IMG/VR virus record: IMGVR_UViG_3300032315_000748
Direction: 5' to 3' (one strand)
Length of the DNA: 64,000 nt
Source of the DNA: a virus
Notes under the pieces: generated by a model
What the model was told of the DNA's origin: nothing
Seen by the model: only the letters and a program-made list of their open reading frames with translations
Database searches by the model: none
Made by a program: the position numbers and the translations under genes
Shown: positions 1 through 64,000 of the stretch, one piece after another
How positions within the stretch are numbered: the stretch's first letter is position 1
Layout of the letters: each line of letters begins with the position of its first letter

Positions 1-131
1 CTAATTTGATTGAGTATCTCGGTGATAATGAGGAATATGCTTACCTCTTTACTAATGGTGAATGGGTATGCTATGAACTTCATGAAACTCCTAAAATTGT
101 TGAAATTCCAAATGGAGCATTGATGGTATGA
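1..131 (+). CDS. 3' end of hypothetical phage protein (partial)
   Basis: Open frame from window edge (...EEYAYLFTNGEWVCY...GALMV*); stop overlaps ATG of next ORF (ATGA). Confidence 0.6.
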   Translation, partial: NLIEYLGDNEEYAYLFTNGEWVCYELHETPKIVEIPNGALMV

Positions 132-331
132 TTAAAGTAAAACGTAAGATTATTTCAGTTGAACCCATTACTTCAATCGCACAAACTAGATTCAAAGAAG
201 AAATGGATTTGCTGACTTCCTGTTATGTGGAAGATGAAAATGAAACACAAGTATTTCTTTGTTCTGTGAATAAGAAATACAAGTTCATTATGAATAAAAA
301 AGAAGACAAAAACTGGAGAATTGTAAAGTGA
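128..331 (+). CDS. hypothetical protein
   Basis: 67-aa ORF, ATGA-coupled to upstream gene; stop abuts palindrome element 1. Confidence 0.7.
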   Translation: MIKVKRKIISVEPITSIAQTRFKEEMDLLTSCYVEDENETQVFLCSVNKKYKFIMNKKEDKNWRIVK

Positions 332-389
332 TGTGCCACTTGTAGAGGTGGCACACTAAAAGAGCACTGACCCCAAAACCTGCTACAAT
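332..389 (+). promoter_or_regulatory. palindrome-promoter element copy 1
   Basis: TGTGCCAC-TTGTAGAG-GTGGCACA (332-355); TGn-TACAAT at 381-389; AAGAGG leader. Confidence 0.85.
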
Positions 390-410
390 AAGAGGACACA
401 AGCAAAGAAA

Positions 411-674
411 ATGACTGATTCCAATCTTTCTAAAATCCGACCCAAACTCCGCACAGAAGGTCGTGTATCTGGCAATTTTGGAAAAAATAAGGTAAAGGCA
501 GGAAGTCCCATTACGGGGATTGGAGTTACAAACGCAAAGGTAGTTAATATCACAACTACTAATGATTATCTAACTAAAATGTATTATGTGTTAGATAATG
601 CGACTGATTCTAAAATGAAACAGTTTGCTTATAATGAAATCAAATCTATTTTGATAAAAAAAGGTGTGTGGTGA
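411..674 (+). CDS. hypothetical protein
   Basis: 87-aa ORF directly after element 1. Confidence 0.75.
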   Translation: MTDSNLSKIRPKLRTEGRVSGNFGKNKVKAGSPITGIGVTNAKVVNITTTNDYLTKMYYVLDNATDSKMKQFAYNEIKSILIKKGVW

Positions 675-682
675 AATAACTG

Positions 683-782
683 ATAAATAATGATGCTTGT
701 GTTTGGTCGCAGAAGCAGAGATCGGGTGTCTTCGGGCACCTTTTCTTGTATAAATAGTAAAGACCAAACACAAAGTAGAACT
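683..782 (+). promoter_or_regulatory. homing endonuclease control leader: ATAAATA, antisense arm, cUUCGg terminator, TATAAATA, complementary arm
   Basis: ATAAATA 683-689; TTGTGTTTGGTC 697-708 complementary to GACCAAACACAA 762-773; GGTGTC-TTCG-GGCACC-TTTT 725-744; TATAAATA 749-756. Confidence 0.75.
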
Positions 783-1718
783 ATGGAAACTCCAAAGGAG
801 TATTACTATACCTATTATTCATATGAAGAATGGGGTAGAGGATATTTTGGAAGCAGAGGATGCAAATGTCTTCCAGAAGAAGATATAAACTACTTCGGTT
901 CATTCAAAGACAAAGCATTCAAACCAACTCAAAAAATAATATTCAAAAGTGATTATGCTACAAGAGAAGAAGCATATGCTGATGAGATTATTTTACAAGA
1001 ATATTATAAAGTTGTAGAAAATCCCCACTTTGCTAATAGGGCATATCAAACTTCTACAAAGTTTTGTATTCCAACAGAAGAGAGAAAAAAAATAAGCAAA
1101 AGAAATTGTGAGAGATTTAAAGAAGAAAAGATAGGAATATTTTCTTTTACTCCAGAAGAAAAAAAGTTTAATTCATTAAAAGGAGTAGAAACTTGTAAAA
1201 AACTAAAAAAAGGAGTCTCATTTTTATCATACGAAAAAAGAGTAGAAATTGGAAAAAGTTTAGCTAAAAATAAAAAAGGTATTCATTCTTTAACTAAAGA
1301 ACAAAGGTCAAAAATAGCAAAGAAAAATTATGAAGAAGGTAAAGGATTTGCAATACTTACCAAAGAACAAAGAATAGAAATTGGCAGAAAAAACTACAAA
1401 AATGGAGTAGGTCTTGCTTCTCTCACAAAAGAACAAAAAAGTGAAATTGGCAAGAAAACATTTATTGAGAAAAAAGGAGTTCATTCTTTACCCAAAGAAG
1501 AAACAATAAAAAATGCAATAAAAGGTGGAAAAAAATTAAAAGAACTTGGTGTGGGCATTCACGCAATTACTAAAGAAAAAAGAAGAGAAATAGTAGCAAA
1601 GACAAATTCCCAAAAATGGATGTGCCTTGAAACAGGTTTTATAACAAATGCAGGAACCCTTTCAAGATACCAAAGAGCAAGGGGAATAGATACAACAAAA
1701 AGAATAAGAATTGAATAA
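783..1718 (+). CDS. GIY-YIG (Seg-like) homing endonuclease with repeated basic DNA-binding modules
   Basis: N-terminal YTYYSYEEWGRGYFGSR...YFGS...REEAYADE...FAN GIY-YIG pattern; about 23-aa repeats (GIHSLTKEQRSKIAKK); start moved to ATG 783 after late promoter. Confidence 0.8.
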   Translation: METPKEYYYTYYSYEEWGRGYFGSRGCKCLPEEDINYFGSFKDKAFKPTQKIIFKSDYATREEAYADEIILQEYYKVVENPHFANRAYQTSTKFCIPTEERKKISKRNCERFKEEKIGIFSFTPEEKKFNSLKGVETCKKLKKGVSFLSYEKRVEIGKSLAKNKKGIHSLTKEQRSKIAKKNYEEGKGFAILTKEQRIEIGRKNYKNGVGLASLTKEQKSEIGKKTFIEKKGVHSLPKEETIKNAIKGGKKLKELGVGIHAITKEKRREIVAKTNSQKWMCLETGFITNAGTLSRYQRARGIDTTKRIRIE

Positions 1719-1723
1719 TTTGT

Positions 1724-1782
1724 TGTGACACTTTTTCTGGTGGCACAACAAAGTTCCACAAAGGCACCTGATGCCCTACAAT
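1724..1782 (+). promoter_or_regulatory. palindrome-promoter element copy 2
   Basis: TTGTTGTGACAC-TTTTTCTG-GTGGCACAACAA (1720-1751); TACAAT 1777-1782. Confidence 0.75.
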
Positions 1783-1808
1783 AGAGAAACACAAAATTAA
1801 CAGGGGAA

Positions 1809-2081
1809 ATGGTAATGGAACTTTCTACACAAAAACTGGAACGGATTTACAAAGAGTTGAAAGAGATTGTGAAGTTTGAAAACTCACTTCATATGATGGA
1901 TATGACCCTCAATCAAACTGATGTGAATACTCTTGAAGAAGTGATTTCTATGATTGAAGACATCGTGAATTATGACCCAACACCTTATTATCTTTATGAT
2001 AATTCTGGTGGGGAAGCACCTATGACTGCGAACGAACGACTTTCTGCTGCTTGGCAAGAACACCTACAACTTCATCGTTGA
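1809..2081 (+). CDS. hypothetical protein
   Basis: 90-aa ORF with GGGG SD after element 2. Confidence 0.75.
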   Translation: MVMELSTQKLERIYKELKEIVKFENSLHMMDMTLNQTDVNTLEEVISMIEDIVNYDPTPYYLYDNSGGEAPMTANERLSAAWQEHLQLHR

Positions 2082-2107
2082 TAAATAACTAAAAAGTATT
2101 TGTAAAG

Positions 2108-2881
2108 ATGAACTCTCAAGACCTTCACAATCTTCAAGAAGCTTATATGGATGTTTATAGTGAAGGTTATAAACCTCCTAGAGGTAAAATGACAAAAAGA
2201 ATCGCACATAAAATGTTTAAGGGGGTTAATACTCTTAAAACAGCTCATGATTCTGGTGAAGATTTAGCAGGGAGAACTACGGGGGGACAAATTGCGAGTC
2301 AAAAAAGTGAAAAACTTGCTAAACAAGCACAGAAAATATATCAAACAGCAAAACGTCATGACCCAGAATCCTCTCAAAGGAGGGAAAGAGAAAATAGGAC
2401 AGTTGGACAAATAGCAAAAGGAGATCCAGTATCAGCAAAAGTTTTAAGAGATAGATATAAGAAAAGAGGACTTCCCTTTAAGAGTAAGAATAATACTACT
2501 ATGAAGGCTATTAGAGATGGACTTATTGATGGAGTAAATGATGCCCTTGGGGAAGAAGTAAACATCTACGACATCATTCTTTCACATCTTCTTGATGAAG
2601 GTTATGCTGAAACACAAGAACAAGCAGAAGTCATTATGGTGAATATGAGTGAAGATTGGAGAGAGAGTATTATGGAAGCAATGAAACCACTTCCTGTGGG
2701 TAAAATGATTAAGCAGGCTGCAAGGCATAGCAACCCAGAACAAGTTACAAAAATGGCCAAGGTTGCAGATACTCATAATCCTAACAAGTCCCAAAGAAAA
2801 GAGGACGATAATAGAAGAGAAGGTGGTCGTAAAAGAGAAGCAGGAAGACCTAGGAGAAATGAACTTCAAGATAATTGGTAA
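2108..2881 (+). CDS. late-expressed cyanophage protein (possible internal head protein)
   Basis: ATAAATA at 2081-2087; cyanophage-type block DIILSHLLDEGYAET..AE.IM.NMSEDWRESI; internally duplicated basic module. Confidence 0.7.
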   Translation: MNSQDLHNLQEAYMDVYSEGYKPPRGKMTKRIAHKMFKGVNTLKTAHDSGEDLAGRTTGGQIASQKSEKLAKQAQKIYQTAKRHDPESSQRRERENRTVGQIAKGDPVSAKVLRDRYKKRGLPFKSKNNTTMKAIRDGLIDGVNDALGEEVNIYDIILSHLLDEGYAETQEQAEVIMVNMSEDWRESIMEAMKPLPVGKMIKQAARHSNPEQVTKMAKVADTHNPNKSQRKEDDNRREGGRKREAGRPRRNELQDNW

Positions 2882-2892
2882 ATTAAAATCTT

Positions 2893-2950
2893 GAGACCAC
2901 TTCCTGAACTGGCACACTAAACCGGCACAGACCCCAAAACGTGGTATATT
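2893..2950 (+). promoter_or_regulatory. palindrome-promoter element copy 3 (leader-hairpin subtype)
   Basis: GAGACCAC-TTCCTGAA-CTGGCACA; TGG-TATATT 2942-2950; hairpin GAGTGGTC/GACCACTC plus T-run 2955-2982. Confidence 0.75.
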
Positions 2951-2995
2951 AAGGGAGTGGTCAAAGCAGACCACTCTTTTTTATTTCTAACTAAA

Positions 2996-3250
2996 ATGGA
3001 ACAAACTTTTGGATTTCCTCCTGTTGATGGTCTTTACAATTCCCTGAGGAAACTTGATTATGTAAAACTTGGTGAAGATTTTATCTTCATTCTTGCTACA
3101 ATTTGTGCGGTTGTGGTTGGTGTTGTATCTTATGCCTACACCGCATTTCAGTTGTATTGGAATGATAATGGTGAAAGTATTGTAAATAGTATTACGACAA
3201 ACACTAATCGTGTTGTTGATTTTCTCTTTTACAATTCAACCGACCAGTGA
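2996..3250 (+). CDS. hypothetical membrane protein
   Basis: ATG 2996 (MEQTFG...), one hydrophobic segment FIFILATICAVVVGVVSYAY. Confidence 0.7.
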   Translation: MEQTFGFPPVDGLYNSLRKLDYVKLGEDFIFILATICAVVVGVVSYAYTAFQLYWNDNGESIVNSITTNTNRVVDFLFYNSTDQ

Positions 3251-3257
3251 TTGCCTT

Positions 3258-3314
3258 GGGACAGTTCAGCAACCGTCCCTTTGCCCTTGATCCGCACCCA
3301 AAAGGTGCTATACT
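3258..3314 (+). promoter_or_regulatory. palindrome-promoter element copy 4 (variant arms)
   Basis: GGGACAG-TTCAGCAA-CCGTCCC 3258-3279; TTGATC 3287-3292; TGc-TATACT 3306-3314; same 40.5-bp centre-to--10 spacing. Confidence 0.65.
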
Positions 3315-3336
3315 AACAGAGTTCACAAACAAGCAA

Positions 3337-3462
3337 ATGCCTCAAACACTAGATTTCACCGGAAACGCAACTACCTTTCTTGGATTAGTTGGTTTATTCA
3401 GCACTGCTCTCATCGTCTTCACTTCTTTTCGTCGTTTTCATAATTCTCCTCTCCGCAAATGA
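3337..3462 (+). CDS. small single-pass membrane protein
   Basis: MPQTLDFTGNATTFLGLVGLFSTALIVFTSFRRFHNSPLRK; start after element 4. Confidence 0.65.
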   Translation: MPQTLDFTGNATTFLGLVGLFSTALIVFTSFRRFHNSPLRK

Positions 3463-3680
3463 TTTACGACAAAAGTCTTTCTGAGTACGAAAAAGACCTG
3501 AAAGAATCAAAAAAGAAGTATGAAAAACTTCTCAAACAAATGAAGAAAGCAAGGTCGGAGCATCAGTATTACAATCTTTATGATGAAGCAGAACTTCTTT
3601 ATGAAGATATTGCCGACCTTCAACTACGAATTGCTGACTTACGCAAACAAAAGAAACTACAACAAGAACTGACTTATTGA
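3459..3680 (+). CDS. hypothetical coiled-coil protein
   Basis: 73-aa ORF, ATGA overlap, heptad pattern. Confidence 0.7.
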   Translation: MIYDKSLSEYEKDLKESKKKYEKLLKQMKKARSEHQYYNLYDEAELLYEDIADLQLRIADLRKQKKLQQELTY

Positions 3681-3681
3681 G

Positions 3682-3936
3682 ATGACTGACCTTTATTCTG
3701 AAATCCTTGAATTTGATAAAATGAACCTGAATATTGAGCAACTGATTGAAGATTATGCTTCGGACCTCGTAGAAGGAATGGACCTTGATACTTTGGTTCA
3801 ATTTGCCTATGATGTGATTGTAGAGAATCTAGAAGATATGAGTGTTAATGAGATTCTGGAACAAGTTGAAGTAAATGCTCCACATCTTCTGGAAGAATTG
3901 GACGTGGTTGTGCCAGATGTTGAACCGGCACAGTAA
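3682..3936 (+). CDS. acidic hypothetical protein (paralog of 13434..13646)
   Basis: LIEDYASDLVEGMDLDTLVQFAYDVIVENL aligns with VIDSYAQTILDGMDSKSMERFVYDTLVENL. Confidence 0.75.
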   Translation: MTDLYSEILEFDKMNLNIEQLIEDYASDLVEGMDLDTLVQFAYDVIVENLEDMSVNEILEQVEVNAPHLLEELDVVVPDVEPAQ

Positions 3937-3967
3937 AACAGCACAGACCCCTCAAACCTGCTATAAT
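3909..3967 (+). promoter_or_regulatory. palindrome-promoter element copy 5
   Basis: TGTGCCAG-ATGTTGAA-CCGGCACA inside 3' end of upstream ORF; TGc-TATAAT 3959-3967. Confidence 0.8.
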
Positions 3968-3990
3968 TACGAAGTAATCACCCAAAACCG

Positions 3991-4164
3991 ATGCCGACTC
4001 TTGATTATACTAATCTTCCTCTAACTTCTTATGAACGTTTGAGAGACACTTGTCGTTGTCTAACGATACACTACAACCTTATGTTGTGTTGGCCTTCTAA
4101 TGATGAAGTTGATAACTTATTTTTTCAAGAGAAGTTTGACCAGCATAAGTTCTACGACGTTTGA
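3991..4164 (+). CDS. hypothetical protein (57 aa)
   Basis: Manually translated ORF filling the space between elements 5 and 6. Confidence 0.6.
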   Translation: MPTLDYTNLPLTSYERLRDTCRCLTIHYNLMLCWPSNDEVDNLFFQEKFDQHKFYDV

Positions 4165-4171
4165 TATACCG

Positions 4172-4231
4172 TGTGCCACTTCTTCTGGTGGCACACTAAC
4201 CGTTGCCTGACGGTCCAATCCGTGTTATGAT
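4172..4231 (+). promoter_or_regulatory. palindrome-promoter element copy 6
   Basis: GTGTGCCAC-TTCTTCTG-GTGGCACAC; TTGCCT 4203-4208, 17 bp, TATGAT 4226-4231. Confidence 0.8.
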
Positions 4232-4261
4232 GACTACATCAACAGTTAAAGAGGTGACACA

Positions 4262-4399
4262 ATGATTGAAACTTCTCTCGTGCTTCACGAAGACCTTGAG
4301 TTCTTTGCTCATTATCTTGGTGTAGATTATGAAGACTATTATGAACTTTATCTTGGCATCGTTCAAGATGAAGAAGATGAAAGTCTAGTTGCTGTTTGA
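4262..4399 (+). CDS. small acidic protein (45 aa, ends -LVAV)
   Basis: GAGG SD; MIETSLVLHEDLEFFAHYLGVDYEDYYELYLGIVQDEEDESLVAV. Confidence 0.65.
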   Translation: MIETSLVLHEDLEFFAHYLGVDYEDYYELYLGIVQDEEDESLVAV

Positions 4400-4459
4400 T
4401 GATTATAGTCCTGGGATGACTCAAAAAGCACCAAAACCCTCCACTTTACTTTTTATATA

Positions 4460-4693
4460 ATGACTGCTCCTGCTTCTTTGATTGCTCTTGCTGCTGAACT
4501 CGTGGATACGAATCCTGCTGCTTCTCAACTGATTGTGAATCTTGGCAATGCTGAAACTGGTGATGAAGTGCTTGAAGCACTGAATACCTATGATGAATCC
4601 ATTCTTGATTCTCTAGAATCTGTTGATGAAGATGAAGATGAAGATGAAACTGATGAAGTTGAAGTTGATGAAACTGAACTCGTTGCTGTCTGA
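4460..4693 (+). CDS. highly acidic protein (ends -LVAV)
   Basis: 77-aa ORF with D/E-rich tail. Confidence 0.75.
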   Translation: MTAPASLIALAAELVDTNPAASQLIVNLGNAETGDEVLEALNTYDESILDSLESVDEDEDEDETDEVEVDETELVAV

Positions 4694-4705
4694 TAAGTAA
4701 TATCA

Positions 4706-4731
4706 GGGAGAGAGAAATCTCTTCCTTTCTT
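4706..4731 (+). terminator. intrinsic terminator-like hairpin
   Basis: GGGAGAGA-GAAA-TCTCTTCC followed by TTTCTT. Confidence 0.55.
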
Positions 4732-4805
4732 GTCTCAGTAGCTCAGATGGATAGAGCATCTCACTTCTAATGAGTAGGTCGGGGGTTCAAGTCCCTCCTG
4801 AGACG
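4732..4805 (+). tRNA. tRNA-Arg (TCT)
   Basis: Acceptor GTCTCAG/CTGAGAC; D arm GCTC/GAGC; loop CTTCTAA; T arm GGGGG-TTCAAGT-CCCTC; no encoded CCA. Confidence 0.92.
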
Positions 4806-4828
4806 TTATACAAACACCCTTCAAGACA

Positions 4829-5599
4829 ATGAAACTCAAACTATTAAGTGACCTTCATCTTGAGCACTATTGTGCTGGACAATACTTTGACCCAGGAGAA
4901 GGTGATGTTTTAGTTCTTGCTGGTGATATTCTTTGTGCCAAGCACTTGAAGAAGAATGGTTATCTTGCCGAAGTGTATGAAAAGTTCCTGACTGATTGTA
5001 GTAAGAACTATCAAAAGATTCTCTATGTCAAGGGAAATCACGAAGCATATGGATACAACTACGAAGGAGCACACAAAACCATTCAAGAGCATCTTCCTGA
5101 TAACTTTCAGTTGATGGAGAATGATACAGTCAAAATTGATGATTGGAACTTCATAGGTTTCACATTTTGGACTGATTTTCGTAATGAGAATCCATTAGAA
5201 ATGATGGATGCTCAACAGTATATGAATGATTACAAAGTCATTCGCATTACTTCCAATTTTCGTAAGTTGAATACAAATGATACTCTTGGTTTTCATAAGA
5301 AGAGCAAGGAGTATCTTCTCAATCAACTTCAAGAATTAAATGAGAATGTATTCGTCATTAGTCATATGGCACCGAGTTATCAATCGGTTGCTCCTCAATT
5401 TAAGAACACAGAAAATGGTGCTTTTGTAAGTGATTTGGATGATTTGATTTTAAGTTATCCTCAAATCAAATACTGGTGCCACGGTCACACTCACAACTTC
5501 TTTGATTATAAAATTGGAGATTGTCGTGTGATTTGTAATCCTTCGGGTTATCCCGGTCAGGACACAGGATTTAATCCAAATTTGATTTTGGGCATCTAG
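4829..5599 (+). CDS. calcineurin-like metallophosphoesterase
   Basis: SDLHLE, LAGDI, GNHE, SHMAP, HGHTH motifs. Confidence 0.9.
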   Translation: MKLKLLSDLHLEHYCAGQYFDPGEGDVLVLAGDILCAKHLKKNGYLAEVYEKFLTDCSKNYQKILYVKGNHEAYGYNYEGAHKTIQEHLPDNFQLMENDTVKIDDWNFIGFTFWTDFRNENPLEMMDAQQYMNDYKVIRITSNFRKLNTNDTLGFHKKSKEYLLNQLQELNENVFVISHMAPSYQSVAPQFKNTENGAFVSDLDDLILSYPQIKYWCHGHTHNFFDYKIGDCRVICNPSGYPGQDTGFNPNLILGI

Positions 5600-5648
5600 A
5601 TATAATGGGAATACTTATTCTCAATTACAAACATTACTAAAAAGGTCG

Positions 5649-6125
5649 ATGGATTACTTAAAGATTGAAAGTGGTTCTCAAGTTCTGCTACTTAACGCAG
5701 ACTACAACCCAATTAACATTTGCTCATATCGTAAGGCAGTTATTCTTTCACTGAAAAACAAAGTTCAGGTTCTATCCAAGAGAGTAATTAGACTGATAAA
5801 CTATGTGCGTCTTCCATTCTCACGTCTAATGAGCACAGCACCCACACGCAATCTCATTATGAAACGTGATGGATATATCTGTTCTTATTGTGGAGCAAAG
5901 GAACAATTAACGATTGACCACATTCTACCTACATCCAAAGGTGGGCAGAATACTTGGGAGAATATGACTACTTGTTGCTTGAAGTGTAATTCCAAGAAAG
6001 GGGATAAACTACTGAAAGAAACAAATATGATTCTTCATAATCCTCCAACTATTCCATTCAGCAAAATCACTTTGACCATTAAGCAATCTCGTAATCCTGA
6101 ATGGACTGAATACAATTATGCGTAA
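5649..6125 (+). CDS. HNH endonuclease (McrA-like)
   Basis: VLLLNADYNP N-terminus; RDGYICSYCG, LTIDHILPTSKGG, WENMTTCCLKCNSKKG. Confidence 0.9.
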   Translation: MDYLKIESGSQVLLLNADYNPINICSYRKAVILSLKNKVQVLSKRVIRLINYVRLPFSRLMSTAPTRNLIMKRDGYICSYCGAKEQLTIDHILPTSKGGQNTWENMTTCCLKCNSKKGDKLLKETNMILHNPPTIPFSKITLTIKQSRNPEWTEYNYA

Positions 6126-6135
6126 AGTATAGTGA

Positions 6136-6193
6136 TGTGCCACTCGTAGGGGTGGCACACTAAACGAGCAGAGACCCTAGGACCTGCTATAAT
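6136..6193 (+). promoter_or_regulatory. palindrome-promoter element copy 7
   Basis: TGTGCCAC-TCGTAGGG-GTGGCACA; TGc-TATAAT 6185-6193. Confidence 0.85.
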
Positions 6194-6214
6194 AAGAGGA
6201 CACAAGCAAAGAAA

Positions 6215-6340
6215 ATGTCTACTCCAAATTGGCAACACAATTCAGGAAAACAAAAGAATACTAAAGGTTTGTGTAAGGGCAAACTCAAATCCCGCAAGCA
6301 AGCACTTCAAGCACTCAAATCTAAACTGAATTTCAAATGA
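6215..6340 (+). CDS. small basic hypothetical protein (41 aa)
   Basis: MSTPNWQHNSGKQKNTKG...; follows element 7 leader; ATGA overlap with next ORF. Confidence 0.65.
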   Translation: MSTPNWQHNSGKQKNTKGLCKGKLKSRKQALQALKSKLNFK

Positions 6341-6519
6341 CTGAAAACAAACGATACAAAATCACTTTGGTTGTTGATACTGACATTCATCCTCGTAAAT
6401 GGATTGCCGAAGTCGTTACTGATTGTATGGAGGGACACGAAGACCTTTTAGAGTGGGAGGTAGAAGAAGTCTCCAATAATTTTGAATTGCTTTCTTCAAT
6501 TAACGACGTTCCTAACTGA
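6337..6519 (+). CDS. hypothetical protein
   Basis: 60-aa ORF in coupled operon. Confidence 0.65.
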   Translation: MTENKRYKITLVVDTDIHPRKWIAEVVTDCMEGHEDLLEWEVEEVSNNFELLSSINDVPN

Positions 6520-6521
6520 TT

Positions 6522-6923
6522 ATGACTGAATCCACCAACGAAGTTCTTCATTATACACAAGTTCTTTGCGAAGTTCTTCGTGAGAACTACAAGCAATACA
6601 GTATTGACTCTCATCGTCATTACATCACAAAAGGTGAGAATGTAGAGTATCACCAAGAACAAATTGATAAACTCTGTGAAGGTGAAGACCTTAATGAATA
6701 TATCATTGATAAAGGTCGCAAATACTATAAGATTGTGATGAAAGATCACGGTCACGGTCAAAAACACGCACACTTGTTCGTAGATATGAATACTGGGGAT
6801 TGTTACAAGCCAGCATCTTGGAAAGCACCTGCCAAAGGTATTCGTTATAATCTTCTTGATGCTACATCCCGTGAGGAAATGTATAGGAGAGCAGACTGGG
6901 CAGGGTCGTACACTTACAAATAA
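6522..6923 (+). CDS. conserved phage hypothetical protein
   Basis: GRKYYKIV...HLFVD..TGD.YKPASWKAPAKG.RY motif recognised from cyanophage proteins. Confidence 0.8.
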   Translation: MTESTNEVLHYTQVLCEVLRENYKQYSIDSHRHYITKGENVEYHQEQIDKLCEGEDLNEYIIDKGRKYYKIVMKDHGHGQKHAHLFVDMNTGDCYKPASWKAPAKGIRYNLLDATSREEMYRRADWAGSYTYK

Positions 6924-6975
6924 TCAAGACCCAATCATTCTGGTATAAATAGAAATAGTTAGTATCCAATCAACT

Positions 6976-7476
6976 ATGAAACTTATACCAGAATATGAGG
7001 CATATAGTGTCACCGAAGACGGTGTAATTTATTCACACAAAAAACCAGGAGGAAAAGGAAAAGGCAAAATTGTTGATTATTCTTATAAAAGGCAACTAAA
7101 ACCGCAAACCAACCACAAAGGATACTTAAATGTTATTTTGGAACAAGGTAGTTCTAATGCTAGAACTATGTCTATTCACAGAGCAGTAGCATTAGCATAC
7201 ATTCCAAATCCAAATAATTATGACACCATAAATCATATTGACGAAAACAAAACAAACAATCACGTATCAAATCTTGAATGGATGAGTAATGCTGACAACG
7301 TAGCATATTCACAAGCAAAAACAAGACTAATACAAACACCAGAGGGTGATAAAATAGAAATTACTAATTTATCAAAATGGTGTCGTGAAGTTTTAGGACT
7401 AAAATCATCAGGGAATATGTTAAGGAGTTTGAGAAATCCTAATATGCCCTGTATGGGATATAAATTACTTAAATAA
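6976..7476 (+). CDS. HNH homing endonuclease (NUMOD4-type)
   Basis: IPEYEAYSVTEDG N-terminus; IHRAVALAYIPNP, INHIDENKTNNHVSNLEW; TATAAATA at 6944-6951. Confidence 0.88.
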   Translation: MKLIPEYEAYSVTEDGVIYSHKKPGGKGKGKIVDYSYKRQLKPQTNHKGYLNVILEQGSSNARTMSIHRAVALAYIPNPNNYDTINHIDENKTNNHVSNLEWMSNADNVAYSQAKTRLIQTPEGDKIEITNLSKWCREVLGLKSSGNMLRSLRNPNMPCMGYKLLK

Positions 7477-7492
7477 CCTTCTCATATAACTA

Positions 7493-7684
7493 ATGTCAAA
7501 CATTTCTTTCACCAAAGGTCTTGAAGTTTATTATGATGGAATGTATGGCATCGTTGATTTCATATGTGAAAAATACATTACAGTTTGCGTGAGAGTAATG
7601 GACCACAAATCTAGAGATGTTTGTATATTAGTTTATCCAGACAGATTTCATTTAGTAAAACTAGCAAAAGAATCTGAAAAATGA
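7493..7684 (+). CDS. hypothetical protein
   Basis: 63-aa ORF. Confidence 0.65.
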   Translation: MSNISFTKGLEVYYDGMYGIVDFICEKYITVCVRVMDHKSRDVCILVYPDRFHLVKLAKESEK

Positions 7685-7766
7685 ATCCTCATACAATCTC
7701 ACTCATAATGAGTCAATTATGGGTTCTTTTAATTCTTATTATTACTGTTTCTAATTTTCTAAACTG

Positions 7767-8108
7767 ATGAAAAAACTTCTATTCCTTCTGTTGCTCATTC
7801 CTGCTCCTGTATTTGCCGGGCAACCATTCAAGTATCAAACTCCTTGTAGACTTGAATCTCAGAATGTTGTGATGGAAGATATTTGTACTGTGGTTGAAGT
7901 TCGTGAGAAAGGTGGAGCACTTAAATCACGCAACATCTATTCAAATAAGTTCGCATTAACAATCAAATCTTATTTCAACAAAGATAAGGAACTTGTTACT
8001 TGGGATTCATCCAATAAAATTGAATATTTTTGGGAATATAAGATGGATCCACTCAAAGGAACTCTGGTGATGCCCGGAGTGTATCTCAAAGAAGTTTCTT
8101 GGGATTAA
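7767..8108 (+). CDS. exported hypothetical protein
   Basis: Signal peptide MKKLLFLLLLIPAPVFA; two Cys. Confidence 0.75.
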   Translation: MKKLLFLLLLIPAPVFAGQPFKYQTPCRLESQNVVMEDICTVVEVREKGGALKSRNIYSNKFALTIKSYFNKDKELVTWDSSNKIEYFWEYKMDPLKGTLVMPGVYLKEVSWD

Positions 8109-8109
8109 A

Positions 8110-8736
8110 TCAAGAATAAAATAAAAAATACTTAACGTATTTTTCAGCAAACTCTTTGTTGAAATAAGATTTCAAAATACCAAAAGCAGGATCATTCGTG
8201 GACATATAATCATCAAATTTTTGATGGTGTTCTACGAATGATTCTTTTTTTGTAGTAGAATCCATTAAACATTTTTTGTATTGATGTAAGTAGCACTTTA
8301 CCATAATTTGATATTCATTATAAAAGCATTCACTACTCTTTTTTATCCACAACTTTTTTGAGAAATACTTATTAAAATCATAAAACTTGGATGTGTTTGT
8401 TTTTGAGTTTGGAAACATTTCAAGATAAGACAAATAATCTTCATTATCGCTAATTGGATGAAAGTCTATTGCTCCAAAATATTTTTTGCTTCCAATCTGT
8501 AAATACTCTGTTCCAAATATAGGAGTTTCATAATGATGATTTGGATATATGACTAAGGACTCTGCTTGAAACTTTTGTTCAACATTTAATTCACACACTC
8601 TTATACGTTTACAATAATCAGACTTAAAAAGATATGATTTTAACTTAACTGAATTATTATTAGATGTCCTTTCTACCCAAATTGGAACTTCGGTTGAAAA
8701 TAAATCTAAAAACTCTTTGAGTATATCTTTTAACAT
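8110..8736 (-). CDS. ferredoxin-dependent bilin reductase, PebA/PebS-like (auxiliary metabolic gene)
   Basis: VIYP..Y..PIFG, IDFHP, KFYD.N.YFSK, FDDYM..NDPA.G....YF..EFAE.Y...FLF; late-type ATTAAATA on minus strand at 8766-8773. Confidence 0.82.
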   Translation of the reverse strand: MLKDILKEFLDLFSTEVPIWVERTSNNNSVKLKSYLFKSDYCKRIRVCELNVEQKFQAESLVIYPNHHYETPIFGTEYLQIGSKKYFGAIDFHPISDNEDYLSYLEMFPNSKTNTSKFYDFNKYFSKKLWIKKSSECFYNEYQIMVKCYLHQYKKCLMDSTTKKESFVEHHQKFDDYMSTNDPAFGILKSYFNKEFAEKYVKYFLFYS

Positions 8737-8784
8737 TCAATCTTATCATTAATTTTAACTTAACCTATTTAATAATGATACCGG

Positions 8785-8842
8785 TGTGCCACTTGTAGCA
8801 CTGGCACACTAAACGGGCACAGACCCCAATCTGTGGTATTCT
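8785..8842 (+). promoter_or_regulatory. palindrome-promoter element copy 8 (leader-hairpin subtype)
   Basis: TGTGCCAC-TTGTAGCA-CTGGCACA; TGg-TATTCT 8834-8842; hairpin AGGGTGGT/ACCACCCT 8846-8867. Confidence 0.85.
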
Positions 8843-8883
8843 AAGAGGGTGGTTGAGAGACCACCCTTTCGTTCAACAAACAA

Positions 8884-9117
8884 ATGATTCTTGACGTTTT
8901 TCATTACACTACTTCACGTTGGGATTGGCAGTCTGGTGAAGTAAATCAAATGTGGATTCAAGAGATTGAAGAAGCACCTGATGTTTATAGGTATGTTGCT
9001 GTTGCTTACAATCCTCGCAAGGATACAAGTATGGTGATGTCTAATCCTCGTGGGTATTTTGATACTCTGCAATGGGTTCAAAACTTCTGTGGTTCCTTCT
9101 CACTTCTTCCTAACTGA
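8884..9117 (+). CDS. hypothetical protein
   Basis: 77-aa ORF after element 8. Confidence 0.7.
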   Translation: MILDVFHYTTSRWDWQSGEVNQMWIQEIEEAPDVYRYVAVAYNPRKDTSMVMSNPRGYFDTLQWVQNFCGSFSLLPN

Positions 9118-9119
9118 TT

Positions 9120-9326
9120 ATGTTTGAGATATTCATTGACGGATTCATAAACATTTGGTATTGTTGGGAAAGTTATAGGGATGATGAATGGGTTGATTTC
9201 TGGGAAGGTATCAACATAGGTTATACTCAAATACAAGATGAGTATTTGATGTCTCAACCTGGATTTGATCCTTACAATCTATCAGGTAGAGACCCTTATT
9301 ATTCTTATGTGATGAAAAACAAATGA
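9120..9326 (+). CDS. hypothetical protein
   Basis: 68-aa ORF, coupled. Confidence 0.65.
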   Translation: MFEIFIDGFINIWYCWESYRDDEWVDFWEGINIGYTQIQDEYLMSQPGFDPYNLSGRDPYYSYVMKNK

Positions 9327-9772
9327 AAAAAGGTACACAACTGAATCAAATGCTGGTATTGGCAACTGGTGCTCATTCCGATCAATATGATAAGGGTGGG
9401 AATCCTTATATTCTACATCCTCTGAAAGTAATGCACTATCTGAAGAGTGATGATGAGGAACTTCAATGTATTGCTCTTGGGCATGATATTATTGAAGATA
9501 CTTATGTCACTTATTCTGATTTGAAACATGCGGGTTTTAGTGATCGTATCATTGATGGTATTCGGGCACTGACTAAACTACCGGGTGAGACTTATGATGA
9601 ATATAAGGAACGGGTATTTACGAATCGTGATGCAATGTTGGTGAAAATGGCTGATCTACGTCATAATACTGATATTCGTAGATTGAAAGGTGTGAGTGAG
9701 AAGGATATTCAACGAGTTACCAAGTATCATATGTTTTATCTTGAAATTCAAGAAAAACTACAAGTTCTCTAA
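9323..9772 (+). CDS. HD-domain (p)ppGpp hydrolase-like protein (RelA/SpoT HD, Mesh1/SAH-like)
   Basis: H..Q.DK.G.PYILHP..V, A.GHDIIEDT, ALTK, VKMADLRHN. Confidence 0.82.
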   Translation: MKKGTQLNQMLVLATGAHSDQYDKGGNPYILHPLKVMHYLKSDDEELQCIALGHDIIEDTYVTYSDLKHAGFSDRIIDGIRALTKLPGETYDEYKERVFTNRDAMLVKMADLRHNTDIRRLKGVSEKDIQRVTKYHMFYLEIQEKLQVL

Positions 9773-9786
9773 TCAAACTTTTTATT

Positions 9787-10122
9787 ATGTCTTTCACCTT
9801 TTCTCGTGTTTCTGCTGGTCTCTACGAAGTCCAGAAGAATTCTAACACAGTAGCATTTATTCGTAAAGTAAATGCCAGCAAATGGATTGTTGCTGATGTT
9901 GTTGATACTCCTCAACACGTCTCCAAAACTCTCAAAGATGCCAAAGATGCCTGTATCAATCTCATTATCTTTGATGTAGTTGACAACACCACTGAAGTTG
10001 TGTATAATGACTCTGTTAAGGTTGATAGTCATATTAACTCTATTGAACTTCAAAGGCAAATGTTGGAGAATATGTGTAATCTTCAAGTCAAGATTCCTAC
10101 ACTTGAACCTATTTGTTTTTGA
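9787..10122 (+). CDS. hypothetical protein
   Basis: 111-aa ORF with phage-like codon usage. Confidence 0.7.
   Translation: MSFTFSRVSAGLYEVQKNSNTVAFIRKVNASKWIVADVVDTPQHVSKTLKDAKDACINLIIFDVVDNTTEVVYNDSVKVDSHINSIELQRQMLENMCNLQVKIPTLEPICF
9980..10008 (+). promoter_or_regulatory. consensus sigma70 promoter inside CDS
   Basis: TTGACA 9980-9985, 17 bp, TATAAT 10003-10008. Confidence 0.75.
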
Positions 10123-10132
10123 GGACAATTAA

Positions 10133-10498
10133 ATGAGTAAAGATTGGGAAGTAACTGTAATTACAGACTCTGGATTTTTTAAGAAAGTAAGAGTTGATAA
10201 TTGTATTACAAGACAAGATGCAGAAGCAACAGCACTAGGTATGACTGGTGGCAAAAGAGTTGCTATGAGCAATCCAAAGACATATAATGATGAACCAGAA
10301 TTTGAAACTGATTATTCATACAATCAACCTTATCGGCAATCTTCCTATGATGAAGTGCCCAGTGATTTTCAAGCATATATGATGACTATTGGGTGTGTGG
10401 GAATTATTTGTTGGTTTCTGTGGATATTTTCTCCGGTTCTTTCTTGTCTTTTGGCAATAAGTTTTATTTTGTTTTTAATTTGGTGTTTTAATGTATAA
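10133..10498 (+). CDS. hypothetical membrane protein
   Basis: GAGG SD; C-terminal hydrophobic hairpin. Confidence 0.75.
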   Translation: MSKDWEVTVITDSGFFKKVRVDNCITRQDAEATALGMTGGKRVAMSNPKTYNDEPEFETDYSYNQPYRQSSYDEVPSDFQAYMMTIGCVGIICWFLWIFSPVLSCLLAISFILFLIWCFNV

Positions 10499-10559
10499 AT
10501 AAAATACCTTTCTTGCCCTATAAGCATTGTGGTGATGCATAGTATAAACTATGCTTTAT

Positions 10560-10632
10560 GCTGGTGTAACTCAATTGGTAGAGTAATTCTTTTGTAAAGA
10601 ATAAGTTGCAGGATCGTGCCCTGTCACCAGCT
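10560..10632 (+). tRNA. tRNA-Thr (TGT) with atypical T-loop
   Basis: Acceptor GCTGGTG/CACCAGC; D arm ACTC/GAGT; anticodon stem ATTCT/AGAAT, loop TTTGTAA; T arm GCAGG-ATCGTGC-CCTGT. Confidence 0.85.
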
Positions 10633-10635
10633 TTG

Positions 10636-10731
10636 ATAAATAAAAATACCTGTGGTCGGCAAACTTACAGGAGGGGGGTGCAAATCCCTCCATTTTATTA
10701 TAAATAGATATGCCGACCATAGAGTAGAACT
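10636..10731 (+). promoter_or_regulatory. homing endonuclease control leader (same layout as 683-782)
   Basis: ATAAATA 10636-10642; TGTGGTCGGCA 10651-10661 complementary to TGCCGACCATA 10711-10721; GGAGGG/CCCTCC hairpin plus T-rich tail 10670-10699; TATAAATA 10699-10706. Confidence 0.75.
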
Positions 10732-11367
10732 ATGCCTAAACCAAATTGGTCCAATGAGGGACTACAACGTATAATTGATGCTGGCAAAAAAGGTGGTGAA
10801 ACGACAAGAAAAAAAATAGAAAAAGAAACAAAGAAAAAACAAGAAGAATATTTGCTTAATCCAAAATTATGTTATGGATGTGAAACGGTAATTCCGTATG
10901 AAAAAAGAAATACCAATAAATTTTGTTGTAGATCTTGTTCTATAAAAACAAGTAATAAAAAAAGAACCATATCAACATTAAAGAATTGTCTTCATTGTAA
11001 TAGTATTTTATCAAAATCTGCTATTAAATTTTGTTCACATACATGCCAAAGAAAGTTTGAATATTCACAAAGAATTGATATGTGGATGGAAGGAAAATTA
11101 AATCCAAAAGCAAGAAGTTTTTTTAAAAAATATCTCACAGAAACTTATGGATACAAATGTTCCTGTTGTGGGATTGATGAATGGAATGGTAAAGAATTGA
11201 TATTAGAAATAGACCATATAGATGGAATACCAGATAATAATGAACCTAAAAATTTACGATTTATATGTCCCAACTGCCATTCTCAAACTGATACTTACAA
11301 AGGAAAAAATATCGGTAATGGAAGACATTATCGCAAAGTAAGATACTCTAACGGACAAAGTTATTAA
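10732..11367 (+). CDS. HNH homing endonuclease with Zn-finger repeats
   Basis: KFCCRSC and KFCSHTC fingers; CSCCG, LEIDHIDG..DNN...NLRFICPNCHSQT. Confidence 0.9.
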   Translation: MPKPNWSNEGLQRIIDAGKKGGETTRKKIEKETKKKQEEYLLNPKLCYGCETVIPYEKRNTNKFCCRSCSIKTSNKKRTISTLKNCLHCNSILSKSAIKFCSHTCQRKFEYSQRIDMWMEGKLNPKARSFFKKYLTETYGYKCSCCGIDEWNGKELILEIDHIDGIPDNNEPKNLRFICPNCHSQTDTYKGKNIGNGRHYRKVRYSNGQSY

Positions 11368-11401
11368 TCCTTATAGTTATGGGGATTATAACATATAATG
11401 A

Positions 11402-11460
11402 TGTGCCAGTTGTAGGACTGGATGATAACACCCTGAAAAGCACCTAGAACGTGCTATAAT
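11402..11460 (+). promoter_or_regulatory. palindrome-promoter element copy 9 (degenerate right arm)
   Basis: TGTGCCAG-TTGTAGGA-CTGGATGA; TGc-TATAAT 11452-11460. Confidence 0.7.
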
Positions 11461-11469
11461 AACTTTGTA

Positions 11470-12714
11470 ATGATTCAACCTATGAAACTCTATCCCTACC
11501 AGCAAACTGCCTTAAATGCCATTCAGCAGCACAATAAAGGTGTTGTTGTGATTCCTACTGGTGGTGGTAAAACTATTGTAATGATGGAAGATGTAAAAGG
11601 CAAACTGCTTGCATCTACCTTACCACTCACAGTTGTGATTGTGTGTCCTCGTATTATGCTTGCAACACAACTTTGTAGTGAGTTTGAGGAGTATCTCAAA
11701 GAGTTTTCAATTTCTATCTCTCACGTTCATAGTGGTGAAACACATTATCATTCTACGACTTCACCCGGAAATCTAAAAGCACAAAATGCGATTGTAAAAG
11801 CACTCAATCATCATCACTTTATCTTTACGACTTACAACTCACTACAACGTGTGAATGAGTCAGGAATCACTTTGGATGTGGTGTATTTTGATGAAGCACA
11901 TCATTGTGTGAAACAATCTAACTTCGTTGGTGTTGCACAAACATCTGCAAGTTCTAATGCTGCGTATTTCTTCACTGCAACTCCACGAGTGAATAATACA
12001 CCACAATCTATGAATAATACTGATGTGTATGGTCAAAAGATTGTATCTATTCCTGCACAAGAACTGATTGATGTTGGTAGTATTATTCCTCCACAAGTTG
12101 AAGTGTTTGAGCATAGTCATACACGCACAAAGTTCAATGCTGCGTATGTTGATTCAGAGAACGTGATTGATATTCTTTCTTCGTTTGATGAGACTGGAAC
12201 ACATAAAGTTCTTGTTGCTGCACCATCTACCAAAGTAATCTGGGAAATGGTATCACAATCTGATGCTCTTCATCGTTTGAATGAAATGGGTTATGAAGTT
12301 CTGCATATCACCAGCAAGCACGGTGCTTATATCGGCAAGAAGAAAGTATCCCGTGAAGTATTCTTTGATATACTCACTGATTATGGCAACGACCCAGACA
12401 AAAAGTTTGTGTTGATGCACTATTCAATTCTTTCAGAAGGAATGAATGTATCAGGTCTCACTCATTGTATTGTGCTTCGTAATCTTCCAACGATTGAGAT
12501 GTGCCAAACTATCGGTCGTGTAGTTCGTATGCACCGTGATGACCGAAAAGCAATCATAGATGGTAAGATTGCAGCAGGACAGTTTCAATTCTATAAGAAA
12601 CCATATGGTAAGATGATTGTGCCAGTCAATCAGGGTTTGGGTAAGAACATTCTACGTCAACTTCAAAATGTTGTTGATGCTGTGTTTGTAAAAGGAGAGT
12701 TCACTGCTACATAA
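11470..12714 (+). CDS. SF2 DEAH-box helicase (ResIII-like)
   Basis: LYPYQ Q-motif, PTGGGKT, DEAHH, FTATPR, ILSEGMNV, QTIGRVVR. Confidence 0.92.
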   Translation: MIQPMKLYPYQQTALNAIQQHNKGVVVIPTGGGKTIVMMEDVKGKLLASTLPLTVVIVCPRIMLATQLCSEFEEYLKEFSISISHVHSGETHYHSTTSPGNLKAQNAIVKALNHHHFIFTTYNSLQRVNESGITLDVVYFDEAHHCVKQSNFVGVAQTSASSNAAYFFTATPRVNNTPQSMNNTDVYGQKIVSIPAQELIDVGSIIPPQVEVFEHSHTRTKFNAAYVDSENVIDILSSFDETGTHKVLVAAPSTKVIWEMVSQSDALHRLNEMGYEVLHITSKHGAYIGKKKVSREVFFDILTDYGNDPDKKFVLMHYSILSEGMNVSGLTHCIVLRNLPTIEMCQTIGRVVRMHRDDRKAIIDGKIAAGQFQFYKKPYGKMIVPVNQGLGKNILRQLQNVVDAVFVKGEFTAT

Positions 12715-12736
12715 TATATGTCCCGCATATAAAACA

Positions 12737-12901
12737 ATGGTATTTCAAAAAAAGTTCAGTAATTCAGGGGAAACCAAACATATGAGAGTTCCTGTTGTTT
12801 ATGCTGATTTGATTGATGAACTTATGGTTATTTTTGACAAGAAGTTTGAGATAAACAAAGGCAGACACATTCTACGAATCTTTATAGATCGTTTCTTATG
12901 A
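12737..12901 (+). CDS. small protein, possible ribbon-helix-helix DNA binder (54 aa)
   Basis: MVFQKKFSNSGETKHMRVPVVYADLIDELM...; beta-strand then helix pattern. Confidence 0.55.
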   Translation: MVFQKKFSNSGETKHMRVPVVYADLIDELMVIFDKKFEINKGRHILRIFIDRFL

Positions 12902-12916
12902 GTCCAAGATGAGTCC

Positions 12917-12958
12917 CAATTTTCAGGTTTTCCCGTTTTTCAGGAAACCTGAAAATTG
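12917..12958. terminator. long inverted repeat, probable terminator
   Basis: CAATTTTCAGGTTT...AAACCTGAAAATTG, 14-bp arms. Confidence 0.6.
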
Positions 12959-12999
12959 ATGGACCCTGAAAATTAGGTCTATTGAGACCAATGTTGAGA

Positions 13000-13057
13000 T
13001 GTGCCAGTTGTAGCACTGGCACACTAAACGAGCACAGACCCCAAAACCTGCTATAAT
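13000..13057 (+). promoter_or_regulatory. palindrome-promoter element copy 10
   Basis: TGTGCCAG-TTGTAGCA-CTGGCACA; TGc-TATAAT 13049-13057. Confidence 0.85.
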
Positions 13058-13084
13058 AAGAGGACACAAGCAAAGGAAAGGTGA

Positions 13085-13261
13085 ATGTCTGAAACAATCA
13101 AAGAGTTTTTCACTTTGGAAGAATGGGACTTGATTCAATCTTTGGTTCATAATAACCGAGAGTTCTGTGAAGATACAGAGTTTGACCCTATTTCTGATTA
13201 TGATAATATAACCAATAAGATTTACAAGTTATTTGAACTCGAATCTGTTGAACTAAAATGA
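13085..13261 (+). CDS. hypothetical protein (58 aa)
   Basis: Manually translated MSETIKEFFTLEEWDLI...; follows element 10. Confidence 0.65.
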   Translation: MSETIKEFFTLEEWDLIQSLVHNNREFCEDTEFDPISDYDNITNKIYKLFELESVELK

Positions 13262-13437
13262 GTATGACCAGCATTATTATTTACGTCTTCATTGCTCTTG
13301 CTACTTCTATAGCTTTGCTTGGAGTTCTTACCGATGGACATATCAATCACACTAATGTAGTCTCAAGTCTTATTGTTGGGGCATTTTGGCCCATTCTATT
13401 CATTGCAAAAATCATCTCTGCATTTCTCCACTTATGA
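13258..13437 (+). CDS. small two-TM membrane protein (59 aa)
   Basis: ATGA-coupled on both sides; two hydrophobic segments. Confidence 0.6.
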   Translation: MSMTSIIIYVFIALATSIALLGVLTDGHINHTNVVSSLIVGAFWPILFIAKIISAFLHL

Positions 13438-13646
13438 ACTTCAAAGACCGTGATTCCGTCATTGATTCTTATGCTCAAACCATTCTAGATGGAATGGATA
13501 GCAAATCAATGGAACGATTTGTTTATGATACTCTTGTAGAAAATCTCACCGACTATACTAACGAAGAACTAGAAACCGAAATTGTTGAAGGTTATGGTGA
13601 AGAATGGTTTGCCGATAATGACCTAGAAGTGAATGAGACAGTATAG
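13434..13646 (+). CDS. acidic hypothetical protein (paralog of 3682..3936)
   Basis: Start at MNFKDRDS; shared motif with 3682 ORF. Confidence 0.7.
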   Translation: MNFKDRDSVIDSYAQTILDGMDSKSMERFVYDTLVENLTDYTNEELETEIVEGYGEEWFADNDLEVNETV

Positions 13647-13649
13647 TGA

Positions 13650-13708
13650 TGTGCCAGTTGTAGGGGTGGCACATAACACTCCCAAACGACCCTAGGACCT
13701 GCTATAAT
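13650..13708 (+). promoter_or_regulatory. palindrome-promoter element copy 11
   Basis: TGTGCCAG-TTGTAGGG-GTGGCACA; TATAAT 13703-13708. Confidence 0.85.
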
Positions 13709-13732
13709 AAGAAGACAAACAAACAAAGACCA

Positions 13733-13936
13733 ATGACCTCCACAATCACCAAAACTCTCACCTTTATTGAGGAAACTGATTTGCTTGCGATGGCATATAG
13801 TTCTGTTGCTTATATGAAACTCTATGCTGAACAATCTACCGATAACAAAGATTATTGGATGATGCGAGCAGAACAATTTGAACGAGTTGCCAATAAATTG
13901 AATACTGAAATGCGTCAAAATATGGAGGCAAACTGA
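13733..13936 (+). CDS. hypothetical protein
   Basis: 67-aa ORF after element 11. Confidence 0.7.
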   Translation: MTSTITKTLTFIEETDLLAMAYSSVAYMKLYAEQSTDNKDYWMMRAEQFERVANKLNTEMRQNMEAN

Positions 13937-14118
13937 TGACTGACTTAGAAAAAGTTCTATTGCTGGAAGAAATCTTGACCGAAAAGCAAATGACTTCTTT
14001 GCGGGATATGTTGTCCCATTACAAAGAGTTTCAGGAAGAACTTTACAACTATCCTGAACCTAATACTTTGTTCACAAAAACTCAACGAGAACTCTTCACC
14101 ATTTTTGACATCGTATGA
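13936..14118 (+). CDS. hypothetical protein
   Basis: 60-aa coupled ORF. Confidence 0.65.
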   Translation: MTDLEKVLLLEEILTEKQMTSLRDMLSHYKEFQEELYNYPEPNTLFTKTQRELFTIFDIV

Positions 14119-14300
14119 ACAACAACACAACTTGGTTTGAAGTTTTTGTTACTCTTGGTGCTGGTATTGTTCTTCTGTTGATTGGTGTTGGTCTTCTTTC
14201 TCTCACCAATCCAAAAATTGAAGCAAAATGTGTCGCAAAAGGTGGGCAAGTTATTGCCCGTCCTGGTAATGTTAGTTCCTGTCTTTATCCCGCAAAATGA
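14115..14300 (+). CDS. small membrane protein
   Basis: TM helix then C..KGG...C motif. Confidence 0.65.
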   Translation: MNNNTTWFEVFVTLGAGIVLLLIGVGLLSLTNPKIEAKCVAKGGQVIARPGNVSSCLYPAK

Positions 14301-14476
14301 CTTACAAAGAACTTCTGCTTCAGTTACAACAACTCACTGAAGAGCAACTCAATCAGGATGTTGCTGTCTGTGACAGTGATTACGTTAAGTATTATCAATC
14401 ATCGTTTGTTGAGTTAGTGTTCGCAACTGATGAATGTGAGGTGCTTGATGTTGGCCATCCTATCATTCGTTTCTAA
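14297..14476 (+). CDS. hypothetical protein (59 aa)
   Basis: MTYKELLLQLQQLTEEQLNQDVAV...; ATGA coupled. Confidence 0.65.
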   Translation: MTYKELLLQLQQLTEEQLNQDVAVCDSDYVKYYQSSFVELVFATDECEVLDVGHPIIRF

Positions 14477-14478
14477 TT

Positions 14479-14715
14479 ATGAACCGCACACTTCAACAAC
14501 TGAAAGAATCGGTAGAAAAACTGATTGAACAACAAGGTGCCGAAGCATCTTGTGCTGCGTTCATCTTCACCAAAGAAGATGTATATGATGATAATGGTTT
14601 CTATTTTAGTGAGGAAATCACCAAAAAAGTCCTCAACGATTTGAATAAAACTGATTCCATTTTAGAAAAGGCATTTGGATGCCTTGAAGATTACATCAAG
14701 GAGCACACAAAATGA
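14479..14715 (+). CDS. hypothetical protein
   Basis: 78-aa ORF. Confidence 0.7.
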   Translation: MNRTLQQLKESVEKLIEQQGAEASCAAFIFTKEDVYDDNGFYFSEEITKKVLNDLNKTDSILEKAFGCLEDYIKEHTK

Positions 14716-14915
14716 CTCAAATCTCTTTCACATCTGGTGAGTTGTATGACATCATCTCTGCTCTTCAACTTGTAGAAGAAGGAGTGTATGATGATGGAGA
14801 CCATCAAGGTGCTGCTTATTATCAAAATATGATTCAACAATTTGAACTCATTCATTCTAAATTGCTAGAACGACCGGGGGAAGATAGAGTAGCAAACTTG
14901 GTGCTTGCTGATTGA
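14712..14915 (+). CDS. hypothetical protein
   Basis: 67-aa ORF ending just before element 12. Confidence 0.7.
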   Translation: MTQISFTSGELYDIISALQLVEEGVYDDGDHQGAAYYQNMIQQFELIHSKLLERPGEDRVANLVLAD

Positions 14916-14920
14916 CCCTA

Positions 14921-14978
14921 TGTGCCACTTGTAGCACTGGCACACTAAACCGGCACAGACCCTAGGACCTGCTATAAT
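14921..14978 (+). promoter_or_regulatory. palindrome-promoter element copy 12
   Basis: TGTGCCAC-TTGTAGCA-CTGGCACA; TATAAT 14973-14978. Confidence 0.85.
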
Positions 14979-15003
14979 AAGAGGACACAAGCAAAGGAAA
15001 CTG

Positions 15004-15216
15004 ATGGATAATCAATTCAAACCACAGATTACTTTGTGGACCCGCAAAGAACCAAATCTTAAATGTTTGCTTCTTCGTATTCTTACTCCGATTGCTGGAC
15101 TGATTGATTCTCTCATTTCTATTTTTACTCTCACTCTTGTTGTGAGTAATTTTGAAATGGAAGTAGTCACTCTTCACGCATACGAATACTTTCAGTCCAA
15201 AATCAAACAAAAATAA
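15004..15216 (+). CDS. hypothetical protein
   Basis: 70-aa ORF after element 12. Confidence 0.65.
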   Translation: MDNQFKPQITLWTRKEPNLKCLLLRILTPIAGLIDSLISIFTLTLVVSNFEMEVVTLHAYEYFQSKIKQK

Positions 15217-15390
15217 ATGAACTACCTTCCCATCATCATTAAATGAAGAACATAAAAATTTTGATTATTGGATTTCTTGTAGTTGTGACGTTTCCTAACT
15301 TTTTAACGGGACTTCATTCTATCAAAAATGATGTGACTTTTCTTTATTGTTCTGTGTCTAAATCTTGTAATGAAACTTACTAATTGTAAT

Positions 15391-15543
15391 ATGAATCAAG
15401 CAGAGTGGTATATAATGTATTCTCTTCTCTATAATGCTTATTCTTACTCTGCGAATCGTGATGAACAGATTCGCAAGAATCTTGGAGAGATGTTAGAATA
15501 TATGATTGAATACGAACAACACTTTCTCAAACGTCCTGCTTAA
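15391..15543 (+). CDS. hypothetical protein (50 aa)
   Basis: Manually translated MNQAEWYIMYSLLYNAY... Confidence 0.5.
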   Translation: MNQAEWYIMYSLLYNAYSYSANRDEQIRKNLGEMLEYMIEYEQHFLKRPA

Positions 15544-15548
15544 ATCAA

Positions 15549-15809
15549 ATGACTAACACTACCATCACTCTCAACCAATTCCACAATCTGCTTGCTGATG
15601 CTTATGCTGTCTGTGTGAATGATATTCTATATTTTGTAGGGTATGATACGGATGATAATCCTTACATCGCTGACAATGATGGGCAGGATTATGTTGATCT
15701 CTCCACTGTAGATGGTGACATTGAAGTGGATGATTATGCTGTGTCATTTTGGGTACAAGGAGAACCCATTCGTATGCTATTTCTCAACATCGCACCCCTG
15801 AACAAATGA
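15549..15809 (+). CDS. acidic hypothetical protein
   Basis: 86-aa ORF. Confidence 0.7.
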   Translation: MTNTTITLNQFHNLLADAYAVCVNDILYFVGYDTDDNPYIADNDGQDYVDLSTVDGDIEVDDYAVSFWVQGEPIRMLFLNIAPLNK

Positions 15810-15985
15810 CTGACACCGAAGTTTATGAAATGATTTGCCGTATGAAAGCATATGGTGGGTCATTTGTTGTTGCTCTATCAAATGCTTTTCAAAGTGCTGA
15901 TGGGCAAAATAAGCAACGATTGATTGATGCTTTTCCTGACTATGTTAGTGAGTATGGACCAACCAGTAGGTTTCCTACTTACTGA
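15806..15985 (+). CDS. conserved small phage protein
   Basis: YGGSFVVAL..AF..AD..N..RL..AFP motif; ATGA-coupled start. Confidence 0.7.
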   Translation: MTDTEVYEMICRMKAYGGSFVVALSNAFQSADGQNKQRLIDAFPDYVSEYGPTSRFPTY

Positions 15986-15990
15986 TGAGA

Positions 15991-16049
15991 TGTGCCACTT
16001 GTAGAGGTGGCACACTATATCCCCAAACCCCCTCAATCCGTGCTATGAT
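15991..16049 (+). promoter_or_regulatory. palindrome-promoter element copy 13
   Basis: TGTGCCAC-TTGTAGAG-GTGGCACA; TGc-TATGAT 16041-16049. Confidence 0.85.
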
Positions 16050-16069
16050 TACGGAGTAATCAAGACAAA

Positions 16070-16264
16070 ATGAAACAAGAAATGACCATCATCTCTTCAT
16101 ATAGTGGATGTACGAAAGAAGATATTATGAATATGCCAGAAGATAAACTACGAGAGGCAGTGATTGCGGCATTTTCAGTTGAATGTCGTAACTTCGCTGA
16201 AAATGATAGTTGGGTGGGTTCATTTCTTCTTCCAGATGAAATCGCAGACGCATTTAGGGGTTAA
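16070..16264 (+). CDS. hypothetical protein (single-gene cassette)
   Basis: 64-aa ORF between near-identical elements 13 and 14. Confidence 0.7.
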   Translation: MKQEMTIISSYSGCTKEDIMNMPEDKLREAVIAAFSVECRNFAENDSWVGSFLLPDEIADAFRG

Positions 16265-16301
16265 TTAGTATAATCTGTCTCACACGAGTCCAATGATACG
16301 G

Positions 16302-16360
16302 TGTGCCAGTGCTACAACTGGCACACTATATCTCCAAACCCCCTCAATCCGTGCTATGAT
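16302..16360 (+). promoter_or_regulatory. palindrome-promoter element copy 14 (inverted spacer)
   Basis: TGTGCCAG-TGCTACAA-CTGGCACA; TATGAT 16355-16360. Confidence 0.85.
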
Positions 16361-16383
16361 TACGGAGTAATCAAGACAAAACG

Positions 16384-16659
16384 ATGAAGTTTCAAGTTAC
16401 TCAAATTGAGTTTGACTTTGACAACTCTTGCCCGTATTGTGGTGGGGATTGTTACAACGATCACGACAATGCTTGTGATGGTTTTCTTGGTGATATTGAC
16501 CATTTAGTTCAACAAAAGCAACAAACTGTTGATGAAACTATCTCCCAAATCTGGGAGGTTGATGATGAAGAGCATCTGGTAGATAAAATTAGTGACGAAA
16601 CTGGTTGGTGTATCAAGTCCATTTATTATACTGTCTTTATTCCCGGCGTTTATTCCTAG
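16384..16659 (+). CDS. hypothetical protein with Cys cluster
   Basis: IEFDF...CPYCGGDC......C...WEVDDE...TGWCIKSI. Confidence 0.7.
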   Translation: MKFQVTQIEFDFDNSCPYCGGDCYNDHDNACDGFLGDIDHLVQQKQQTVDETISQIWEVDDEEHLVDKISDETGWCIKSIYYTVFIPGVYS

Positions 16660-16684
16660 TCCTACAAACAAACAACAAAAACCG

Positions 16685-16849
16685 ATGACAACTTTCAATT
16701 ACACCGTTGCTCTCTATCGTTTTGCTTATGGTGTAGTTAGTATGTCCGAACAAGACAACATTCGGTATAGTTATGGTGAGTGCCTTGATTGTAACATTGG
16801 AATTGATATTTTTTATGATAATGTAAATCGTGCCCTGTGTGCCCTCTAA
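16685..16849 (+). CDS. hypothetical protein
   Basis: Start at MTTFNY after AC-rich leader. Confidence 0.55.
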   Translation: MTTFNYTVALYRFAYGVVSMSEQDNIRYSYGECLDCNIGIDIFYDNVNRALCAL

Positions 16850-16888
16850 TTCTTTCACATTCATTACAACAAACCAACAAACAAACAA

Positions 16889-17191
16889 ATGTCTTATTCT
16901 GAAAAGTACCAGCAACTGGAAAATCAAATTCAAGAACTTCAAAATGAAGTAAAACGTCTCAAAAAAGAAGAAGCAGACAATAGACTTCCTGGTGGCTTTA
17001 ATATTGATTATGTTAAGAAAGTAATTGCTGGTGATACTGATTACCTTGATGATGCCTTTGATTTTTCTGGTACTCCGCAAGGTTATGATTATTGGGGGGA
17101 CATCTATAATGAGATTGAACCACTTCGTAAGAAAGACATCATTCAACTTCAAAAATGGGTGATTATCTATCTGGAACAAAATCAAAAGTAA
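16889..17191 (+). CDS. coiled-coil/TPQG-DYW family protein, paralog 1
   Basis: KYQQLENQIQELQ...AFDFSGTPQGYDYW...IIQLQKWVIIYLEQNQK. Confidence 0.75.
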   Translation: MSYSEKYQQLENQIQELQNEVKRLKKEEADNRLPGGFNIDYVKKVIAGDTDYLDDAFDFSGTPQGYDYWGDIYNEIEPLRKKDIIQLQKWVIIYLEQNQK

Positions 17192-17233
17192 ATCATAATT
17201 CTTACTCATTCAAAACACATTACAAACAACTTT

Positions 17234-17434
17234 ATGAACTCCGACAAGCAACGCAATTCTCAAATTGAAGTCTCGGTTGATTATATGAATGGCCAAGTTC
17301 TTCATCTCATTAACAACGATCAAGCAGAAAATGCGAAAGCAATTCTTATGGAATGGGAAGAATTGATTACACGAGAAGATGATGGTGATAATGTTACAGT
17401 CATTTGGATGAAGAATCTAGCAGGGTCTTGCTGA
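17234..17434 (+). CDS. hypothetical protein
   Basis: 66-aa ORF. Confidence 0.65.
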   Translation: MNSDKQRNSQIEVSVDYMNGQVLHLINNDQAENAKAILMEWEELITREDDGDNVTVIWMKNLAGSC

Positions 17435-17448
17435 GTCCAATGATGCGA

Positions 17449-17506
17449 TGTGCCAGTTGTAGCACTGGCACAGTAAATGAGCACAGACCTGAAAATGTGG
17501 TATTCT
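17449..17506 (+). promoter_or_regulatory. palindrome-promoter element copy 15 (leader-hairpin subtype)
   Basis: TGTGCCAG-TTGTAGCA-CTGGCACA; TGg-TATTCT 17498-17506; hairpin 17513-17535. Confidence 0.85.
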
Positions 17507-17572
17507 TAAGGAGTGGAGGGAGGACGGCCTTCCGCATTGTTTAGTTCTCAAACAAATCTTCATTTTTTCATC

Positions 17573-17848
17573 ATGCACCCCGACGATTTTTACGGCAACA
17601 GCAATAACAAAAGCAACACCAAAGAACTTCCTTCTGAGATTGATACTTTGGATGATGCGATTGCTTATCTGCAAAAAGCACGGCAGACTATGGGTGGAAA
17701 TACTAAGTTTCGTGTGGTGGATAATAGCTATACGAAGGAATGGGATGAGTATCAGTTTGTTATTGATGTGATACTCACTGGTAATAAGTCTCTGATGGCA
17801 AAGTCTCGTAGTGGTAATAACGAAGACTACGTTCTGTTTGTCTACTAA
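17573..17848 (+). CDS. hypothetical protein
   Basis: Start at MHPDDFYG. Confidence 0.65.
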   Translation: MHPDDFYGNSNNKSNTKELPSEIDTLDDAIAYLQKARQTMGGNTKFRVVDNSYTKEWDEYQFVIDVILTGNKSLMAKSRSGNNEDYVLFVY

Positions 17849-17874
17849 ACTTCTTACTGAGTCCAATGATGTAA

Positions 17875-17933
17875 TGTGCCAGTAATCCTTCTGGCACATT
17901 ACACTCCCAAACGACCCTAGGACCTGCTATAAT
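17875..17933 (+). promoter_or_regulatory. palindrome-promoter element copy 16
   Basis: GTAATGTGCCAG-TAATCCTT-CTGGCACATTAC (12-bp arms, 17871-17902); TATAAT 17928-17933. Confidence 0.85.
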
Positions 17934-17962
17934 AAGAGGACACAAGTAAAGAAAAGCACCTG

Positions 17963-18136
17963 ATGACAACTGCACAAAAACTAGAAAAAGCATTTCTTCT
18001 AAATGTGTTTGCTCTGGTGAATGAAGTTCAAGGTAAGCACAAACTTCCTTCGCAGTTTCATTCTAATCGTAAATCAACTTGGGTGAAGCAAAATCACAAT
18101 CCCAAGCAAAAAAAAGATGCTCTTTCCCGTGTTTGA
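17963..18136 (+). CDS. hypothetical protein (57 aa)
   Basis: Manually translated MTTAQKLEKAFLLNVF... Confidence 0.6.
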   Translation: MTTAQKLEKAFLLNVFALVNEVQGKHKLPSQFHSNRKSTWVKQNHNPKQKKDALSRV

Positions 18137-18201
18137 ACTCAATGAGTAAACTTCTTGATCAAATTGAACAAAACGTAATTAAACAATCGCAATTCAAAAC
18201 T

Positions 18202-18405
18202 ATGTCTTCTTCCTCTTCTTCATCTTCTGGTGGTGTCAGTTTCACTGGTTTGCTGACCGTATTGTTTATCGGTCTAAAACTCACTGGTCATATTACTTGG
18301 CCTTGGATATGGGTATTGTCTCCCATCTGGATTAGTGCTCTGATTGGTATTGCTATCCTTACCATTCTTCTTATTGTTGCTATTGTTGCTGGAGTCTTCA
18401 AATGA
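18202..18405 (+). CDS. conserved phage membrane protein
   Basis: poly-S, GGVSFTGLLTVLFIGLKLTGHITWPWIWVLSPIWI motif; start could be 18142. Confidence 0.75.
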   Translation: MSSSSSSSSGGVSFTGLLTVLFIGLKLTGHITWPWIWVLSPIWISALIGIAILTILLIVAIVAGVFK

Positions 18406-18677
18406 ACTTCTCTGATCTCAATTTTCAACCCCATCCTGTTGCTGCTGGTGGTGTTCAGGCAAAACACTTCTTTGATAATGGTTATGGTATTAGTGTTGTA
18501 AAGTTTAAGGGTTCTTATGGTTATGAACAAGGTCTGTATGAGAGTGCAGTTCTCAAAGGAACCGAAGAAAATTGGCACATCTGCTATGATAGTGTAATCA
18601 CTGATGATGTTCTAGGTTATCAAACCGAAGAAGAAGTTGAAGTCCTATTATACGAAATTGAGAATATCTATATCTAA
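18402..18677 (+). CDS. conserved phage hypothetical protein
   Basis: FDNGYGISVV...SYG...GLYE.AVL...ITDDVLGYQT motif. Confidence 0.75.
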   Translation: MNFSDLNFQPHPVAAGGVQAKHFFDNGYGISVVKFKGSYGYEQGLYESAVLKGTEENWHICYDSVITDDVLGYQTEEEVEVLLYEIENIYI

Positions 18678-18715
18678 AAACTAAATCCCCACATTAACAA
18701 CACAACAAAACTGAA

Positions 18716-19012
18716 ATGACAAAGTATCAAGAACTTGAGAATCAGATTCAAGAACTTCAAGCAGAAGTTGAAAGACTGAAGCAAGAAGAAGCAAGCAATA
18801 AACTTCCTAATCTCTTTAAGATTGATGTTGTAAAAAAACTACTTGATACTGGTAATATTGATATCATTGAGTATGCCTTTGATTGGTCTGATACTCCACA
18901 AGATTATGGATATTGGTATAGCATCTTTTGTTCGAATGAACCACTAACTGATAAGGTCATCATTCAACTTCAAAAATGGGTGATTATCTATCTGGAACAA
19001 AATCAAAAGTAA
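18716..19012 (+). CDS. coiled-coil/TPQG-DYW family protein, paralog 2
   Basis: Same N- and C-terminal motifs as 16889 ORF. Confidence 0.75.
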   Translation: MTKYQELENQIQELQAEVERLKQEEASNKLPNLFKIDVVKKLLDTGNIDIIEYAFDWSDTPQDYGYWYSIFCSNEPLTDKVIIQLQKWVIIYLEQNQK

Positions 19013-19041
19013 TTTTATCTCTTTCTACACAAACAAAACAA

Positions 19042-19509
19042 ATGAAAAAGTACGAACAACTGGAATCTCAGATTCAAGAACTTCAAGCAGAAGTTGAAAG
19101 ACTGAAACAAGAAGAAAAGGCAGAACAAATTGATCTTTCAACTTGTATTGTGGGACAATTAGTTCAACTTCGCAATGGTGAGTTTGCTTGTTTTCAACGT
19201 AAGGATGGTGCATTTTATGTTGTTGGAGTTCTTACTTATGAAAAAGATGGAAGACAGCATAACTACGCTCTTGAAAGAGATTATGATGTAGTGAAAGTCT
19301 TTCCTGCCGAGATTCCGGTTCCCGATTCATTTAGCGTTTGTTGGTCCAAAGAAGTTCTAAAAGGACGTATTTCTTATCTTAATGCAGCATTTCATTTTGC
19401 TCAAACTCCGCAAGGAGACCAGTATTGGAGAGATATTTACACTGGTAAAACTAATCTCTCTTTTGGTGATATTATTCTTATTCAGAAGTGGATCATTCAA
19501 TCACTCTGA
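19042..19509 (+). CDS. coiled-coil/TPQG-DYW family protein, paralog 3 with inserted domain
   Basis: MKKYEQLESQIQELQ...; inserted IDLSTC..GQLVQLRNG domain; AFHFAQTPQGDQYW. Confidence 0.75.
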   Translation: MKKYEQLESQIQELQAEVERLKQEEKAEQIDLSTCIVGQLVQLRNGEFACFQRKDGAFYVVGVLTYEKDGRQHNYALERDYDVVKVFPAEIPVPDSFSVCWSKEVLKGRISYLNAAFHFAQTPQGDQYWRDIYTGKTNLSFGDIILIQKWIIQSL

Positions 19510-19561
19510 ACGGTTAGCATACCCATCAGGGATGCTGATAGGTAGAAGAACCGTAGACCCC

Positions 19562-19590
19562 TTGACAACCACCCCAAAACGTGCTATGAT
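19562..19590 (+). promoter_or_regulatory. canonical sigma70 early promoter related to the element family
   Basis: TTGACA, 17 bp, TATGAT with TG extension; shares CCCCAAAACGTG spacer and AAGGGGACA leader but has no intact palindrome. Confidence 0.8.
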
Positions 19591-19613
19591 AAGGGGACAG
19601 ACAAACAAAGGAA

Positions 19614-19787
19614 ATGAGTGAGTTTCAAAAAATCATTCAAGAAGCAAACTTTCAATCAAACTCAAAGAACCAATTTATTCAAGAACTTTTGAAAGATAAA
19701 GTGTTCTGTTTATTGATGATTGAATCTTGTTTGATTGGATTTGTAGAGGGTGTGGTAGAAGCTATATTTCCTGATAAAGATAACTAA
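19614..19787 (+). CDS. hypothetical protein (57 aa)
   Basis: AAGGA SD; manually translated. Confidence 0.55.
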   Translation: MSEFQKIIQEANFQSNSKNQFIQELLKDKVFCLLMIESCLIGFVEGVVEAIFPDKDN

Positions 19788-19812
19788 CTCACTCTTACTC
19801 ACTCAAAACAAA

Positions 19813-19941
19813 ATGACAACTCGTTTCACCTACGACATTCAAACTCAACAACTTGTTTATGCTATTGTTGATAAAGATGGTGTTTGTAAGTATCTGACTA
19901 CTTCCATCACTGATGCTATCAAACTCACTCAACTAAACTGA
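19813..19941 (+). CDS. hypothetical protein (42 aa)
   Basis: MTTRFTYDIQTQQLVYAIV... Confidence 0.55.
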   Translation: MTTRFTYDIQTQQLVYAIVDKDGVCKYLTTSITDAIKLTQLN

Positions 19942-19944
19942 GAA

Positions 19945-20241
19945 ATGACTATTACCGCAAACGAACTTCTTCAACTCCTTCGTAAAGTTATAAACCTTGG
20001 TTATACTTATGATGTGTCCGAAGAAGATGTATATGGTGGTTATAACATTGTAATTCGGTATTGGGATAAAAGAAAAACGACTGTAAAACTTTATATTAGT
20101 AAGTACTCTAATAGATATGCTGAATTCAATGAAGTGATGGAAGAGTTAGATAAACAACTAAACGCAAGGGTGATTGATAAAGAGAAAGAAGAACGATTCA
20201 AACAGTATCTGAAACTAAAAGAGGAGTTTGTAAATGACTGA
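19945..20241 (+). CDS. hypothetical protein
   Basis: 98-aa ORF. Confidence 0.7.
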   Translation: MTITANELLQLLRKVINLGYTYDVSEEDVYGGYNIVIRYWDKRKTTVKLYISKYSNRYAEFNEVMEELDKQLNARVIDKEKEERFKQYLKLKEEFVND

Positions 20242-20431
20242 CGAACAAACCCTAAAAAATGTAAAAGAATACTGGATTAACAAATTATCTACAATAAGTC
20301 CTTCTTATGATTTTGAATCTTATATGTATCAATTATTTCTTAGATTTGCATCTTTAGAAGAACTAGAAGGAAACTATGTTCTTTACAGCACACTCAAGAA
20401 AATTGATGCTTATACTGAATACAACACATAA
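20234..20431 (+). CDS. hypothetical protein
   Basis: 65-aa ORF. Confidence 0.6.
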   Translation: MTDEQTLKNVKEYWINKLSTISPSYDFESYMYQLFLRFASLEELEGNYVLYSTLKKIDAYTEYNT

Positions 20432-20456
20432 ACATAACTCACTCAACTAAACTGAA

Positions 20457-20654
20457 ATGATTTTACTTTACAAAGAAGACCAAGGCGTTGTTTATACTCT
20501 TGATGAGTTCAATGAGTTATTGTATGCTCCTATCTACACTGATAACACAATCAATCTAAATGAGTTTGATGTTGTGAAAGATGTGGATGGAAATGATGAA
20601 CTTGAAGAAATTCAAGATGACTTGATTTATATGACTGATTCTCAAGGATTATGA
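20457..20654 (+). CDS. acidic hypothetical protein
   Basis: 65-aa D/E-rich ORF. Confidence 0.65.
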   Translation: MILLYKEDQGVVYTLDEFNELLYAPIYTDNTINLNEFDVVKDVDGNDELEEIQDDLIYMTDSQGL

Positions 20655-20839
20655 TTACTATGCGTCTCACTTCTAACTATGGTTTCATTCATACCCCTTT
20701 ATTCTATGTTGGATGGAGTCATTGTCAGTCACAAGATGAAGAACAATTTGGTTTTTCTATTGGTAATTTGTATGTTGGAGTATATAATCATAAGTGGTTT
20801 GGTGGTATTTTGAATGAATATGGTGTATTAGATAATTAA
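20651..20839 (+). CDS. hypothetical protein
   Basis: 62-aa ORF, last of early region. Confidence 0.6.
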   Translation: MITMRLTSNYGFIHTPLFYVGWSHCQSQDEEQFGFSIGNLYVGVYNHKWFGGILNEYGVLDN

Positions 20840-20895
20840 ATTAAATGTATTAAAAAACATTATGTGTTGATTTGTTAATGATTTGTTAATTGTAT

Positions 20896-20999
20896 CTTTA
20901 TGTGTTAATGAGTTCTTTTATCTGTTAATGCTTGATTGAACCTTCTACTTTATGTGTTAATGAGTTCTTTTATCTGTTAATGCTTGATTGAACCTTCTA
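20896..20999. repeat. perfect 52-bp tandem duplication within a TGTTAAT-rich tract
   Basis: CTTTATGTGTTAATGAGTTCTTTTATCTGTTAATGCTTGATTGAACCTTCTA x2; TGTTAAT at 20873, 20884, 20903, 20923, 20955, 20975. Confidence 0.95.
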
Positions 21000-21023
21000 C
21001 TTTTTATGGGTCTAAGCCAGATA

Positions 21024-21052
21024 ATTATAACACAAACCATCTAAAAAGTCAA
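21024..21052 (-). promoter_or_regulatory. leftward sigma70 promoter
   Basis: Minus strand TTGACT (21052-21047), 17 bp, TGt-TATAAT (21029-21024). Confidence 0.8.
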
Positions 21053-21058
21053 GTATTT

Positions 21059-21117
21059 CCAGACACTTGAACAACTGGCACAAGGCATCAACATTATATT
21101 CTGGGGTGTGTTATAGT
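21059..21117 (+). promoter_or_regulatory. palindrome-promoter element copy 17 (no downstream ORF)
   Basis: CCAGACAC-TTGAACAA-CTGGCACA 21059-21082; TGt-TATAGT 21109-21117. Confidence 0.7.
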
Positions 21118-21154
21118 ATAAGGGGAACGATTCTCTATAGGGGGAACTGATAGG

Positions 21155-21317
21155 TTTTCCACAGGTTATAAGAAATAGTTTTCCACAGGCAATTTACAAA
21201 TCCCAGTGATTGTAAGGGTTTATGATTTTTACCCTGTGGAAAACTTTTATACTTTTTCCACAGGTTATCATAAAGTTGTGGAAAACTTTTATACTTTTTC
21301 CACAACCCTGTGAAAAA
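21155..21317. promoter_or_regulatory. cluster of 7 DnaA boxes (cyanobacterial-type TTTTCCACA)
   Basis: TTTTCCACA at 21155, 21179, 21254, 21296; TGTGGAAAA at 21235, 21277; TGTGAAAAA at 21309. Confidence 0.8.
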
Positions 21318-21404
21318 CTATCATAAGAACATCTAATTCGTGATATCAAACACTTCGTGTATTCCTATACTATCAGTTATTCTTATAACTTTTCGTCTTT
21401 TACA

Positions 21405-21765
21405 TACCTGGGGATATGTTTCGTGTATTAGAATAAAGCAGTACTAAATGGTTCTTAATAAGCACCACTGTTTGATACTTAACAAACAGTAAAGTATAAT
21501 CAGCATGGATTTCGTCTATTCTATTATACTTTGCAACTTCGTCAATACTATAAAGTATTAGACAGTGCTTCGTGATATATTATAGCTTACTCCTTCGTTT
21601 ATACAGTGAGGATAATGTTCTTAAATATCATATACCTGGGGATATGTTTCGTTTATTAGAATAAAGCAGTACTAAATGGACAGTTATATCGTCGTCTTCG
21701 TTATAGCGTACCTGGGGATATGTTTCGTTTATTAGAATAAAGCAGTACTAAATGGACAGTTATAT
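21405..21765. repeat. three 47-57-bp direct repeats
   Basis: TACCTGGGGATATGTTTCGT(G/T)TATTAGAATAAAGCAGTACTAAATGG at 21405, 21633, 21709. Confidence 0.95.
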
Positions 21766-22014
21766 TGGGGCGGTTTGTGTTATATTATATCCCCGATGCC
21801 CGCCCATAAGGCGTAAACCCCTAAAAGCTAATTTAAAGGGTCCCTGTAACCTACAAAACTTTGAAAACGCTCGAACATATACACGTCAATTAAAAAAAAT
21901 TCCCAGATTTTAAAATTTCCACACAGGTTCGCCCAATGAATAAAAAAATTTCCCAGAAAAAAACACTCACAAAAGGACAAAAACACTATATAAAAAGAAA
22001 CACACATTTCAAAT

Positions 22015-22167
22015 ATGAAACTGGAATTTGACGATTACGAAAAAGATCTATTACTGGAAACAATTCAGCATAGATTATACACAGATAAAATATTAGTGAT
22101 TAATAATACTCTTAGAGAAGAAATTGAAGATCTTCTCAGAAAAGTAGAAGAAGATGAATACTTATAA
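22015..22167 (+). CDS. hypothetical protein (50 aa)
   Basis: MKLEFDDYEKDLLLETIQHRL... Confidence 0.55.
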   Translation: MKLEFDDYEKDLLLETIQHRLYTDKILVINNTLREEIEDLLRKVEEDEYL

Positions 22168-22324
22168 TATTTCAGTCAAAGGCACGAATATTATAAGTCA
22201 ATTACCTCAGAGTGATTTGCAGGAAAATCTGAAACTTATCAGGGGACTTGTATGGACTTCTGGGGGCAATGATAATGACATCAAGATCACTCTAAATAAA
22301 ACAGAACCACCTTGCAATAAATGA
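22154..22324 (+). CDS. hypothetical protein (56 aa)
   Basis: MNTYNISVKG...; overlaps previous ORF. Confidence 0.55.
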   Translation: MNTYNISVKGTNIISQLPQSDLQENLKLIRGLVWTSGGNDNDIKITLNKTEPPCNK

Positions 22325-22340
22325 GTTGTGGTGGTAGAAT
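22312..22340 (+). promoter_or_regulatory. sigma70-type promoter
   Basis: TTGCAA, 17 bp, TGg-TAGAAT. Confidence 0.65.
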
Positions 22341-22371
22341 AATAAAGGTACTATTTTAAAATTTTATACTT

Positions 22372-23127
22372 ATGGCAAAAGGTTTTACGGTAAAGGCAGC
22401 AGCACCCAAATCTTCAAATAATAATGAAGATGATTTTGATTTAGCATTAGCAAAACAAGCAATACAAGGAAAGTCAATTGTATTTTGTCTTCCTGGACGA
22501 GGAGTATCATATACTTTTTTAAAAAACTTCGTTCAATTGTGTTTTGATCTAGTTCAATCTGGAGCAAGTATTCAGATTTCACAAGATTATAGTTCAATGG
22601 TGAACTTTGCTCGTTGTAAAGTTCTTGGGGCAAATGTTCTCAGAGGACCAAAGCAAGTTCCTTGGGATGGTCGTTTGAAGTATGATTATCAGTTATGGAT
22701 TGATAGTGATATTGTATTTGATACTGAAAAGTTTTATCGTCTTGTTTCGATGGACAAGGACATTGCAGCGGGATGGTATTGTACTGAAGATGGAATGACC
22801 ACCTCAGTTGCTCATTGGTTGGATGAAGATGATTTCAGAGGTAATGGTGGAGTGATGAATCACGAAACCTTAGAAACGATGAGCAAACGTCGCAAGATGT
22901 TTACAGTTGATTACACGGGTTTTGGATGGGTACTTATTAAGAATGGAGTTTTTGAGAATCTTGAATATCCCTGGTTTGCACCGAAGATGCAAGTCTTTGA
23001 ATCTGGTGAGGTTCAGGACATGTGTGGCGAGGATGTCTCATTCTGTCTAGATGCAAAAGAAGCAGGATTTGAGATCTGGTGTGATCCGAAGATTCGTGTT
23101 GGACATGAAAAGACTAGAGTCATCTGA
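22372..23127 (+). CDS. GT-A fold glycosyltransferase-like protein (cyanomyovirus-type)
   Basis: LWIDSDIVF DxD motif, TGFGWVLIK..VFE...PWF, GEDVSFC...GF.IW.DP..RVGHEK. Confidence 0.85.
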   Translation: MAKGFTVKAAAPKSSNNNEDDFDLALAKQAIQGKSIVFCLPGRGVSYTFLKNFVQLCFDLVQSGASIQISQDYSSMVNFARCKVLGANVLRGPKQVPWDGRLKYDYQLWIDSDIVFDTEKFYRLVSMDKDIAAGWYCTEDGMTTSVAHWLDEDDFRGNGGVMNHETLETMSKRRKMFTVDYTGFGWVLIKNGVFENLEYPWFAPKMQVFESGEVQDMCGEDVSFCLDAKEAGFEIWCDPKIRVGHEKTRVI

Positions 23128-23175
23128 GGCACTTCTCTCGGGCATTTCTTGACTTTTTCAACTGAATAATGATAG

Positions 23176-23214
23176 AATGCCTCTGTAAGACTCAAAACCT
23201 CTTACAGAGGCATT
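23176..23214. terminator. strong inverted repeat
   Basis: AATGCCTCTGTAAG...CTTACAGAGGCATT; overlaps TTGACT-18-TAGAAT promoter-like signal at 23149-23178. Confidence 0.6.
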
Positions 23215-23304
23215 TTCAATGTTCTCAGAAGGTCTTAAAGATTATAAGACTTCTTAAAAAAACCGTACAAAAACCGTTTTATAAACAAATTGGGAGAAAA
23301 CTAA

Positions 23305-23439
23305 ATGGCTGTTTCAAAAAAAGAGATGAAGATTGGGAGTAATCCAAAGAATACTCGTCAAGGTGAAGGAAAAAATACAAAGTACGCGAAATCAAGTAGC
23401 AATGGTGCTCGAAAAAAGTATAGAGGTCAAGGTCGTTGA
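23305..23439 (+). CDS. small basic cyanophage protein (44 aa)
   Basis: GGAG SD; PKNTRQG.GK.TKY...KKYRGQGR motif. Confidence 0.75.
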   Translation: MAVSKKEMKIGSNPKNTRQGEGKNTKYAKSSSNGARKKYRGQGR

Positions 23440-23648
23440 TTTAATTGAATCTTTAAATCCCAGTTATTGCCCCAAAAGGTAATGGTTGGGATTTCTTTTT
23501 GGAATTTAGATATTCGAATTCAGAAAAATTTAACATTTAATAGAGATTCTATTCTATAATTTAACGAAAAGATTGAAAAATAAAATAATATAGATAAAAT
23601 ATGGGATAGAAACCCCAAAAAAAGTTCTGATTTTCAATCAGGAGAAAA

Positions 23649-23888
23649 ATGTCAAACCAAAAAACAGATAGAGATCAAGAATATATGAGAAAAATGTGGG
23701 GGACCACGAAATTGATTACAGATTATCAGGTAGATCCTGCAAAAAGAGTCATTCAAGAGTTTATGTATGATGTTGCACCCAAACATGACTTAAAAAAACA
23801 GACTGATCTTCATGAAAAAATTCGCAATGATGAGGACTATGATGATTGGTCTTACGGAACTGAACCTGCTTACGGAAAAAGTTGGTAA
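23649..23888 (+). CDS. hypothetical cyanophage protein
   Basis: AGGAG SD; 79 aa; WGT..LITDY motif. Confidence 0.75.
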   Translation: MSNQKTDRDQEYMRKMWGTTKLITDYQVDPAKRVIQEFMYDVAPKHDLKKQTDLHEKIRNDEDYDDWSYGTEPAYGKSW

Positions 23889-23924
23889 AAAGTATTATAG
23901 ATATATAAAAGTGTAAAAATTTGA

Positions 23925-24326
23925 ATGGCAGTAACAATTTCTCGCAGTTTTAAAGATATTAGTTTGTCTTTTGCGAGACATCCAGTTACAAATGATGTAA
24001 CCATTCTCAAAAATGAGGATGCAATCAAAAGATCTGTCATAAATTTGGTTAGAACTCGTATCAATGAAAGATTTTTTAATGCTTTATTGGGTTCTTCTGT
24101 AGATAATTCATTATTTGAACTCCAATCTTCTGGAATATCTTCATTTTTACAAGAAGAAATCACAACACTTCTCAAAAACTTTGAACCTAGAATTAGATTA
24201 AGAAGTGTTGTGATTGATACTCCAGAAGATTCTAATGATTTAAATATTCGTATTTCTTATGATATTGTTGGTTTACCATTTCCAACTCAAAATATAGAAT
24301 TCATCTTACAACCAACTAGAGTATAA
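23925..24326 (+). CDS. g25: baseplate wedge subunit gp25
   Basis: FKDISLSF..HPVT.D....NEDAIKRSV.NLV.T...ERFF...FEPRI. Confidence 0.92.
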   Translation: MAVTISRSFKDISLSFARHPVTNDVTILKNEDAIKRSVINLVRTRINERFFNALLGSSVDNSLFELQSSGISSFLQEEITTLLKNFEPRIRLRSVVIDTPEDSNDLNIRISYDIVGLPFPTQNIEFILQPTRV

Positions 24327-26194
24327 TGGCATTCAATCAGTTTACCAACTTAGATTTTGGCGATCTACGAACTCAGATTAAAGATTATCTGAGAACAAAT
24401 TCTAATTTTACTGATTTTGATTTTGAAGGATCCAACTTTTCGGTCCTGATTGATATTCTTGCTTATAATAGTTATATTACTGCATATAACACCAATATGC
24501 AGGCAAATGAGGCGTTCCTTGATAGTGCAACGCTCAGAGAAAATGTAATCTCACATGCACGAAATATTGGATATGTTCCCCGCTCAAAGAGAGCATCAAA
24601 AGCAAAAATTAGTTTTTCTGTAGATAGTACAGGATTTAACTCCAAAACGATTACTTTGAATGCAGGAGTAATTGCATTAGGTGCAGTTCAAGGTGGAAAT
24701 TACATATTTTCAATACCATCCAGTATTACAACTGCAGTAGATGGTTCAAATATTGCATTTTTTGATAATATTGACATTTATGAAGGGTCATATTTAACAA
24801 AAACATTTACAGTTGATTATAGTCAGTCAAATCAAAGATTTGTTATTCCTAATGCTGGTGTAGATACTACAACAATTCGTGTAAGTGTTACAAATTCTAC
24901 TACAGAAACATATACATTATATGAAAATATTTTAAATGTTGACAACACATCAAGATTATTTTTACTTCAAGAAATTGAAGATGAAAAATATGAAATTTTA
25001 TTTGGAGATAATATTTTAGGAAAAAAACCAATTCACGGAAGTGTGATTACTATTTCATATATCGTAACAAATGGAAAATCAGCAGATGGATCTGCAAACT
25101 TTACTTTTTCTGGAAATTTAAAGGATAATAATTCAGTAAGTATTACAAGTGGAATTTCACTACTGACAACTATTTCTTCATCACAAAATGGCGATGATAT
25201 TGAAACCATAGATTCGGTCAAATATCTTGCCCCAAGAGTATATGCTTCACAATATAGAGCAGTTACTGCAAATGATTATAAAGGATTGATTCCTTATATT
25301 TACTCAAATATAGATTCAGTAAGTGCATATGGGGGAGATGAATTAAATCCTCCAGAATATGGAAAAGTATTCATATCCATTAAACCAAGAAATGGAAATT
25401 ACTTATCCCAAATCACAAAAGATGATATTTTAAAGAAATTAAGACAATATTCAATTGCTGGAATCAAACCAGAAATTATAGATTTAAAATACTTATATGT
25501 TGAACTTGATACCACAATTTATTATAATACTTCATTCACTCCTGATGTGGTTTTATTAAAAAATCAAGTTATTAATACAATAAAATCATATTCTGTTTCT
25601 TCTGATGTAAATAGTTTTGGTGGAAGATTCAAATATAGTAAAATAAATGCACTAATTGATAATACAAACAAGGCAATTACTTCAAATATAACAAAAGTGA
25701 AAATGAGAAGAGATTTACAGGCGCAAATAAACAAATTTGCTACTTATGAGTTATGTTTTGGGAATAAATTCCACCAAAAATCAGGAAATTATAATATAAA
25801 ATCTTCCGGGTTCAATATTCAAGGAATATCTGATGTATTATACTTGACAGATTCTCCTATAGATAGTTCAAAAGGAAAAATTTTATTCTTCAAACTCGTA
25901 AATAATATTCCTGTTATTGTTAGTAGTAATGCGGGTACAGTTAATTACACAGATGGAGAAATTTTATTAAATATAGTAAATATTACATCAACTTTTCTAC
26001 CAAATAATACTATTCAAATTCAGGCAATGCCAGAATCAAATGATGTAATTGCATTAAAAGAGTTATATTTACAAATAGACACTTCAAATACCATAGTAAA
26101 TACTATAGAAGATATTATTACCTCTGGTGAAAATACGTCTGCTACTTCATACATAACTACTTCAAGTCACATCAACGGAAATTATACAAGATAA
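24326..26194 (+). CDS. g6: baseplate wedge subunit gp6
   Basis: LDF...K..L....FTDFDFEGS, FLDSA.LRENV.S.AR.IGY.P.S, Q.RAVTA.DY, YGKVFISIKP. Confidence 0.95.
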   Translation: MAFNQFTNLDFGDLRTQIKDYLRTNSNFTDFDFEGSNFSVLIDILAYNSYITAYNTNMQANEAFLDSATLRENVISHARNIGYVPRSKRASKAKISFSVDSTGFNSKTITLNAGVIALGAVQGGNYIFSIPSSITTAVDGSNIAFFDNIDIYEGSYLTKTFTVDYSQSNQRFVIPNAGVDTTTIRVSVTNSTTETYTLYENILNVDNTSRLFLLQEIEDEKYEILFGDNILGKKPIHGSVITISYIVTNGKSADGSANFTFSGNLKDNNSVSITSGISLLTTISSSQNGDDIETIDSVKYLAPRVYASQYRAVTANDYKGLIPYIYSNIDSVSAYGGDELNPPEYGKVFISIKPRNGNYLSQITKDDILKKLRQYSIAGIKPEIIDLKYLYVELDTTIYYNTSFTPDVVLLKNQVINTIKSYSVSSDVNSFGGRFKYSKINALIDNTNKAITSNITKVKMRRDLQAQINKFATYELCFGNKFHQKSGNYNIKSSGFNIQGISDVLYLTDSPIDSSKGKILFFKLVNNIPVIVSSNAGTVNYTDGEILLNIVNITSTFLPNNTIQIQAMPESNDVIALKELYLQIDTSNTIVNTIEDIITSGENTSATSYITTSSHINGNYTR

Positions 26195-26195
26195 A

Positions 26196-29100
26196 ATGTC
26201 AGAAATTAAAAGAATAAAAATCAATCACATTCTTGATTCACAAATTCCTGAGTTTTTGAATGAAGAATCTCCACTTTTTCAGGAATTTTTAACTCAGTAT
26301 TATATTTCCCAGGAGCACCAAACTGGTGTTGTGGATTTGGCTACAAATATACAAAAATATAAGAGTATACAAAATTTCAATCAAGAAACACTTATTGATA
26401 TTCAACTTCCATCTGTTTTACTTTCCAACATTTTATCATTTGATGATGTAATTTCCGTATCACATACAATTGGTTATCCAGATAGTTATGGTCTTATTAA
26501 AATTGATGATGAAATTATTACATATACTTCAAAAACTTCCAATTCATTTTTAGGATGCATTCGTGGTTTTAGTGGTATTGATAGTTTAGAAAAAGACAAT
26601 AATTCAGAATTTTTAAATTTCTCAGTAACTGAAGCATCCGATCACATCCAAGGATCTACTTTAAATAATTTAAGTTATATTTTCTTTTTTGAATTTTTCA
26701 AAAAATTTAAATATCAATTTTTGCCTGGGTTTGAAGAAAGAAATTTCACAACTGGAATCTCTTTAACTAATATTTTATCAAGAGCAAAAGACTTTTATAA
26801 AGCAAAAGGAACAGATCAATCATTTAAACTTCTTTTTTCTGCTCTATATGGGAAAAAAGTAGATGTATTAAAGCCTCAAAATTATATGTTGAGGCCATCT
26901 GACAATAATTATCTTACAACTAAAAATATTTTAGTTGAAAAAGTTTCTGGTGGAGATCCAATTCTTCTTAAGGGATCCACATTAAATCAATATGTAAGTG
27001 GAATTGGTACAGTTTCCGCATCAATTTATAACGTAGAATATAGACCAATAGAAAATAAGGATCTATATGAAATATCTTTAGATTCTACATCATTTACTGG
27101 TAATTTTGAAACTACAGGAACAACAAAAATAATAGAACCAACTCAATCATCTGCATCTTCAATCACTGTTGATTCTACTATTGGATTTGCACATTCTGGT
27201 GCTTTGATCGCAAGGACAACAGATCTCACAACATTGAATCTAAGATACACAGATAAAACCAACAATCAATTATTGAATATTAGTGGACTATCAACAGATT
27301 TAAATTTTGGAAATTTAATATATGAAGATAAATTAGCTTATTCATATATTGATACCGAATCATCATCTTTAGTTGAATTTAGAGTTATTAATGTTATTGA
27401 TAATATTGATTTTGAAAATTCATCAGGACTGAAAAAGGGGGATAAAATTTCTCTTAGTTCTTTTGGTGCTAATTTATTTGATAATGTCAATTTTAATAAA
27501 TGGATTTACAATATTCCAACTTATCACAACATAGTTGGCATTTCAACTGTAAGTTCAAATACTTATCGTGTAGTATTGGAAGATAATATTAAATTTTACA
27601 AAAATGATAAAATTTACATTACAGATAGTACAGATATATCAGCTACTGTAACAGAAATTGAATCCGATAATCAAATTATTGTAGATTCAGATATTTCTGT
27701 AAATACTTCAAATGTAATTAGAATTAAAAAACAAGTTTCAAAAGCAAACTCTGATTATTTTGGTTCTGCATCATCCATAAATGGATTAATTCAAAATACT
27801 TATATTGATAAGGACGAAAAATATTCTTATGTTGCCTCTTCTGGATTTCCAAACTATAAATTTACCTCCACAGATACAAAAATTATAGTTTCTACAGTAG
27901 GAACTGGACAAACATCAATTCTATATGCGTCAAATCACAATTTATTAACCGGAGATAAAATTTATTATAATTCATCTTCTTCTGGAATTACAACCGGATA
28001 TTATTTTGTAAAAAAAATAGATGAAAATTCTATATCATTATCATATAGCAACACCGATTTATTTGTAAATAAATACATTTCTTTAAATTCTGGAATAACT
28101 TCTGATTATATTTACAAATTTGGATATGAAAATAAAACCATTAAGGATCAAAAATTCTTAAGAAAATTTAATCTTCAAGAAAATATTAATTATTTTGACA
28201 AAAAGGAAGATAGAACTACATTTAATAGAAGAATTGGATTACTGATTAATGGAGTGGATTTATACTCTCCAACATTATTTGATGAAAACATTTATTATGG
28301 AAAATTAGATTCTATTTTAATTACAAATAAAGGATCAAATTATGACGTAATAAATTCACCAGAAATCGTCATTACAGATACAAGTGGAAATGGCGCTAAA
28401 GCAAAATTAATTCTTTCTGGATCATTAAAAGAAGTAAAAATAAATTCTCCCGGTATTGGGTATGACAGAAAACCAAAAATTACTTTAATTGGCGGTAATG
28501 GAAATGGAGCAATACTGGAATCAAATTTAGTCAGATCAAGAATTATTGCAAAATTTAGAGCAGATTTGACGGCTATTAATACGGCTCTTGAAACTATAAC
28601 TTTTATTGATAATCATAACTTTGATAATTATGAGGAAGTAACTTATTATACAAATGGAAATTCTATTGTTCCTGGTTTGATTGATAATGCAAATTATTTC
28701 GTAAATGTAATAAATTCAAAAACAATTAAACTTCATAAAAATAGAGTTGATGTTTTATCAGGTATTAATACTGTAAATATTACCGGAATTAGTTCTGGTT
28801 TTCACGAATTTAGAACACTAAAGAGTAAAAATACAATTACAAAAGTATATGTCAAAAATGAAGGATCCAATTACTCTAATAGGTTTGTAAATATACCATC
28901 AAATTTATATCCGTCATTGGATTATCAAACTTCTGGAATTAGTACTTTTGATAATTATATTTACGCTAAACAGCACGGTTTTAAAGATGGAGATTTAGTT
29001 TTATATTCAAATACAAATACTTCAATTTCTGGTCTTTCAACTAATATTCAATATTGCGTTACGACTATTGACGAAAATAAATTTAAACTGTCTGATGTTG

Positions 29101-32100
29101 GAATTGGAACAACATCATCAAATTCCAATTATATTAACAAAAAATACATCAATTTAGAATCATTGGGAATTGGAACTCATACTTTTGCATATCCTCCAAT
29201 TCAAATTCAAATTGAAACGACATCTGCTATAGGATCTAGTTCTATTGTTACACCTATTTTGACTCCAGTAGTTCTTGGATCTGCTGAAAATGTTTATATT
29301 GAAGATGGTGGAGTTTCTTATGGATGCTCTGATATTCTTAATTATCATAGAAGACCTTATGTTGGACTATCTTCAATTTCTTCTGCGTTATTAAAACCAG
29401 TAATAATAAATGGTGCTATTACTGATGTTCAAATCATCTATGGTGGTTTTGGGTATGACAATGGAACTAAAATAGAAATTTATGGTGATGGTAAATATGC
29501 AGATCTAAAACCAATCATTACAAATGGAAGTATAACCTCATTTATTGTTGTTGATAGTGGAGTTGGATATTCATCTTCAAATACTACTTTAAATGCAATA
29601 AGAAGAGGAAAAGATTTACAATTTATTGCAAATGTTTTTGAATGGAAAATTAATCAAATTGAAAGAAATAAAAATTTAATTTCATATTATTCAGGAGACG
29701 ATGAAACTATAACTTATCCTAACATAGATCAAAATCTTGAATTGGGAGTAATTAATTTTTATCTACCGAGACAATTAAGAAAAAATATCAATGATAATAT
29801 TCAAGACAATAATCAGGAAATATTAAACGATTTTAAACATTCGCCAATTATTGGATGGGCATATGACGGAAATCCAATATATGGACCCTATGGTTATACA
29901 AGTCTTACAGATAAAACTGTAAAGATTATTTCCACAAGTTATAATAAAAAATCAATATCTTCATCTTTACTTAGACCATCTTCTTTTGTGAATGGATTTT
30001 TTGTGCAAGATTATCAATATGATGCATCTGAAGATTTGGATGAATATAATGGAAGATTTTGCATAACACCAGAATATCCATATGGAACATATGCTTATTT
30101 TGCAACATATGATTTAATTAGTGGGCAATTGCATCCAAAATATCCATATATTGTTTCTAGTTATTTTAAAGACACTCCCATTTTTGAAAATTTTGATCCA
30201 AGTTTCACTCAAGATGTAAGTATTTCAAAATATAATTTGACAAGAAATATTGGAAATTATTTTCTAGATTCAACAAATTCTGGATATGAAATTTTAGAAA
30301 AAACTTCCTCATCTTTAAAGCAAGAATTCTATGTAAATCAAATTAAAAAATCTGGAATATCTTCAATTTTTATAGATTCTTCTGGTGATGGATATAATGT
30401 GGGCGATCTGATTAATTTTAATAAAGCACAAGAAGGAACAGGAATTAGTGCTGAAATTAGTAGATTAAAAGGAAAACCAATATCAAATATGGTAGTTGGT
30501 GTGACTACATTTTCTGATGTTATTTTTGGTTCAAGAGGGAATATTATTATTGGTATTACTTCTTATCCTCATTCATTATTGAATGGTGATAAAGTTGTCA
30601 TTTCTGGCGTATCAACAGTTTCTTTATCACAATTAGAAGGCACAAAAACTATATTTGTAACTCAAAAAACAACTGGATTAACAACTAGTCTTCAAAATTC
30701 TTCCACTACTGGTCTTTCTACTAATATAAAAGTAACTGATACGTTTGGATTTGAAATTAACGATTCCATTGGAATTGGAACCGAAACAATGACTATCACC
30801 GGAATAGTTCCAGAAACTTCACAACTATTAGTGAATAGGTCTGCTTCTGGTGGAATTCATACCGCAGGAATTGAAAATGTTATATTACTATCAAATAAAT
30901 TTCAGTTTGCAGAAACAGACCCAATTCCAACAGCACTTCCTGAAAATAAAATGATTTATTTTGATCCAACCAATACTATTGGATTTGGATTATCGGGAAC
31001 TAATTATGCTGTTGTTGGTATCGGCACTAGTACTATAGTTAATAGATTTGTTCCAACAAAATCAATCTATATTCCAAATCATAAGTTTTATACTGGACAA
31101 CAATTAATTTATAATTATTCTGCTGGTATCGGATTGAGCGTTTATGATTCTCCATCCAATGTATTCAGTTTAGTACAAAATCAAACAATCTATGCTGTAA
31201 ATTATGGAAATGATTATCTTGGAATTTCAACAATTGGATTTACATCTTCGGTTGGAATTGGAACAACTTTAAATTCATTACTATTTGCATATAATTCAGC
31301 TGTCGGATATTCGCATTCAATAAGATCTACATATCAAACTGTAACTGCAAGGGTTGAAAGTTATTCGGGAATTGTAACAACTTCGCAAAATCATAATCTT
31401 CTTGATGGGGATAAAATTAAATTTACAATTATACCTTCAAGATCAGAAAATATATCATTCAGATTTGATGCAAAGAATAAAAAAATTACAACAAATTTAA
31501 TAGGTTTTTCCGCAAGTTCGGTATCTTTTGGAAACACTTCTACGATTAATTTGGGAACAAATAATCTCAAAAGTGGTGATAAAGTCATTTATTATTCTGG
31601 AACTTCGCCTATTGGTGGATTGGTGGATAATTCCGCATACTATGTTCTAAAACAAAATCCTAACAAAATACAACTTTGTCAGTATGCATATGATGTAAAA
31701 GTTGGTGCTGCATTGTCGTTCGTCAATTCTGGAGTTGGTACTCATAACATTGCACTTATAAATCCACCATTATCTTTCTCAAAAGGAAATCAAATAATAT
31801 TTGATATCTCCGATTCATCATTAACAGATACCAAATTAGAATTTTATACAGATCCTACATTTAAAAAGAAATTTGAAATTGACAAAAAAGAAATTAATAA
31901 TTTTGCAATTACAAGATCAAATAGTTCGGTAATTATAGAAACTAATAATAGAAATATTCCTCCAGTATTATATTATAATTTTACTGCAACAACATTGACT
32001 AATGCGGATAAACTTCAATTATCTTCAGATGATGAAGTTATTGGACACAATAAAATTGATATTCGTTCTAGTATTCTTTCTTCCGAGCAATCCATTATTG

Positions 32101-35100
32101 GTATTGGCGTATCTTCATTTAAATTTAATTTAGATCAAAAACCAGAATACACAGCATATACACAAGTATTAGGAATTTCTTCTGTATTTTATGATACTAA
32201 TTCTAAAAATACATCTGGCCCAATATCACAAATAAGAATAAATTCATATGGAAAATCATATGAAATTCTTCCATCAATAAGTTCTATCGGCAGTACCTCT
32301 GGAAGTAGTGCTATTCTATATCCTATATCAAAAGAAATAGGAAAAGTATTATCATTTGATAGGGTAAAAGATGGATTTGATTATCCAACAGACCCAACAA
32401 TGTTGCCGCAACTGAGTGTTCCTGCCGTTTGTATTATCAAAGAAATTTCTAGAGTAAATTCTGTTGGAATTTTGACAGGTGGGAAAAAATACAACACTCC
32501 ACCAAGGTTAAAAGTAATTGGAAATGATGAATTAAAATTAACTGCAGGCATTCAAGGTGGATCTGTAAATACGGTTTCTATAGATACAAATTCATTTAAT
32601 TTAAAGGATCCACTCAGAATTGTACCTTACAACAATTCAAATGGATATGAGATTGATAATATATACACAAATAATTTAACTGGTCTTGGCACAATTGAAT
32701 TAGTTAATGATCCAACACAATTTCCATATATTTCAACTGGTTATGGGTCATCTATTTCTATCTTCCCATTTGAAGTAGGAGATCAAATATTCATAGAAAA
32801 ATGCAGATTATCTGTCGGAACTGCAAGTTCCGCAAACTATAATTCAAGAAATTATGGTTATAATTTCTTTATAGTAACTGGAATCAATACTACAAATAAA
32901 ACTTTAGATTATAGTATGGTTGGTTTGCAGACTGGAAAGTTTGGTACTTATAATCAAGATTTGACGCTTGGGTATGTTGTAAACAGAAAGGATATGCCAG
33001 AATTTGAAATGAAATTGATTGATGATGCTGAATATTTTTCTGGAGAAAAAGTTTCATCCACTAATTTTTCAGCTAAAGTAATGGAAAATGGTTGGGACAA
33101 TGACATCAATCAATTGAGAATGATTGATGCCAAAGGAACATTAAATCCTGGCGACAATCTTTATGGCGAAATTTCAAAATTAAATGGAGTGGTAAAATTT
33201 GTAAGTCAATTTAATCTTCCTGCTTCCCTTGGAGTCACAAGAGACAAGATTCATAATCTCAATGATAATATTGGATATTTGAATGATTTTCAACAAAGAA
33301 TTTCTGATAATAATTATTATCAGAAATTTTCATACTCAATTAAAGGAGAAGTTCCATATTCAACTTGGAAAGAATCCGTCAAATCCATCATTCACCCTTC
33401 TGGTTTTAAAGAGTTTTCAGATTTAGATATAATTGGAGTAGCTACTACCGAACCAGTAAATCTTGGTATTGCAAAATCTACCAATATGAAAGTAAATATT
33501 TCATCATCAGAACCATCATTACTTGTAGAAATTGACAATTTAAGTTCTCTTTATACAAAAAATAATTTTTCAATGGTATATGAAGATGATATGTTAGATG
33601 ATGGTTCTGTGGAAAGAGTATATTTCCCACAAGGAATTGCACTAAAATCATACATTTTAAATAAAACTAATAAAGTATTGCAGATTGATGATATTAGTTC
33701 TCAATTTACTGGAATTACAAGTACAATTGGAGGTTCTGTTGTAGGTCTTTCTTCATTCAAACTTACATCTTCTGGTTATCCACTATTTTATAAAGAATTT
33801 GTTGGTTCTGCATCTACAGTAATTGATTTAATAAATGACAAATTTACGATCCCAAATCACGGATTTCAATCTGGACAACAAATTACATATAACTCTGGAG
33901 TTGGATCTACGATTGGAATTGCTACGACATCATATGCTCAAGGGCCATTAGATGTAATAATGGCAGTTGGTGCAGGAATTGGAAGTGCAATATATGAAAA
34001 TGGATACAATCAATATGTTCCATATAGTGGAATTGTTACTGGAATTAGTACAACATTAGTTCCTGCTGGACCATCTATTCAATATTTTGGTTTTGGAACT
34101 CCAATCCCATCAACAGTAAATACTGGAATTGGGACTGGTGCTTTATTCCAGGTATTAATAAATTATAATGCTGGAACTGGAATTCCAATCGGAACATCAA
34201 TTCAATTAATTGATGGCGGAAGAGGATATTCTGTTGGGCAGCAAATTTCTATTGCAGGTACATACATTGGAGGATCTACTCCTACTAATAACTTATATTT
34301 TACAATTTCCAAAGTTTCTTCAACTAGAACTGGAATTGCAAATGCTTCTTATGTAAGTGTCGCATCATCTTCTTCTGGAACTGGAACTGGAGCAAGATTT
34401 GATGTCTATAGAGATTCAAATAAAGATATCAGTTTGGTAAATGTAATTGAAGGTGGTGTTGGATATGCTTCTACAGATCAAATTATTATTGCGGGAGGAG
34501 ATATTGGTGGATCTGCACCGGCAGATAATCTTTACTTATCACCAATAATATTAGGAACAAAAAAATTACCAACAAATCTTTTTGTTCGTAAAATAGATGT
34601 AAATAATTTCCAACTTTCTGGTTTATCTACGACAATTTCATCTCCATTTGATTTAATTTCACTTGGATCTGGAACACAATCATTCAGTCTACAAGAATCA
34701 AATCAAAATGTAATTATTTCTGTAGATAGTATCATTCAAAGTGCAATTCATAGAAAAAATATTACAATAGGACTTTCTTCATCTGTTGGAATTGCTTCAA
34801 CATCCATATATGTTTCTTCTGGAATAAACTCAATAACAGCAAGTGATATATTGAAAATTGATAATGAATATTTGAAAATTAATTCTATCGGAATTGGATC
34901 TACAAATAGTATTAATGTTACTCGTTCATTTATGGGTTCGGTTGCAATTGCACATACTATAGGTGCAGCAGTTACAGTATATACTGGTGATTTCAATATC
35001 GTAAAAGATTCAATTTATTTTTCTACTCCACCATATGGACCAGCAATAGCATCAACTGATCCACAATTTGCAACTTTTTCATCATTTAATGGAAGAGTAT

Positions 35101-38100
35101 TTTCAAGAGCATATGATTCATCACAACCAAATGATTTTAATTTAATTTTAGATGATATCTCAACAGATTTTACTGGAATTGCAGCAACTCAATTTGTATT
35201 GAAATCTAATGGAAATTCCGTTGTTGGTCTTTATACAAATACGAATGATAATACAGACATTAATAATAATCCAATTATTCTTATAAACAATGTATTCCAA
35301 GTTCCAGGAGTAGATTATTCAATTGACACTCCTGGAACTAACACAATCAAATTCTTATCTGGAATTCCAAATGCTGGAAAAATTGTTAACGTCGCAATTA
35401 CTACTGGATATGGTTATCAACCTCTTCTAGGAGCATCTGCAACAGCATCTGTTTCTGTTGGTGGAACTATAAATGCAATTACGATAAATGGCGCTGGAAG
35501 CGGTTATAGGACTCTCCCAAGCATTAGTATTGCATCTACTGTGGGATCTGGTGCTTCAATTACTTCAACCATTGGTGCTGGTGGAACAATAACAAATATT
35601 AATATTACCAATGGTGGTATTGGATATACGTCATCATCTCCAATTTATGTAAATATTGATCTTCCTCTTGGGTATAGTAATCTTGGAATTGCTTATACTA
35701 ATGGTTCAAGTGGATCTGGAATTAATGCAAAAGTTTCTGTTCAAGTTGGATCTGGTTCTAGTATTATTCAATTTAATTTAGATAATCCTGGTACTGCGTA
35801 TAAAGTTGGGGATATCCTCAAAGTAGTAGGTTTAACAACAAATCCAAATGCTGGAGCAACATTTGAAGAATTTAAAATTACAGTAACAGAAGTTTTAAAT
35901 GATAAATTTAGTGGATTCTATCCAGGACAGTTTATTTTCTTTGATGATTTTTCGCAATATTTCAACGATTCTCGCAAGAAATTCACTTTAACTCAAACTA
36001 AACTTGATGGAACCATAGAAGTAGTAGATTTAAAGAAATTGCCTGGTTCTGATTTGGATCTTCAGAATAATTTATTTGTATACTTAAATGATATACTTCA
36101 AGAACCAAATTATTCTTATACATTTACCGGAACAAGAATTGTATTTAATGAAGCACCAAAAGTGAATTCAAAATGTTCTGTTATATTCTATAGAGGTTCT
36201 TCGCTTGATGTGGAAACAATTACTCCACCAAAAACAATCAAAGAAGGAGATGTCATTGTAATTGGAGAAAATATTTACGATAATTTAGATAGAGAGCAAT
36301 TTGAAAGAGTGGTCAAACAAATAGTTTCTTCTGACCAACTTGATACTTATAATTACGATAGTATCGGAATCAACACAGATCCTAATAAGTTTAGACCTTT
36401 AAAATGGACCAAACAAACACAAGATAGAATAATTAAAGGTTCTTTGGTATCGAAAGCAAGACCAAGTTTAATATCAACAATTAGGCCAACAACTAGAATT
36501 ATAAACCAAGTAAATTCTACTGATACCTCAATATATGTAAATAATGCTTATCCTTTATTTACTGATGTTGACAATCTCACAGAATCAGATAGAAATGTAT
36601 TGATAATCGAAAGTAAAGATACAACAACGTCAATATCAACAGCAGTTGTATCGGTTTCTAGTACAATTTCTTCTATTGTCATATCAGATGGTGGCATAGG
36701 ATATGCTTCTACAACTTCGCCAAAAGTTTCAATATCTACAGTTTCGGTCCAAAGTAAAGATCCAATTTTAAATTGGACAATATCTAGTGGATTATCAACT
36801 AGTGCATCACTGTTATCTGTAGTTGTTTCGAATCCAATTGTAGCAGTTGGAAGTTTTGGAGTTGTTGCCATTACAACTGATGCTAAATCATTGCAATCAT
36901 TAACTAATATTGGATATGCAAAAACAATAACATTTAATTCTATTGGTGTTGGTTCTACAAATAAGTACATTGCTGTTGGCCAAGGCGGAAAAATTGTATC
37001 TGCAGTTGGTTTTGGGACTACGATATCTTCTTGGACCGAAATTGACAAGTATGAAGAAACTTCTGTATTTGGAATTATAACTAGATCTGCAAGTTCATAT
37101 ATTTCATCTTTATCTGATATTAAATACTCTACAACTTTAGATAAATGGTTTTCTGTTGGTTATTCTGGAGCAATTTTCTCTGCAGTTGGTGTAGGTAGTA
37201 CTTCATTCGTCAAAGTTCCTTCAAATACTTTAGAGAATTTGAATTCAATTGCATTTGGTAATATTATTGTTGCTGTTGGAAATAATGGTGCAATTATCAC
37301 TTCTGGAATTGGAACTTTCTGGAGTTCCAATAATGTGACATCACAAAATTTAAATAAAATAATTTGGACTGGAACAAGATTTGTAGTGGTTGGAAACAAT
37401 AGCACAATACTCATTTCTTATGATGGAAATAGTTGGAGTACTATAACACCAACTATTGTAGGATCTTTCTCAAATATTCATTATAATAATTCATATGATT
37501 TATATACATTATTAGATTCTAGTGGTATTTTGTATTATTCCAAAGATCTTCAAAATTGGATTCAAAGATCATCAAATCAATCAAATATACTAAAATCTAT
37601 TGATTATTCTTCAAGTTTGGACAGATATATTTCCGTTGGAATTGGTGCTACGATGATCTATTGTGATCCTGTTTATAATTTTGCTACAGCAACTTCAAAT
37701 ACGACATCTGGAATAATAACTTCAATTACAATAACAAATCCTGGATTTGGTTATAATTCAAACAATATACCAAAAATATTAATTGAACCAGAAAAAACAA
37801 AATTTGAAGAGGTAGTGTCAATTAAAGCAAAAGGTGATTTTGGAATTATTGTAGGAATTGATACTAGTGTTGGAACTGGATCTACTGTCCCTAAAATTAA
37901 ATTTAACTTGAAATCCGAAAATTACGATAATAGTACTTTAGGTATTGGTTATTCTTCTCTCAATACATACGGAGTAATATCTAGTGGAATTTCAATTGGA
38001 GATTATTTTATAATTTACAACAGTAACGTCCAATGTGGTCACGCTTTGACTGGTATTACTACAAGTTCTACTCCTTGGGTAGTCGTAGGAACTGCTAATA

Positions 38101-38399
38101 CATTTATTGATGGTGTTTATCGTGCAGAAAATGTGGAGTCCTCTGGGGTTGGAATTGTCACAGTAACTTGCAGTTTTAATCCTGGACCAGGATTGACTAA
38201 TTCAATTAATTTTGTAACAAATACACAATTAATAACAAATGGATTTTATGGAAATTATAGTTGGGGCAAAATATATGATTATCAAAATAGAGCACTTGGT
38301 TCACCAAAACAATTTACATTAAATGCAAATAATGGTTTGATTGGTCTTTCAACTTCCCCAGAAGTTACAAGAACTAGAGGATTATTTAAAAGTAAATAA
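26196..38399 (+). CDS. g7: giant baseplate wedge initiator gp7-like protein (4067 aa)
   Basis: Position between g6 and g8; SQIPEF, KDFYKAKGT..SFKLLF, YHYH-like HSPIIGWAYDGNPIYGPYG, DNNYYQKFSYSIK, HPSGFK.F. Confidence 0.8.
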   Translation: MSEIKRIKINHILDSQIPEFLNEESPLFQEFLTQYYISQEHQTGVVDLATNIQKYKSIQNFNQETLIDIQLPSVLLSNILSFDDVISVSHTIGYPDSYGLIKIDDEIITYTSKTSNSFLGCIRGFSGIDSLEKDNNSEFLNFSVTEASDHIQGSTLNNLSYIFFFEFFKKFKYQFLPGFEERNFTTGISLTNILSRAKDFYKAKGTDQSFKLLFSALYGKKVDVLKPQNYMLRPSDNNYLTTKNILVEKVSGGDPILLKGSTLNQYVSGIGTVSASIYNVEYRPIENKDLYEISLDSTSFTGNFETTGTTKIIEPTQSSASSITVDSTIGFAHSGALIARTTDLTTLNLRYTDKTNNQLLNISGLSTDLNFGNLIYEDKLAYSYIDTESSSLVEFRVINVIDNIDFENSSGLKKGDKISLSSFGANLFDNVNFNKWIYNIPTYHNIVGISTVSSNTYRVVLEDNIKFYKNDKIYITDSTDISATVTEIESDNQIIVDSDISVNTSNVIRIKKQVSKANSDYFGSASSINGLIQNTYIDKDEKYSYVASSGFPNYKFTSTDTKIIVSTVGTGQTSILYASNHNLLTGDKIYYNSSSSGITTGYYFVKKIDENSISLSYSNTDLFVNKYISLNSGITSDYIYKFGYENKTIKDQKFLRKFNLQENINYFDKKEDRTTFNRRIGLLINGVDLYSPTLFDENIYYGKLDSILITNKGSNYDVINSPEIVITDTSGNGAKAKLILSGSLKEVKINSPGIGYDRKPKITLIGGNGNGAILESNLVRSRIIAKFRADLTAINTALETITFIDNHNFDNYEEVTYYTNGNSIVPGLIDNANYFVNVINSKTIKLHKNRVDVLSGINTVNITGISSGFHEFRTLKSKNTITKVYVKNEGSNYSNRFVNIPSNLYPSLDYQTSGISTFDNYIYAKQHGFKDGDLVLYSNTNTSISGLSTNIQYCVTTIDENKFKLSDVGIGTTSSNSNYINKKYINLESLGIGTHTFAYPPIQIQIETTSAIGSSSIVTPILTPVVLGSAENVYIEDGGVSYGCSDILNYHRRPYVGLSSISSALLKPVIINGAITDVQIIYGGFGYDNGTKIEIYGDGKYADLKPIITNGSITSFIVVDSGVGYSSSNTTLNAIRRGKDLQFIANVFEWKINQIERNKNLISYYSGDDETITYPNIDQNLELGVINFYLPRQLRKNINDNIQDNNQEILNDFKHSPIIGWAYDGNPIYGPYGYTSLTDKTVKIISTSYNKKSISSSLLRPSSFVNGFFVQDYQYDASEDLDEYNGRFCITPEYPYGTYAYFATYDLISGQLHPKYPYIVSSYFKDTPIFENFDPSFTQDVSISKYNLTRNIGNYFLDSTNSGYEILEKTSSSLKQEFYVNQIKKSGISSIFIDSSGDGYNVGDLINFNKAQEGTGISAEISRLKGKPISNMVVGVTTFSDVIFGSRGNIIIGITSYPHSLLNGDKVVISGVSTVSLSQLEGTKTIFVTQKTTGLTTSLQNSSTTGLSTNIKVTDTFGFEINDSIGIGTETMTITGIVPETSQLLVNRSASGGIHTAGIENVILLSNKFQFAETDPIPTALPENKMIYFDPTNTIGFGLSGTNYAVVGIGTSTIVNRFVPTKSIYIPNHKFYTGQQLIYNYSAGIGLSVYDSPSNVFSLVQNQTIYAVNYGNDYLGISTIGFTSSVGIGTTLNSLLFAYNSAVGYSHSIRSTYQTVTARVESYSGIVTTSQNHNLLDGDKIKFTIIPSRSENISFRFDAKNKKITTNLIGFSASSVSFGNTSTINLGTNNLKSGDKVIYYSGTSPIGGLVDNSAYYVLKQNPNKIQLCQYAYDVKVGAALSFVNSGVGTHNIALINPPLSFSKGNQIIFDISDSSLTDTKLEFYTDPTFKKKFEIDKKEINNFAITRSNSSVIIETNNRNIPPVLYYNFTATTLTNADKLQLSSDDEVIGHNKIDIRSSILSSEQSIIGIGVSSFKFNLDQKPEYTAYTQVLGISSVFYDTNSKNTSGPISQIRINSYGKSYEILPSISSIGSTSGSSAILYPISKEIGKVLSFDRVKDGFDYPTDPTMLPQLSVPAVCIIKEISRVNSVGILTGGKKYNTPPRLKVIGNDELKLTAGIQGGSVNTVSIDTNSFNLKDPLRIVPYNNSNGYEIDNIYTNNLTGLGTIELVNDPTQFPYISTGYGSSISIFPFEVGDQIFIEKCRLSVGTASSANYNSRNYGYNFFIVTGINTTNKTLDYSMVGLQTGKFGTYNQDLTLGYVVNRKDMPEFEMKLIDDAEYFSGEKVSSTNFSAKVMENGWDNDINQLRMIDAKGTLNPGDNLYGEISKLNGVVKFVSQFNLPASLGVTRDKIHNLNDNIGYLNDFQQRISDNNYYQKFSYSIKGEVPYSTWKESVKSIIHPSGFKEFSDLDIIGVATTEPVNLGIAKSTNMKVNISSSEPSLLVEIDNLSSLYTKNNFSMVYEDDMLDDGSVERVYFPQGIALKSYILNKTNKVLQIDDISSQFTGITSTIGGSVVGLSSFKLTSSGYPLFYKEFVGSASTVIDLINDKFTIPNHGFQSGQQITYNSGVGSTIGIATTSYAQGPLDVIMAVGAGIGSAIYENGYNQYVPYSGIVTGISTTLVPAGPSIQYFGFGTPIPSTVNTGIGTGALFQVLINYNAGTGIPIGTSIQLIDGGRGYSVGQQISIAGTYIGGSTPTNNLYFTISKVSSTRTGIANASYVSVASSSSGTGTGARFDVYRDSNKDISLVNVIEGGVGYASTDQIIIAGGDIGGSAPADNLYLSPIILGTKKLPTNLFVRKIDVNNFQLSGLSTTISSPFDLISLGSGTQSFSLQESNQNVIISVDSIIQSAIHRKNITIGLSSSVGIASTSIYVSSGINSITASDILKIDNEYLKINSIGIGSTNSINVTRSFMGSVAIAHTIGAAVTVYTGDFNIVKDSIYFSTPPYGPAIASTDPQFATFSSFNGRVFSRAYDSSQPNDFNLILDDISTDFTGIAATQFVLKSNGNSVVGLYTNTNDNTDINNNPIILINNVFQVPGVDYSIDTPGTNTIKFLSGIPNAGKIVNVAITTGYGYQPLLGASATASVSVGGTINAITINGAGSGYRTLPSISIASTVGSGASITSTIGAGGTITNINITNGGIGYTSSSPIYVNIDLPLGYSNLGIAYTNGSSGSGINAKVSVQVGSGSSIIQFNLDNPGTAYKVGDILKVVGLTTNPNAGATFEEFKITVTEVLNDKFSGFYPGQFIFFDDFSQYFNDSRKKFTLTQTKLDGTIEVVDLKKLPGSDLDLQNNLFVYLNDILQEPNYSYTFTGTRIVFNEAPKVNSKCSVIFYRGSSLDVETITPPKTIKEGDVIVIGENIYDNLDREQFERVVKQIVSSDQLDTYNYDSIGINTDPNKFRPLKWTKQTQDRIIKGSLVSKARPSLISTIRPTTRIINQVNSTDTSIYVNNAYPLFTDVDNLTESDRNVLIIESKDTTTSISTAVVSVSSTISSIVISDGGIGYASTTSPKVSISTVSVQSKDPILNWTISSGLSTSASLLSVVVSNPIVAVGSFGVVAITTDAKSLQSLTNIGYAKTITFNSIGVGSTNKYIAVGQGGKIVSAVGFGTTISSWTEIDKYEETSVFGIITRSASSYISSLSDIKYSTTLDKWFSVGYSGAIFSAVGVGSTSFVKVPSNTLENLNSIAFGNIIVAVGNNGAIITSGIGTFWSSNNVTSQNLNKIIWTGTRFVVVGNNSTILISYDGNSWSTITPTIVGSFSNIHYNNSYDLYTLLDSSGILYYSKDLQNWIQRSSNQSNILKSIDYSSSLDRYISVGIGATMIYCDPVYNFATATSNTTSGIITSITITNPGFGYNSNNIPKILIEPEKTKFEEVVSIKAKGDFGIIVGIDTSVGTGSTVPKIKFNLKSENYDNSTLGIGYSSLNTYGVISSGISIGDYFIIYNSNVQCGHALTGITTSSTPWVVVGTANTFIDGVYRAENVESSGVGIVTVTCSFNPGPGLTNSINFVTNTQLITNGFYGNYSWGKIYDYQNRALGSPKQFTLNANNGLIGLSTSPEVTRTRGLFKSK

Positions 38400-38422
38400 A
38401 TAAAGATAAACATTCAGTAAAA

Positions 38423-40006
38423 ATGCCTGCTATTATATCTGACCAATTTAGAATATTAAATGCTGAAACTTTCGTGAAAAGTTTTATTGGTGTAGGTCAA
38501 ACTTTAAATAGATATTATACTTTTATAGGTCAACCGAATTCCACAAATCCACTTGCTGGTGGTTCTTCTTCTTGGGGGACAGGACCATCTCCTTTAGATG
38601 GATTTAAGGAAGAAAATGACATTAAAGATACTATAATTGCAATGAAGCAAATCACTACAGACGATGTTCGTAGAATGATCAGAAAAGTCACTTGGACTGC
38701 AGGAACAACTTATGAAATGTATAAAAATAATTACAATATTTACAATTTAACTCCAGTAACTAATCAATCAAGTTTATACGAATCAAATTATTATGTATTA
38801 AATGAAGATTTAAGAGTTTATATTTGTATCCAAAATGGATCAAATCCAGAAAATCCCACAGGAAGACCATCATATGACCAACCAACTTTTATTGATTTAG
38901 AACCAAGAGCTGCAGGAACTAGTGGTGATGGTTATGTGTGGAAATATCTTTATACTATTAAACCATCAGAGATTGTAAAATTTGATTCAATTGAATTTAT
39001 TCCAGTTCCTGAAAATTGGGGAACATCGGGAGAAAGTATAGCAACTCAATCAAATGCTATAGATGGAAAAATTAATTCAGTAATAATAAATCAAAGAGGG
39101 GTTGGGTATAATCCAACCTCGTCTACATTTACAAATATTCCAATTTTAGGTGATGGAAATGGTGGAAAAGTTACAGTAACAACAGATTCTTTTGGAAAAG
39201 TTTCTGAAGTTTATGTTACCAATGGTGGTCAGGGATATACTTATGGATCTATCCAATTTTACCCTGGAGCACCAGGAATAACATCATCATTGACTAATGT
39301 TGGTGTTGGTGCGACTTCCTTTGCTACTTTTGATGTGATCATTCCACCAAAAGGTGGTCATGGATATGACATTTATAGAGAACTTGGTGCATATCGTGTT
39401 CTTGTATATTCCAGATATGAAACTTTAGAATCAAATCCAGATATAATTACAGGAAACGATTTTTCAAGAGTTGGAATTATTAAAAATCCACTTACACTCG
39501 GAAGCAATACGCAACTTTTGAATACATCTTTGATAAGTGGTCTTAGTGCAATTAAATTTACTGGTTCGGCAACTACTGCTACTACTTATGCTGTAGATTC
39601 TGTCATTACCCAAACTGTTGGTGTTGGATCTACAGCAATTGGTTTTGTTGCATCTTGGGATAATGTTACTGGAGTTTTAAAATATTATCAACCAGTAGGA
39701 TTATCTACAATCGGTGTTGGGTATAAAATAAATCAATTTACTTCATCCCCTTCTTCTGGTGGAAGTTTACTTATAAATGGTTCTTCAATGAATGGCACAA
39801 CACCACTATCAATTGATAGTGGATTTAGTGGTGTATCTACTGCAATATACAATAGAACATATCAATTAGGAATGACATTCAATGCAGGTATTGCATCTGC
39901 AGAATATAATAAAAGGTCCGGTGAGGTCATATACATAGATAATAGATCAGCAATCCCGAGATCTTCCAGCCAAAAAGAAGATATTAAAATTGTATTGGAA
40001 TTCTAA
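38423..40006 (+). CDS. g8: baseplate wedge subunit gp8
   Basis: MPAIISDQFRILNA, VYICI.NG, DGYVWKYLYTI, PPKGGHG.DIY.ELGA, SGEVIYIDNR....RS..QKEDIKIVLEF. Confidence 0.9.
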   Translation: MPAIISDQFRILNAETFVKSFIGVGQTLNRYYTFIGQPNSTNPLAGGSSSWGTGPSPLDGFKEENDIKDTIIAMKQITTDDVRRMIRKVTWTAGTTYEMYKNNYNIYNLTPVTNQSSLYESNYYVLNEDLRVYICIQNGSNPENPTGRPSYDQPTFIDLEPRAAGTSGDGYVWKYLYTIKPSEIVKFDSIEFIPVPENWGTSGESIATQSNAIDGKINSVIINQRGVGYNPTSSTFTNIPILGDGNGGKVTVTTDSFGKVSEVYVTNGGQGYTYGSIQFYPGAPGITSSLTNVGVGATSFATFDVIIPPKGGHGYDIYRELGAYRVLVYSRYETLESNPDIITGNDFSRVGIIKNPLTLGSNTQLLNTSLISGLSAIKFTGSATTATTYAVDSVITQTVGVGSTAIGFVASWDNVTGVLKYYQPVGLSTIGVGYKINQFTSSPSSGGSLLINGSSMNGTTPLSIDSGFSGVSTAIYNRTYQLGMTFNAGIASAEYNKRSGEVIYIDNRSAIPRSSSQKEDIKIVLEF

Positions 40007-40012
40007 AAGAAA

Positions 40013-43000
40013 ATGCCACAAAACACTAATTTAAATGTATCTCCATATTTTGATGATTTTTCTGATTCGAAAAATTATCAAAGAGTTTTATTTAAACCTG
40101 GGACTCCAATACAGGCTAGAGAATTAACAACTCTACAATCAATTTTACAAAATCAAATTGAAAAATTTGGCAAAAACCTTTTTAAAGAAGGTTCGATGGT
40201 TATTCCTGGTCAAATTGCATATGATCCAGAATATACTTGCGTTCAAATTGATGAAGTTCATTTAGGTATTCCAATTTCTCTCTATGTTGAGAGTCTTTTG
40301 GGAAAATTGATTCAAGGGGAAACCAGTGGAGTTAAAGCAAAAGTAGAAAATTATATCACCAGTTCAGAATCAGAAAGAAATACATATACTCTTTATATTA
40401 AATATCAAAGTTCCAGTGATAGTGATTTTTTATCAAAAACATTTGTTGATGGTGAGAATTTAATTGCATTAGAAGATATTTCATACTCTTTATCTTCAAT
40501 AAGATCTGGTTCTACATTTGCGACATCCATTCTTACAAATTCAACTTCTATTGGATCTGCCGCTAAAATTGTATCTGGGGTATATTTTATTCGTGGTTTC
40601 TTTATAACTGTAAATTCGGAAACAGTTGTATTGGACCAATATACCAATAGTCCAAGTTATAGAGTTGGTTTATTAGTTAATGAAGAAATTGTTGTGGCAT
40701 CAAATGAATATTCTGATTTATTTGATAACGCTCAAGGATTTTCAAATTATGCTGCTCCAGGAGCAGATAGATTAAAAATATCTACATCATTGATCAAAAA
40801 AAGTATTAATGATTTCAATGATGAAAATTTTATTGAATTATTAAGAGTAGAAGATGGATCACTACAAAAATTTGTAAAAGAAACAAATTATAACTTAATT
40901 CGTGATGAACTTGCAAAAAGAACTTATGATGAATCGGGAGATTATTATATAACCCCATTTGATATTACACCAAAAGAATGTCTAAATGATAGAATAGGAA
41001 ATAATGGTATATATTTTGAAAATCAAGTAACAAAACAAGGAAATCCAGTATCTAAAGATTTACTCTGTTTATCAGTAAGTCCAGGAAAAGCATACGTTAG
41101 GGGTTATGAAGTTGAAACTATTAATAATACTATTATTGATTTAAATAAACCAAGAACTACTGATAATGATTACAATCAAGCAATTCCATTTAATCTAGGA
41201 AGACAAATCAATTTAAATAATGTAACTGGGACACTTCCAGTTGGATTTGGAACAACTTCATATGTTAATTTATACAATGGAAGAACTGGAATTGCTGGTA
41301 TTTCTTCCGGAACTCAAATTGGTGTTGCTAGAGTATATGATTTGAAATTAAAAAATAGTGTTTATGTAGATAATACAACACAATTTGAAACTTCTTTATA
41401 TGATATTCAAACTTATACAAATCTTACATTAAATACATCATTAACACAATCCATTCCTGCATTTATTCAAGGAAATAGTAGTGGAGCAAGTGGTTATCTT
41501 GTAAATAGTATTTCTTCATCTAATATTTTAACTTTATATCAAGTTTCTGGTTCATTTGCAAATAATGAAACTATTAATATAAATGGAAATACTAATGTGA
41601 GAACAGTTATTGGGGTTAGAGATTATAATTTCTCCGATATTCATCAAATAGTTGGAAATGGAGTAAGTTTTACTGCAGATCCAGTACTTTCAAATCAATC
41701 ATATATTTCACAACCAGGAACAGTATTTACAATTTCAATTGCATCTGCTGGTATCAGTACAATTACTACTACTGATCAGAATTTTTATGTTGGCATAAAC
41801 ACTGGAGATATTATTTCATATGCAAAACAAGGGGATACCCTTCCAACATATAATCAAGTATATCAAGTTAGCTCATCAGCAAAAAGTATTCAAATTGTAG
41901 CATTGCCTTCCATTTCTGGTGTTTGTGTTGGAACATTGCCAACATCCACATTCACAAATACTGATATTAGAAAATCTACTCTTGATGTTTTAAATACAAC
42001 AAATGTTTCATTATATTCTAAATTAAATAAATCAAATATTTCAAATTTAACATTAACTGGTTCTGATATTACAATTAAGAGAAGTTATAATGTAACTATA
42101 ACTAATGGTGCAGCAACTCAAGTACTTGAAACGGATGTTAATTTAACTTTATTGCCATTTAATGAGCAGGATTATAATTTAGCATTTGCTAATGGAACTG
42201 TAGAATCACTAAGCGATCAGAAATTAACTGTTTCCGGAAGAACTATTAGTTTGCAGAATATTAGCCAAAATGGATCTGCCGTTTTAACTGTTAGCTTCAA
42301 TAAAATTAATGCATCCACTAAAAAGAAAATTTTCAATAGATGCACATCATTAATTGTAGATAAATCAACATCTCAAGGATCTGGAATTGGATCTACTACT
42401 TTCAATGATGGATTATCATACAGTCAAATATATGGAACCAGAGTACAAGATAGAGAGATTTCCCTAAATGTTCCTGATGTGTCAAATATTATTGCAATTA
42501 TTGAATCTTCCACCTCTGGAGATCCATCGCTATCATACTTGCAACTTATAAATTTATCTTCTAATATTTTAAATTCCGTAACAGGAGAACTAATTGTAGG
42601 AACAAATAGTAAAGCTGTAGCAACATTAGTTTCATCCACTGGAACAAATCAAATTGATATTGTTTATTTAAATGAGAATATATTTACTATTGGGGAACTT
42701 GTCACATTCCAAGAATCAAAAATACAAGCAACAATAACAACAGTATTTCCTGGTGATAAAAACATCAAAAATAATTTTATTTTTGATGATGGACAAAGAT
42801 CCGAATATTTGGATTATTCTAGAATCATAAGAAAGCCAAATAATTCCTCCCCAACTAGAAAAATTAAAATAATTTTCAATAATTATACGATCAATTCTTC
42901 CGACAATGGTGATTTTGTTGGAGTAAATTCATATGACAAAGATCGTTATGATGATTATATTCCATCAGTTGATGGGAAAAGAGTTACTGATCTTTTAGAC

Positions 43001-46000
43001 TGCAGACCAAGAGTTTCTCAATTTAATAGTTTAGTTGCATCGCCATTTGAATTTAAATCAAGAATCTTCCAGAATACAAATGGATCTGCAACTGATATTT
43101 TTGCTAAAAATAAAAATATTAATCTTTCATATGATTATTATTTACCAAGAATAGATAGAATCTTTTTAGATAAAGATGGCGCATTTATTGTCAATAAAGG
43201 AATTCCTTCCCTTTCGCCAAAAGTTCCCAATAGTCTAGATTCATCATTAGAAATTGGAACTGTATATTTACCTGCATATTTATTTGATGCCTCTAGTGTC
43301 AAAATATCTTTAACAACACACAAAAGATATAGAATGCAGGATATTTCTAGTTTAGATAGAAGAATTACCAATATAGAATACTACACTTCACTATCTTTAC
43401 TTGAAACTGATACTCAAAATTTAACAATAAGAGATTCTACTACTCAACTTGATAGATTCAAATGTGGTTTTTTTGTAGATAATTTCAAATCTTCCAATGG
43501 TGGAGATATTTCAAATCGTTTATATAAATCTAGTATTGATAAAGATGCGGGAACATTAAATCCACAACCATATTCAACAAGTATTGATCTTCTTATTGGT
43601 TCAGAATCAATACTTGGAATAGGGACAACATCAAATGTAGATGCAGATTTGAGATTTGTGAATGATCTAGGATCACCAAATCTAACAAGAGTTGGTGATG
43701 TTGTATGTTTAAAATATTCTGATGTTGAATATGTGAAAAATCCATATGCAACAAGAACTGAAAATGTAAACCCATTTAATGTTGTGAATTGGATAGGAAC
43801 AATACAGTTGAGTCCTTCTTCAGATACTTGGGTAGAAACAAGAAAAACTGAAAAAATATCTGACATTGAAGGATCTTATAGTTCTGCTATTCAGCAATTG
43901 GGAGTTGATACCAATACTGGTCTTTCTCCAGTTGATTGGGGATCTTGGGAAACAACTTGGACTGGAGCACAAGCAACAAATGGTCCAGCATTATTCACAC
44001 AGCAGACTGGATCCACTTTAACCTCTTCAACTGATTGGGTTGCTACTTCTGGATTGTGGCAATCTCGCAATCCCGAAAATGGTGCGATGATGCAAAGTCA
44101 AGATAGAACTACTACTTATGAAGATAGTTTTATTAATTTTTCAAATCAAACTACAATTACATCAAGAAATCAGACTAGACAGGGAATACAATATGGAGTT
44201 AACCAAAGATTTGATACAACAAATCTTGGTGATAGAGTAGTTTCTAGAGATATCTTGACTTATATGAGATCAAGAAATATTGAAGTTATTGCAAAAAGAC
44301 TAAAACCAAATAGTCAATTTTATGCATTCTTTGATAATGTTGATATGACAAATTATATCATCCCCAAACTTCTAGAAGTTTCAATGATAAGTGGAACATT
44401 TTCTGTTGGGGAAACTGTTATAGGAATTTTGGGATCAAAATCAATCAAATTTAGATTAGCAACTCAAAATCATAAGTATGGACCATATAATACTCCATTT
44501 GAATATTACACAATTAATCCATATGATGTATCAAGCACAATTTCATCAAGTTATTCTTCAACTACTGGATTATTAAATGTTGATACTGCAAGCTTAGAAT
44601 TGCAATCAAATTCTAGTTTCTATGGATGTATTTCTAATGGAATGCGTTTAATTGGACAAACTAGTGGAGCAATTGCAGATATAAGAAATATTAGATTAAT
44701 TAGTGATAATTCTGGATCTTTTATTGGATCATTATTCATACCTGACCCAACTTCACCATCAACTCCAGTATTTACTACAGGAAATAAAACATTCACACTC
44801 ACTACAAGTTCAACCAATTCTACAATTTCTGGATTTGCTCAAAGTTCTGCAGAAACTAATTTTTCATCAAGTGGGACATTGGACAATGTGGAATCAACTA
44901 CACTTCGTATTCGCAATGCAAATATTTCCAGAGATGTAAAAACTGATGACAGAAAGACATCAGAAACAGATACAAGACTTGTAGCAAGTACATCATTTAT
45001 AAACAGAACTGTAACTCAAACTAGATGGGTAGATCCACTTGCAGAATCATTTGAAGTAGCAGATCCAAATGGAGTATATCTAACAAAATGTGATATTTTC
45101 TTCAAGTCAAAATCCACAAATAATCTTCCAGTTACTTTACAAGTAAGAACAATGAGTACTGGTTTGCCAACACAAACCATTTTACCATTCGCAGAAGTTA
45201 TTTTAGAACCAGATAAAGTTTTTATTTCAAATGATTCTTCCGTTCCAACTACTTTTACATTCCCATCTCCTGTCTACCTTGAAACCGCAAATTCATATGC
45301 AATTGTTCTTCTCTCTGCTTCAGATGAGTACAATGTTTGGATCTCAAGAATGACTGAAACTGATGTTTCAACTTTAACTAGACCAGAAGCAGAGAGAATT
45401 GTAGTAGCGCAACAACCACTTCTTGGTTCTCTATTCAAATCTCAAAATGGTTCTACTTGGGATGCAAGCCAACTTGAAGATTTGAAGATGACACTTTATC
45501 GTGCAAATTTTGTAACAAGTTCTGCATCTGTAAGATTCTATAATCCAAGTTTAGATATTGGAAATAACCAAATTGCAGCATTGAGACCAAATCCAATTCA
45601 AATGTATTCCAAATCAAGTTTGGTTGGAATTGGAACTAGTATTTCTGCTGCCGATCAAGCAAATCTAATTAATGGAGTTCAAATTTTACAGAAAAATAAT
45701 TCCAATTTCTCTGGAAAATTAAGATCAGTTTTGGGTGGTATTAGTACTGGAGCGACTGGAACATTATCAATAACAAATCCGGGAAGTGGATATACGAGTG
45801 GATCTACCACATTCCAAAATAAAAATTTAGTTGCCGTGAGTGGATATGGTCAAGGTGCTAAAGCAAATCTTACCGTAATTGGTGGTGTTGCAGTAGCTGC
45901 GACAGTTTCAGTTGGTGGAACTGGTTATGCAATTGGTGATGTTTTAAGTATTGCTTCTACTGATACCGGAAGTCTTGGAAAAAATCTTCTCATTACAATT

Positions 46001-47530
46001 CCAAATACTGCCGGAATTATTACTTCAATAAATTCTTTAATTGTAGATAACATTCAAGGAAAACTTGATGTCACAGATTCAACAAAGTACATTACTTATA
46101 ATGGGCAAACTGGAATTGTTACGATGGCATACGCAAGTGTAACCTCGCTTGTTGATATTGCTACTGGTTTAGTAATTAAAGTAAATCACAATAATCACGG
46201 AATGTATTCTTCGCAGAATAAAGTTACTTTAAGTGGAATTGAGCCAGATTTATCACCATTAAAATTATCAGCATCATATAGTTCTTCTTCAACTTCAGAT
46301 CTTCCATTATCATCCTCTGTTGGAATATTTACAAGTTTTGAAAATATTGCAGTCGGCTCAGCAAATACTGGTTATATTAATATCAAAAATGAAATAATAG
46401 GTTACACAGGAGTAAATACTTCAACTAATAGTTTGACTGGAATTATCAGGGGTCCAATTGCTGGATCGTACTCTGCAAATGATTTGGTATTTAAATATGA
46501 ACTTAATGGTGTATCTTTAAAGAGAATCAATAAAACTCACACAATCTCTGGTTCATATAATATTGATTTGGATGAATATAATCTAATATTAGATACATCT
46601 ATTGATGGTGCAGATAGAACTACTTCTAATGTAAATGGATATCCAGAACTATTTTTCTCACAAAGAAAATCTGGAGGAACATATGAATCAACAAGTCCAG
46701 TAGTTGGATTTGAAAAAGGTCCCAAAGCAACACAAAATATTCCATTTAGTATTATAAGACCAAATATACAAACATTATTACCACAAACTACTGAAATTAG
46801 TGCTAGAATTAGAACTTTCTCCGGAACAAGTGCTGACGGTATTGAATCATCATTTGTAGATCAAGGATTTGAAGATATTTCATTAAATTCCAATAATATA
46901 TTAAATACTACTAGAATTATTGCGTCTAAAATAAATGAATCCAATTATCTTGGAAATTATCCTGGGGCAAAATCATTTACCCTAGAAATGGTACTTTCTA
47001 CTGGTGATCCAAAAGTATCTCCAATGATTGATTTGGATAGAGTAAATATTATCACTATTATGTCTAGATTGAATTCCCCAGTATCAAATTATGCTACAGA
47101 TTCTAGTGTTAATAGTTTAACTGATGACCCACATGCAGCAATTTATGTGTCAAAAATTATTAAATTGAAGCAATCTGCAGATAATTTGATGGTATTATTT
47201 GATGCATATAGAGATGCTTCTAGTGACATTAGAGTAATGTATAGATTGATGAGAGATGATACCTCATCCCAACAACAAGGATTTGAATTATTCCCAGGTT
47301 ATACAAATTTAAATAATAATGGAGATGTCATTGATCCAAAAGATAACAATGGACTTCCAGATAAATTTATTATACCTTCTGTCAATTTTAATGATTTGGG
47401 TAGTTATGAATTTACTGCTCACAATTTAGCTCCATTTAATGGATTCCAAATCAAAATATTAATGTCAGGAACGAATCAGGCGCTTTATCCAAAAATCAAA
47501 GACTTAAGAGCAATTGCGACAAAATCATGA
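40013..47530 (+). CDS. large structural protein, DUF4815/VrlC-like
   Basis: NLNVSPYFDDF, VLFKPG.P.QARELT.LQSILQNQ, APGADR, RTYDESGDY, RFK.GFFVDNF, VDPLAESF, GSLFKSQN. Confidence 0.88.
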   Translation: MPQNTNLNVSPYFDDFSDSKNYQRVLFKPGTPIQARELTTLQSILQNQIEKFGKNLFKEGSMVIPGQIAYDPEYTCVQIDEVHLGIPISLYVESLLGKLIQGETSGVKAKVENYITSSESERNTYTLYIKYQSSSDSDFLSKTFVDGENLIALEDISYSLSSIRSGSTFATSILTNSTSIGSAAKIVSGVYFIRGFFITVNSETVVLDQYTNSPSYRVGLLVNEEIVVASNEYSDLFDNAQGFSNYAAPGADRLKISTSLIKKSINDFNDENFIELLRVEDGSLQKFVKETNYNLIRDELAKRTYDESGDYYITPFDITPKECLNDRIGNNGIYFENQVTKQGNPVSKDLLCLSVSPGKAYVRGYEVETINNTIIDLNKPRTTDNDYNQAIPFNLGRQINLNNVTGTLPVGFGTTSYVNLYNGRTGIAGISSGTQIGVARVYDLKLKNSVYVDNTTQFETSLYDIQTYTNLTLNTSLTQSIPAFIQGNSSGASGYLVNSISSSNILTLYQVSGSFANNETININGNTNVRTVIGVRDYNFSDIHQIVGNGVSFTADPVLSNQSYISQPGTVFTISIASAGISTITTTDQNFYVGINTGDIISYAKQGDTLPTYNQVYQVSSSAKSIQIVALPSISGVCVGTLPTSTFTNTDIRKSTLDVLNTTNVSLYSKLNKSNISNLTLTGSDITIKRSYNVTITNGAATQVLETDVNLTLLPFNEQDYNLAFANGTVESLSDQKLTVSGRTISLQNISQNGSAVLTVSFNKINASTKKKIFNRCTSLIVDKSTSQGSGIGSTTFNDGLSYSQIYGTRVQDREISLNVPDVSNIIAIIESSTSGDPSLSYLQLINLSSNILNSVTGELIVGTNSKAVATLVSSTGTNQIDIVYLNENIFTIGELVTFQESKIQATITTVFPGDKNIKNNFIFDDGQRSEYLDYSRIIRKPNNSSPTRKIKIIFNNYTINSSDNGDFVGVNSYDKDRYDDYIPSVDGKRVTDLLDCRPRVSQFNSLVASPFEFKSRIFQNTNGSATDIFAKNKNINLSYDYYLPRIDRIFLDKDGAFIVNKGIPSLSPKVPNSLDSSLEIGTVYLPAYLFDASSVKISLTTHKRYRMQDISSLDRRITNIEYYTSLSLLETDTQNLTIRDSTTQLDRFKCGFFVDNFKSSNGGDISNRLYKSSIDKDAGTLNPQPYSTSIDLLIGSESILGIGTTSNVDADLRFVNDLGSPNLTRVGDVVCLKYSDVEYVKNPYATRTENVNPFNVVNWIGTIQLSPSSDTWVETRKTEKISDIEGSYSSAIQQLGVDTNTGLSPVDWGSWETTWTGAQATNGPALFTQQTGSTLTSSTDWVATSGLWQSRNPENGAMMQSQDRTTTYEDSFINFSNQTTITSRNQTRQGIQYGVNQRFDTTNLGDRVVSRDILTYMRSRNIEVIAKRLKPNSQFYAFFDNVDMTNYIIPKLLEVSMISGTFSVGETVIGILGSKSIKFRLATQNHKYGPYNTPFEYYTINPYDVSSTISSSYSSTTGLLNVDTASLELQSNSSFYGCISNGMRLIGQTSGAIADIRNIRLISDNSGSFIGSLFIPDPTSPSTPVFTTGNKTFTLTTSSTNSTISGFAQSSAETNFSSSGTLDNVESTTLRIRNANISRDVKTDDRKTSETDTRLVASTSFINRTVTQTRWVDPLAESFEVADPNGVYLTKCDIFFKSKSTNNLPVTLQVRTMSTGLPTQTILPFAEVILEPDKVFISNDSSVPTTFTFPSPVYLETANSYAIVLLSASDEYNVWISRMTETDVSTLTRPEAERIVVAQQPLLGSLFKSQNGSTWDASQLEDLKMTLYRANFVTSSASVRFYNPSLDIGNNQIAALRPNPIQMYSKSSLVGIGTSISAADQANLINGVQILQKNNSNFSGKLRSVLGGISTGATGTLSITNPGSGYTSGSTTFQNKNLVAVSGYGQGAKANLTVIGGVAVAATVSVGGTGYAIGDVLSIASTDTGSLGKNLLITIPNTAGIITSINSLIVDNIQGKLDVTDSTKYITYNGQTGIVTMAYASVTSLVDIATGLVIKVNHNNHGMYSSQNKVTLSGIEPDLSPLKLSASYSSSSTSDLPLSSSVGIFTSFENIAVGSANTGYINIKNEIIGYTGVNTSTNSLTGIIRGPIAGSYSANDLVFKYELNGVSLKRINKTHTISGSYNIDLDEYNLILDTSIDGADRTTSNVNGYPELFFSQRKSGGTYESTSPVVGFEKGPKATQNIPFSIIRPNIQTLLPQTTEISARIRTFSGTSADGIESSFVDQGFEDISLNSNNILNTTRIIASKINESNYLGNYPGAKSFTLEMVLSTGDPKVSPMIDLDRVNIITIMSRLNSPVSNYATDSSVNSLTDDPHAAIYVSKIIKLKQSADNLMVLFDAYRDASSDIRVMYRLMRDDTSSQQQGFELFPGYTNLNNNGDVIDPKDNNGLPDKFIIPSVNFNDLGSYEFTAHNLAPFNGFQIKILMSGTNQALYPKIKDLRAIATKS

Positions 47531-47748
47531 TTCCTGTTGAAAATAATAAATCATTATTTCGTGATGAAAAATCTGGAGCAATTATAAATTGCTCCGATAG
47601 TGATTATGAAAGATATTTGAGAGCAAAAGAAAATAAATTAAAAGAAATAGAAAAATCAAAACAATTGGAAACTGATGTAGAAAATATCAAAAAAGATATT
47701 GATATGATAAAAGATTTATTAATTCAATTAGTTTCCAATAAAACCTAA
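47527..47748 (+). CDS. conserved hypothetical protein
   Basis: LFRDEKSGAIIN motif plus coiled coil. Confidence 0.8.
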   Translation: MIPVENNKSLFRDEKSGAIINCSDSDYERYLRAKENKLKEIEKSKQLETDVENIKKDIDMIKDLLIQLVSNKT

Positions 47749-47777
47749 ATATATCAGAAAGTATTAAATTTTAAATA

Positions 47778-48122
47778 ATGGCAGCTTCTTATGTTAGTAA
47801 TATCATAATCAATTCGGGAACTGATTTTACCCAAACATTTGATTTTGAAACCACTTCAAATACTCCATTGGATTTGACTGGATATACTGCATATTCCTCC
47901 ATTAAAAAAAGTCCAGCATCATCAAAAGTTACAGCTAATTTTACTATTTCATTTACCAATAGAGCTTTTGGTAAATTGACAATTTCTTTAGGATCTTCAA
48001 TAACATCCACAATAAGATCAGGAAGATATTCTTATGATATTTTGCTGGTAGATGCTGCTTCCACCAAGACTAGAGTCGTAGAAGGGAGTGCGATTGTTAC
48101 TGCTGGTATTACTACGGTATAA
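47778..48122 (+). CDS. conserved virion-associated protein
   Basis: NIII..GTDF.QTF...LDLTGY...GRY.YD.....RVVEG...V..G.T; CTAAATA late promoter upstream. Confidence 0.8.
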   Translation: MAASYVSNIIINSGTDFTQTFDFETTSNTPLDLTGYTAYSSIKKSPASSKVTANFTISFTNRAFGKLTISLGSSITSTIRSGRYSYDILLVDAASTKTRVVEGSAIVTAGITTV

Positions 48123-48125
48123 AAA

Positions 48126-49226
48126 ATGGCAGATATAAGAGTAAGACTTGGTTCAGAAAGCGCAATCAGAGTTCCTGCTACATCTATTGTGGCAGGAGGA
48201 AAATTATATCAACTTTCTGATGTTGATGTAAGTAATGGACAAGTTAGTGGAATGGTTTTGGTATTTAACTCCACCACATTAAAATGGGAAGCAACTAGCA
48301 ATCCAGTTTTAGTTGGATCATTGACTGTAAATGGAAATACTACACTTGGGCAAGTAAGTACAAATTTAAATACTTTTATTGGAATTTCATCATTTATTGG
48401 AACTATTGTAAATACTGGTGGTGCAACATTTGATAATGTTAAAATTAAATCAAATACAATTTCATCTTTACCTGGATCTGGAAATATTTTATATATTGAT
48501 CCATATCCAGATGGATTAAGTAATCAAGGTACAGTAGTTATTAAAGGTGATCTTCAAGTTGATGGTAATACTACTTCAATAAATTCATCAACTGTAAACG
48601 CAGATGGAGATATATTAAATCTTGGCGATATAACAAGTATAAGAACAGTGATGTCACCAGTAGTAACTGGAATTTCATCTATTACTTTAGATTCTGTCGT
48701 TGGAATTAATACTGGAGATTTAATTAGCGGAAATGCAAATCTTCCATCAAGTGGAATCACAACAATAAGTTCATATAATCCAAGTACAAATGTTATTATT
48801 ATTCAGGGAACTACTACTGGGTCAATTTCAACCACAACACAATTGACAATTAGACATTATTATGATACTAATACAGATAAAGGTATTTCATTTGAATATA
48901 ATATAAGTTCTGGTGTTCAAAATTATAGAAAAGGATTTTTTGGTTATAAGGACAGCACTCGTTATCTCACATATATTCCAGATGCTACGATTACTGGAAA
49001 TGTAGTATCTGGAACAAAAGGTACTCTTGATATAGGTTCAATTTTACTTAATTTCACTACTTCTGGAATTAGTACTAGAGGATCTGCATATTTTGATTCT
49101 TCTGGCAAATTGATTAGTACTAATTCTCCAGAAGTTGGGTATGCATCTACTTCAAATTATATTTTAACAACAGATAATTCAAATGTTCCGGTATGGACAA
49201 ATACTATAGATGGGGGACAATATTAA
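48126..49226 (+). CDS. tail fibre-like structural protein
   Basis: LSDVD, G.LQVDG.TT..NS, D.G..F.Y, GFFGY.D, IDGG C-terminus. Confidence 0.7.
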   Translation: MADIRVRLGSESAIRVPATSIVAGGKLYQLSDVDVSNGQVSGMVLVFNSTTLKWEATSNPVLVGSLTVNGNTTLGQVSTNLNTFIGISSFIGTIVNTGGATFDNVKIKSNTISSLPGSGNILYIDPYPDGLSNQGTVVIKGDLQVDGNTTSINSSTVNADGDILNLGDITSIRTVMSPVVTGISSITLDSVVGINTGDLISGNANLPSSGITTISSYNPSTNVIIIQGTTTGSISTTTQLTIRHYYDTNTDKGISFEYNISSGVQNYRKGFFGYKDSTRYLTYIPDATITGNVVSGTKGTLDIGSILLNFTTSGISTRGSAYFDSSGKLISTNSPEVGYASTSNYILTTDNSNVPVWTNTIDGGQY

Positions 49227-49227
49227 A

Positions 49228-49419
49228 ATGAATAATGAAAATGATATTGATGTAACAATTCTAATCAATATATATTCTCAAAAAATATCTTCACTTTCAA
49301 TTGAAAATATTGTATTGGAGTCAAAAATTCAATCTTTAATTAAAGATTTTGAAAAAGAAAAATTTGATCTATTGGAAAAAATAAAAAAATTACAAACAGA
49401 TTCTACTGATAAATATTAA
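49228..49419 (+). CDS. small coiled-coil protein
   Basis: MNNENDIDV..LI..Y.QKI..L...N..LE.K. Confidence 0.7.
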   Translation: MNNENDIDVTILINIYSQKISSLSIENIVLESKIQSLIKDFEKEKFDLLEKIKKLQTDSTDKY

Positions 49420-49437
49420 AAGGAAGGTATTTAAATA

Positions 49438-50253
49438 ATGTCAAAACCATCATCCCGTCAAGGATTAATTGATTACTGTCTAAGAAGACTTGGGTATCCG
49501 GTATTAGAAATTAATATTGAAGATGACCAAATTGATGATTTGGTGGATGATGCTATTCAATATTTTAATGAAAGGCATTATGATGGTATTGAAAAAGTAT
49601 TTTTAAAGCATAAATTAGACCAAACACAATTAGATACAATAAGAACTGGTGTCACAACTTCAACTGCATCTTCGGCAGTGGGAATAACAACTGTAGCATA
49701 TACAGAGACAAATAACTTTTTGCAGTTGCCAGATCACGTAATTGGTGTGAATAATGTATTTAAAGTAGATTCCAGTACAATATCCAGTGGTCTATTTAAT
49801 ATCAAATACCAACTGTTCTTGAATGATTTGTATTATTATGGAGCACTCGATCTATTAAATTATGCAATGGTAAAAACATATCTTGAAGATTTAAGTAGAA
49901 TTATTACTCCAGATATTCAAATTAGATTCAATAAAAAAAATCATAGATTATATATGGATATTGATTGGAGTCAAATGGGTCCAAATAATTATTTAATTTT
50001 TGATTGCTATAGATTAATAGATCCTTCAGATGCACCAAGCATTTATAACGATTGGTGGTTGAAAAAATATTTAACTGCTTTGATGAAGAGACAATGGGGA
50101 ATCAATTTAAGTAAGTTTCAAGGTGTATCTCTTCCTGGTGGTATTCAATTTAATGGAGAACGAATTTTAAATGATGGAATAAGAGAAGTTGAAGAAGCAG
50201 AAAAACAACTCAAGGATGAGTATGAAACTCCTCCAATGGATATGATAGGTTGA
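49438..50253 (+). CDS. g13: neck protein gp13
   Basis: LIDYCLRRLGYPVLEIN, HYDG, K.QWG.NL.KF.GV.LPGG. Confidence 0.93.
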   Translation: MSKPSSRQGLIDYCLRRLGYPVLEINIEDDQIDDLVDDAIQYFNERHYDGIEKVFLKHKLDQTQLDTIRTGVTTSTASSAVGITTVAYTETNNFLQLPDHVIGVNNVFKVDSSTISSGLFNIKYQLFLNDLYYYGALDLLNYAMVKTYLEDLSRIITPDIQIRFNKKNHRLYMDIDWSQMGPNNYLIFDCYRLIDPSDAPSIYNDWWLKKYLTALMKRQWGINLSKFQGVSLPGGIQFNGERILNDGIREVEEAEKQLKDEYETPPMDMIG

Positions 50254-50257
50254 TAAT

Positions 50258-51673
50258 ATGTCTCCACTTAATCCTTATTTTTTAAATGGAACTGTCGGTG
50301 AGCAAAGATTAGTACAAGATCTAATCAATGAGCAGTTAAAAATGTTTGGGCAAGATATTGTCTATATGCCCAGAAAGATAGTAAATAAAAGTAATATATT
50401 AAAAGAAGTAACTGTATCCAACTTTGATGATTCATATAGATTAGAAGCTTATATAATGAATTATCAAGGATTTGGTGGAAGGGGAGATATATTATCAAAA
50501 TTTGGAGTTCAAACTACTGATGAATTAACTTTAATTATATCCAGAGAAAGATATGAAGATTTTGTTTCTAATTTTATCGCAAATAGTGAAGAAATAGAGG
50601 TATCCACAAGACCAGAAGAAGGTGATATAATTTATTTACCTTTAGATAATACAATATTTGAAATTAAATATGTAGAGGCAAAGTCTTCATTTTATCAATT
50701 AAATAATCTTTATATTTATGAATTGAGATGTGAAGTATTTGACTACGAAGCAGACGAAAATATTAACACAGGCATCAGTGAAGTTGATGAATCTGTAAAA
50801 GATTTTGGATACATTACAACTTTAAATATGGTTAAATTTGATGCTGCACCAGCATCGGCAATTGGGAGACTTGCATCTAGTCTTGCTGCCGTGTATGGTG
50901 GTTCAGTTTCTAAAATTGATCTAATTAATGATGGTACTGGTTATTTGACAACTCCAACAATTTTAATTTCTCGCCCAATTAGTGGTGGAATAAATGCAAC
51001 TGCGGTTGCGATTATGACAAGTCGTTCCAATCAAACTGGAAAATCTATTGATAAAATAATGATTATAAATCCAGGAATTGGATATACAGTTACACCATCA
51101 GTTACAATTGTGAATTCAAGTGGTTCTGGCGCAATAGCAACAGCAATCGTATCATCTGGTTCTCTGGGCACATTTGAAATTACTAGTGGCGGTGTGGGAT
51201 ATTCTACTAATCCCATAGTAGCAATATCAACAGCACCTTCTGGCGGAGTAGACGCAAAAGCAGAATCCGTAATAAATTCTCTAGGAATAGTAACTGCCAT
51301 TAGATATAATAATGCTGGATCTGGATATACATCAATACCCTCAATTTCTTTCTCTTCACCTATTGGAGTTTCTACTGGAAATTATGTATTCAATGAGATA
51401 GTTAAAGGTGTTTCTACCGGAACAACTGCATACGTTGCTGATTGGGATTACGATACAAGAATACTTAAAGTTAAAATAACAAATGGTTCTTTTGCTTTAG
51501 GCGAATCCATAATTGGAATTGGAACTACTTTTGGTGGTTCCAATTCCAATTATAAACTTCTTTCAGTTAATACACAAGATGAATATGATCCATATGCAGA
51601 GAACATTCCTATTGAATCAGAAGCAGATGAATTTTTGGATTTTAGTGAGCGCAACCCCTTTGGAGATTTTTAA
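50258..51673 (+). CDS. g14: neck protein gp14
   Basis: EQRLVQDLINEQ, RPEEGDIIY.PL, DFSERNPFG; central Gly-rich insertion. Confidence 0.92.
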   Translation: MSPLNPYFLNGTVGEQRLVQDLINEQLKMFGQDIVYMPRKIVNKSNILKEVTVSNFDDSYRLEAYIMNYQGFGGRGDILSKFGVQTTDELTLIISRERYEDFVSNFIANSEEIEVSTRPEEGDIIYLPLDNTIFEIKYVEAKSSFYQLNNLYIYELRCEVFDYEADENINTGISEVDESVKDFGYITTLNMVKFDAAPASAIGRLASSLAAVYGGSVSKIDLINDGTGYLTTPTILISRPISGGINATAVAIMTSRSNQTGKSIDKIMIINPGIGYTVTPSVTIVNSSGSGAIATAIVSSGSLGTFEITSGGVGYSTNPIVAISTAPSGGVDAKAESVINSLGIVTAIRYNNAGSGYTSIPSISFSSPIGVSTGNYVFNEIVKGVSTGTTAYVADWDYDTRILKVKITNGSFALGESIIGIGTTFGGSNSNYKLLSVNTQDEYDPYAENIPIESEADEFLDFSERNPFGDF

Positions 51674-51702
51674 ATCTAAATAATTAATAAAAGGACATTA
51701 TT

Positions 51703-52755
51703 ATGCTAGGAGAATACTATTACCACGAAATAGTCAAAAAAACTATAATTGCATTTGGTACTTTATTTAATAATATTAACATTAAACACAAAAAACAAGA
51801 TGACAGCGATTATAGCACAATAAAAGTTCCTATTGCATATGGTCCAGTAGAGAAGTTTACGGCAAGATTAGAACAAAAACCAGATTTGAGAAATAGGGTT
51901 TCTATCGTTCTTCCAAGATTAGCATTTGAGATGACTAGTATTCAATACGATAATACTAGAAAAGTCTCTACTATGCAAACTTTTAAAGCATTAAGTTCTA
52001 CAGATAATCAGGTAGTAAAAAAAGTTTTTATGCCTGCCCCATATAATATTGGCATTCAACTTTCTATTATGACTCAATATAATGATGATGCTCTGCAAAT
52101 TATTGAGCAAATTCTTCCATATTTCCAACCATCTTTCAATTTAACAATAAATTTGGTTTCCTCTATAGGGGAAAAAAGAGACATTCCTATGATACTTGAA
52201 AATATTAATTTTAAAGATAATTATGATAGTGGTTATGAAGAAAAAAGAATTATAATTTATGATTTAAGTTTTACTGCTAAAACTTATTTGTTTGGTCCCA
52301 TTCCAGACAATACAGAAGGCTTTATCAAAAAAGTCCAGGTAGATTATTATTCTGATACAGAAACCAAAAATGCATCTAGGCAACTTCGTTATGTTGCAGA
52401 ACCAAGAGCAATTAAAGATTATAATTCAGACAATACAACCTCTCTTGCACAAGATGTAGATGATAAAATTACTAAATTTATTGTAAATAATGCAACTTCT
52501 CTTGTAGAAGATACATATATACAAATTGATGACGAAGAAATGTATATTAAATCTATATCTGGAAATACTATTACTGTATTAAGAGGTAGAGATGATTCTT
52601 CAGTAGTTTCACATTTAAATGGTTCGTCTGTAAATATTATTAATGCTGCAGATGATAATTTGATTGAACAAACAGATGATTTTGGGTTTGATGAGTATCG
52701 TTTTGATTATGGTGATGGTAAAATTTATAGTCCGTCTAAAGGTATTGATGTATGA
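51703..52755 (+). CDS. g15: tail sheath stabilizer/completion protein gp15
   Basis: FGTLFNNI, VPIAYGP, LPRLAFE, QIIEQILPYFQP. Confidence 0.93.
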   Translation: MLGEYYYHEIVKKTIIAFGTLFNNINIKHKKQDDSDYSTIKVPIAYGPVEKFTARLEQKPDLRNRVSIVLPRLAFEMTSIQYDNTRKVSTMQTFKALSSTDNQVVKKVFMPAPYNIGIQLSIMTQYNDDALQIIEQILPYFQPSFNLTINLVSSIGEKRDIPMILENINFKDNYDSGYEEKRIIIYDLSFTAKTYLFGPIPDNTEGFIKKVQVDYYSDTETKNASRQLRYVAEPRAIKDYNSDNTTSLAQDVDDKITKFIVNNATSLVEDTYIQIDDEEMYIKSISGNTITVLRGRDDSSVVSHLNGSSVNIINAADDNLIEQTDDFGFDEYRFDYGDGKIYSPSKGIDV

Positions 52756-53174
52756 ATAACAAATTTGACGATATAAATCAAGCATTGGATATAGAAGCAA
52801 CTTCTATAGAAAAAGAAATTGTAAAAAGATCTCCATCAAAATTATCTAGACCAACAGATAAGAATGATTTGGATGCCGATTATGAATATGCAAGAGGGCA
52901 TTATTATGCCCTATTGGAAAAAGGCCAGGAAGCAATTGATAGTATATTAGAACTAGCACAAAGTTCAGAAAAAGCAAGAGATTTTGAAGTCGCTCTTCAA
53001 GGAATTAAAAGTATGGCTGATGTTGCCGATAAACTTATGGACTTACAGCAAAAAAATAAAAAAATAAGAGAAGAAGATAAATCCAACCCAAAGAATGTTA
53101 CGAATGCACTTTTTGTTGGTTCTACTGCAGAGTTACAGAAATTACTCAAGAAAGGAATCATAGATTCTAAATAG
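52752..53174 (+). CDS. g16: terminase small subunit gp16
   Basis: DYEYAR...LLEKGQEAI, NALFVGSTAELQKLLK. Confidence 0.92.
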   Translation: MNNKFDDINQALDIEATSIEKEIVKRSPSKLSRPTDKNDLDADYEYARGHYYALLEKGQEAIDSILELAQSSEKARDFEVALQGIKSMADVADKLMDLQQKNKKIREEDKSNPKNVTNALFVGSTAELQKLLKKGIIDSK

Positions 53175-53187
53175 TTAGAAAGTTTAT

Positions 53188-54360
53188 ATGAAAAATTTTA
53201 AAGAGTTTATAGATGAAACTAAAGCAATAAAAATAAAATCACATAAAACTGTAGACCAAATAGCAAAGAAACACAGACTTGATGTTTCTTTTATACAAAA
53301 TCAACTTGAAATGGGAATTCCAATTGAACACGAACATACTCGTGATAAAGTTTTAGCAACTGATATTGCTTTGCAGCATTTGAATGAAATTCCAGATTAT
53401 TATACTCGTTTGAAAAAAATGGAAGCATCTGCAAAAAAAGAACACAAGAAATTTAAAGATGTAAAAGAAGAGAAAGGAGAAATAAGATATTGTAGTCTTT
53501 GTAAAAAAGAAGAATCTCAAGAAGAATGTAAATATGGTCCTGCTATGTGGAATATTAACGCACGAACATTAACACAAAATCAAATTAAGTTTAATACTAC
53601 TAGAATACATCCTGCAAATGAATCAGTGACTATTGAAGATGCAAATGGTAATACTTTTTTGGAAGTTATTGATTTAATTAAACCAGAAAAAATGAAAGGT
53701 GTTAGTGAAGAAACAAAATCTGGTGATTCATCTCTTCACGATTGGTTTTCAAAAAGCAAATCAAGTGATGGAAAGCCAGGGTGGGTTCAGTTGGGGGGCA
53801 GATACGCAGGGAAACCTTGCGCCAAACAACCAGGACAAAATACTAAACCAAAATGTGGATCATCAAAAATGGCTGCAAATATGTCTGATGATGAAGAAGA
53901 TGCAGCAGCAAGAAGAAAAAGAAAAGAAGATCCAAATCCAGATAGGTCAGGGCAAGCAAAAAATGTTAAGACTGAAGAATTTGTAAACGAGGATGCTTGT
54001 AAAGAAAAAGTAAAATCTCGTTATAAGATTTGGCCTTCTGCATATGCATCTGGAGCAGTTGTCAAATGTCGCAAAGTTGGTGCGGCAAACTGGGGAAATA
54101 AGACAGAAAAAAATAATGTCTCGGAAAACTATCTGAGGATACAGACTCGCGGAACAACTTATACTATAGTTCTCAATTGGAGAGGTAAATATATTACAAC
54201 TCAAATGTTCTTTCAACAATTTACTAGACCAACAAAAGTAGAAGTAACAAAAGAAGTTAGAAAAGTTTATCCAAATGCAATTGTATTAGCATTCAATCCA
54301 TCATTAAAAGACCCAACAAAACCATTATTATTTACAGGACAAACTAATGAACCCAGATAA
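53188..54360 (+). CDS. multi-module protein with capsid-targeting-like N-terminus (putative internal head protein)
   Basis: MKNFKEFIDE; MGIPIEHEHT...DYYTRL module; DACKEKVKSRYKIWPSAYASG module; CTAAATA late promoter. Confidence 0.7.
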   Translation: MKNFKEFIDETKAIKIKSHKTVDQIAKKHRLDVSFIQNQLEMGIPIEHEHTRDKVLATDIALQHLNEIPDYYTRLKKMEASAKKEHKKFKDVKEEKGEIRYCSLCKKEESQEECKYGPAMWNINARTLTQNQIKFNTTRIHPANESVTIEDANGNTFLEVIDLIKPEKMKGVSEETKSGDSSLHDWFSKSKSSDGKPGWVQLGGRYAGKPCAKQPGQNTKPKCGSSKMAANMSDDEEDAAARRKRKEDPNPDRSGQAKNVKTEEFVNEDACKEKVKSRYKIWPSAYASGAVVKCRKVGAANWGNKTEKNNVSENYLRIQTRGTTYTIVLNWRGKYITTQMFFQQFTRPTKVEVTKEVRKVYPNAIVLAFNPSLKDPTKPLLFTGQTNEPR

Positions 54361-54535
54361 TATTGAACTTGACAATTTAAGTAAAATTTTTGAATATGAA
54401 AAAATATCAAGAGAATTGGAATCTTGCACCAATATTGATTTATTAAAAAATATTTGTAGGTGTTATGTGAAACTTTATTTAAAGCAACAAGAAACACTAA
54501 CCTTACTGGATATGAAAGAATTTGAGGTAAAATAA
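54347..54535 (+). CDS. small helical protein, possibly NblA-like
   Basis: 62 aa; IEL.NLSK.FEYEK..REL..C...D.LK...YVKLYLKQQE two-helix pattern. Confidence 0.6.
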   Translation: MNPDNIELDNLSKIFEYEKISRELESCTNIDLLKNICRCYVKLYLKQQETLTLLDMKEFEVK

Positions 54536-54537
54536 GT

Positions 54538-56235
54538 ATGAGTAGTGGTGATCAGTATCTAGGAAATCCTTTACTAAAAAAGGCGAATACGCCAATAGAG
54601 TTTACTAAGGATAATATTGAACAATACATAATATGTAAAGAAGATCCTGTATATTTTGCAAGAAATTATATAAAAATTGTTTCTCTTGATCATGGTCTTG
54701 TGCCATTTGATATGTATAAGTTTCAAGAAAAACTTATCAGTAATTTCCATGATCATAGATTTAATATCTGCAAAATGCCAAGGCAGTCTGGAAAATCCAC
54801 TACTGTAGTTTCCTATTTGCTTCATTACGCAATATTTAATGATAATGTCAATATTGCAATTCTTGCCAATAAAGCGTCTACTGCCAGAGACCTTCTTGGG
54901 AGACTTCAATTAGCATACGAAAATCTCCCCAAATGGATGCAGCAAGGCGTCTTGATATGGAACAAAGGTTCACTAGAACTTGAGAACGGTTCCAAGATTG
55001 TTGCTGCTTCTACTAGTGCATCTGCTGTTCGTGGTGGATCATATAATATTGTATTTTTGGACGAATTTGCGTTCGTTCCAAATAATGTCGCAGAAGAATT
55101 TTTCAGTTCAGTATATCCTGTTATATCATCTGGTAAATCTACCAAGATGATTATTGTTTCTACCCCTCACGGGATGAATCATTTTTATAAAATTTGGCAC
55201 GATGCGGAAAGAAAAAAGAACGAATATATACCAACCGAAGTTCATTGGAGTGACGTTCCCGGTAGGGATGAGGAATGGAAGCGTCAAACAATAGCAAATA
55301 CTAGCGACCAACAATTTGCAGTTGAATTTGAGTGTGAGTTTCTTGGTTCTGTTGGAACTTTAATCAGTGCATCAAAATTGAGAAACTTAGTTTATGACGA
55401 TCCAATAGAAAGAAGTGGAGGATTGGATGTATATGAAGAACCACAAGAAGATCATACTTATATAATGACTGTGGATGTTTCAAGGGGATTAAATAATGAT
55501 TACTCTGCTTTTGTTGTTTTTGATATAACTACGTTTCCATATAGAATAGTTTCAAAATATAGAAATAATGAAATTAAACCTATGCTTTTTCCAAATATTA
55601 TTTTGGACGTAGCAAAAGCATATAATAAAGCATTTGTTTTGGCAGAAGTTAATGATATTGGAGAACAAGTAACAAGTATTTTACATTTTGATTTAGAATA
55701 CGATAATATTCTAATGTGTGCGATGAGAGGTAGAGCTGGACAATTGGTTGGACAAGGATTTTCTGGAAAGAAAACTCAATTGGGCGTTAAAATGTCCAAA
55801 ACAGTAAAAAAAGTTGGTTGCTCTAATTTAAAAACGATTGTAGAAGATGATAAATTAATATTCAATGATTATGATATTATTAGCGAGTTGACAACTTTTA
55901 TCCAAAAAAATCAATCATTTGAAGCTGAAGAAGGATCAAATGATGACTTGGTAATGTGTTTAGTTATCTTTGCTTGGTTGGTTGTCCAGGATTATTTCAA
56001 GGAGATGACTGAAAATGATGTTCGTAAAAGAATATATGAAGACCAAAAAGAACAAATAGAACAAGATATGTCTCCTTTTGGATTCATTACTGATGGTCTA
56101 AATAATGAAAATACTTTTGTTGATACTGAAGGAGATACTTGGAAAGTTATTGGTGGCAATCAAGTTCAAGGTGATGAAAATGGATGGCATCTTGATGAGT
56201 ATGGGGATAGTTCATATATGTGGGAATATAGGTAA
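54538..56235 (+). CDS. g17: terminase large subunit gp17
   Basis: YLGNPLLK, PRQSGKST Walker A, FLDEFAF, STPHGMNHFY, DDLVM. Confidence 0.97.
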   Translation: MSSGDQYLGNPLLKKANTPIEFTKDNIEQYIICKEDPVYFARNYIKIVSLDHGLVPFDMYKFQEKLISNFHDHRFNICKMPRQSGKSTTVVSYLLHYAIFNDNVNIAILANKASTARDLLGRLQLAYENLPKWMQQGVLIWNKGSLELENGSKIVAASTSASAVRGGSYNIVFLDEFAFVPNNVAEEFFSSVYPVISSGKSTKMIIVSTPHGMNHFYKIWHDAERKKNEYIPTEVHWSDVPGRDEEWKRQTIANTSDQQFAVEFECEFLGSVGTLISASKLRNLVYDDPIERSGGLDVYEEPQEDHTYIMTVDVSRGLNNDYSAFVVFDITTFPYRIVSKYRNNEIKPMLFPNIILDVAKAYNKAFVLAEVNDIGEQVTSILHFDLEYDNILMCAMRGRAGQLVGQGFSGKKTQLGVKMSKTVKKVGCSNLKTIVEDDKLIFNDYDIISELTTFIQKNQSFEAEEGSNDDLVMCLVIFAWLVVQDYFKEMTENDVRKRIYEDQKEQIEQDMSPFGFITDGLNNENTFVDTEGDTWKVIGGNQVQGDENGWHLDEYGDSSYMWEYR

Positions 56236-56246
56236 GTTTAGCAATT

Positions 56247-56254
56247 TATAAATA
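56247..56254 (+). promoter_or_regulatory. T4-type late promoter
   Basis: TATAAATA upstream of g18; also at 61081 and 62509, with TAAATA variants before g8, g13, g15 and g20. Confidence 0.85.
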
Positions 56255-56291
56255 CTTCTAGACAAAATGAAACTTCTTTAGAGGGAAAGAC

Positions 56292-58694
56292 ATGTCGCTA
56301 AACTTAGTATCTCCAGGGGTCAATATAAGAGAAGTTGACTTAACTATTGGGGGAATTACTGCATCAAATGAGCAGGTTGGCGCAATAGCAGGTCCATTTT
56401 CAAAAGGACCAGTCAATGTACCTATTTTAATTCAGAATGAGAACGATCTTCTCAATACATTTGGAAAACCACTTTCTACCGATTCTCAATACGAGTATTG
56501 GTTGAGTGCTTCTTCATACTTATCATATGGAGGAATTCTCAGAGTTCTTAGAACAGATGGAACTACATTAAATAATTCAAACGCTTCAACAGTTGGCAGT
56601 GGTTCAACTACTTTGAAAATTTCTTCATATGAAGATTATATCAATAGCTATTCAACAGCATCTTCTTGGTCCTATGCATCAAGAGATCCAGGAAGTTGGG
56701 CAAATAATTTAAAAGTATGTGTAATTGATGCTGCTGCAGATCAAAGAGTTGCAATTGGAACTTTTGGAATGTCAGTTGGGTATGGCATTACTGTTGGATT
56801 GAACACTTCATATGCTAATACAGATGGTACTGTTGGTTCATCTGTTGGTTATTTGAGAGGAATTATTACTAATGTTGGAAATCAATATGTTGATGTAAAA
56901 GTAACTGACAGATACGATAATGCTGCTGGAACCTCAAGTTTAGTTTCATATTCGCAAAATAGCATCAATTCTTTTCCATCTGGTGTTGGTGTAGCTTATA
57001 TCAAAACATCTTCTGGAGTTTCAACTTCAATTGAAGTAAATAGATTCTATGGATCTATTGGTTCTGGTTCTACAATTATCCTACCACCTTCAATTTCAGT
57101 ATCACTTCCTACTGTTGCTATTGGCAATTTAGTTCAAACAATATCTAATGGTATTGTAAATGAATCTACTATCGTAGGATTAAGTACAACTTCCGTGAAT
57201 GGATCAACACAGACAACTATTGTAACCAATACTGCTTCTGTTGGTGTAGGGACAAATGTTGAGTTTGTAGTAAAATCTCCAGCAGCATCTGGAATTAATT
57301 TTACGACTGGTCCATCAACTCCAACTGTTGTTTCCGATTGGTATAATCTTCAAACTCTTGGACTTACAAATTCAACAGTTTATTGGAAGACAATTGCAGA
57401 AAGACCTTCCACTTCACAATATGTAAATGATAGAAGCGGAAAAAATGATGAGATTCACATTGTAGTTGTAGATGATAGTGGTTCTGTTACCGGAGTTGCT
57501 GGTAATATTGTAGAGAAATTTACATATTTGACAAAAGCATTTGATGGTAAAATTTCACCTACACAATCTGTATATTATAAAGATTTTATTTCTGCAAATT
57601 CAGAGTATATTTTTGCGGGTGCTGCACCAACTGGTTCTGCTACTGGATTCACAAGCACTACTGGATATACAAATACTAATGTTGGTAACTGGGCACAAAA
57701 TGCTCAAGGCACAACTTTCTCTGGCGTAGGAAATATTACTTATAATTTGACTGGTGGTGTTGATTATTCTTCTTCTGGGGGAATGGGCGCTACTCTTGCT
57801 AATATTATTACTTCTTATAATGTTTTATCCAATCCAGCAGAATATCAAGTCAATTTCTTAATTAATGGTCCTTCTGGTGGTGCAACAATCTACGAATCTC
57901 AAGCAAAAGCAAATGCTTTAATTGGAATTGCCGAAGCAAGAAAAGATTGTGTTGCTGTAATTTCCCCACATAAATCCGGAATTGTAAATATTACAAATTC
58001 CGATACTCAAACCACTAATGTTATTAATTTCTTTGATCCAATCACATCCAGTTCTTATGCTGTATTTGATAGTGGTTATAAGTATATGTTTGATAGATTC
58101 AACAATACCTTCAGATACATTCCCTGTAGTGCCGACATTGCCGGTCTGATGGCTAGAACATCTATTAACCAATACTCCTGGTTCTCTCCTGCTGGTGCCT
58201 CTAGAGGGGCAATTAATGGTGCCGTAAAGCTTGCTTACAATCCATCAAAAGCACAAAGAGATCTGTTATATCCAAAGAGAATCAATCCAATTATATTCTC
58301 TCCTGGTGCTGGTATTATTCTTTACGGAGATAAGACTGCACTTTCATATGTCTCCGCTTTTGATAGAATTAACGTTCGTCGTTTATTCCTCACAATTGAA
58401 TCCACAATTGAAAGAGCAGCAAGAGCGCAGTTATTTGAATTCAATGACATAATTACAAGATCAAATTTTGTAAATATTGTTGAACCATATCTTCGTGATG
58501 TAAAATCAAAGAGAGGCATTATTGACTTCTTGGTTGTTTGTGATGAAACAAATAACACTCCCGACGTGATTGATGGAAATCAGTTTAGAGCTGATATCTT
58601 TGTTAAACCTGCAAGATCAATTAACTTCATCGGACTTACCTTTGTTGCTACACGCACAGGTGTAAGTTTTGAAGAAGTTGTTGGAAACGTTTAA
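56292..58694 (+). CDS. g18: tail sheath protein gp18
   Basis: SPGV.IREVDLT, WFSPAG..RG, FDRINVRRLF, KPARSINFI.LTFVATRTG. Confidence 0.97.
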   Translation: MSLNLVSPGVNIREVDLTIGGITASNEQVGAIAGPFSKGPVNVPILIQNENDLLNTFGKPLSTDSQYEYWLSASSYLSYGGILRVLRTDGTTLNNSNASTVGSGSTTLKISSYEDYINSYSTASSWSYASRDPGSWANNLKVCVIDAAADQRVAIGTFGMSVGYGITVGLNTSYANTDGTVGSSVGYLRGIITNVGNQYVDVKVTDRYDNAAGTSSLVSYSQNSINSFPSGVGVAYIKTSSGVSTSIEVNRFYGSIGSGSTIILPPSISVSLPTVAIGNLVQTISNGIVNESTIVGLSTTSVNGSTQTTIVTNTASVGVGTNVEFVVKSPAASGINFTTGPSTPTVVSDWYNLQTLGLTNSTVYWKTIAERPSTSQYVNDRSGKNDEIHIVVVDDSGSVTGVAGNIVEKFTYLTKAFDGKISPTQSVYYKDFISANSEYIFAGAAPTGSATGFTSTTGYTNTNVGNWAQNAQGTTFSGVGNITYNLTGGVDYSSSGGMGATLANIITSYNVLSNPAEYQVNFLINGPSGGATIYESQAKANALIGIAEARKDCVAVISPHKSGIVNITNSDTQTTNVINFFDPITSSSYAVFDSGYKYMFDRFNNTFRYIPCSADIAGLMARTSINQYSWFSPAGASRGAINGAVKLAYNPSKAQRDLLYPKRINPIIFSPGAGIILYGDKTALSYVSAFDRINVRRLFLTIESTIERAARAQLFEFNDIITRSNFVNIVEPYLRDVKSKRGIIDFLVVCDETNNTPDVIDGNQFRADIFVKPARSINFIGLTFVATRTGVSFEEVVGNV

Positions 58695-58714
58695 TTCAAT
58701 AGAGGAAACCCACA

Positions 58715-59350
58715 ATGGCTAACTTAAACATTCCAAATACAAAAGACAGAACCCTTGATCAATTCAAGGGAAGAATGCTCGGGGGTGGAGCGAGACCTAA
58801 TTTATTTGAATGTGAATTGTTTTTTCCTTCCGATTCAATTCCAGTAGGAACTACCGAAGATGCGCTTTCGGATAAAACTAGATTTTTAGTCAAAGCTGCA
58901 AATCTTCCTGCTTCTACTCTTGGAGTTATTGATGTTCCATTTAGAGGAAGAAACCTCAAAATTGCTGGAGATAGAACATTTGACCCTTGGACCATTACCG
59001 TAATTAATGATTCCGATTTCATAATTAGAACTGCTTTTGAAAGATGGATGAATCTTATCAACAAGCACGAGGATAATGCTGGAAAAAATAATCCAGTAGA
59101 TTACCAAAAAGAAGTTTATGTGAAGCAATTTGGAAGAGCTTTAACTAATGGTTCAACTCCAACAAGTGCAACTCAAATTCCAGTATTGAAGCAATATAAA
59201 TTCTACGGAGTTTTCCCAACTTCAGTAAGTGATATTGCTCTTTCGTATGATTCTTCAGATACAATTGAAGAATTCACTGTAGATCTTCAAGTTCAATGGT
59301 GGGATGCTCTTGATCCTTCTGGCGCAACTCAACTTGGAACTGGAGCATAA
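58715..59350 (+). CDS. g19: tail tube protein gp19
   Basis: GGARPNLFE, PFRGR.LKIAGDRTF..WTIT.IND, IEEFTV. Confidence 0.96.
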   Translation: MANLNIPNTKDRTLDQFKGRMLGGGARPNLFECELFFPSDSIPVGTTEDALSDKTRFLVKAANLPASTLGVIDVPFRGRNLKIAGDRTFDPWTITVINDSDFIIRTAFERWMNLINKHEDNAGKNNPVDYQKEVYVKQFGRALTNGSTPTSATQIPVLKQYKFYGVFPTSVSDIALSYDSSDTIEEFTVDLQVQWWDALDPSGATQLGTGA

Positions 59351-59375
59351 ATAGTAGAAACTGATTTAATTATTG

Positions 59376-61085
59376 ATGGCTAAATTATTTGGATTTAAAA
59401 TACAAGATACTACTGGAGCAGATAAGTCCAAAAGCATTATCTCTCCAGTACCTCCTAATGAGGAAGATAAGTCAGATTTTTATCTTCAAAGTGGATTTTA
59501 TGGCCAGTATGTAGATATTGAAGGTGTTTATAAAAGTGAGCAAGATTTAGTAAGAAGATATCGTGAGATGGCACTTCACCCAGAATGTGATAGTGCCATT
59601 GAAGATGTAGTAAATGAAGCAATCGTATCAGATTTGAATGATTCTCCCGTAGAGATTGAACTTTCAAATCTTCCAGCTTCAGATAAACTAAAACAAATTA
59701 TTAGAAACGAATTCAAAACAATTAAAGATATTTTAGATTTTGATAGAAAATCACACGAAATATTCAGAAATTGGTATATTGATGGAAGAATCTTTTATCA
59801 TAAAGTAATTGATTTTAAAAAACCAGAAGAAGGAATCAAAGAAATAAGATATATTGATCCTCTTAAAATTAGATTTATTCGTAGAGCAGAACAATCTGGA
59901 CCAAATGCAAATTTCCCAACTCCTATGGGAACAAGTAAGGATCCAATTGATATCTACCAAGCACCAAAAATAGAAGAATATTATCTATATGATCCAAATT
60001 CTTCTATGGGTACTGGAGGAACTACATCATTCAGGAATGAATCAAAAAGTGTAAAAATCACAAAAGATGCGATTACATTTATCACTTCTGGACTCGTAGA
60101 TCGCAACAAACAAACAGTTCTTTCATATCTCCATAAAGCAATTAAAGCACTCAATCAATTAAGAATGATTGAAGATAGTCTTGTAATTTATAGACTATCT
60201 CGTGCTCCAGAACGTAGAATTTTCTATATTGATGTTGGTAATCTACCAAAAATTAAAGCTGAGCAATATCTTCGTGATGTGATGAATCGTTATAGAAACA
60301 AACTTGTCTATAACGCAGATACAGGAGAAATTCGTGATGATCGTAAGTATATGGCGATGCTTGAAGATTTTTGGTTGCCACGTAGAGAAGGTGGTCGTGG
60401 AACAGAGATCACTACACTTCCTGGTGGACAAAATCTTGGAGAACTTGCTGATATTGAATATTTCCAAAAGAAACTTTACAAATCTTTAAATGTCCCATCA
60501 AGTAGAATTGACGTTGGTGGTGGTGGATTCAATCTTGGAAGATCTTCTGAAATTTTAAGAGACGAACTTAAATTTACAAAGTTTGTAGGAAGACTGAGAA
60601 AGAGATTTTCTCAGATGTTTAATGATTTTCTAAAAACACAACTGATTTTAAAAAATATTATTACTCCGGAAGATTGGGAATCATTATCAGAACATATTCA
60701 ATATGATTTTATTTACGATAATCATTTTTCCGACTTAAAAAATAATGAACTTTTAAATGACCAATTGGGAGTTGTTGCCGCTATGCAACCATATATTGGT
60801 ACTTATTTCTCAACACAATATGTGAGACAGAAAGTTCTCAAACATTCCGATACTCTTATGGGAGAAATTGATAATCAAATCAAAAAAGAAATTGAAAAAG
60901 GAATTATACCAGATCCAGCAACTATTGATCCATCCACTGGTATGCCTTTCCAAGATAATTCTGCAGGAATGCAACCCCAAAATAATGCTGGAGGAATGGA
61001 TTTGGGACAACCAATGATGGAACCAGACTTAACAAAACAAGCAAAATCCACTGAAATCAAGATGCCTAAAGGTGGAGAGATATAA
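59376..61085 (+). CDS. g20: portal protein gp20
   Basis: IYRLSRAPERRIFYIDVGNLPK, EDFWLPRREGGRGTEITTLPGG. Confidence 0.98.
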   Translation: MAKLFGFKIQDTTGADKSKSIISPVPPNEEDKSDFYLQSGFYGQYVDIEGVYKSEQDLVRRYREMALHPECDSAIEDVVNEAIVSDLNDSPVEIELSNLPASDKLKQIIRNEFKTIKDILDFDRKSHEIFRNWYIDGRIFYHKVIDFKKPEEGIKEIRYIDPLKIRFIRRAEQSGPNANFPTPMGTSKDPIDIYQAPKIEEYYLYDPNSSMGTGGTTSFRNESKSVKITKDAITFITSGLVDRNKQTVLSYLHKAIKALNQLRMIEDSLVIYRLSRAPERRIFYIDVGNLPKIKAEQYLRDVMNRYRNKLVYNADTGEIRDDRKYMAMLEDFWLPRREGGRGTEITTLPGGQNLGELADIEYFQKKLYKSLNVPSSRIDVGGGGFNLGRSSEILRDELKFTKFVGRLRKRFSQMFNDFLKTQLILKNIITPEDWESLSEHIQYDFIYDNHFSDLKNNELLNDQLGVVAAMQPYIGTYFSTQYVRQKVLKHSDTLMGEIDNQIKKEIEKGIIPDPATIDPSTGMPFQDNSAGMQPQNNAGGMDLGQPMMEPDLTKQAKSTEIKMPKGGEI

Positions 61086-61117
61086 ATAGTTTTTAGTTAT
61101 TAATATATTATAACAGT

Positions 61118-61333
61118 ATGGACGATTTAATAGATATGATTGCTGCTGGTGATTCTCAATCACAAGTATCTGATCGGATTAAAGATCTTCTTTTTTCTAA
61201 AAGTGCAGAAAGAATAGATGCAGTAAGACCATATGCTGCTGCTAGTCTTTTTGGTGAAGAAGATTCAGAATCTTATGAAGATGATGAGTCCGATGAAGAC
61301 GATGAAGACGAATATGAAGAAGAGGAAGACTGA
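61118..61333 (+). CDS. small acidic protein at the prohead-core (gp67-like) position
   Basis: After g20 and TATAAATA; D/E tail. Confidence 0.7.
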   Translation: MDDLIDMIAAGDSQSQVSDRIKDLLFSKSAERIDAVRPYAAASLFGEEDSESYEDDESDEDDEDEYEEEED

Positions 61334-61854
61334 TGAGTTTTAGAATTGTACAAACAGTCAGTGCAGTAAATGCTGCCGCTGCAACTACCGCAACATCTAA
61401 TCCCATCGCTCTCCAATCTGGATATATTCGTGTTTCCTGTGGAACAACTGCTGCTTACATTCAAATTTCTGAAAACCCAGTGGCAACCGCAAATGATTTT
61501 ATGATTGTTCCAAATAGTTCAGAAATTTTAAAGCAAAGAGTTGCTAGACAAAGAATTTCTGGTATTACTACAGGAACAACAACCGTTATAGATTTTGGCG
61601 AAAATAATGGAAATCCATTTATTGTTGGTGATTATGTAACAATTCAAAATGCACATCCTGCAGGAATTAATACAGTTCATTCACAAGTGACCGTATCAAC
61701 TCCATCAAATATTACTTTGAATTATAATAGTTCTTCAGTTGTTGGAGTTGCATTAACAAATGCTTCCATTTCTAGAAGTGTGAAGGTTTCTGTATTTGCT
61801 CCAGTGGCAGCATCTGTAAGTATTGCAGAAATTCAAACCGCATCACTAAACTAA
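61333..61854 (+). CDS. cyanophage hypothetical protein
   Basis: 173 aa, beta-rich, between g20 and g21. Confidence 0.75.
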   Translation: MSFRIVQTVSAVNAAAATTATSNPIALQSGYIRVSCGTTAAYIQISENPVATANDFMIVPNSSEILKQRVARQRISGITTGTTTVIDFGENNGNPFIVGDYVTIQNAHPAGINTVHSQVTVSTPSNITLNYNSSSVVGVALTNASISRSVKVSVFAPVAASVSIAEIQTASLN

Positions 61855-61855
61855 A

Positions 61856-62506
61856 ATGAAACTAATCACAGAAGAAGTCCAAAAAGTAGAATTTATTGTT
61901 GAAGGGACTGGATCCTCCAAAAGAATGTTCATTGAAGGTATATACCTCCAAGGAAATATGAGGAATCGTAATGGAAGAGAATATCCACTCGAAATTCTTG
62001 ACCGCGAAGTACGTCGTTACAACGAGTCTTTTATTCAAAAAGGTCGTGCTCTTGGTGAACTTGGACATCCAGATGGACCAACAATCAATTTAGATCGTGT
62101 TTCTCATAAAATTACTTCACTTATTCGTGAAGGAAATAACTTTAAGGGAAGGTCACAACTACTTTCTACCCCTATGGGCAAAATTGCACAATCACTTATT
62201 GGTGAAGGTGTGACTCTTGGGGTTTCTTCTCGTGGTGTTGGTTCATTAATTCAAACGAATGAAGGACATAAAGTTGTTGGTGAAGATTTTATGTTAGCAA
62301 CTGCTGCGGATATTGTTGCCGATCCATCTGCTCCTGATGCTTTTGTTCAGGGAATTATGGAAGGAAAAGAATGGGTATGGGATGGTGGAATTTTGAGAGA
62401 GCAATTTGCAGAAAAGACATATAAAACAATAAATACATTAGTTGACAAAAAAATGCTCAATGAGCATAAAGTAAAATTATTTGATAATTTTCTTTCAAAT
62501 CTTTAA
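61856..62506 (+). CDS. g21: prohead protease gp21
   Basis: MKLITE, NRNGR.Y, ALGELGHP, GVSSRG.GS, DIVADPSAPDAFV. Confidence 0.97.
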   Translation: MKLITEEVQKVEFIVEGTGSSKRMFIEGIYLQGNMRNRNGREYPLEILDREVRRYNESFIQKGRALGELGHPDGPTINLDRVSHKITSLIREGNNFKGRSQLLSTPMGKIAQSLIGEGVTLGVSSRGVGSLIQTNEGHKVVGEDFMLATAADIVADPSAPDAFVQGIMEGKEWVWDGGILREQFAEKTYKTINTLVDKKMLNEHKVKLFDNFLSNL

Positions 62507-62552
62507 ATTATAAATAAATATAGATTTAACAAAGGTAAATCGGAGAGTTCAA

Positions 62553-63743
62553 ATGTCCCGTGGTAAAAACTTACAAGAAATGGAAACAGGCACTACACAA
62601 TCTCGTACTGCTGTAAATGCCAATGCAAAGGCAGCAGAACCAATGCAAAAGTTGAGCACAGGCATTCCTGATGGTCAAACTGGTAGTTGGGAAGATCTTG
62701 GTGGACCAACACCAGAGAATTACAGATCAGATGATGATTCTGCTAAACTTAAAACTCCTGGTGCAACCCTTAAGCAAGTTAAGGATGTTGTAAATAAAGG
62801 AGCAAAGGCAGCAGAAGCAATGAAAACTGGTGCGGTAAAAGAAGATTCTGAATATGATGATGAAGATGAAGAACTCCTAGAAGCTGCCGAAGAAGAAGAT
62901 ACCGAAGATGAAGACGAAAAGGCAGAAAAGAAAAAATCTTCCAAAAAATCTGAAAAAGATGATGATGATGAAGAAGATGAAGATGACGAAGAAGATGGCA
63001 AGAAAAAAATGGATGAATCCATTAGCATCGAAGAAGATGTTGATGCTCTTCTTGCCGGTGAAGAACTATCTGAAGAATTTAGAGATAAAGCAAAGTTAAT
63101 TTTTGAAGCAGCAATCAATTCAAAGATTTCTGAAATATATGAATCTCTAGAATCACATTATGAAAATCAACTTGTTGAGCAAGTTGAAGAAATCAAATCA
63201 GAATTGACTGAAAGAGTTGATTCTTATCTTGAGTATGTAGCCGATGAGTGGCTACAGGAAAATGCCCTTGTTGTAGAGCAAGGACTTAAAACTGAAATGA
63301 CCGAATCATTCCTTCAAGGAATGAAGGGTCTTTTTGAAGAACATTATGTAACAATCCCTGAAGATAAATATGATGTAATCGAGAGTATGGTAGATAAACT
63401 TGATGAAATGGAGACCAAACTCAATGAGCAAATCGAAAGAAATATTGCTCTAAACCAAAGACTAGCAGAATCGGTTGCCGATGTAATTTTAAGTGATGTT
63501 TCTGAAGGTCTTGCGACCTCCCAGAAAGATAAACTCGCTTCCCTATCTGAAAGTGTTGAGTTTGAAAGTGAGGCAGACTATCGTGAGAAGCTAGCAACAT
63601 TGAGGGAAGCATACTTTCCAAGAAATGCTGGCGCTCAAAGAGGGTATTCGGAAGTAATTTCTGAAGAAGCTGATTATACTCAACCAGTTTCTGGTGCGAT
63701 GGAATCTTATCTTCAGACACTTTCCAGAGTTTCTAAAAAGTGA
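62553..63743 (+). CDS. g22: prohead core scaffold protein gp22
   Basis: DLGGPTPENY, LSEEF..KA..IFEAA, VDSYLEYVADEW..EN. Confidence 0.95.
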   Translation: MSRGKNLQEMETGTTQSRTAVNANAKAAEPMQKLSTGIPDGQTGSWEDLGGPTPENYRSDDDSAKLKTPGATLKQVKDVVNKGAKAAEAMKTGAVKEDSEYDDEDEELLEAAEEEDTEDEDEKAEKKKSSKKSEKDDDDEEDEDDEEDGKKKMDESISIEEDVDALLAGEELSEEFRDKAKLIFEAAINSKISEIYESLESHYENQLVEQVEEIKSELTERVDSYLEYVADEWLQENALVVEQGLKTEMTESFLQGMKGLFEEHYVTIPEDKYDVIESMVDKLDEMETKLNEQIERNIALNQRLAESVADVILSDVSEGLATSQKDKLASLSESVEFESEADYREKLATLREAYFPRNAGAQRGYSEVISEEADYTQPVSGAMESYLQTLSRVSKK

Positions 63744-63791
63744 TTTTTAAATCATAAATCAAACTAACAATTTCCAAAAGAGGTAAAACAA

Positions 63792-64000
63792 ATGCAAATG
63801 TTCAATGCAGAACAATTGCAGGAGAAGTGGGCACCACTCCTTAATTATGAGGGTCTTGATAAAATCAAGGACTCACATCGTAGAATGGTAACCGCAGTCC
63901 TGCTCGAAAACCAAGAAAAATTCCAAAGAGAGGAGCGCGAGTTCCTTTATGAAGCCCCAACCAACTCAGCTGGTACTGGTGGTTTCTCAAATACTGGTAC
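63792..64000 (+). CDS. g23: major capsid protein gp23 (5' part, runs off window)
   Basis: GAGG SD; MQMFNAEQLQEKWAPLL....I.D.HRR.VTAVLLENQEK. Confidence 0.95.
   Translation, partial: MQMFNAEQLQEKWAPLLNYEGLDKIKDSHRRMVTAVLLENQEKFQREEREFLYEAPTNSAGTGGFSNTG

Follow-up and report, generated by a model that had tools for sequence, protein, structure and literature searches.

A repeated dyad in early-type promoter cassettes of a T4-like cyanophage, probably the docking site of a symmetric protein

Results

The window, that is, the whole stretch of 64,000 nucleotides analysed here (IMG/VR record IMGVR_UViG_3300032315_000748), is marine and, by its gene set, comes from a T4-like cyanomyovirus (Kyanoviridae-like). 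Its early region holds 17 similar units of 72-103 nt, in each of which the stop codon of the previous gene is followed by a 24-bp dyad, about 29 nt, a -10 box, a short leader with a ribosome-binding site, and a start codon. These units, which we call cassettes, and one related promoter are as follows.

Cassette 1, 332-389, + strand: exact dyad at 332-355; -10 box TGcTACAAT at 384-389; gene at 411-674
Cassette 2, 1724-1782, + strand: dyad with one mismatch (TGTGACAC, the allowed A variant); -10 box TACAAT without TGn; gene at 1809-2081
Cassette 3, 2893-2980, + strand: proximal arm perfect, distal arm degenerate; -10 box at 2945-2950; terminator-like hairpin at 2951-2980 directly after it
Cassette 4, 3257-3314, + strand: degenerate dyad, register 3257; -10 box TGcTATACT
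Cassette 5, 3909-3967, + strand: dyad with one mismatch, overlapping the 3' end of the ORF at 3682-3936; gene at 3991-4164
Cassette 6, 4172-4231, + strand: exact dyad; -10 box TGtTATGAT; gene at 4262-4399
Cassette 7, 6136-6193, + strand: exact dyad; gene at 6215-6340
Cassette 8, 8785-8880, + strand: exact dyad in a divergent region beside a minus-strand bilin reductase gene; -10 box at 8837-8842; gene at 8884-9117
Cassette 9, 11402-11460, + strand: distal arm perfect, proximal arm degenerate; heads the UvsW-like helicase gene at 11470-12714
Cassette 10, 13000-13057, + strand: exact dyad; gene at 13085-13261
Cassette 11, 13650-13708, + strand: exact dyad with a G/G inner pair; gene at 13733-13936
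Cassette 12, 14921-14978, + strand: exact dyad with a C/C inner pair; gene at 15004-15216
Cassette 13, 15991-16049, + strand: exact dyad; gene at 16070-16264
Cassette 14, 16302-16360, + strand: exact dyad; gene at 16384-16659
Cassette 15, 17449-17535, + strand: exact dyad; -10 box at 17501-17506; hairpin at 17513-17535; left end of a 426-bp unit missing in the relative L093
Cassette 16, 17875-17933, + strand: exact dyad; gene at 17963-18136; right end of the L093 indel
Cassette 17, 21059-21117, + strand: proximal arm perfect, distal arm degenerate; -10 box TGtTATAGT; faces a gene-free, repeat-rich region
Dyad-less related promoter, 19562-19590, + strand: consensus TTGACA-17-TATGAT; leader of the same type as in the cassettes

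Among the small accessory genes of the window, 17 are headed by one dyad-promoter unit. The hairpin after the -10 box of cassette 8 has a weak T-rich tail and was not called by the terminator scan.

A sequence-only reading of the window had listed 17 copies of the palindrome, and all of them are at least partial members of the dyad family. Scanning the window for TGTGCCAS-N8-STGGCACA gave 11 exact copies (332, 4172, 6136, 8785, 13000, 13650, 14921, 15991, 16302, 17449, and 17875), compared with 0.00 over 100 shuffles of the window, and a scan with up to three mismatches added those at 1724, 3909, and 11402, making 14 dyads against 0.22 expected. By class, 11 are exact, two have one mismatch, and four have one degenerate arm; the dyads at 2893 and 21059 have a perfect promoter-proximal arm and the inner TT/AA but a degenerate distal arm, whereas that at 11402 shows the reverse. 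The copy listed at 3258 is a degenerate member whose correct register is 3257, where it reads TGGGACAGTT-N4-AACCGTCCCT with four mismatches at the 20 specified positions. All 17 lie on the + strand between 332 and 21082. The structural module was said to lack the element, and the scan with up to three mismatches indeed has no dyad in 22-64 kb, its last match ending at 17898.

The phasing to the promoter is equally regular. In all 17 copies the -10 box begins 27-30 nt past the end of the dyad, and the distance from the dyad centre to the first base of the box is 40.5-42.5 nt, as had been claimed, or 39.5-42.5 nt when the copy at 3257 (listed as 3258) with its 39.5 nt is included. The -10 box is TGn-extended in 16 of 17 copies, the exception being that at 1724, in line with the earlier "nearly always". 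A two-hexamer sigma-70 scan picked up only 4 of the 17 dyad promoters, so the claim that most copies have no canonical -35 holds, and it also found the dyad-less promoter at 19562-19590 with the hexamers already described for it; in the wider site set, 27% of the sites match a -35 at four or more of six positions. Upstream stop codons had been described as often close to the left arm; 10 of the 17 copies have one, at a distance of 0-14 nt. The third GCACA half-site noticed in several copies is present, as GCAC(A) 7-18 nt past the dyad, in 8 of 16 window copies (3258 left out) but in only 20 of 230 sites outside the window. No MotA-type box was visible by eye between the dyad and the -10 box in the window copies. 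If transcription starts 7 nt past the -10 box, the dyad would cover about -65 to -42.

The dyad is not new to this phage, as had been implied, because it is common to many T4-like cyanophages, including the reference isolates S-PM2, P-SSM2, P-SSM4, S-RSM4, and Syn9. The viral loci examined, 1.03 Mb of IMG/VR contigs, contain 390 sites, a count that overstates independence since every locus was chosen because it had one or more exact dyads, and copies from the same genome are related. More than 120 IMG/VR contigs carry the identical dyad and phasing ahead of very different downstream sequences, and among 160 sites the -10 box starts 29 nt past the dyad in 80, 30 nt in 44, and 28 nt in 28. In near-complete relatives the sites all fall in one region of small genes (12 in 15 kb of a 171-kb genome and 10 in 10 kb of a 146-kb genome). 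Syn9 has few exact dyads and phased sites with a variant proximal arm, GTGTCCAC. One dyad site of Syn9 lies upstream of the gp75 helicase gene, a position equivalent to that of cassette 9.

The variation among these sites bears on whether the element works as DNA or RNA. Pairs of the hexamers GTG[CA]CA...TG[GT]CAC occur at a 10-nt gap at all 390 sites and never at gaps of 6-9 or 11-14 nt. Deviations in the arms are one-sided in 445 of 471 cases; only 18 are compensatory, and 15 of these change to GTGACA, the alternative half-site that is also tolerated. In 104 of 160 sites (65%) the inner bases cannot pair. At T9, T10, A15, and A16 it is the base itself that is conserved in the site alignment, with no covariation above marginal expectation. 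Judged from these alignments, pairing of the arms is not under selection, and we favour the view that the dyad would act as a double-stranded DNA site rather than as an RNA hairpin; the proposal of a dimeric protein operator thus gains support from the rigid spacing, the one-sided variation, the lack of covariation, and the lack of a T-tail. Nevertheless, 13 of the 16 window dyads folded as RNA reach -7 to -17 kcal/mol and the inner pair is complementary in 8 of the 11 exact window copies, so the dyad may have a secondary RNA role. An intrinsic terminator, defined as a GC-rich hairpin with a T-run, was rejected as its identity: no T-run follows the dyad, for which reason no dyad was called terminator-like, and none is among the 21 terminator-like sites in the scan of the window.

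The half-site itself matches that of a known host site. In the phages it is 10 bp long, TGTG(C/A)CA(G/C)TT, and a 4-bp centre separates the two half-sites of a dyad, which are set tail-to-tail. Host yfr2/Cyano-1 promoters carry CAAC-TG(G/T)CAC-N-GTG(C/A)CA-GTTG, which fits the published description of CGRE1 (PMC6191309). Researchers have found that CGRE1, located in the yfr2 sRNA promoters of Prochlorococcus and marine Synechococcus, pulled down and gel-shifted PMM1637, a PlmA-type GntR regulator present in all cyanobacteria (PMC6191309). Both elements lie upstream of the core promoter and share an identical 9-10-bp half-site, (T)GTG(C/A)CAGTT, including the C/A alternative. However, CGRE1 is a head-to-head inverted repeat of 21-22 nt with a 1-nt centre and GTTG/GTTA flanks, starting at -55 to -57 and spanning about -56 to -35, whereas the phage dyad is tail-to-tail with a 4-nt centre and would span about -65 to -42. 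The hexamer centres are 16 bp apart in the phage dyad and 7 bp apart in CGRE1, and the phage site is centred about 8 bp further upstream; because of this mismatch in geometry, a simple PlmA dimer may not fit. CGRE1-type sites number zero in the window and three in the viral loci, and in one IMG/VR locus (L089) abutting dyads let the half-sites alternate as A-N4-B-N1-A-N4-B, with the exact CGRE1 junction occurring three times. The everted site is essentially absent from host-family genomes (1 of 401), which suggests that it serves no host regulon. A search of five large relatives (one 89% complete) gave no GntR-domain gene, which fits a host-supplied factor.

Comparison with relatives also touched on the idea that the units serve as shuffling points. 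One clean indel agrees with it: L093 lacks the 426-bp unit 17449-17875, and the junction falls within the left arm of a dyad; a block homologous to 17874-18669 is located elsewhere in L093, adjoining a cassette. On the other hand, 12 of 53 clusters of homology breakpoints fall inside cassettes, which is close to the share of gene boundaries that have a cassette (17 of about 75, or ~23%, the denominator being an estimate), so there is no excess over other boundaries, and many indels relative to L046 and L093 involve no dyad.

Discussion

The cassettes share features with several known systems. Promoter-early stem-loops (PeSLs) are known from RB49/phi1, PST/T4, and nt-1/KVP40 (PMC2839356, PMC4122927), and like the cassettes they are repeated units of ~70-100 nt in which a palindrome and an early promoter precede a Shine-Dalgarno sequence with its start codon, and which are concentrated in hyperplastic regions; PeSLs can also mark the junction of an indel, as may the cassettes, to judge by the one clean L093 case. 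However, PeSLs have a sigma-70-like promoter in which both hexamers, -35 and -10, are present, a combination seen in 4 of 17 cassettes, and their stems are generic, vary between phage groups with pairing kept, and are read as terminators; the dyad arms are invariant in sequence across distant phages, with rigid spacing, no selection for pairing, no T-tail, and mostly no -35. In T4 MotA middle promoters an upstream box likewise stands in for the -35 near a good -10, but there the phage protein MotA, with AsiA, reads one 9-bp box, (a/t)(a/t)TGCTT(t/c)A, at -30, whose sequence is unlike that of the dyad, and the dyad lies farther upstream. Cyanobacterial class I/II activator sites of the CRP/NtcA family share with the dyad the two-fold symmetry, the fixed distance to the -10, and the missing -35, although NtcA (GTA-N8-TAC at -41.5) differs in sequence, half-site spacing, and position, the dyad centre being at about -53.5. 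A further such system is a "novel regulatory element" of early genes that Doron et al. reportedly described in 2016 in the T4-like cyanophages Syn9 and P-TIM40. Like the window dyad, it reportedly belongs to T4-like cyanophages, stands in many copies upstream of small early-region genes, and replaces the normal -35; both the genomes and the metagenomes of cyanophages are reported to hold it in abundance and in conserved form.

The explanation that we consider best overall, and probable, is that the dyad is the docking site of a symmetric, probably host, protein at early-type promoters; that some protein binds it is highly probable. A PeSL-type composite, in which the palindrome is an RNA stem-loop ending or stabilising the upstream transcript and an ordinary host-type promoter lies behind it, would account for the architecture and the abundance of copies within a hyperplastic region (PMC4122927), the adjacent stop codons, and the folding energies of the window copies, but not for the missing T-tail, a loop length constant over 390 sites, the uncompensated arm changes and mismatched inner pairs, or arms that stay identical amid unrelated phage sequence while PeSL stems vary by phage group, and we regard it as improbable. 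It is still harder to believe, and we give it very little weight, that the chief role of the dyad lies in recombination, as a specific site or a homologous hotspot, and is to make gene cassettes mobile, with the promoter link being secondary. The L093 indel, the displaced block beside a cassette, and the PeSL mini-circle model (PMC4122927) point in that direction, whereas the breakpoints show no preference for cassettes over other gene boundaries, numerous indels lack a dyad, and recombination would not need a fixed -10 phasing in hundreds of unrelated contexts.

What a docked protein would do is less certain. The sequence-only reading had proposed an activator-defined promoter class, which the position of the dyad and the weak -35s fit, but 16 of the 17 copies have an extended -10 box, which may need no activator, and we consider the chances of activation by the bound protein to be even. 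Since an extended -10 can work without a -35, the promoters could be activator-independent and the dyad could be an operator through which a phage-encoded early protein shuts early promoters off. The early gene classes of T4-like phages are silenced after a few minutes, and the everted arrangement is phage-specific. Nevertheless, we think such an operator unlikely, as a protein bound upstream of -42 would be badly placed to repress, the relatives searched yielded no GntR-type gene, no DNA-binding family was recognised in 20 of the window's ORFs of at least 108 aa across the early region, a set that covers few of the small ORFs, and the half-site identity with a host regulator site would require convergence.

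For the docking-site explanation, we propose that the unit is an early-type promoter cassette at which a two-fold symmetric protein would dock on the dyad beside RNA polymerase and set promoter activity. The binder would most likely be a host factor already present when the DNA enters; the best candidate is host PlmA (PMM1637), which on the half-site match is a tentative identification. It is conceivable, though rather doubtful, that T4-like cyanophages use host PlmA, which is tied to PII-PipX nitrogen and energy signalling, to fire or time early genes through everted, phage-only arrangements of CGRE1 half-sites. As long direct repeats, the cassettes may in addition occasionally be substrates of homologous recombination that add or remove genes.

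T4-like cyanophages rank with the most abundant marine viruses. They lack the motA and asiA genes of T4 (PMC5780444). The exact match of the half-site to the PMM1637 (PlmA) site turns their early-gene switch into a simple binding and reporter question. If a host regulator takes part, the onset of infection would be tied to the nutrient, carbon/nitrogen, and light state of the host, and this would have a bearing on viral control of marine primary production. The window adds a high-copy example of the element, its peculiarities being the unusually high dyad copy number and the lineage-specific TGn and GCACAGACCCC stretch.

Dyad promoters of the early region

The dyad TGTGCCAS-N8-STGGCACA is a genuine repeat, as the sequence-only reading had proposed: the window holds 11 exact copies, against none in 100 shuffles, and when up to three mismatches are allowed there are 14, against 0.22 expected, all within 332-17898. 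Among the 17 plus-strand copies described in that reading, the "variant" at 3258 is a four-mismatch copy in register 3257; of the partial dyads, those at 2893 and 21059 retain the arm nearer the promoter, and that at 11402 retains the distal (left) arm. The proposed fixed phasing holds throughout, with the -10 box starting 27-30 nt past the dyad in every copy; this box carries the TGn extension in 16 of 17, and a preceding stop codon lies 0-14 nt upstream of the dyad in 10 of 17. In the dyad cassettes, 9-66 nt separate the -10 box from the start codon, and the copy at 21059 has no downstream ORF. Most copies indeed lack a canonical -35: a standard two-hexamer scan detected only four dyad promoters, as well as the dyad-less promoter at 19562. 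Because it found so few of them, and its total of 69 calls is what shuffled sequence yields (69.9), the dyad promoters are not ordinary -35/-10 promoters. The third GCACA half-site that had been noticed at several copies is a trait of the cassettes of the window's lineage; as a general feature of the element it was rejected, since elsewhere it was present at just 20 of 230 sites.

The cassettes, each consisting of dyad, -10 box, leader and start codon, fall into families of direct repeats (72-103 nt), extending from just 5' of the dyad as far as the start codon. A common flank of about 20 nt (GAGTCCAATGAT...) with stop codons precedes three dyads (16285-16301, 17432-17448 and 17858-17874), and a flank of the GAGTCCAATGAT type also precedes several dyads in the IMG/VR contigs L093, L105 and L016, indicating that the repeated unit in this lineage begins upstream of the dyad. 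In three cassettes (2945-2990, 8837-8880 and 17501-17540), a GC-rich hairpin stands directly 3' of the -10 box (TGgTATATT or TGgTATTCT), and the one at 2951-2980 carries a clear T-run. The predicted transcript of these cassettes would be only about 30 nt long, or would be an attenuated leader. The same unit of -10 box and immediate hairpin was also found in three relatives (L014, L063 and L111).

Distribution among phages

The dyad element is not private to the window's phage. Exact dyads occur in at least 120 IMG/VR stretches, and the reference isolates S-PM2, P-SSM2, P-SSM4, S-RSM4 and Syn9 have 5, 6, 1, 1 and 2 sites, respectively, against 0 in reversed controls. When 160 non-redundant sites were oriented by the better -10 box, this box followed the dyad by 29 nt in 80, 30 nt in 44 and 28 nt in 28. 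The aligned sites contain no information 5' of the dyad; the 29-nt spacer to the -10 box contains little, namely a weak TTSAAA resembling a -35 and a run of C. In near-complete relatives the sites are gathered in one region: a contig of 171 kb has its 12 sites in a 15-kb stretch, and one of 146 kb has its 10 in a 10-kb stretch. In Syn9, gp55, gp68 and the gp75 helicase gene are preceded by further phased sites whose proximal arm is a variant; at 43113, 47204 and 49078 of its genome (C/G)TGTC(C/T)AC replaces STGGCACA, and this variant recurs in several IMG/VR loci and in contig L089.

An early-gene element was reportedly found in Syn9 and P-TIM40 in a 2016 study, and the dyad is most probably that element. 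The window thus adds a high-copy example of an already known element, and its main value lies in sharper evidence for a DNA-reading protein and in a named candidate.

Protein site or RNA hairpin

The preference of the sequence-only reading for a dimeric protein operator over an RNA hairpin is backed by the rigid spacing, by uncompensated changes in the arms and by the lack of a T-run after the dyad in a terminator scan. Over 1.03 Mb of viral loci, chosen for at least one exact dyad and with copies within one genome being paralogous, the hexamer pair GTG[CA]CA...TG[GT]CAC occurred 390 times at a 10-nt gap and never at gaps of 6-9 or 11-14 nt. A hairpin can accommodate loops of different length, but a protein that gauges distance along DNA cannot. 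In 239 phased variant dyads, arm deviations numbered 471, of which 445 were one-sided (394 break the pair and 51 turn it into G-T), and only 18 were compensatory, 15 of them a C5/G20 to A/T swap; this swap represents a second allowed half-site, and its one-sided form is much commoner (148 times). In 104 of 160 sites, the two bases of the inner pair (positions 8 and 17) do not complement each other. Sequence conservation extends to T9, T10, A15 and A16, which pair no more than the marginals predict, so that the half-site is the 10-mer TGTG(C/A)CA(G/C)TT (A; its complement is B) around a 4-bp centre. Identical arms are found in phages with unrelated flanks.

The anatomy of the cassettes is like that of the promoter-early stem-loops (PeSLs) of T4-type phages (PMC2839356, PMC4122927), but the structural stem, the terminator and the full sigma-70 promoter of PeSLs are missing. 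The dyad cassettes would behave like a class of promoters under activator or operator control. A secondary RNA role may nevertheless exist, because the inner bases are complementary in 8 of the window's 11 exact copies, and most of its copies have folding energies of -7 to -17 kcal/mol. Rfam, run on the entire window, returned two tRNAs only and no RNA family at the dyads.

Host element and candidate binder

Matches to Cyano-1 (RF01701), which we take to be Yfr2-family genes, were present in 39 of 41 host-family genomes. Upstream of them lies CAAC-TG(G/T)CAC-N-GTG(C/A)CA-GTTG, or at minimum its promoter-proximal half (G)TGACAGTT. By its match to the published description, this would be the host yfr2-promoter element CGRE1, which is described in PMC6191309 as palindromic, 21-22 nt long, flanked by GTTG or GTTA and beginning 55-57 nt before the start site; according to the same paper, CGRE1 pulls down PMM1637, a GntR regulator of PlmA type, and is gel-shifted by it. 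Position by position, the half-sites of the phage dyad and of CGRE1 are identical, including the C/A choice. However, CGRE1 has the order B-N1-A, whereas the phage dyad is everted, A-N4-B, and sits farther upstream by some 8 bp.

We abandoned the view that the phage had copied the dyad from a host regulon, since the strict everted site is essentially absent from host-family genomes (1 of 401) and the full dyad with up to one mismatch (21 of 301 such genomes) is not more frequent than the reversed control. No sRNA adjoins the host-family dyad matches in Rfam. Among the matches listed for contigs of all prokaryote genomes, the exact dyad occurs as scattered single matches in unrelated phyla, and the chance estimate for the 596 Gb is roughly 500, about what was seen. 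A 194-kb contig of one Synechococcus MAG bears all 4 dyad sites of that genome and is probably a binned phage.

Three times in contig L089, adjoining dyads give half-sites with alternating N4 and N1 gaps, so that phage-type dyads are linked by a junction of the host CGRE1 type.

Half-site arrays of L089 in which gaps of 4 nt and 1 nt strictly alternate
6967-7010
8250-8300
8408-8440

The presence of both junctions together suggests that one protein family could use either. A phage-encoded GntR binder was rejected, as scans of five large relatives yielded no GntR-domain gene and no regulator family turned up among the 20 scanned early-region ORFs of the window (at least 108 aa). The best candidate would be a host factor of PlmA type, which we regard as possible but rather doubtful because the geometry differs from that of CGRE1. 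A literature search returned no paper tying the dyad motif, or PlmA, to cyanophage promoters.

Recombination at the cassettes

A unit of 426 bp delimited by the dyads at 17449 and 17875 is present in the window but not in L093, the difference being an event of the PeSL type. L093 carries a hybrid cassette: its upstream flank matches that of 17449, its spacer and downstream part match those of 17875, and the changeover lies within the left arm. The suggestion that the units serve as cassette boundaries holds for this one junction inside a dyad, but not as a rule: cassettes contain only 12 of the 53 clusters of homology breakpoints, which is 2.6 times the cassettes' share of the DNA but equal to their share of gene boundaries, and several indels relative to L046 and L093 involve no dyad, one of them being a homing-endonuclease insertion. 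The cassettes are therefore occasional recombination substrates, not a general boundary marker.

Gene content of the window

By the predicted gene content of its right 42 kb and left 21 kb, the window is a T4-like cyanomyovirus. The right part is a T4-type virion module that also has two giant ORFs (4067 and 2505 aa); the left part consists of dense small ORFs on the plus strand.

Genes and repeats of the window
Right 42 kb: baseplate wedge, head-closure, sheath-stabiliser, large terminase, tail sheath, portal, scaffold
Left 21 kb: UvsW-like helicase, metallophosphatase, several HNH-type endonucleases, ferredoxin-dependent bilin reductase (minus strand), two tRNAs
4731-4806, tRNA-Arg(TCT)
5649-6125, HNH-type gene
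6976-7476, HNH-type gene
8110-8736, minus strand, ferredoxin-dependent bilin reductase; the early region has no other clear gene on this strand
10560-10632, tRNA-Thr(TGT)
10732-11367, HNH-type gene
20896-20999, two perfect 52-bp tandem repeats
21405, 21633 and 21709, three 57-nt repeats

When 1-20000 was compared with 50,697 phage records by megablast, only short matches and no close isolate were found; one cassette had no blastn match at E 1e-3. The nearest relatives are found among IMG/VR contigs, with L046 (92-97% identity) ranking first. The order of small genes, helicase, small genes and baseplate is the same in the window and in Syn9 at 43-60 kb. Relative to L046, 645-1807 is an insertion comprising ORF 690-1718 and the dyad cassette at 1724; at this ORF, a 112-bp stretch (683-794) is 93% identical to a region of phage S-SRM01 annotated as "nuclease associated modular domain 3 protein" and "hypothetical protein". 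In Synechococcus WH5701, resistance to Syn9 has been linked to the loss of two tRNAs, one of which is Arg(TCT) (PMC11726456).

The start of the bilin reductase gene points toward the dyad cassette at 8785. The small genes at 16889-17191, 18716-19012 and 19040-19509 form a paralogous family with a common C-terminal block (repeat families D5-D8), and their N-termini, from DNA repeat families, look coiled-coil. A stretch of about 1.2 kb (20840-22010) that separates the small genes from the baseplate module is free of genes and could be a replication origin or control region. Six DnaA-box-like sites lie on both strands of 21155-21304 (five TTTTCCACA and one TTATCCACA, complements counted), and an additional TT[AT]TCCACA match is found at 8343.

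Follow-up and report, generated by a model that had tools for sequence, protein, structure and literature searches.

What purpose could be served by two promoters that stand back to back, equally far from an element lying between them, when neither leads to a gene? The question is raised by a locus in viral DNA of 64,000 nt (IMG/VR record IMGVR_UViG_3300032315_000748), the whole of which is called the window here. The -10 boxes of the leftward promoter (P_L) and of the rightward promoter-like site (P_R) both begin 41.5 bp from 21070.5, the centre of the frame 21059-21082. As a preliminary description of this DNA had noted, that spacing is the one found in the early gene cassettes of the window, where the 15 other cassettes measured have 40.5-42.5 bp between dyad centre and -10. 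The same description is borne out in that neither promoter leads to a nearby ORF, none being credible in either direction, and in that the left flank has tandem repeats (two perfect 52-bp copies) and the right flank has DnaA boxes. The features of the locus are as follows.

20824..20863, no strand: AT-rich element with core AAATGTATTAAAAAACAT, a candidate DNA unwinding element
20865..20999, no strand: template of the predicted P_L transcript, with seven oriented TGTT[AG]AT motifs and the two perfect 52-bp tandem repeats
21010..21017, minus strand: start-site box GCTTAGAC, at the 5' end of the predicted P_L transcript; conserved
21024..21052, minus strand: P_L, leftward host-type promoter, TTGACT-17-TGnTATAAT
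21059..21082, no strand: inter-promoter element in an 8-8-8 frame, read as a truncated PeSL-type dyad
21059-21066, no strand: left arm CCAGACAC, degenerate, 4/8 to the family consensus
21067-21074, no strand: spacer TTGAACAA between the arms of this element
21075-21082, no strand: right arm CTGGCACA (the half-site), 8/8 to the family consensus
21088..21117, plus strand: P_R, rightward promoter-like site, TCAACA-18-TGnTATAGT
21155..21317, no strand: DnaA-box array of the TTTTCCACA type, with 6 matches to TT[TA]TCCACA within 21155-21304

The locus and its relatives

The window is assigned to a T4-like cyanomyovirus (Kyanoviridae) on protein similarity, since its large terminase (54538-56235) is 74-77% identical to the terminases of Synechococcus and Prochlorococcus T4-like phages, and its PHROG matches to baseplate, sheath and head-closure proteins are all of T4 type. 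The G+C content is ~30-38%. The promoters lie in the largest gene-free stretch of the window (~20840-22014, without credible genes), which separates a block of small plus-strand early genes from the structural genes; rightward, credible ORFs resume only at 22015. GC skew shows no inflection at this locus and is uninformative.

A nucleotide search with 20800-21900 against cultured phages gave no match, and relatives were for this reason reached through a neighbouring protein and through DNA patterns. The neighbouring gene (22372-23127), used as query, yielded 80 IMG/VR loci. Searching with a DNA pattern that combined three short stretches from the unit gave 52 contigs with one copy each, 2 of the 52 being chance matches. 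The alignment used below (A1) holds 37 sequences, namely 35 distinct metagenomic units and the cultured phages S-SZBM1 and DSL-LC03, which belong to different lineages; DSL-LC02 was read separately. A scan with the AT-rich core was mostly noise and, among the matches listed, added only L163 and L220, whose half-sites are the variants CCTGCACA and GTGGCACA.

The unit of P_L plus start box occurs once per contig, and exactly once in the complete 168-kb genome of DSL-LC02; the pattern is absent from Syn9, S-PM2, P-SSM2 and S-SRM01. By a strict test, P_L with its box is present at ~9 of 46 loci chosen via the neighbouring gene, and the arrangement is therefore lineage-restricted. From its distribution in these sequences, it appears to be a single-copy module confined to a sub-lineage of mostly freshwater and estuarine phages.

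P_L is the conserved member of the pair

On the minus strand, P_L comprises a -35 box TTGACT (21052..21047), a 17-bp spacer and a -10 box TATAAT (21029..21024), with a TGTGn extension upstream of the latter; it matches the sigma70 type at 11/12 positions, and its start is predicted near 21017/21018. Sites of this grade with a TG extension numbered 2, against 0.25 expected from shuffles, and the main support for P_L is its conservation among relatives. Across the 37 sequences of A1, no variation is seen in the -35 bases GTCAA, in the TG extension or in the first two -10 bases, while the sequence of the promoter spacer varies between lineages. The search pattern for the 35 metagenomic units included the P_L -35 block and the half-site; the P_L -10, its TG extension, the CAC of the left arm and every part of both cultured phages lay outside it. 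Invariant blocks amid lineage-diverged spacers are the signature of selection on promoter determinants. The start box is retained in relatives as GC(N)3GCT[TA]AGA[CT].

The position of P_L is likewise stable. Of 39 units, 36 have it at a distance of 41.5-42.5 bp from the frame centre. The other three (L127, L095 and L022) are lengthened by insertions of 9-10, 11 and 20 bp, which correspond to about one or two turns of the helix. In more distant relatives (L006, L017, L005 and DSL-LC02), P_L stands beside DnaA boxes and the half-site is absent. Judged by these comparisons, P_L is probably the old, conserved member of the promoter pair. An NtcA-type match upstream of it (GTG-N8-TAC, minus strand, 21066..21053, centred ~42 bp from the predicted start) is treated as a chance match, because its TAC is private to the window's clade.

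The inter-promoter element is half a cassette dyad

Counting the 21059 element, the window contains 17 copies of the dyad. The other 16 consist of TGTGCCAS, 8 bp and STGGCACA, or near variants, followed 28-30 nt on by TGnTATAAT. Thirteen of these 16 pair at 7-8 of 8 arm positions with predicted energies of -7 to -17 kcal/mol. The element between P_L and P_R had been described as a palindrome, a description that does not fit it: its arms are complementary at 3/8 positions, its left arm departs from the consensus at half of its bases, and the predicted hairpin has -2.3 kcal/mol. The cassette at 2893 has the same pairing defect. An inner symmetry, CACTTGAACAACTG, pairs at 5/7 positions and is private to the window's own clade.

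What the relatives retain is a half-dyad, present in all 37 aligned sequences, with CAC in the left arm and ACTG.CAC in the right arm as invariant columns. Their left arm is conserved as another sequence, CAGACAC, and the 8 bp preceding CTGGCACA read T[TC]NTAGGA, which is the spacer that cassettes normally have (TTGTAGGA class), oriented as for a rightward promoter. The cassette element is directional and points right at 21059, and the idea that the dyad is an orientation-independent site at the DNA level is not supported by this half-dyad, whose spacer and arm in relatives keep the orientation of P_R. That the promoter-proximal arm is kept after loss of the hairpin hints at a role beyond the stem; an arm kept without a hairpin would act through its sequence and not merely through structure. 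The TGGCAC of the arm was also considered as part of a sigma54-type promoter and this was rejected, the required TTGC five bases on being absent from the window, the cassettes and the relatives. To our knowledge, cyanobacteria lack sigma54.

The other cassettes offer little sign that a dyad serves two promoters at once. Among one-sided cassette dyads (n=84), the spacer begins with TTGT toward the promoter in 41 and has the inverted ..CTAC in 0. A lenient scan placed a -10 on both sides of 59 of 146 dyads, and a scored scan found none with a score of at least 6 on both sides. The dyads that repeatedly looked two-sided are accounted for by homologous upstream genes and by the extension GAGTCCAATGAT, which lacks a conserved -10, and were rejected. 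Directional spacers and the lack of scored two-sided dyads mean that there is no evidence here for dyad use in both orientations. The 21059 site accordingly says little on whether the early-cassette dyad acts on DNA or RNA.

Several further observations concern the cassettes themselves. The upstream extension GAGTCCAATGAT(A/G)CG accompanies 31 of 147 dyads in related loci, where it includes the ends of unrelated upstream ORFs, and in the window it is found at 16257-16301, 17404-17448 and 17830-17874. In the dyad at 16302-16325 the common spacer runs the opposite way (TGCTACAA in place of its reverse complement TTGTAGCA), and the promoter is on the usual side. Both the extension and the inverted spacer fit cassette joints made by recombination, as far as their sequences tell. 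In the model phage Syn9 (L249, NC_008296), at ~52995-53060, a dyad TGTGCCAG-N8-GTGTCACA with a downstream TATTCT suggests that the dyad-type early element is found there too.

P_R is variable and probably derived from a cassette

P_R matches the sigma70 type at 9/12 positions; it has a weak -35 (TCAACA), a TGTGn extension as in P_L and a predicted start near 21124. Its -10 begins 29 nt past the right arm, the corresponding distance in cassettes being 28-30 nt. Taken alone, P_R is at chance level, with 16 promoter-like sites found against 16.6 expected. Both sites are confirmed, P_L as a near-consensus promoter and P_R as the weaker of the two.

The relatives differ in this part of the unit. 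Of 39 units, 18 have a -10-like hexamer 27-29 nt past the arm, at 39.5-41.5 bp from the frame centre; in 13/39 the nearest good -10 is displaced to 43-51 nt, and in 8/39 an intrinsic terminator takes the place of P_R. The position of P_R is far less constant than that of P_L, and the exact 41.5/41.5 arrangement is limited to one closely related clade (the window, L125, L116 and L001). The terminator hairpin, GAGACTCA...TGAGTCTC followed by a T run, is conserved, contains GC and lies just right of the half-site; its carriers are L010, L012, L022, L087, L095, L110, L117 and L121. A terminator between half-site and boxes in these eight relatives implies that rightward transcription into the boxes is not essential there.

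DSL-LC02, in which the site lies at ~24200-24290 of the record, has a rightward promoter, TTGCAA-17-TGnTATGAT, and no CTGGCACA half-site. The gap between the -35 boxes of P_L and P_R measures 35 bp in the window, 36 bp in S-SZBM1 and 37 bp in DSL-LC02, and since it is kept with or without the half-site, the back-to-back geometry is independent of the dyad. The equal 41.5-bp spacing is best read as a consequence of this fixed geometry, not of a shared palindromic operator. For the window's lineage, the best reading of P_R is that of the last early (PeSL-type) cassette promoter, whose stem-loop would have been truncated to the spacer and the proximal arm.

The flanks: oriented repeats and AT-rich DNA on the left, DnaA boxes on the right

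Neither predicted transcript contains an ORF of at least 20 codons; the sole minus-strand ORF nearby starts upstream of the predicted P_L start and is not credible for P_L. Rfam (E up to 1) and tRNA scans gave no match. A structured small RNA was considered for P_L and rejected, given a minimum free energy of -5.7 kcal/mol over 150 nt (z +0.39) and a mean z of -0.77 over 12 lineages. The predicted RNA is 51% A and 62% purine, the latter within the top 0.3% of minus-strand windows, and is antisense to no coding sequence over its first 170 nt or more.

The predicted path of this RNA runs for ~155-190 nt through oriented repeats to a conserved AT-rich block. The motif TGTT[AG]AT occurs 7 times in 170 nt here, against 35 times on the plus strand of the whole 64-kb window. 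The two 52-bp copies occupy 20896-20999, and relatives have lineage-specific repeats, variable in number, at the same place; every version leads into the AT-rich block. The AT-rich element, 154-193 nt from the predicted P_L start, is in the top 0.06% of the least stable 40-mers of the window, and its sequence is conserved in IMG/VR relatives and in DSL-LC02, DSL-LC03 and S-SZBM1. It is partly palindromic, and the stop codon that ends the last early gene overlaps with it. These three cultured phages and one IMG/VR group (L086-type) have two DnaA boxes immediately next to the AT-rich block; in the window, the element is ~290 bp from the DnaA array.

The boxes of that array are of the kind found in cyanobacterial origins (PMC4674748). 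The first of them lies ~31 nt past the predicted P_R start and 38 nt past the P_R -10. In 11 relatives with a TTGACA-type P_R (the 'near' class), the first box is 42-45 nt past the arm and covers the predicted P_R start, which would be a repressor-like position. A small palindromic motif, CTATAGGGG(A) (21127-21150), is conserved at a fixed place inside the DnaA-box array, and in relatives a second conserved block, GTAAGGGTTTAT, accompanies it; from their sequences, the two suggest that the architecture of the array is fixed. In Syn9, two perfect DnaA boxes form an inverted pair within the annotated tiny ORF gp86 (~52565-52800) and are followed by an AT-rich stretch and then a perfect TTGACA-17-TATAAT promoter.

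Further repeats and a further promoter-like site lie between the array and the next genes. TTCGT motifs number 11 on the plus strand and 0 on the minus strand in 21320-21765 (background ~1 per kb on either strand), and relatives carry the same oriented TTCGTYATA repeats directly after their DnaA arrays; they look like iterons or a promoter-like class of repeat. A 57-nt repeat beginning TACCTGGGGATATGTTTCGT has three copies (21405-21461, 21633-21689 and 21709-21765), two of them identical and 76 nt apart, with diverged versions in relatives. At 21760-21900, a third promoter-like site has an extended -10, GGTTTGTGTTATA, which is a 13/13 inverted copy of that of P_L. It is followed by ~90 nt of conserved non-coding DNA shared with relatives (CCGATGCCC...CTAAAGCTAA...CCTAACCTACAAA...TTTGAAA), a candidate leader or small RNA with no match in Rfam. 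The genes from 22015 have promoter-like sites of their own, including a late-type TATATAAAAA box just before 22015.

A proposed origin-type control module and its rivals

The explanation that best accommodates these results is that the site is an origin-type control module, similar to oriF/oriG of T4 with host DnaA boxes added, whose rightward promoter is a truncated early cassette. It is put forward tentatively, with a probability of about 0.45. Its core would lie where the early cassette region gives way to the structural genes, with two host-RNA-polymerase promoters back to back. P_L would act like the promoter of T4 oriF or oriG, its transcript opening or priming the DNA at the AT-rich element, and transcription from P_R into the boxes, or DnaA bound on or just after the P_R start, would couple the module to host DnaA. 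P_R itself may be a second, lineage-specific promoter that arose from the last early cassette and is coupled to DnaA. These roles of opener or primer for P_L and of DnaA coupling for P_R are deduced from the arrangement of the DNA. The module is read as an origin because P_L, the unstructured purine-rich RNA, the oriented repeats and the melt-prone block fit the T4 design. Against this reading stand the distance of the AT-rich element, the ~290-bp gap to the array, the eight terminators, the flat GC skew, the restriction to one lineage and the chance-level score of P_R.

The main rival, which we regard as somewhat unlikely, assigns the locus to the control of expression, not of replication. 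P_R would then be the last early promoter, with a long DnaA-gated leader to the genes from 22015, and P_L either an antisense promoter or insulator that collides with early read-through, or one that gives rise to a small RNA, made up of repeated motifs, with a regulatory or decoy function. PeSL stem-loops have been proposed to prevent early transcription from entering late genes (PMC2839356); in this locus that stem-loop is missing, and P_L is directed at the early genes. The replacement of P_R by a true terminator in eight relatives also agrees with such a function, as do the end of the P_L RNA near a conserved U6 tract and the orientation of its repeats, which is expected of protein-binding RNA motifs. 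However, the P_L RNA is unstructured, its repeat content differs wholly between lineages, and no coding sequence is available to it as an antisense target over at least its first 170 nt. The downstream genes, moreover, possess their own promoter-like sites, among them the late-type box before 22015, and the DnaA boxes and the conserved melt-prone element are left unexplained.

A shared factor is improbable. By this account, close to that of the preliminary description, a dimeric protein that recognizes the cassette dyad also binds at 21059, where it activates or represses both promoters and so links early expression to transcription at the origin. The perfect right arm, kept in nearly all relatives despite the missing hairpin, speaks for it, as do the cassette distance of both -10 boxes, the insertions between P_L and the arm in about whole helical turns, and the recurrence of the same dyad sequence across diverged phages including Syn9. 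Yet the left arm matches the consensus at 4/8 positions and is conserved in relatives as something else, the spacer and arm point toward P_R, two-sided promoter use is lacking at other dyads, and no candidate protein is known. P_L has a near-consensus -35 and an extended -10 of its own and therefore needs no activator; relatives that lack the half-site still have P_L, and DSL-LC02 among them keeps the geometry of 35-37 bp; and P_R is replaced by a terminator or displaced in 21/39 units. Of the link to an origin, there thus survive the conserved divergent promoters, the element between them and their aim at origin-like DNA, but not the shared control.

Less probable again is a combination in which the half-site, bound by a factor that reads the cassettes, and host DnaA together form an origin-timing switch, with P_L supplying an R-loop primer and P_R being gated by DnaA. 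If true, early transcription, the status of the host initiator and the start of phage replication would be wired at one 100-bp node. Finally, a chance pairing of two promoter-like matches around a decayed and functionless cassette dyad, in keeping with the absence of enrichment of such matches in this AT-rich region and with the confinement of exact symmetry to one clade, is very improbable, given that 37 sequences with diverged spacers all keep the half-site, the start box and the critical P_L positions unchanged, and that P_L recurs in DSL-LC02.

As far as the accessible literature shows, T4-like cyanophages are still without a mapped replication origin. The sole statement on an origin found there is the prediction that Syn9 has a single theta origin (PMC2984593). 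No paper linking DnaA boxes to cyanophages came up in a full-text search. The module would offer a precise, single-copy origin candidate, composed of one conserved promoter, one conserved melt-prone element and one array of DnaA boxes; the cultured phages DSL-LC02, DSL-LC03 and S-SZBM1 carry it.

Comparison with known systems

The module would be a variant of two known designs, PeSL cassettes and promoter-driven origins. PeSLs are composite cassettes of a stem-loop and an early promoter in T4-type phages, described in RB49/phi1, T4/PST and KVP40/nt-1 (Arbiol et al., 2010, PMC2839356; Comeau et al., 2014, PMC4122927). Their stem-loop works by terminating or attenuating transcription, and the repeated copies are joints for recombination (PMC2839356; PMC4122927). 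The 16 other elements of the window resemble them in having a conserved stem-loop at a fixed distance from an early promoter, between small ORFs of the plastic early region. Unlike PeSLs, the cyanophage cassettes have no TTGACA-type -35, and the same arm sequence occurs in diverged phages. The 21059 element shares the cassette spacer, the right arm and the gap from arm to -10, with a promoter of host sigma70 type (weak -35) at the fixed distance, TGnTATAGT 29 nt past the right arm. It differs in that 3/8 pairs make a stable stem-loop impossible, in that no small gene follows (the next credible ORF being at 22015), and in that a conserved opposing promoter abuts it.

Among phage origins, those of T4 come closest. 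T4 origins are located at the borders of transcription blocks; at oriF(uvsY) and oriG(34), the promoter transcript forms an R-loop and primes leading-strand synthesis, while oriE combines an early promoter with iterons (Kreuzer and Brister, 2010, PMC3016281). The module resembles oriF and oriG in a geneless promoter directed toward an A+T-rich, easily melted element, and oriE in that an early-type promoter is accompanied by repeats, iterons in oriE and oriented repeats in the module. In contrast to oriF and oriG, its promoter is of host type and not MotA-dependent. Its AT-rich element lies at least 154 nt away, whereas minimal T4 origins measure ~100 bp in total, and it includes host DnaA boxes, of which T4 origins have none.

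The likeness to bacterial origins lies on the right-hand side. A cluster of perfect host-type boxes is also found in cyanobacterial oriC, for example that of Cyanothece (PMC4674748). The module differs from oriC in being a locus of a phage that has its own T4-type replisome, so that any dependence on DnaA is putative, and in that the AT-rich element of the window is not adjacent to the main DnaA array. In Escherichia coli, oriC is flanked by the gidA and mioC promoters. The module is similarly arranged, with one promoter directed into the boxes (mioC-like) and one directed away from them (gidA-like), and in many relatives the boxes over the P_R start recall promoters that are repressed by DnaA.

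Follow-up and report, generated by a model that had tools for sequence, protein, structure and literature searches.

Results

The window, i.e., the whole 64-kb stretch of viral DNA analyzed here (IMG/VR record IMGVR_UViG_3300032315_000748), originates from a T4-like cyanomyovirus. It contains PHROGs matches for terminase, sheath, portal, baseplate and scaffold genes (including gp6, gp8, gp17, gp18 and gp20), and its closest DNA matches in GenBank are Synechococcus and Prochlorococcus myoviruses with an identity of ~70%, which agrees with the T4-like phage proposed in the initial annotation. T4-like cyanophages are among the most abundant viruses of the ocean. The early genes of the window include three genes for HNH-type endonucleases (5649-6125, 6976-7476 and 10732-11367) and two tRNA genes (Arg-TCT at 4731 and Thr-TGT at 10560), and a gene for a ferredoxin-dependent bilin reductase lies on the minus strand at 8110-8736.

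A gene-free control region of 1,175 bp (20840-22014), for which the ORF list holds no long ORF, separates a block of small genes from the baseplate/structural module and corresponds to the gap of ~1.2 kb that had been annotated initially. Its 5′ side is occupied by small hypothetical genes, whereas its 3′ side is followed by two small ORFs, a conserved gene of 251 aa (T4-GC 102, phrog_1574), gp25, gp6, the gene of a structural protein of 4,067 aa and gp8, in this order. Four ORFs of 51-59 aa overlap the region, and the DNA there is indel-rich among aligned relatives, with an alignment of 12 relatives exhibiting conserved blocks separated by indel-rich DNA. A blastn search with a 1.25-kb region against the GenBank phages yielded no match at an E value of 1e-5 and only short, box-level matches at an E value of 10. 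An Rfam search of the region found no family, neither at the gathering score nor at an E value of 1, and the GC-rich part of the region did not fold better than shuffled sequences.

Within this region, 163 bp (21155-21317) harbor six exact copies of TTTTCCACA and one copy of TTTTTCACA, in both orientations and at the positions given in the initial annotation. A count of the 9-mer over the window, which had been proposed as a check, showed that all of its exact copies (n = 6) are confined to 150 bp inside the array. Dinucleotide-preserving shuffles contained on average 1.8 copies per 64 kb, with none of 100 shuffles reaching six, and the Poisson estimate for at least six copies in one 163-bp window is ~1e-17. 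The boxes are spaced by 24, 56, 19, 23, 19 and 13 bp with alternating orientation, and the consensus of the extended site is (A/C)(G/T)TTTTCCACA(G/A)(G/C).

The seven boxes differ in their conservation among the 12 aligned, diverged relatives. Box 1 (TTTTCCACA, 21155-21163, plus strand) is exact in seven of them. Boxes 2 (AGTTTTCCACAGG, 21179-21187, plus strand), 3 (21235-21243, minus strand), 4 (21254-21262, plus strand) and 5 (21277-21285, minus strand) form an invariant core with the order + - + -, and show a pairwise identity of 1.0 compared with 0.37-0.73 for the spacers. The four core boxes are hence conserved more strongly than the non-coding DNA that surrounds them. Boxes 3 and 4 are the left and right arms of a first divergent pair with a spacer of 10 bp (N10), and box 5 is the left arm of a second one, whose right arm is box 6 (21296-21304, plus strand). 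Both pairs share the spacer CTTTTATACT and belong to a 28-nt unit present at 21235-21262 and, 42 bp further, at 21277-21304, so that the two inverted pairs with an identical 10-bp spacer noticed initially are real. Box 6 originates from this 42-bp duplication of the 28-nt pair and is exact in three of the 12 relatives. Box 7 (21309-21317, minus strand) carries the one mismatch (TTTTTCACA) and reads TTTTCCACA exactly in L105 and L021, two close relatives. According to the alignment, boxes 6 and 7 together represent a lineage-specific duplication.

To the left of the boxes are two divergent, near-consensus promoter sites with an extended -10 element, which the initial annotation had not connected with the array. 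The leftward one, P_L (21024-21052, minus strand), is of the sigma-70 type and consists of TTGACT, a 17-nt spacer, TATAAT and a TGn extended -10 element, amounting to 11 of 12 consensus matches; a homolog is present in 28 of 39 relatives. From its predicted start at ~21017 it reads into two exact, TGTTAAT-rich tandem repeats of 52 bp (20896-20999) and toward the moderately AT-rich end of the region at 20800-20850. Directly after the last upstream gene lies the sequence AAATGTATTAAAAAACAT (20843-20862), which is kept in all nine aligned relatives that reach this position and would mark the distal end of the predicted P_L transcript. The rightward promoter-like site, P_R (21088-21117, plus strand), consists of TCAACA, an 18-nt spacer, TATAGT and a TGn element; it has a weak -35 element and was identified by its consensus match only. 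Its -10 region is the inverted repeat of the -10 region of P_L. With a predicted start at ~21124, the boxes would be located in the leader of P_R, at ~+31 to +193.

On the other side of the boxes, 11 co-oriented TTCGT(N)TAT units (21337-21728, plus strand) were found, including three 57-bp repeats at 21405, 21633 and 21709. No such units occur on the opposite strand of 21337-21728, and they are absent in this form from the rest of the window. In relatives, the density of TTCGT is 9.6 per kb after the boxes versus 0.65 per kb elsewhere, a ~15-fold difference. These units could be iterons, strand-specific sites or a motif acting at the RNA level. Further downstream, ~100 bp before the first small ORF after the gap, a conserved non-coding block, TAACCTACAAAACTTTGAAAACG / TAACCTACAA(AACTTTGAAAACG), is located at 21840-21870 on the plus strand. 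The TAACCTACAA block is shared with the very different cyanomyoviruses P-SSM2, S-SSM7, Syn33, S-ShM2 and ACG-2014b, and was located at L112:4180-4200, L113:~4146, L114:~5578, L115:~6208 and L117:~5571. It has no Rfam match and no unusual fold. Relatives which lack the boxes can retain both the TTCGT arrays and the TAACCTACAA block (the latter in P-SSM2 and S-SSM7), indicating that the control region works without DnaA boxes. As P_L, the TTCGT arrays and the TAACCTACAA block are conserved, the boxes are an addition to a control region that is itself conserved and rich in promoters.

The initial annotation had recognized the motif as the type found in cyanobacterial oriC. Indeed, TTTTCCACA equals the published cyanobacterial DnaA box, which is bound by domain IV of DnaA in Cyanothece (PMC4674748; reviewed in PMC4009838). 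The divergent pair TGTGGAAAA-N10-TTTTCCACA is present in 33 of 301 genomes of the phylum and always once per genome. When spacers of 0-30 were allowed (151 genomes), 25 genomes contained a match, among which N10 (15) and N9 (5) predominate. In all five genomes in which both could be located (G056, G223, G041, G083 and G020), the pair lies inside a cluster of boxes 200-600 bp upstream of dnaN, which agrees with the position of the cyanobacterial oriC in the literature. The pair that the phages prefer, which occurs once per genome and within box clusters upstream of dnaN, is hence a hallmark of the cyanobacterial oriC. Phage boxes also resemble host oriC boxes in their flanking bases, with G/T preferred at -1 and a purine at +9, where C or T are almost never found. 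Owing to the invariant core boxes, the oriC-type N10 pair and the matching flanks, it is likely that host DnaA binds the array.

The comparison was extended to picocyanobacteria, which were picked by their DnaN start MKLVCSQ (the family of G179). Across 26 of them, the 350 bp upstream of dnaN hold one to six boxes with at most one mismatch, of which only zero to two are perfect. One picocyanobacterial genome of 1.7 Mb contains 25 perfect boxes in total, with never three of them together. The boxes of picocyanobacterial origins are thus mostly imperfect, so that the phage array, which comes closer to the consensus than they do, does not represent a copy of the host origin. Two groups of genomes were rejected as picocyanobacteria. 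Small low-GC genomes with TTTTCTACA upstream of dnaN differ in the DnaN N-terminus and in their Shine-Dalgarno sites, and a genome with 57% GC was identified as Sericytochromatia. In three of the small low-GC genomes which are non-picocyanobacterial by their DnaN N-terminus (L240, L241 and L242, from G027, G006 and G009), four to eight copies of TTTTCTACA, a DnaA-box variant with T at position 6, are located just upstream of dnaN.

The window was also searched for the other elements of a DnaA-dependent origin. A nearest-neighbor stability profile revealed no AT-rich unwinding element beside the boxes, where the stability corresponds to the window average. Within the region, the AT-richest DNA (20800-20850) is 300 bp away from the boxes and ranks no higher than the 94th-98.5th percentile, according to the window size. 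No run of at least four DnaA-trios exists within 150 bp of the boxes, no initiator or Rep-like gene was found near the array, and the window lacks a head-to-tail array of boxes with a spacing of 11 or 21-22 bp, as present in host oriC and in one relative (L346). The GC skew, which had been suggested as a check, gave no signal at the array: it is positive on both sides, follows the gene orientation and is monotonic in the whole genomes of Syn33, S-PM2 and S-ShM2, and is thus uninformative on the site of the origin. A classical oriC copy that is melted by DnaA is therefore not supported. What remains of the proposed mimic of a host oriC is the motif, the geometry of the N10 pair and the flanks, while the AT-rich unwinding element, the DnaA-trios and the head-to-tail array are missing.

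A scan of IMG/VR with the pattern TGTGGAAAA-N6-14-TTTTCCACA yielded 111 loci, in which the spacer is exactly N10 in 89 of 128 pairs. About 47 of these loci are syntenic, with the cluster located 0.85-5 kb upstream of T4-GC 102 (phrog_1574), gp25 and gp6, and the order of box orientations recurs in them although the identity of gp6 is as low as ~54%. The orientation of the N10 spacer differs among lineages, which makes a fixed promoter inside the pair unlikely. Named phages carry the boxes as well, with three to four boxes at a single place in each of Syn33, S-ShM2, ACG-2014b and S-PM2, and one pair plus one extra box in Syn9. P-SSM2, S-SSM7 and P-SSM4 were searched and contain no boxes, and no alternative box type was found in P-SSM2 and S-SSM7.

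For an unbiased sample, contigs were fetched via the neighboring T4-GC 102 protein, and the 41 contigs that extend at least 2.6 kb upstream were examined. Exact boxes are clustered in ten of these, and 30 have none even with one mismatch allowed. The array is hence accessory, with about three quarters of the close relatives lacking it, and the fact that ~30 of the 41 same-clade contigs as well as P-SSM2, P-SSM4 and S-SSM7 are devoid of it indicates that its function is dispensable. An analysis of gene co-occurrence in the flanks revealed no DNA-binding gene that accompanies the array, and none of the flanking ORFs clearly tracks the presence of boxes. An ORF of 50 aa at 22015 occurs in 8 of 10 box-bearing versus 9 of 30 box-less loci, a skew which probably reflects lineage. 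An AbrB-like gene beside the boxes of Syn33 was discarded as a partner of the array, with no homolog in the window or in box-bearing contigs. Repeated CCTGTAGAAT / CCTGTATAAT motifs in high-GC relatives were considered as another box type and turned out to be ordinary promoters before small genes. In these relatives (L402:3250-5060 and L362:4190-5320) the equivalent upstream region is full of small genes, each behind a promoter cassette of the form TTGAC...CCTGTAGAAT or CCTGTATAAT.

One colinear relative, L346 (IMGVR_UViG_3300032236_001159, 4500-4930), with a T4-GC 102 protein that is 98% identical, carries five boxes at the place of the window array, all of which are TTCTCCACA. Four of them are direct repeats with spacings of 21, 11 and 11 bp, where the 11-bp spacing leaves a gap of 2 bp between the 9-mers, as in host arrays. 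The change falls at box position 3, which varies among natural high-affinity DnaA boxes, being A in E. coli, T in cyanobacteria and G or C in actinomycetes (PMC4285127). The TTCTCCACA boxes of L346 are the sole variant found in the phages of this comparison, and a genome scan for hosts with clusters of TTCTCCACA returned random taxa and no host lineage among the matches listed. Directly after its boxes, L346 contains a small inserted ORF with a GIY-YIG-like N-terminus. Among further contigs, a viral one (L470:760-1010) mixes TTATCCACA and TTCTCCACA boxes in one dense cluster, and L469:900-1005 and L525:1960-2065 each contain nine tandem 12-bp repeats of TGTGGAGAAcgt.

Discussion

Judged from the sequence of the array, early transcription or replication of the virus is probably coupled to the DnaA initiator of its host. 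We tentatively propose, at a confidence that comes close to an even chance without reaching it, that the array is a DnaA-responsive switch in a control region for replication and early transcription. Host DnaA would load onto the seven-box array in the untranslated leader of P_R, ~100 bp from the divergent P_L and directly upstream of the eleven TTCGT repeats. Once loaded, it might block, pause or stimulate RNA polymerase and so switch transcription through the control region. By analogy to oriE, oriF and oriG of T4 and to pR/ori-lambda, the transcripts of the control region could act as primers or activators of early phage replication and also drive the genes downstream. In this way, the initiation potential of the host would be read by the phage, and the titration of DnaA by amplifying phage DNA would be an unavoidable side effect. 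We infer three steps here, namely the binding of DnaA, an effect of this binding on transcription, and a role of the region in starting or timing replication. Precedents exist for the components of this proposal, as DnaA is an established transcription factor, also with respect to the stimulation of ori-lambda activation (PMC8203912), and origins of T4 consist of promoters combined with iterons or with elements located downstream (PMC3016281). A broader claim, namely that a replication start or checkpoint dependent on host DnaA exists in several genera of T4-like cyanophages, appears possible, if rather doubtful.

The main rival to such a switch is a sink or inactivator of DnaA, a decoy resembling datA, whose boxes would soak up host DnaA as the phage genomes multiply and would thereby stop host initiation as well as DnaA-dependent host transcription. 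The initial annotation had already named this option. We consider it unlikely, even though several observations fit it. The six perfect boxes of the phage stand against zero to two in the dnaN-proximal oriC regions of 26 picocyanobacteria, and the 25 perfect boxes of the 1.7-Mb picocyanobacterial genome nowhere form a group of three. The lack of an unwinding element and of a DnaA-trio run, and the arrangement of the boxes in inverted pairs instead of filament-type direct arrays, point in the same direction, and a patchy, accessory distribution would suit an optional device for host takeover. A pure sink, however, needs only number and affinity, yet diverged phages have kept the four-box core, the N10 spacing and a position flanked by the promoters and the TTCGT array. 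Furthermore, the laboratory phages have merely two to four boxes, which are few for titration during early infection.

It also seems rather improbable that the sites are bound by another protein of phage or host, with their identity to the DnaA box being convergent or coincidental. The concerted change of all five boxes to TTCTCCACA in L346, a relative that is otherwise so similar (98% identity), could be read as co-evolution with a phage-specific binder, and it would fit this idea that no host lineage with TTCTCCACA clusters was found among the matches listed. The change affects, however, precisely the one position which is known to vary among DnaA boxes (PMC4285127), and in the window the sites match the DnaA box in 9 of 9 positions and share flanks and N10 geometry with cyanobacterial oriC. 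In addition, no candidate gene for such a binder co-occurs with the array in its flanks.

A true DnaA-dependent theta origin, at which DnaA melts the adjacent DNA and recruits the helicase (as in oriC and P1 oriR) and the TTCGT units serve as iterons for a putative phage initiator, is very improbable, since the oriC-type N10 pair within a box cluster, the 11 direct repeats which adjoin it on one strand and are conserved among relatives, the four directly spaced boxes of L346 (21/11/11 bp) and the single theta origin predicted for Syn9 (Weigele 2007, as cited in PMC2984593) are opposed by an average duplex stability at the boxes with the most AT-rich part (94th-98.5th percentile) 300 bp away, by the missing DnaA-trio run and head-to-tail array in the window, by the lack of a GC-skew turn here and in Syn33, S-PM2 and S-ShM2, by the lack of a Rep-like gene nearby and by the absence of the boxes from most relatives.

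A literature search found no publication linking cyanophages with DnaA boxes. If T4-like cyanophages indeed possess a replication start or checkpoint that depends on host DnaA, theirs would be the first case in the T4 superfamily of a host initiator serving an origin or its control, and the phage would sense the replication and energy state of its host before committing to DNA synthesis. More generally, the array would be a new example of a lytic phage which is either wired to host replication control or disarms it. Being conserved and located in a promoter-rich, gene-free region, it offers a concrete and mutable handle on the replication start of T4-like cyanophages. Smaller versions of it are carried by the laboratory phages S-PM2, Syn9, Syn33 and S-ShM2, and natural variants are available for comparison in the box-less relatives and in the single relative in which position 3 differs in every box.

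Among known systems, the cyanobacterial oriC shares with the phage array the TTTTCCACA 9-mer, the flanks with G/T at -1 and a purine at +9, and the divergent N10 pair. It differs in that the host pair is flanked by outward boxes in direct arrays with a spacing of 11 or 21-22 bp, whereas the phage has inward boxes and a second inverted pair. Unlike oriC, the phage array is also devoid of an unwinding element, DnaA-trios and a nearby dnaN or dnaA, and most boxes in the origins of the likely hosts, the picocyanobacteria, are imperfect. Clusters of high-affinity DnaA boxes outside of oriC are likewise known from datA of E. coli, P1 oriR and pSC101, where they titrate or modulate DnaA or assist an initiator bound to neighboring direct repeats (PMC5835720, PMC4980987). 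In contrast to these, the array is carried by a lytic T4-like phage, and we identified neither an IHF site nor a Rep gene or an AT-rich region in this case.

To our knowledge, T4-like cyanophages do not have the MotA-type middle promoters of T4 origins. Further features are nonetheless shared with T4, a phage with the same type of replisome, whose oriE combines iterons with an early promoter and whose oriF and oriG combine a promoter with a downstream unwinding element and are primed by an R-loop (PMC3016281). Common to both are the gene-free region, early-type promoters that lead to no nearby gene and flanking arrays of direct repeats. T4, however, uses neither a host initiator nor DnaA boxes, no clear unwinding element is found here downstream of P_R, and the cyanophage region is, unlike the T4 origins, a putative origin on the basis of its sequence. 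Lambda, finally, differs from the cyanophage in having few weak boxes and an initiator of its own, the O protein, compared with six to seven boxes, a T4-type replisome and no known phage initiator here. With its pR/ori-lambda (PMC8203912) it nevertheless provides the parallel to the switch proposed for the array, as in both cases host DnaA would serve as the transcription factor of a promoter, and transcription from this promoter would activate replication.
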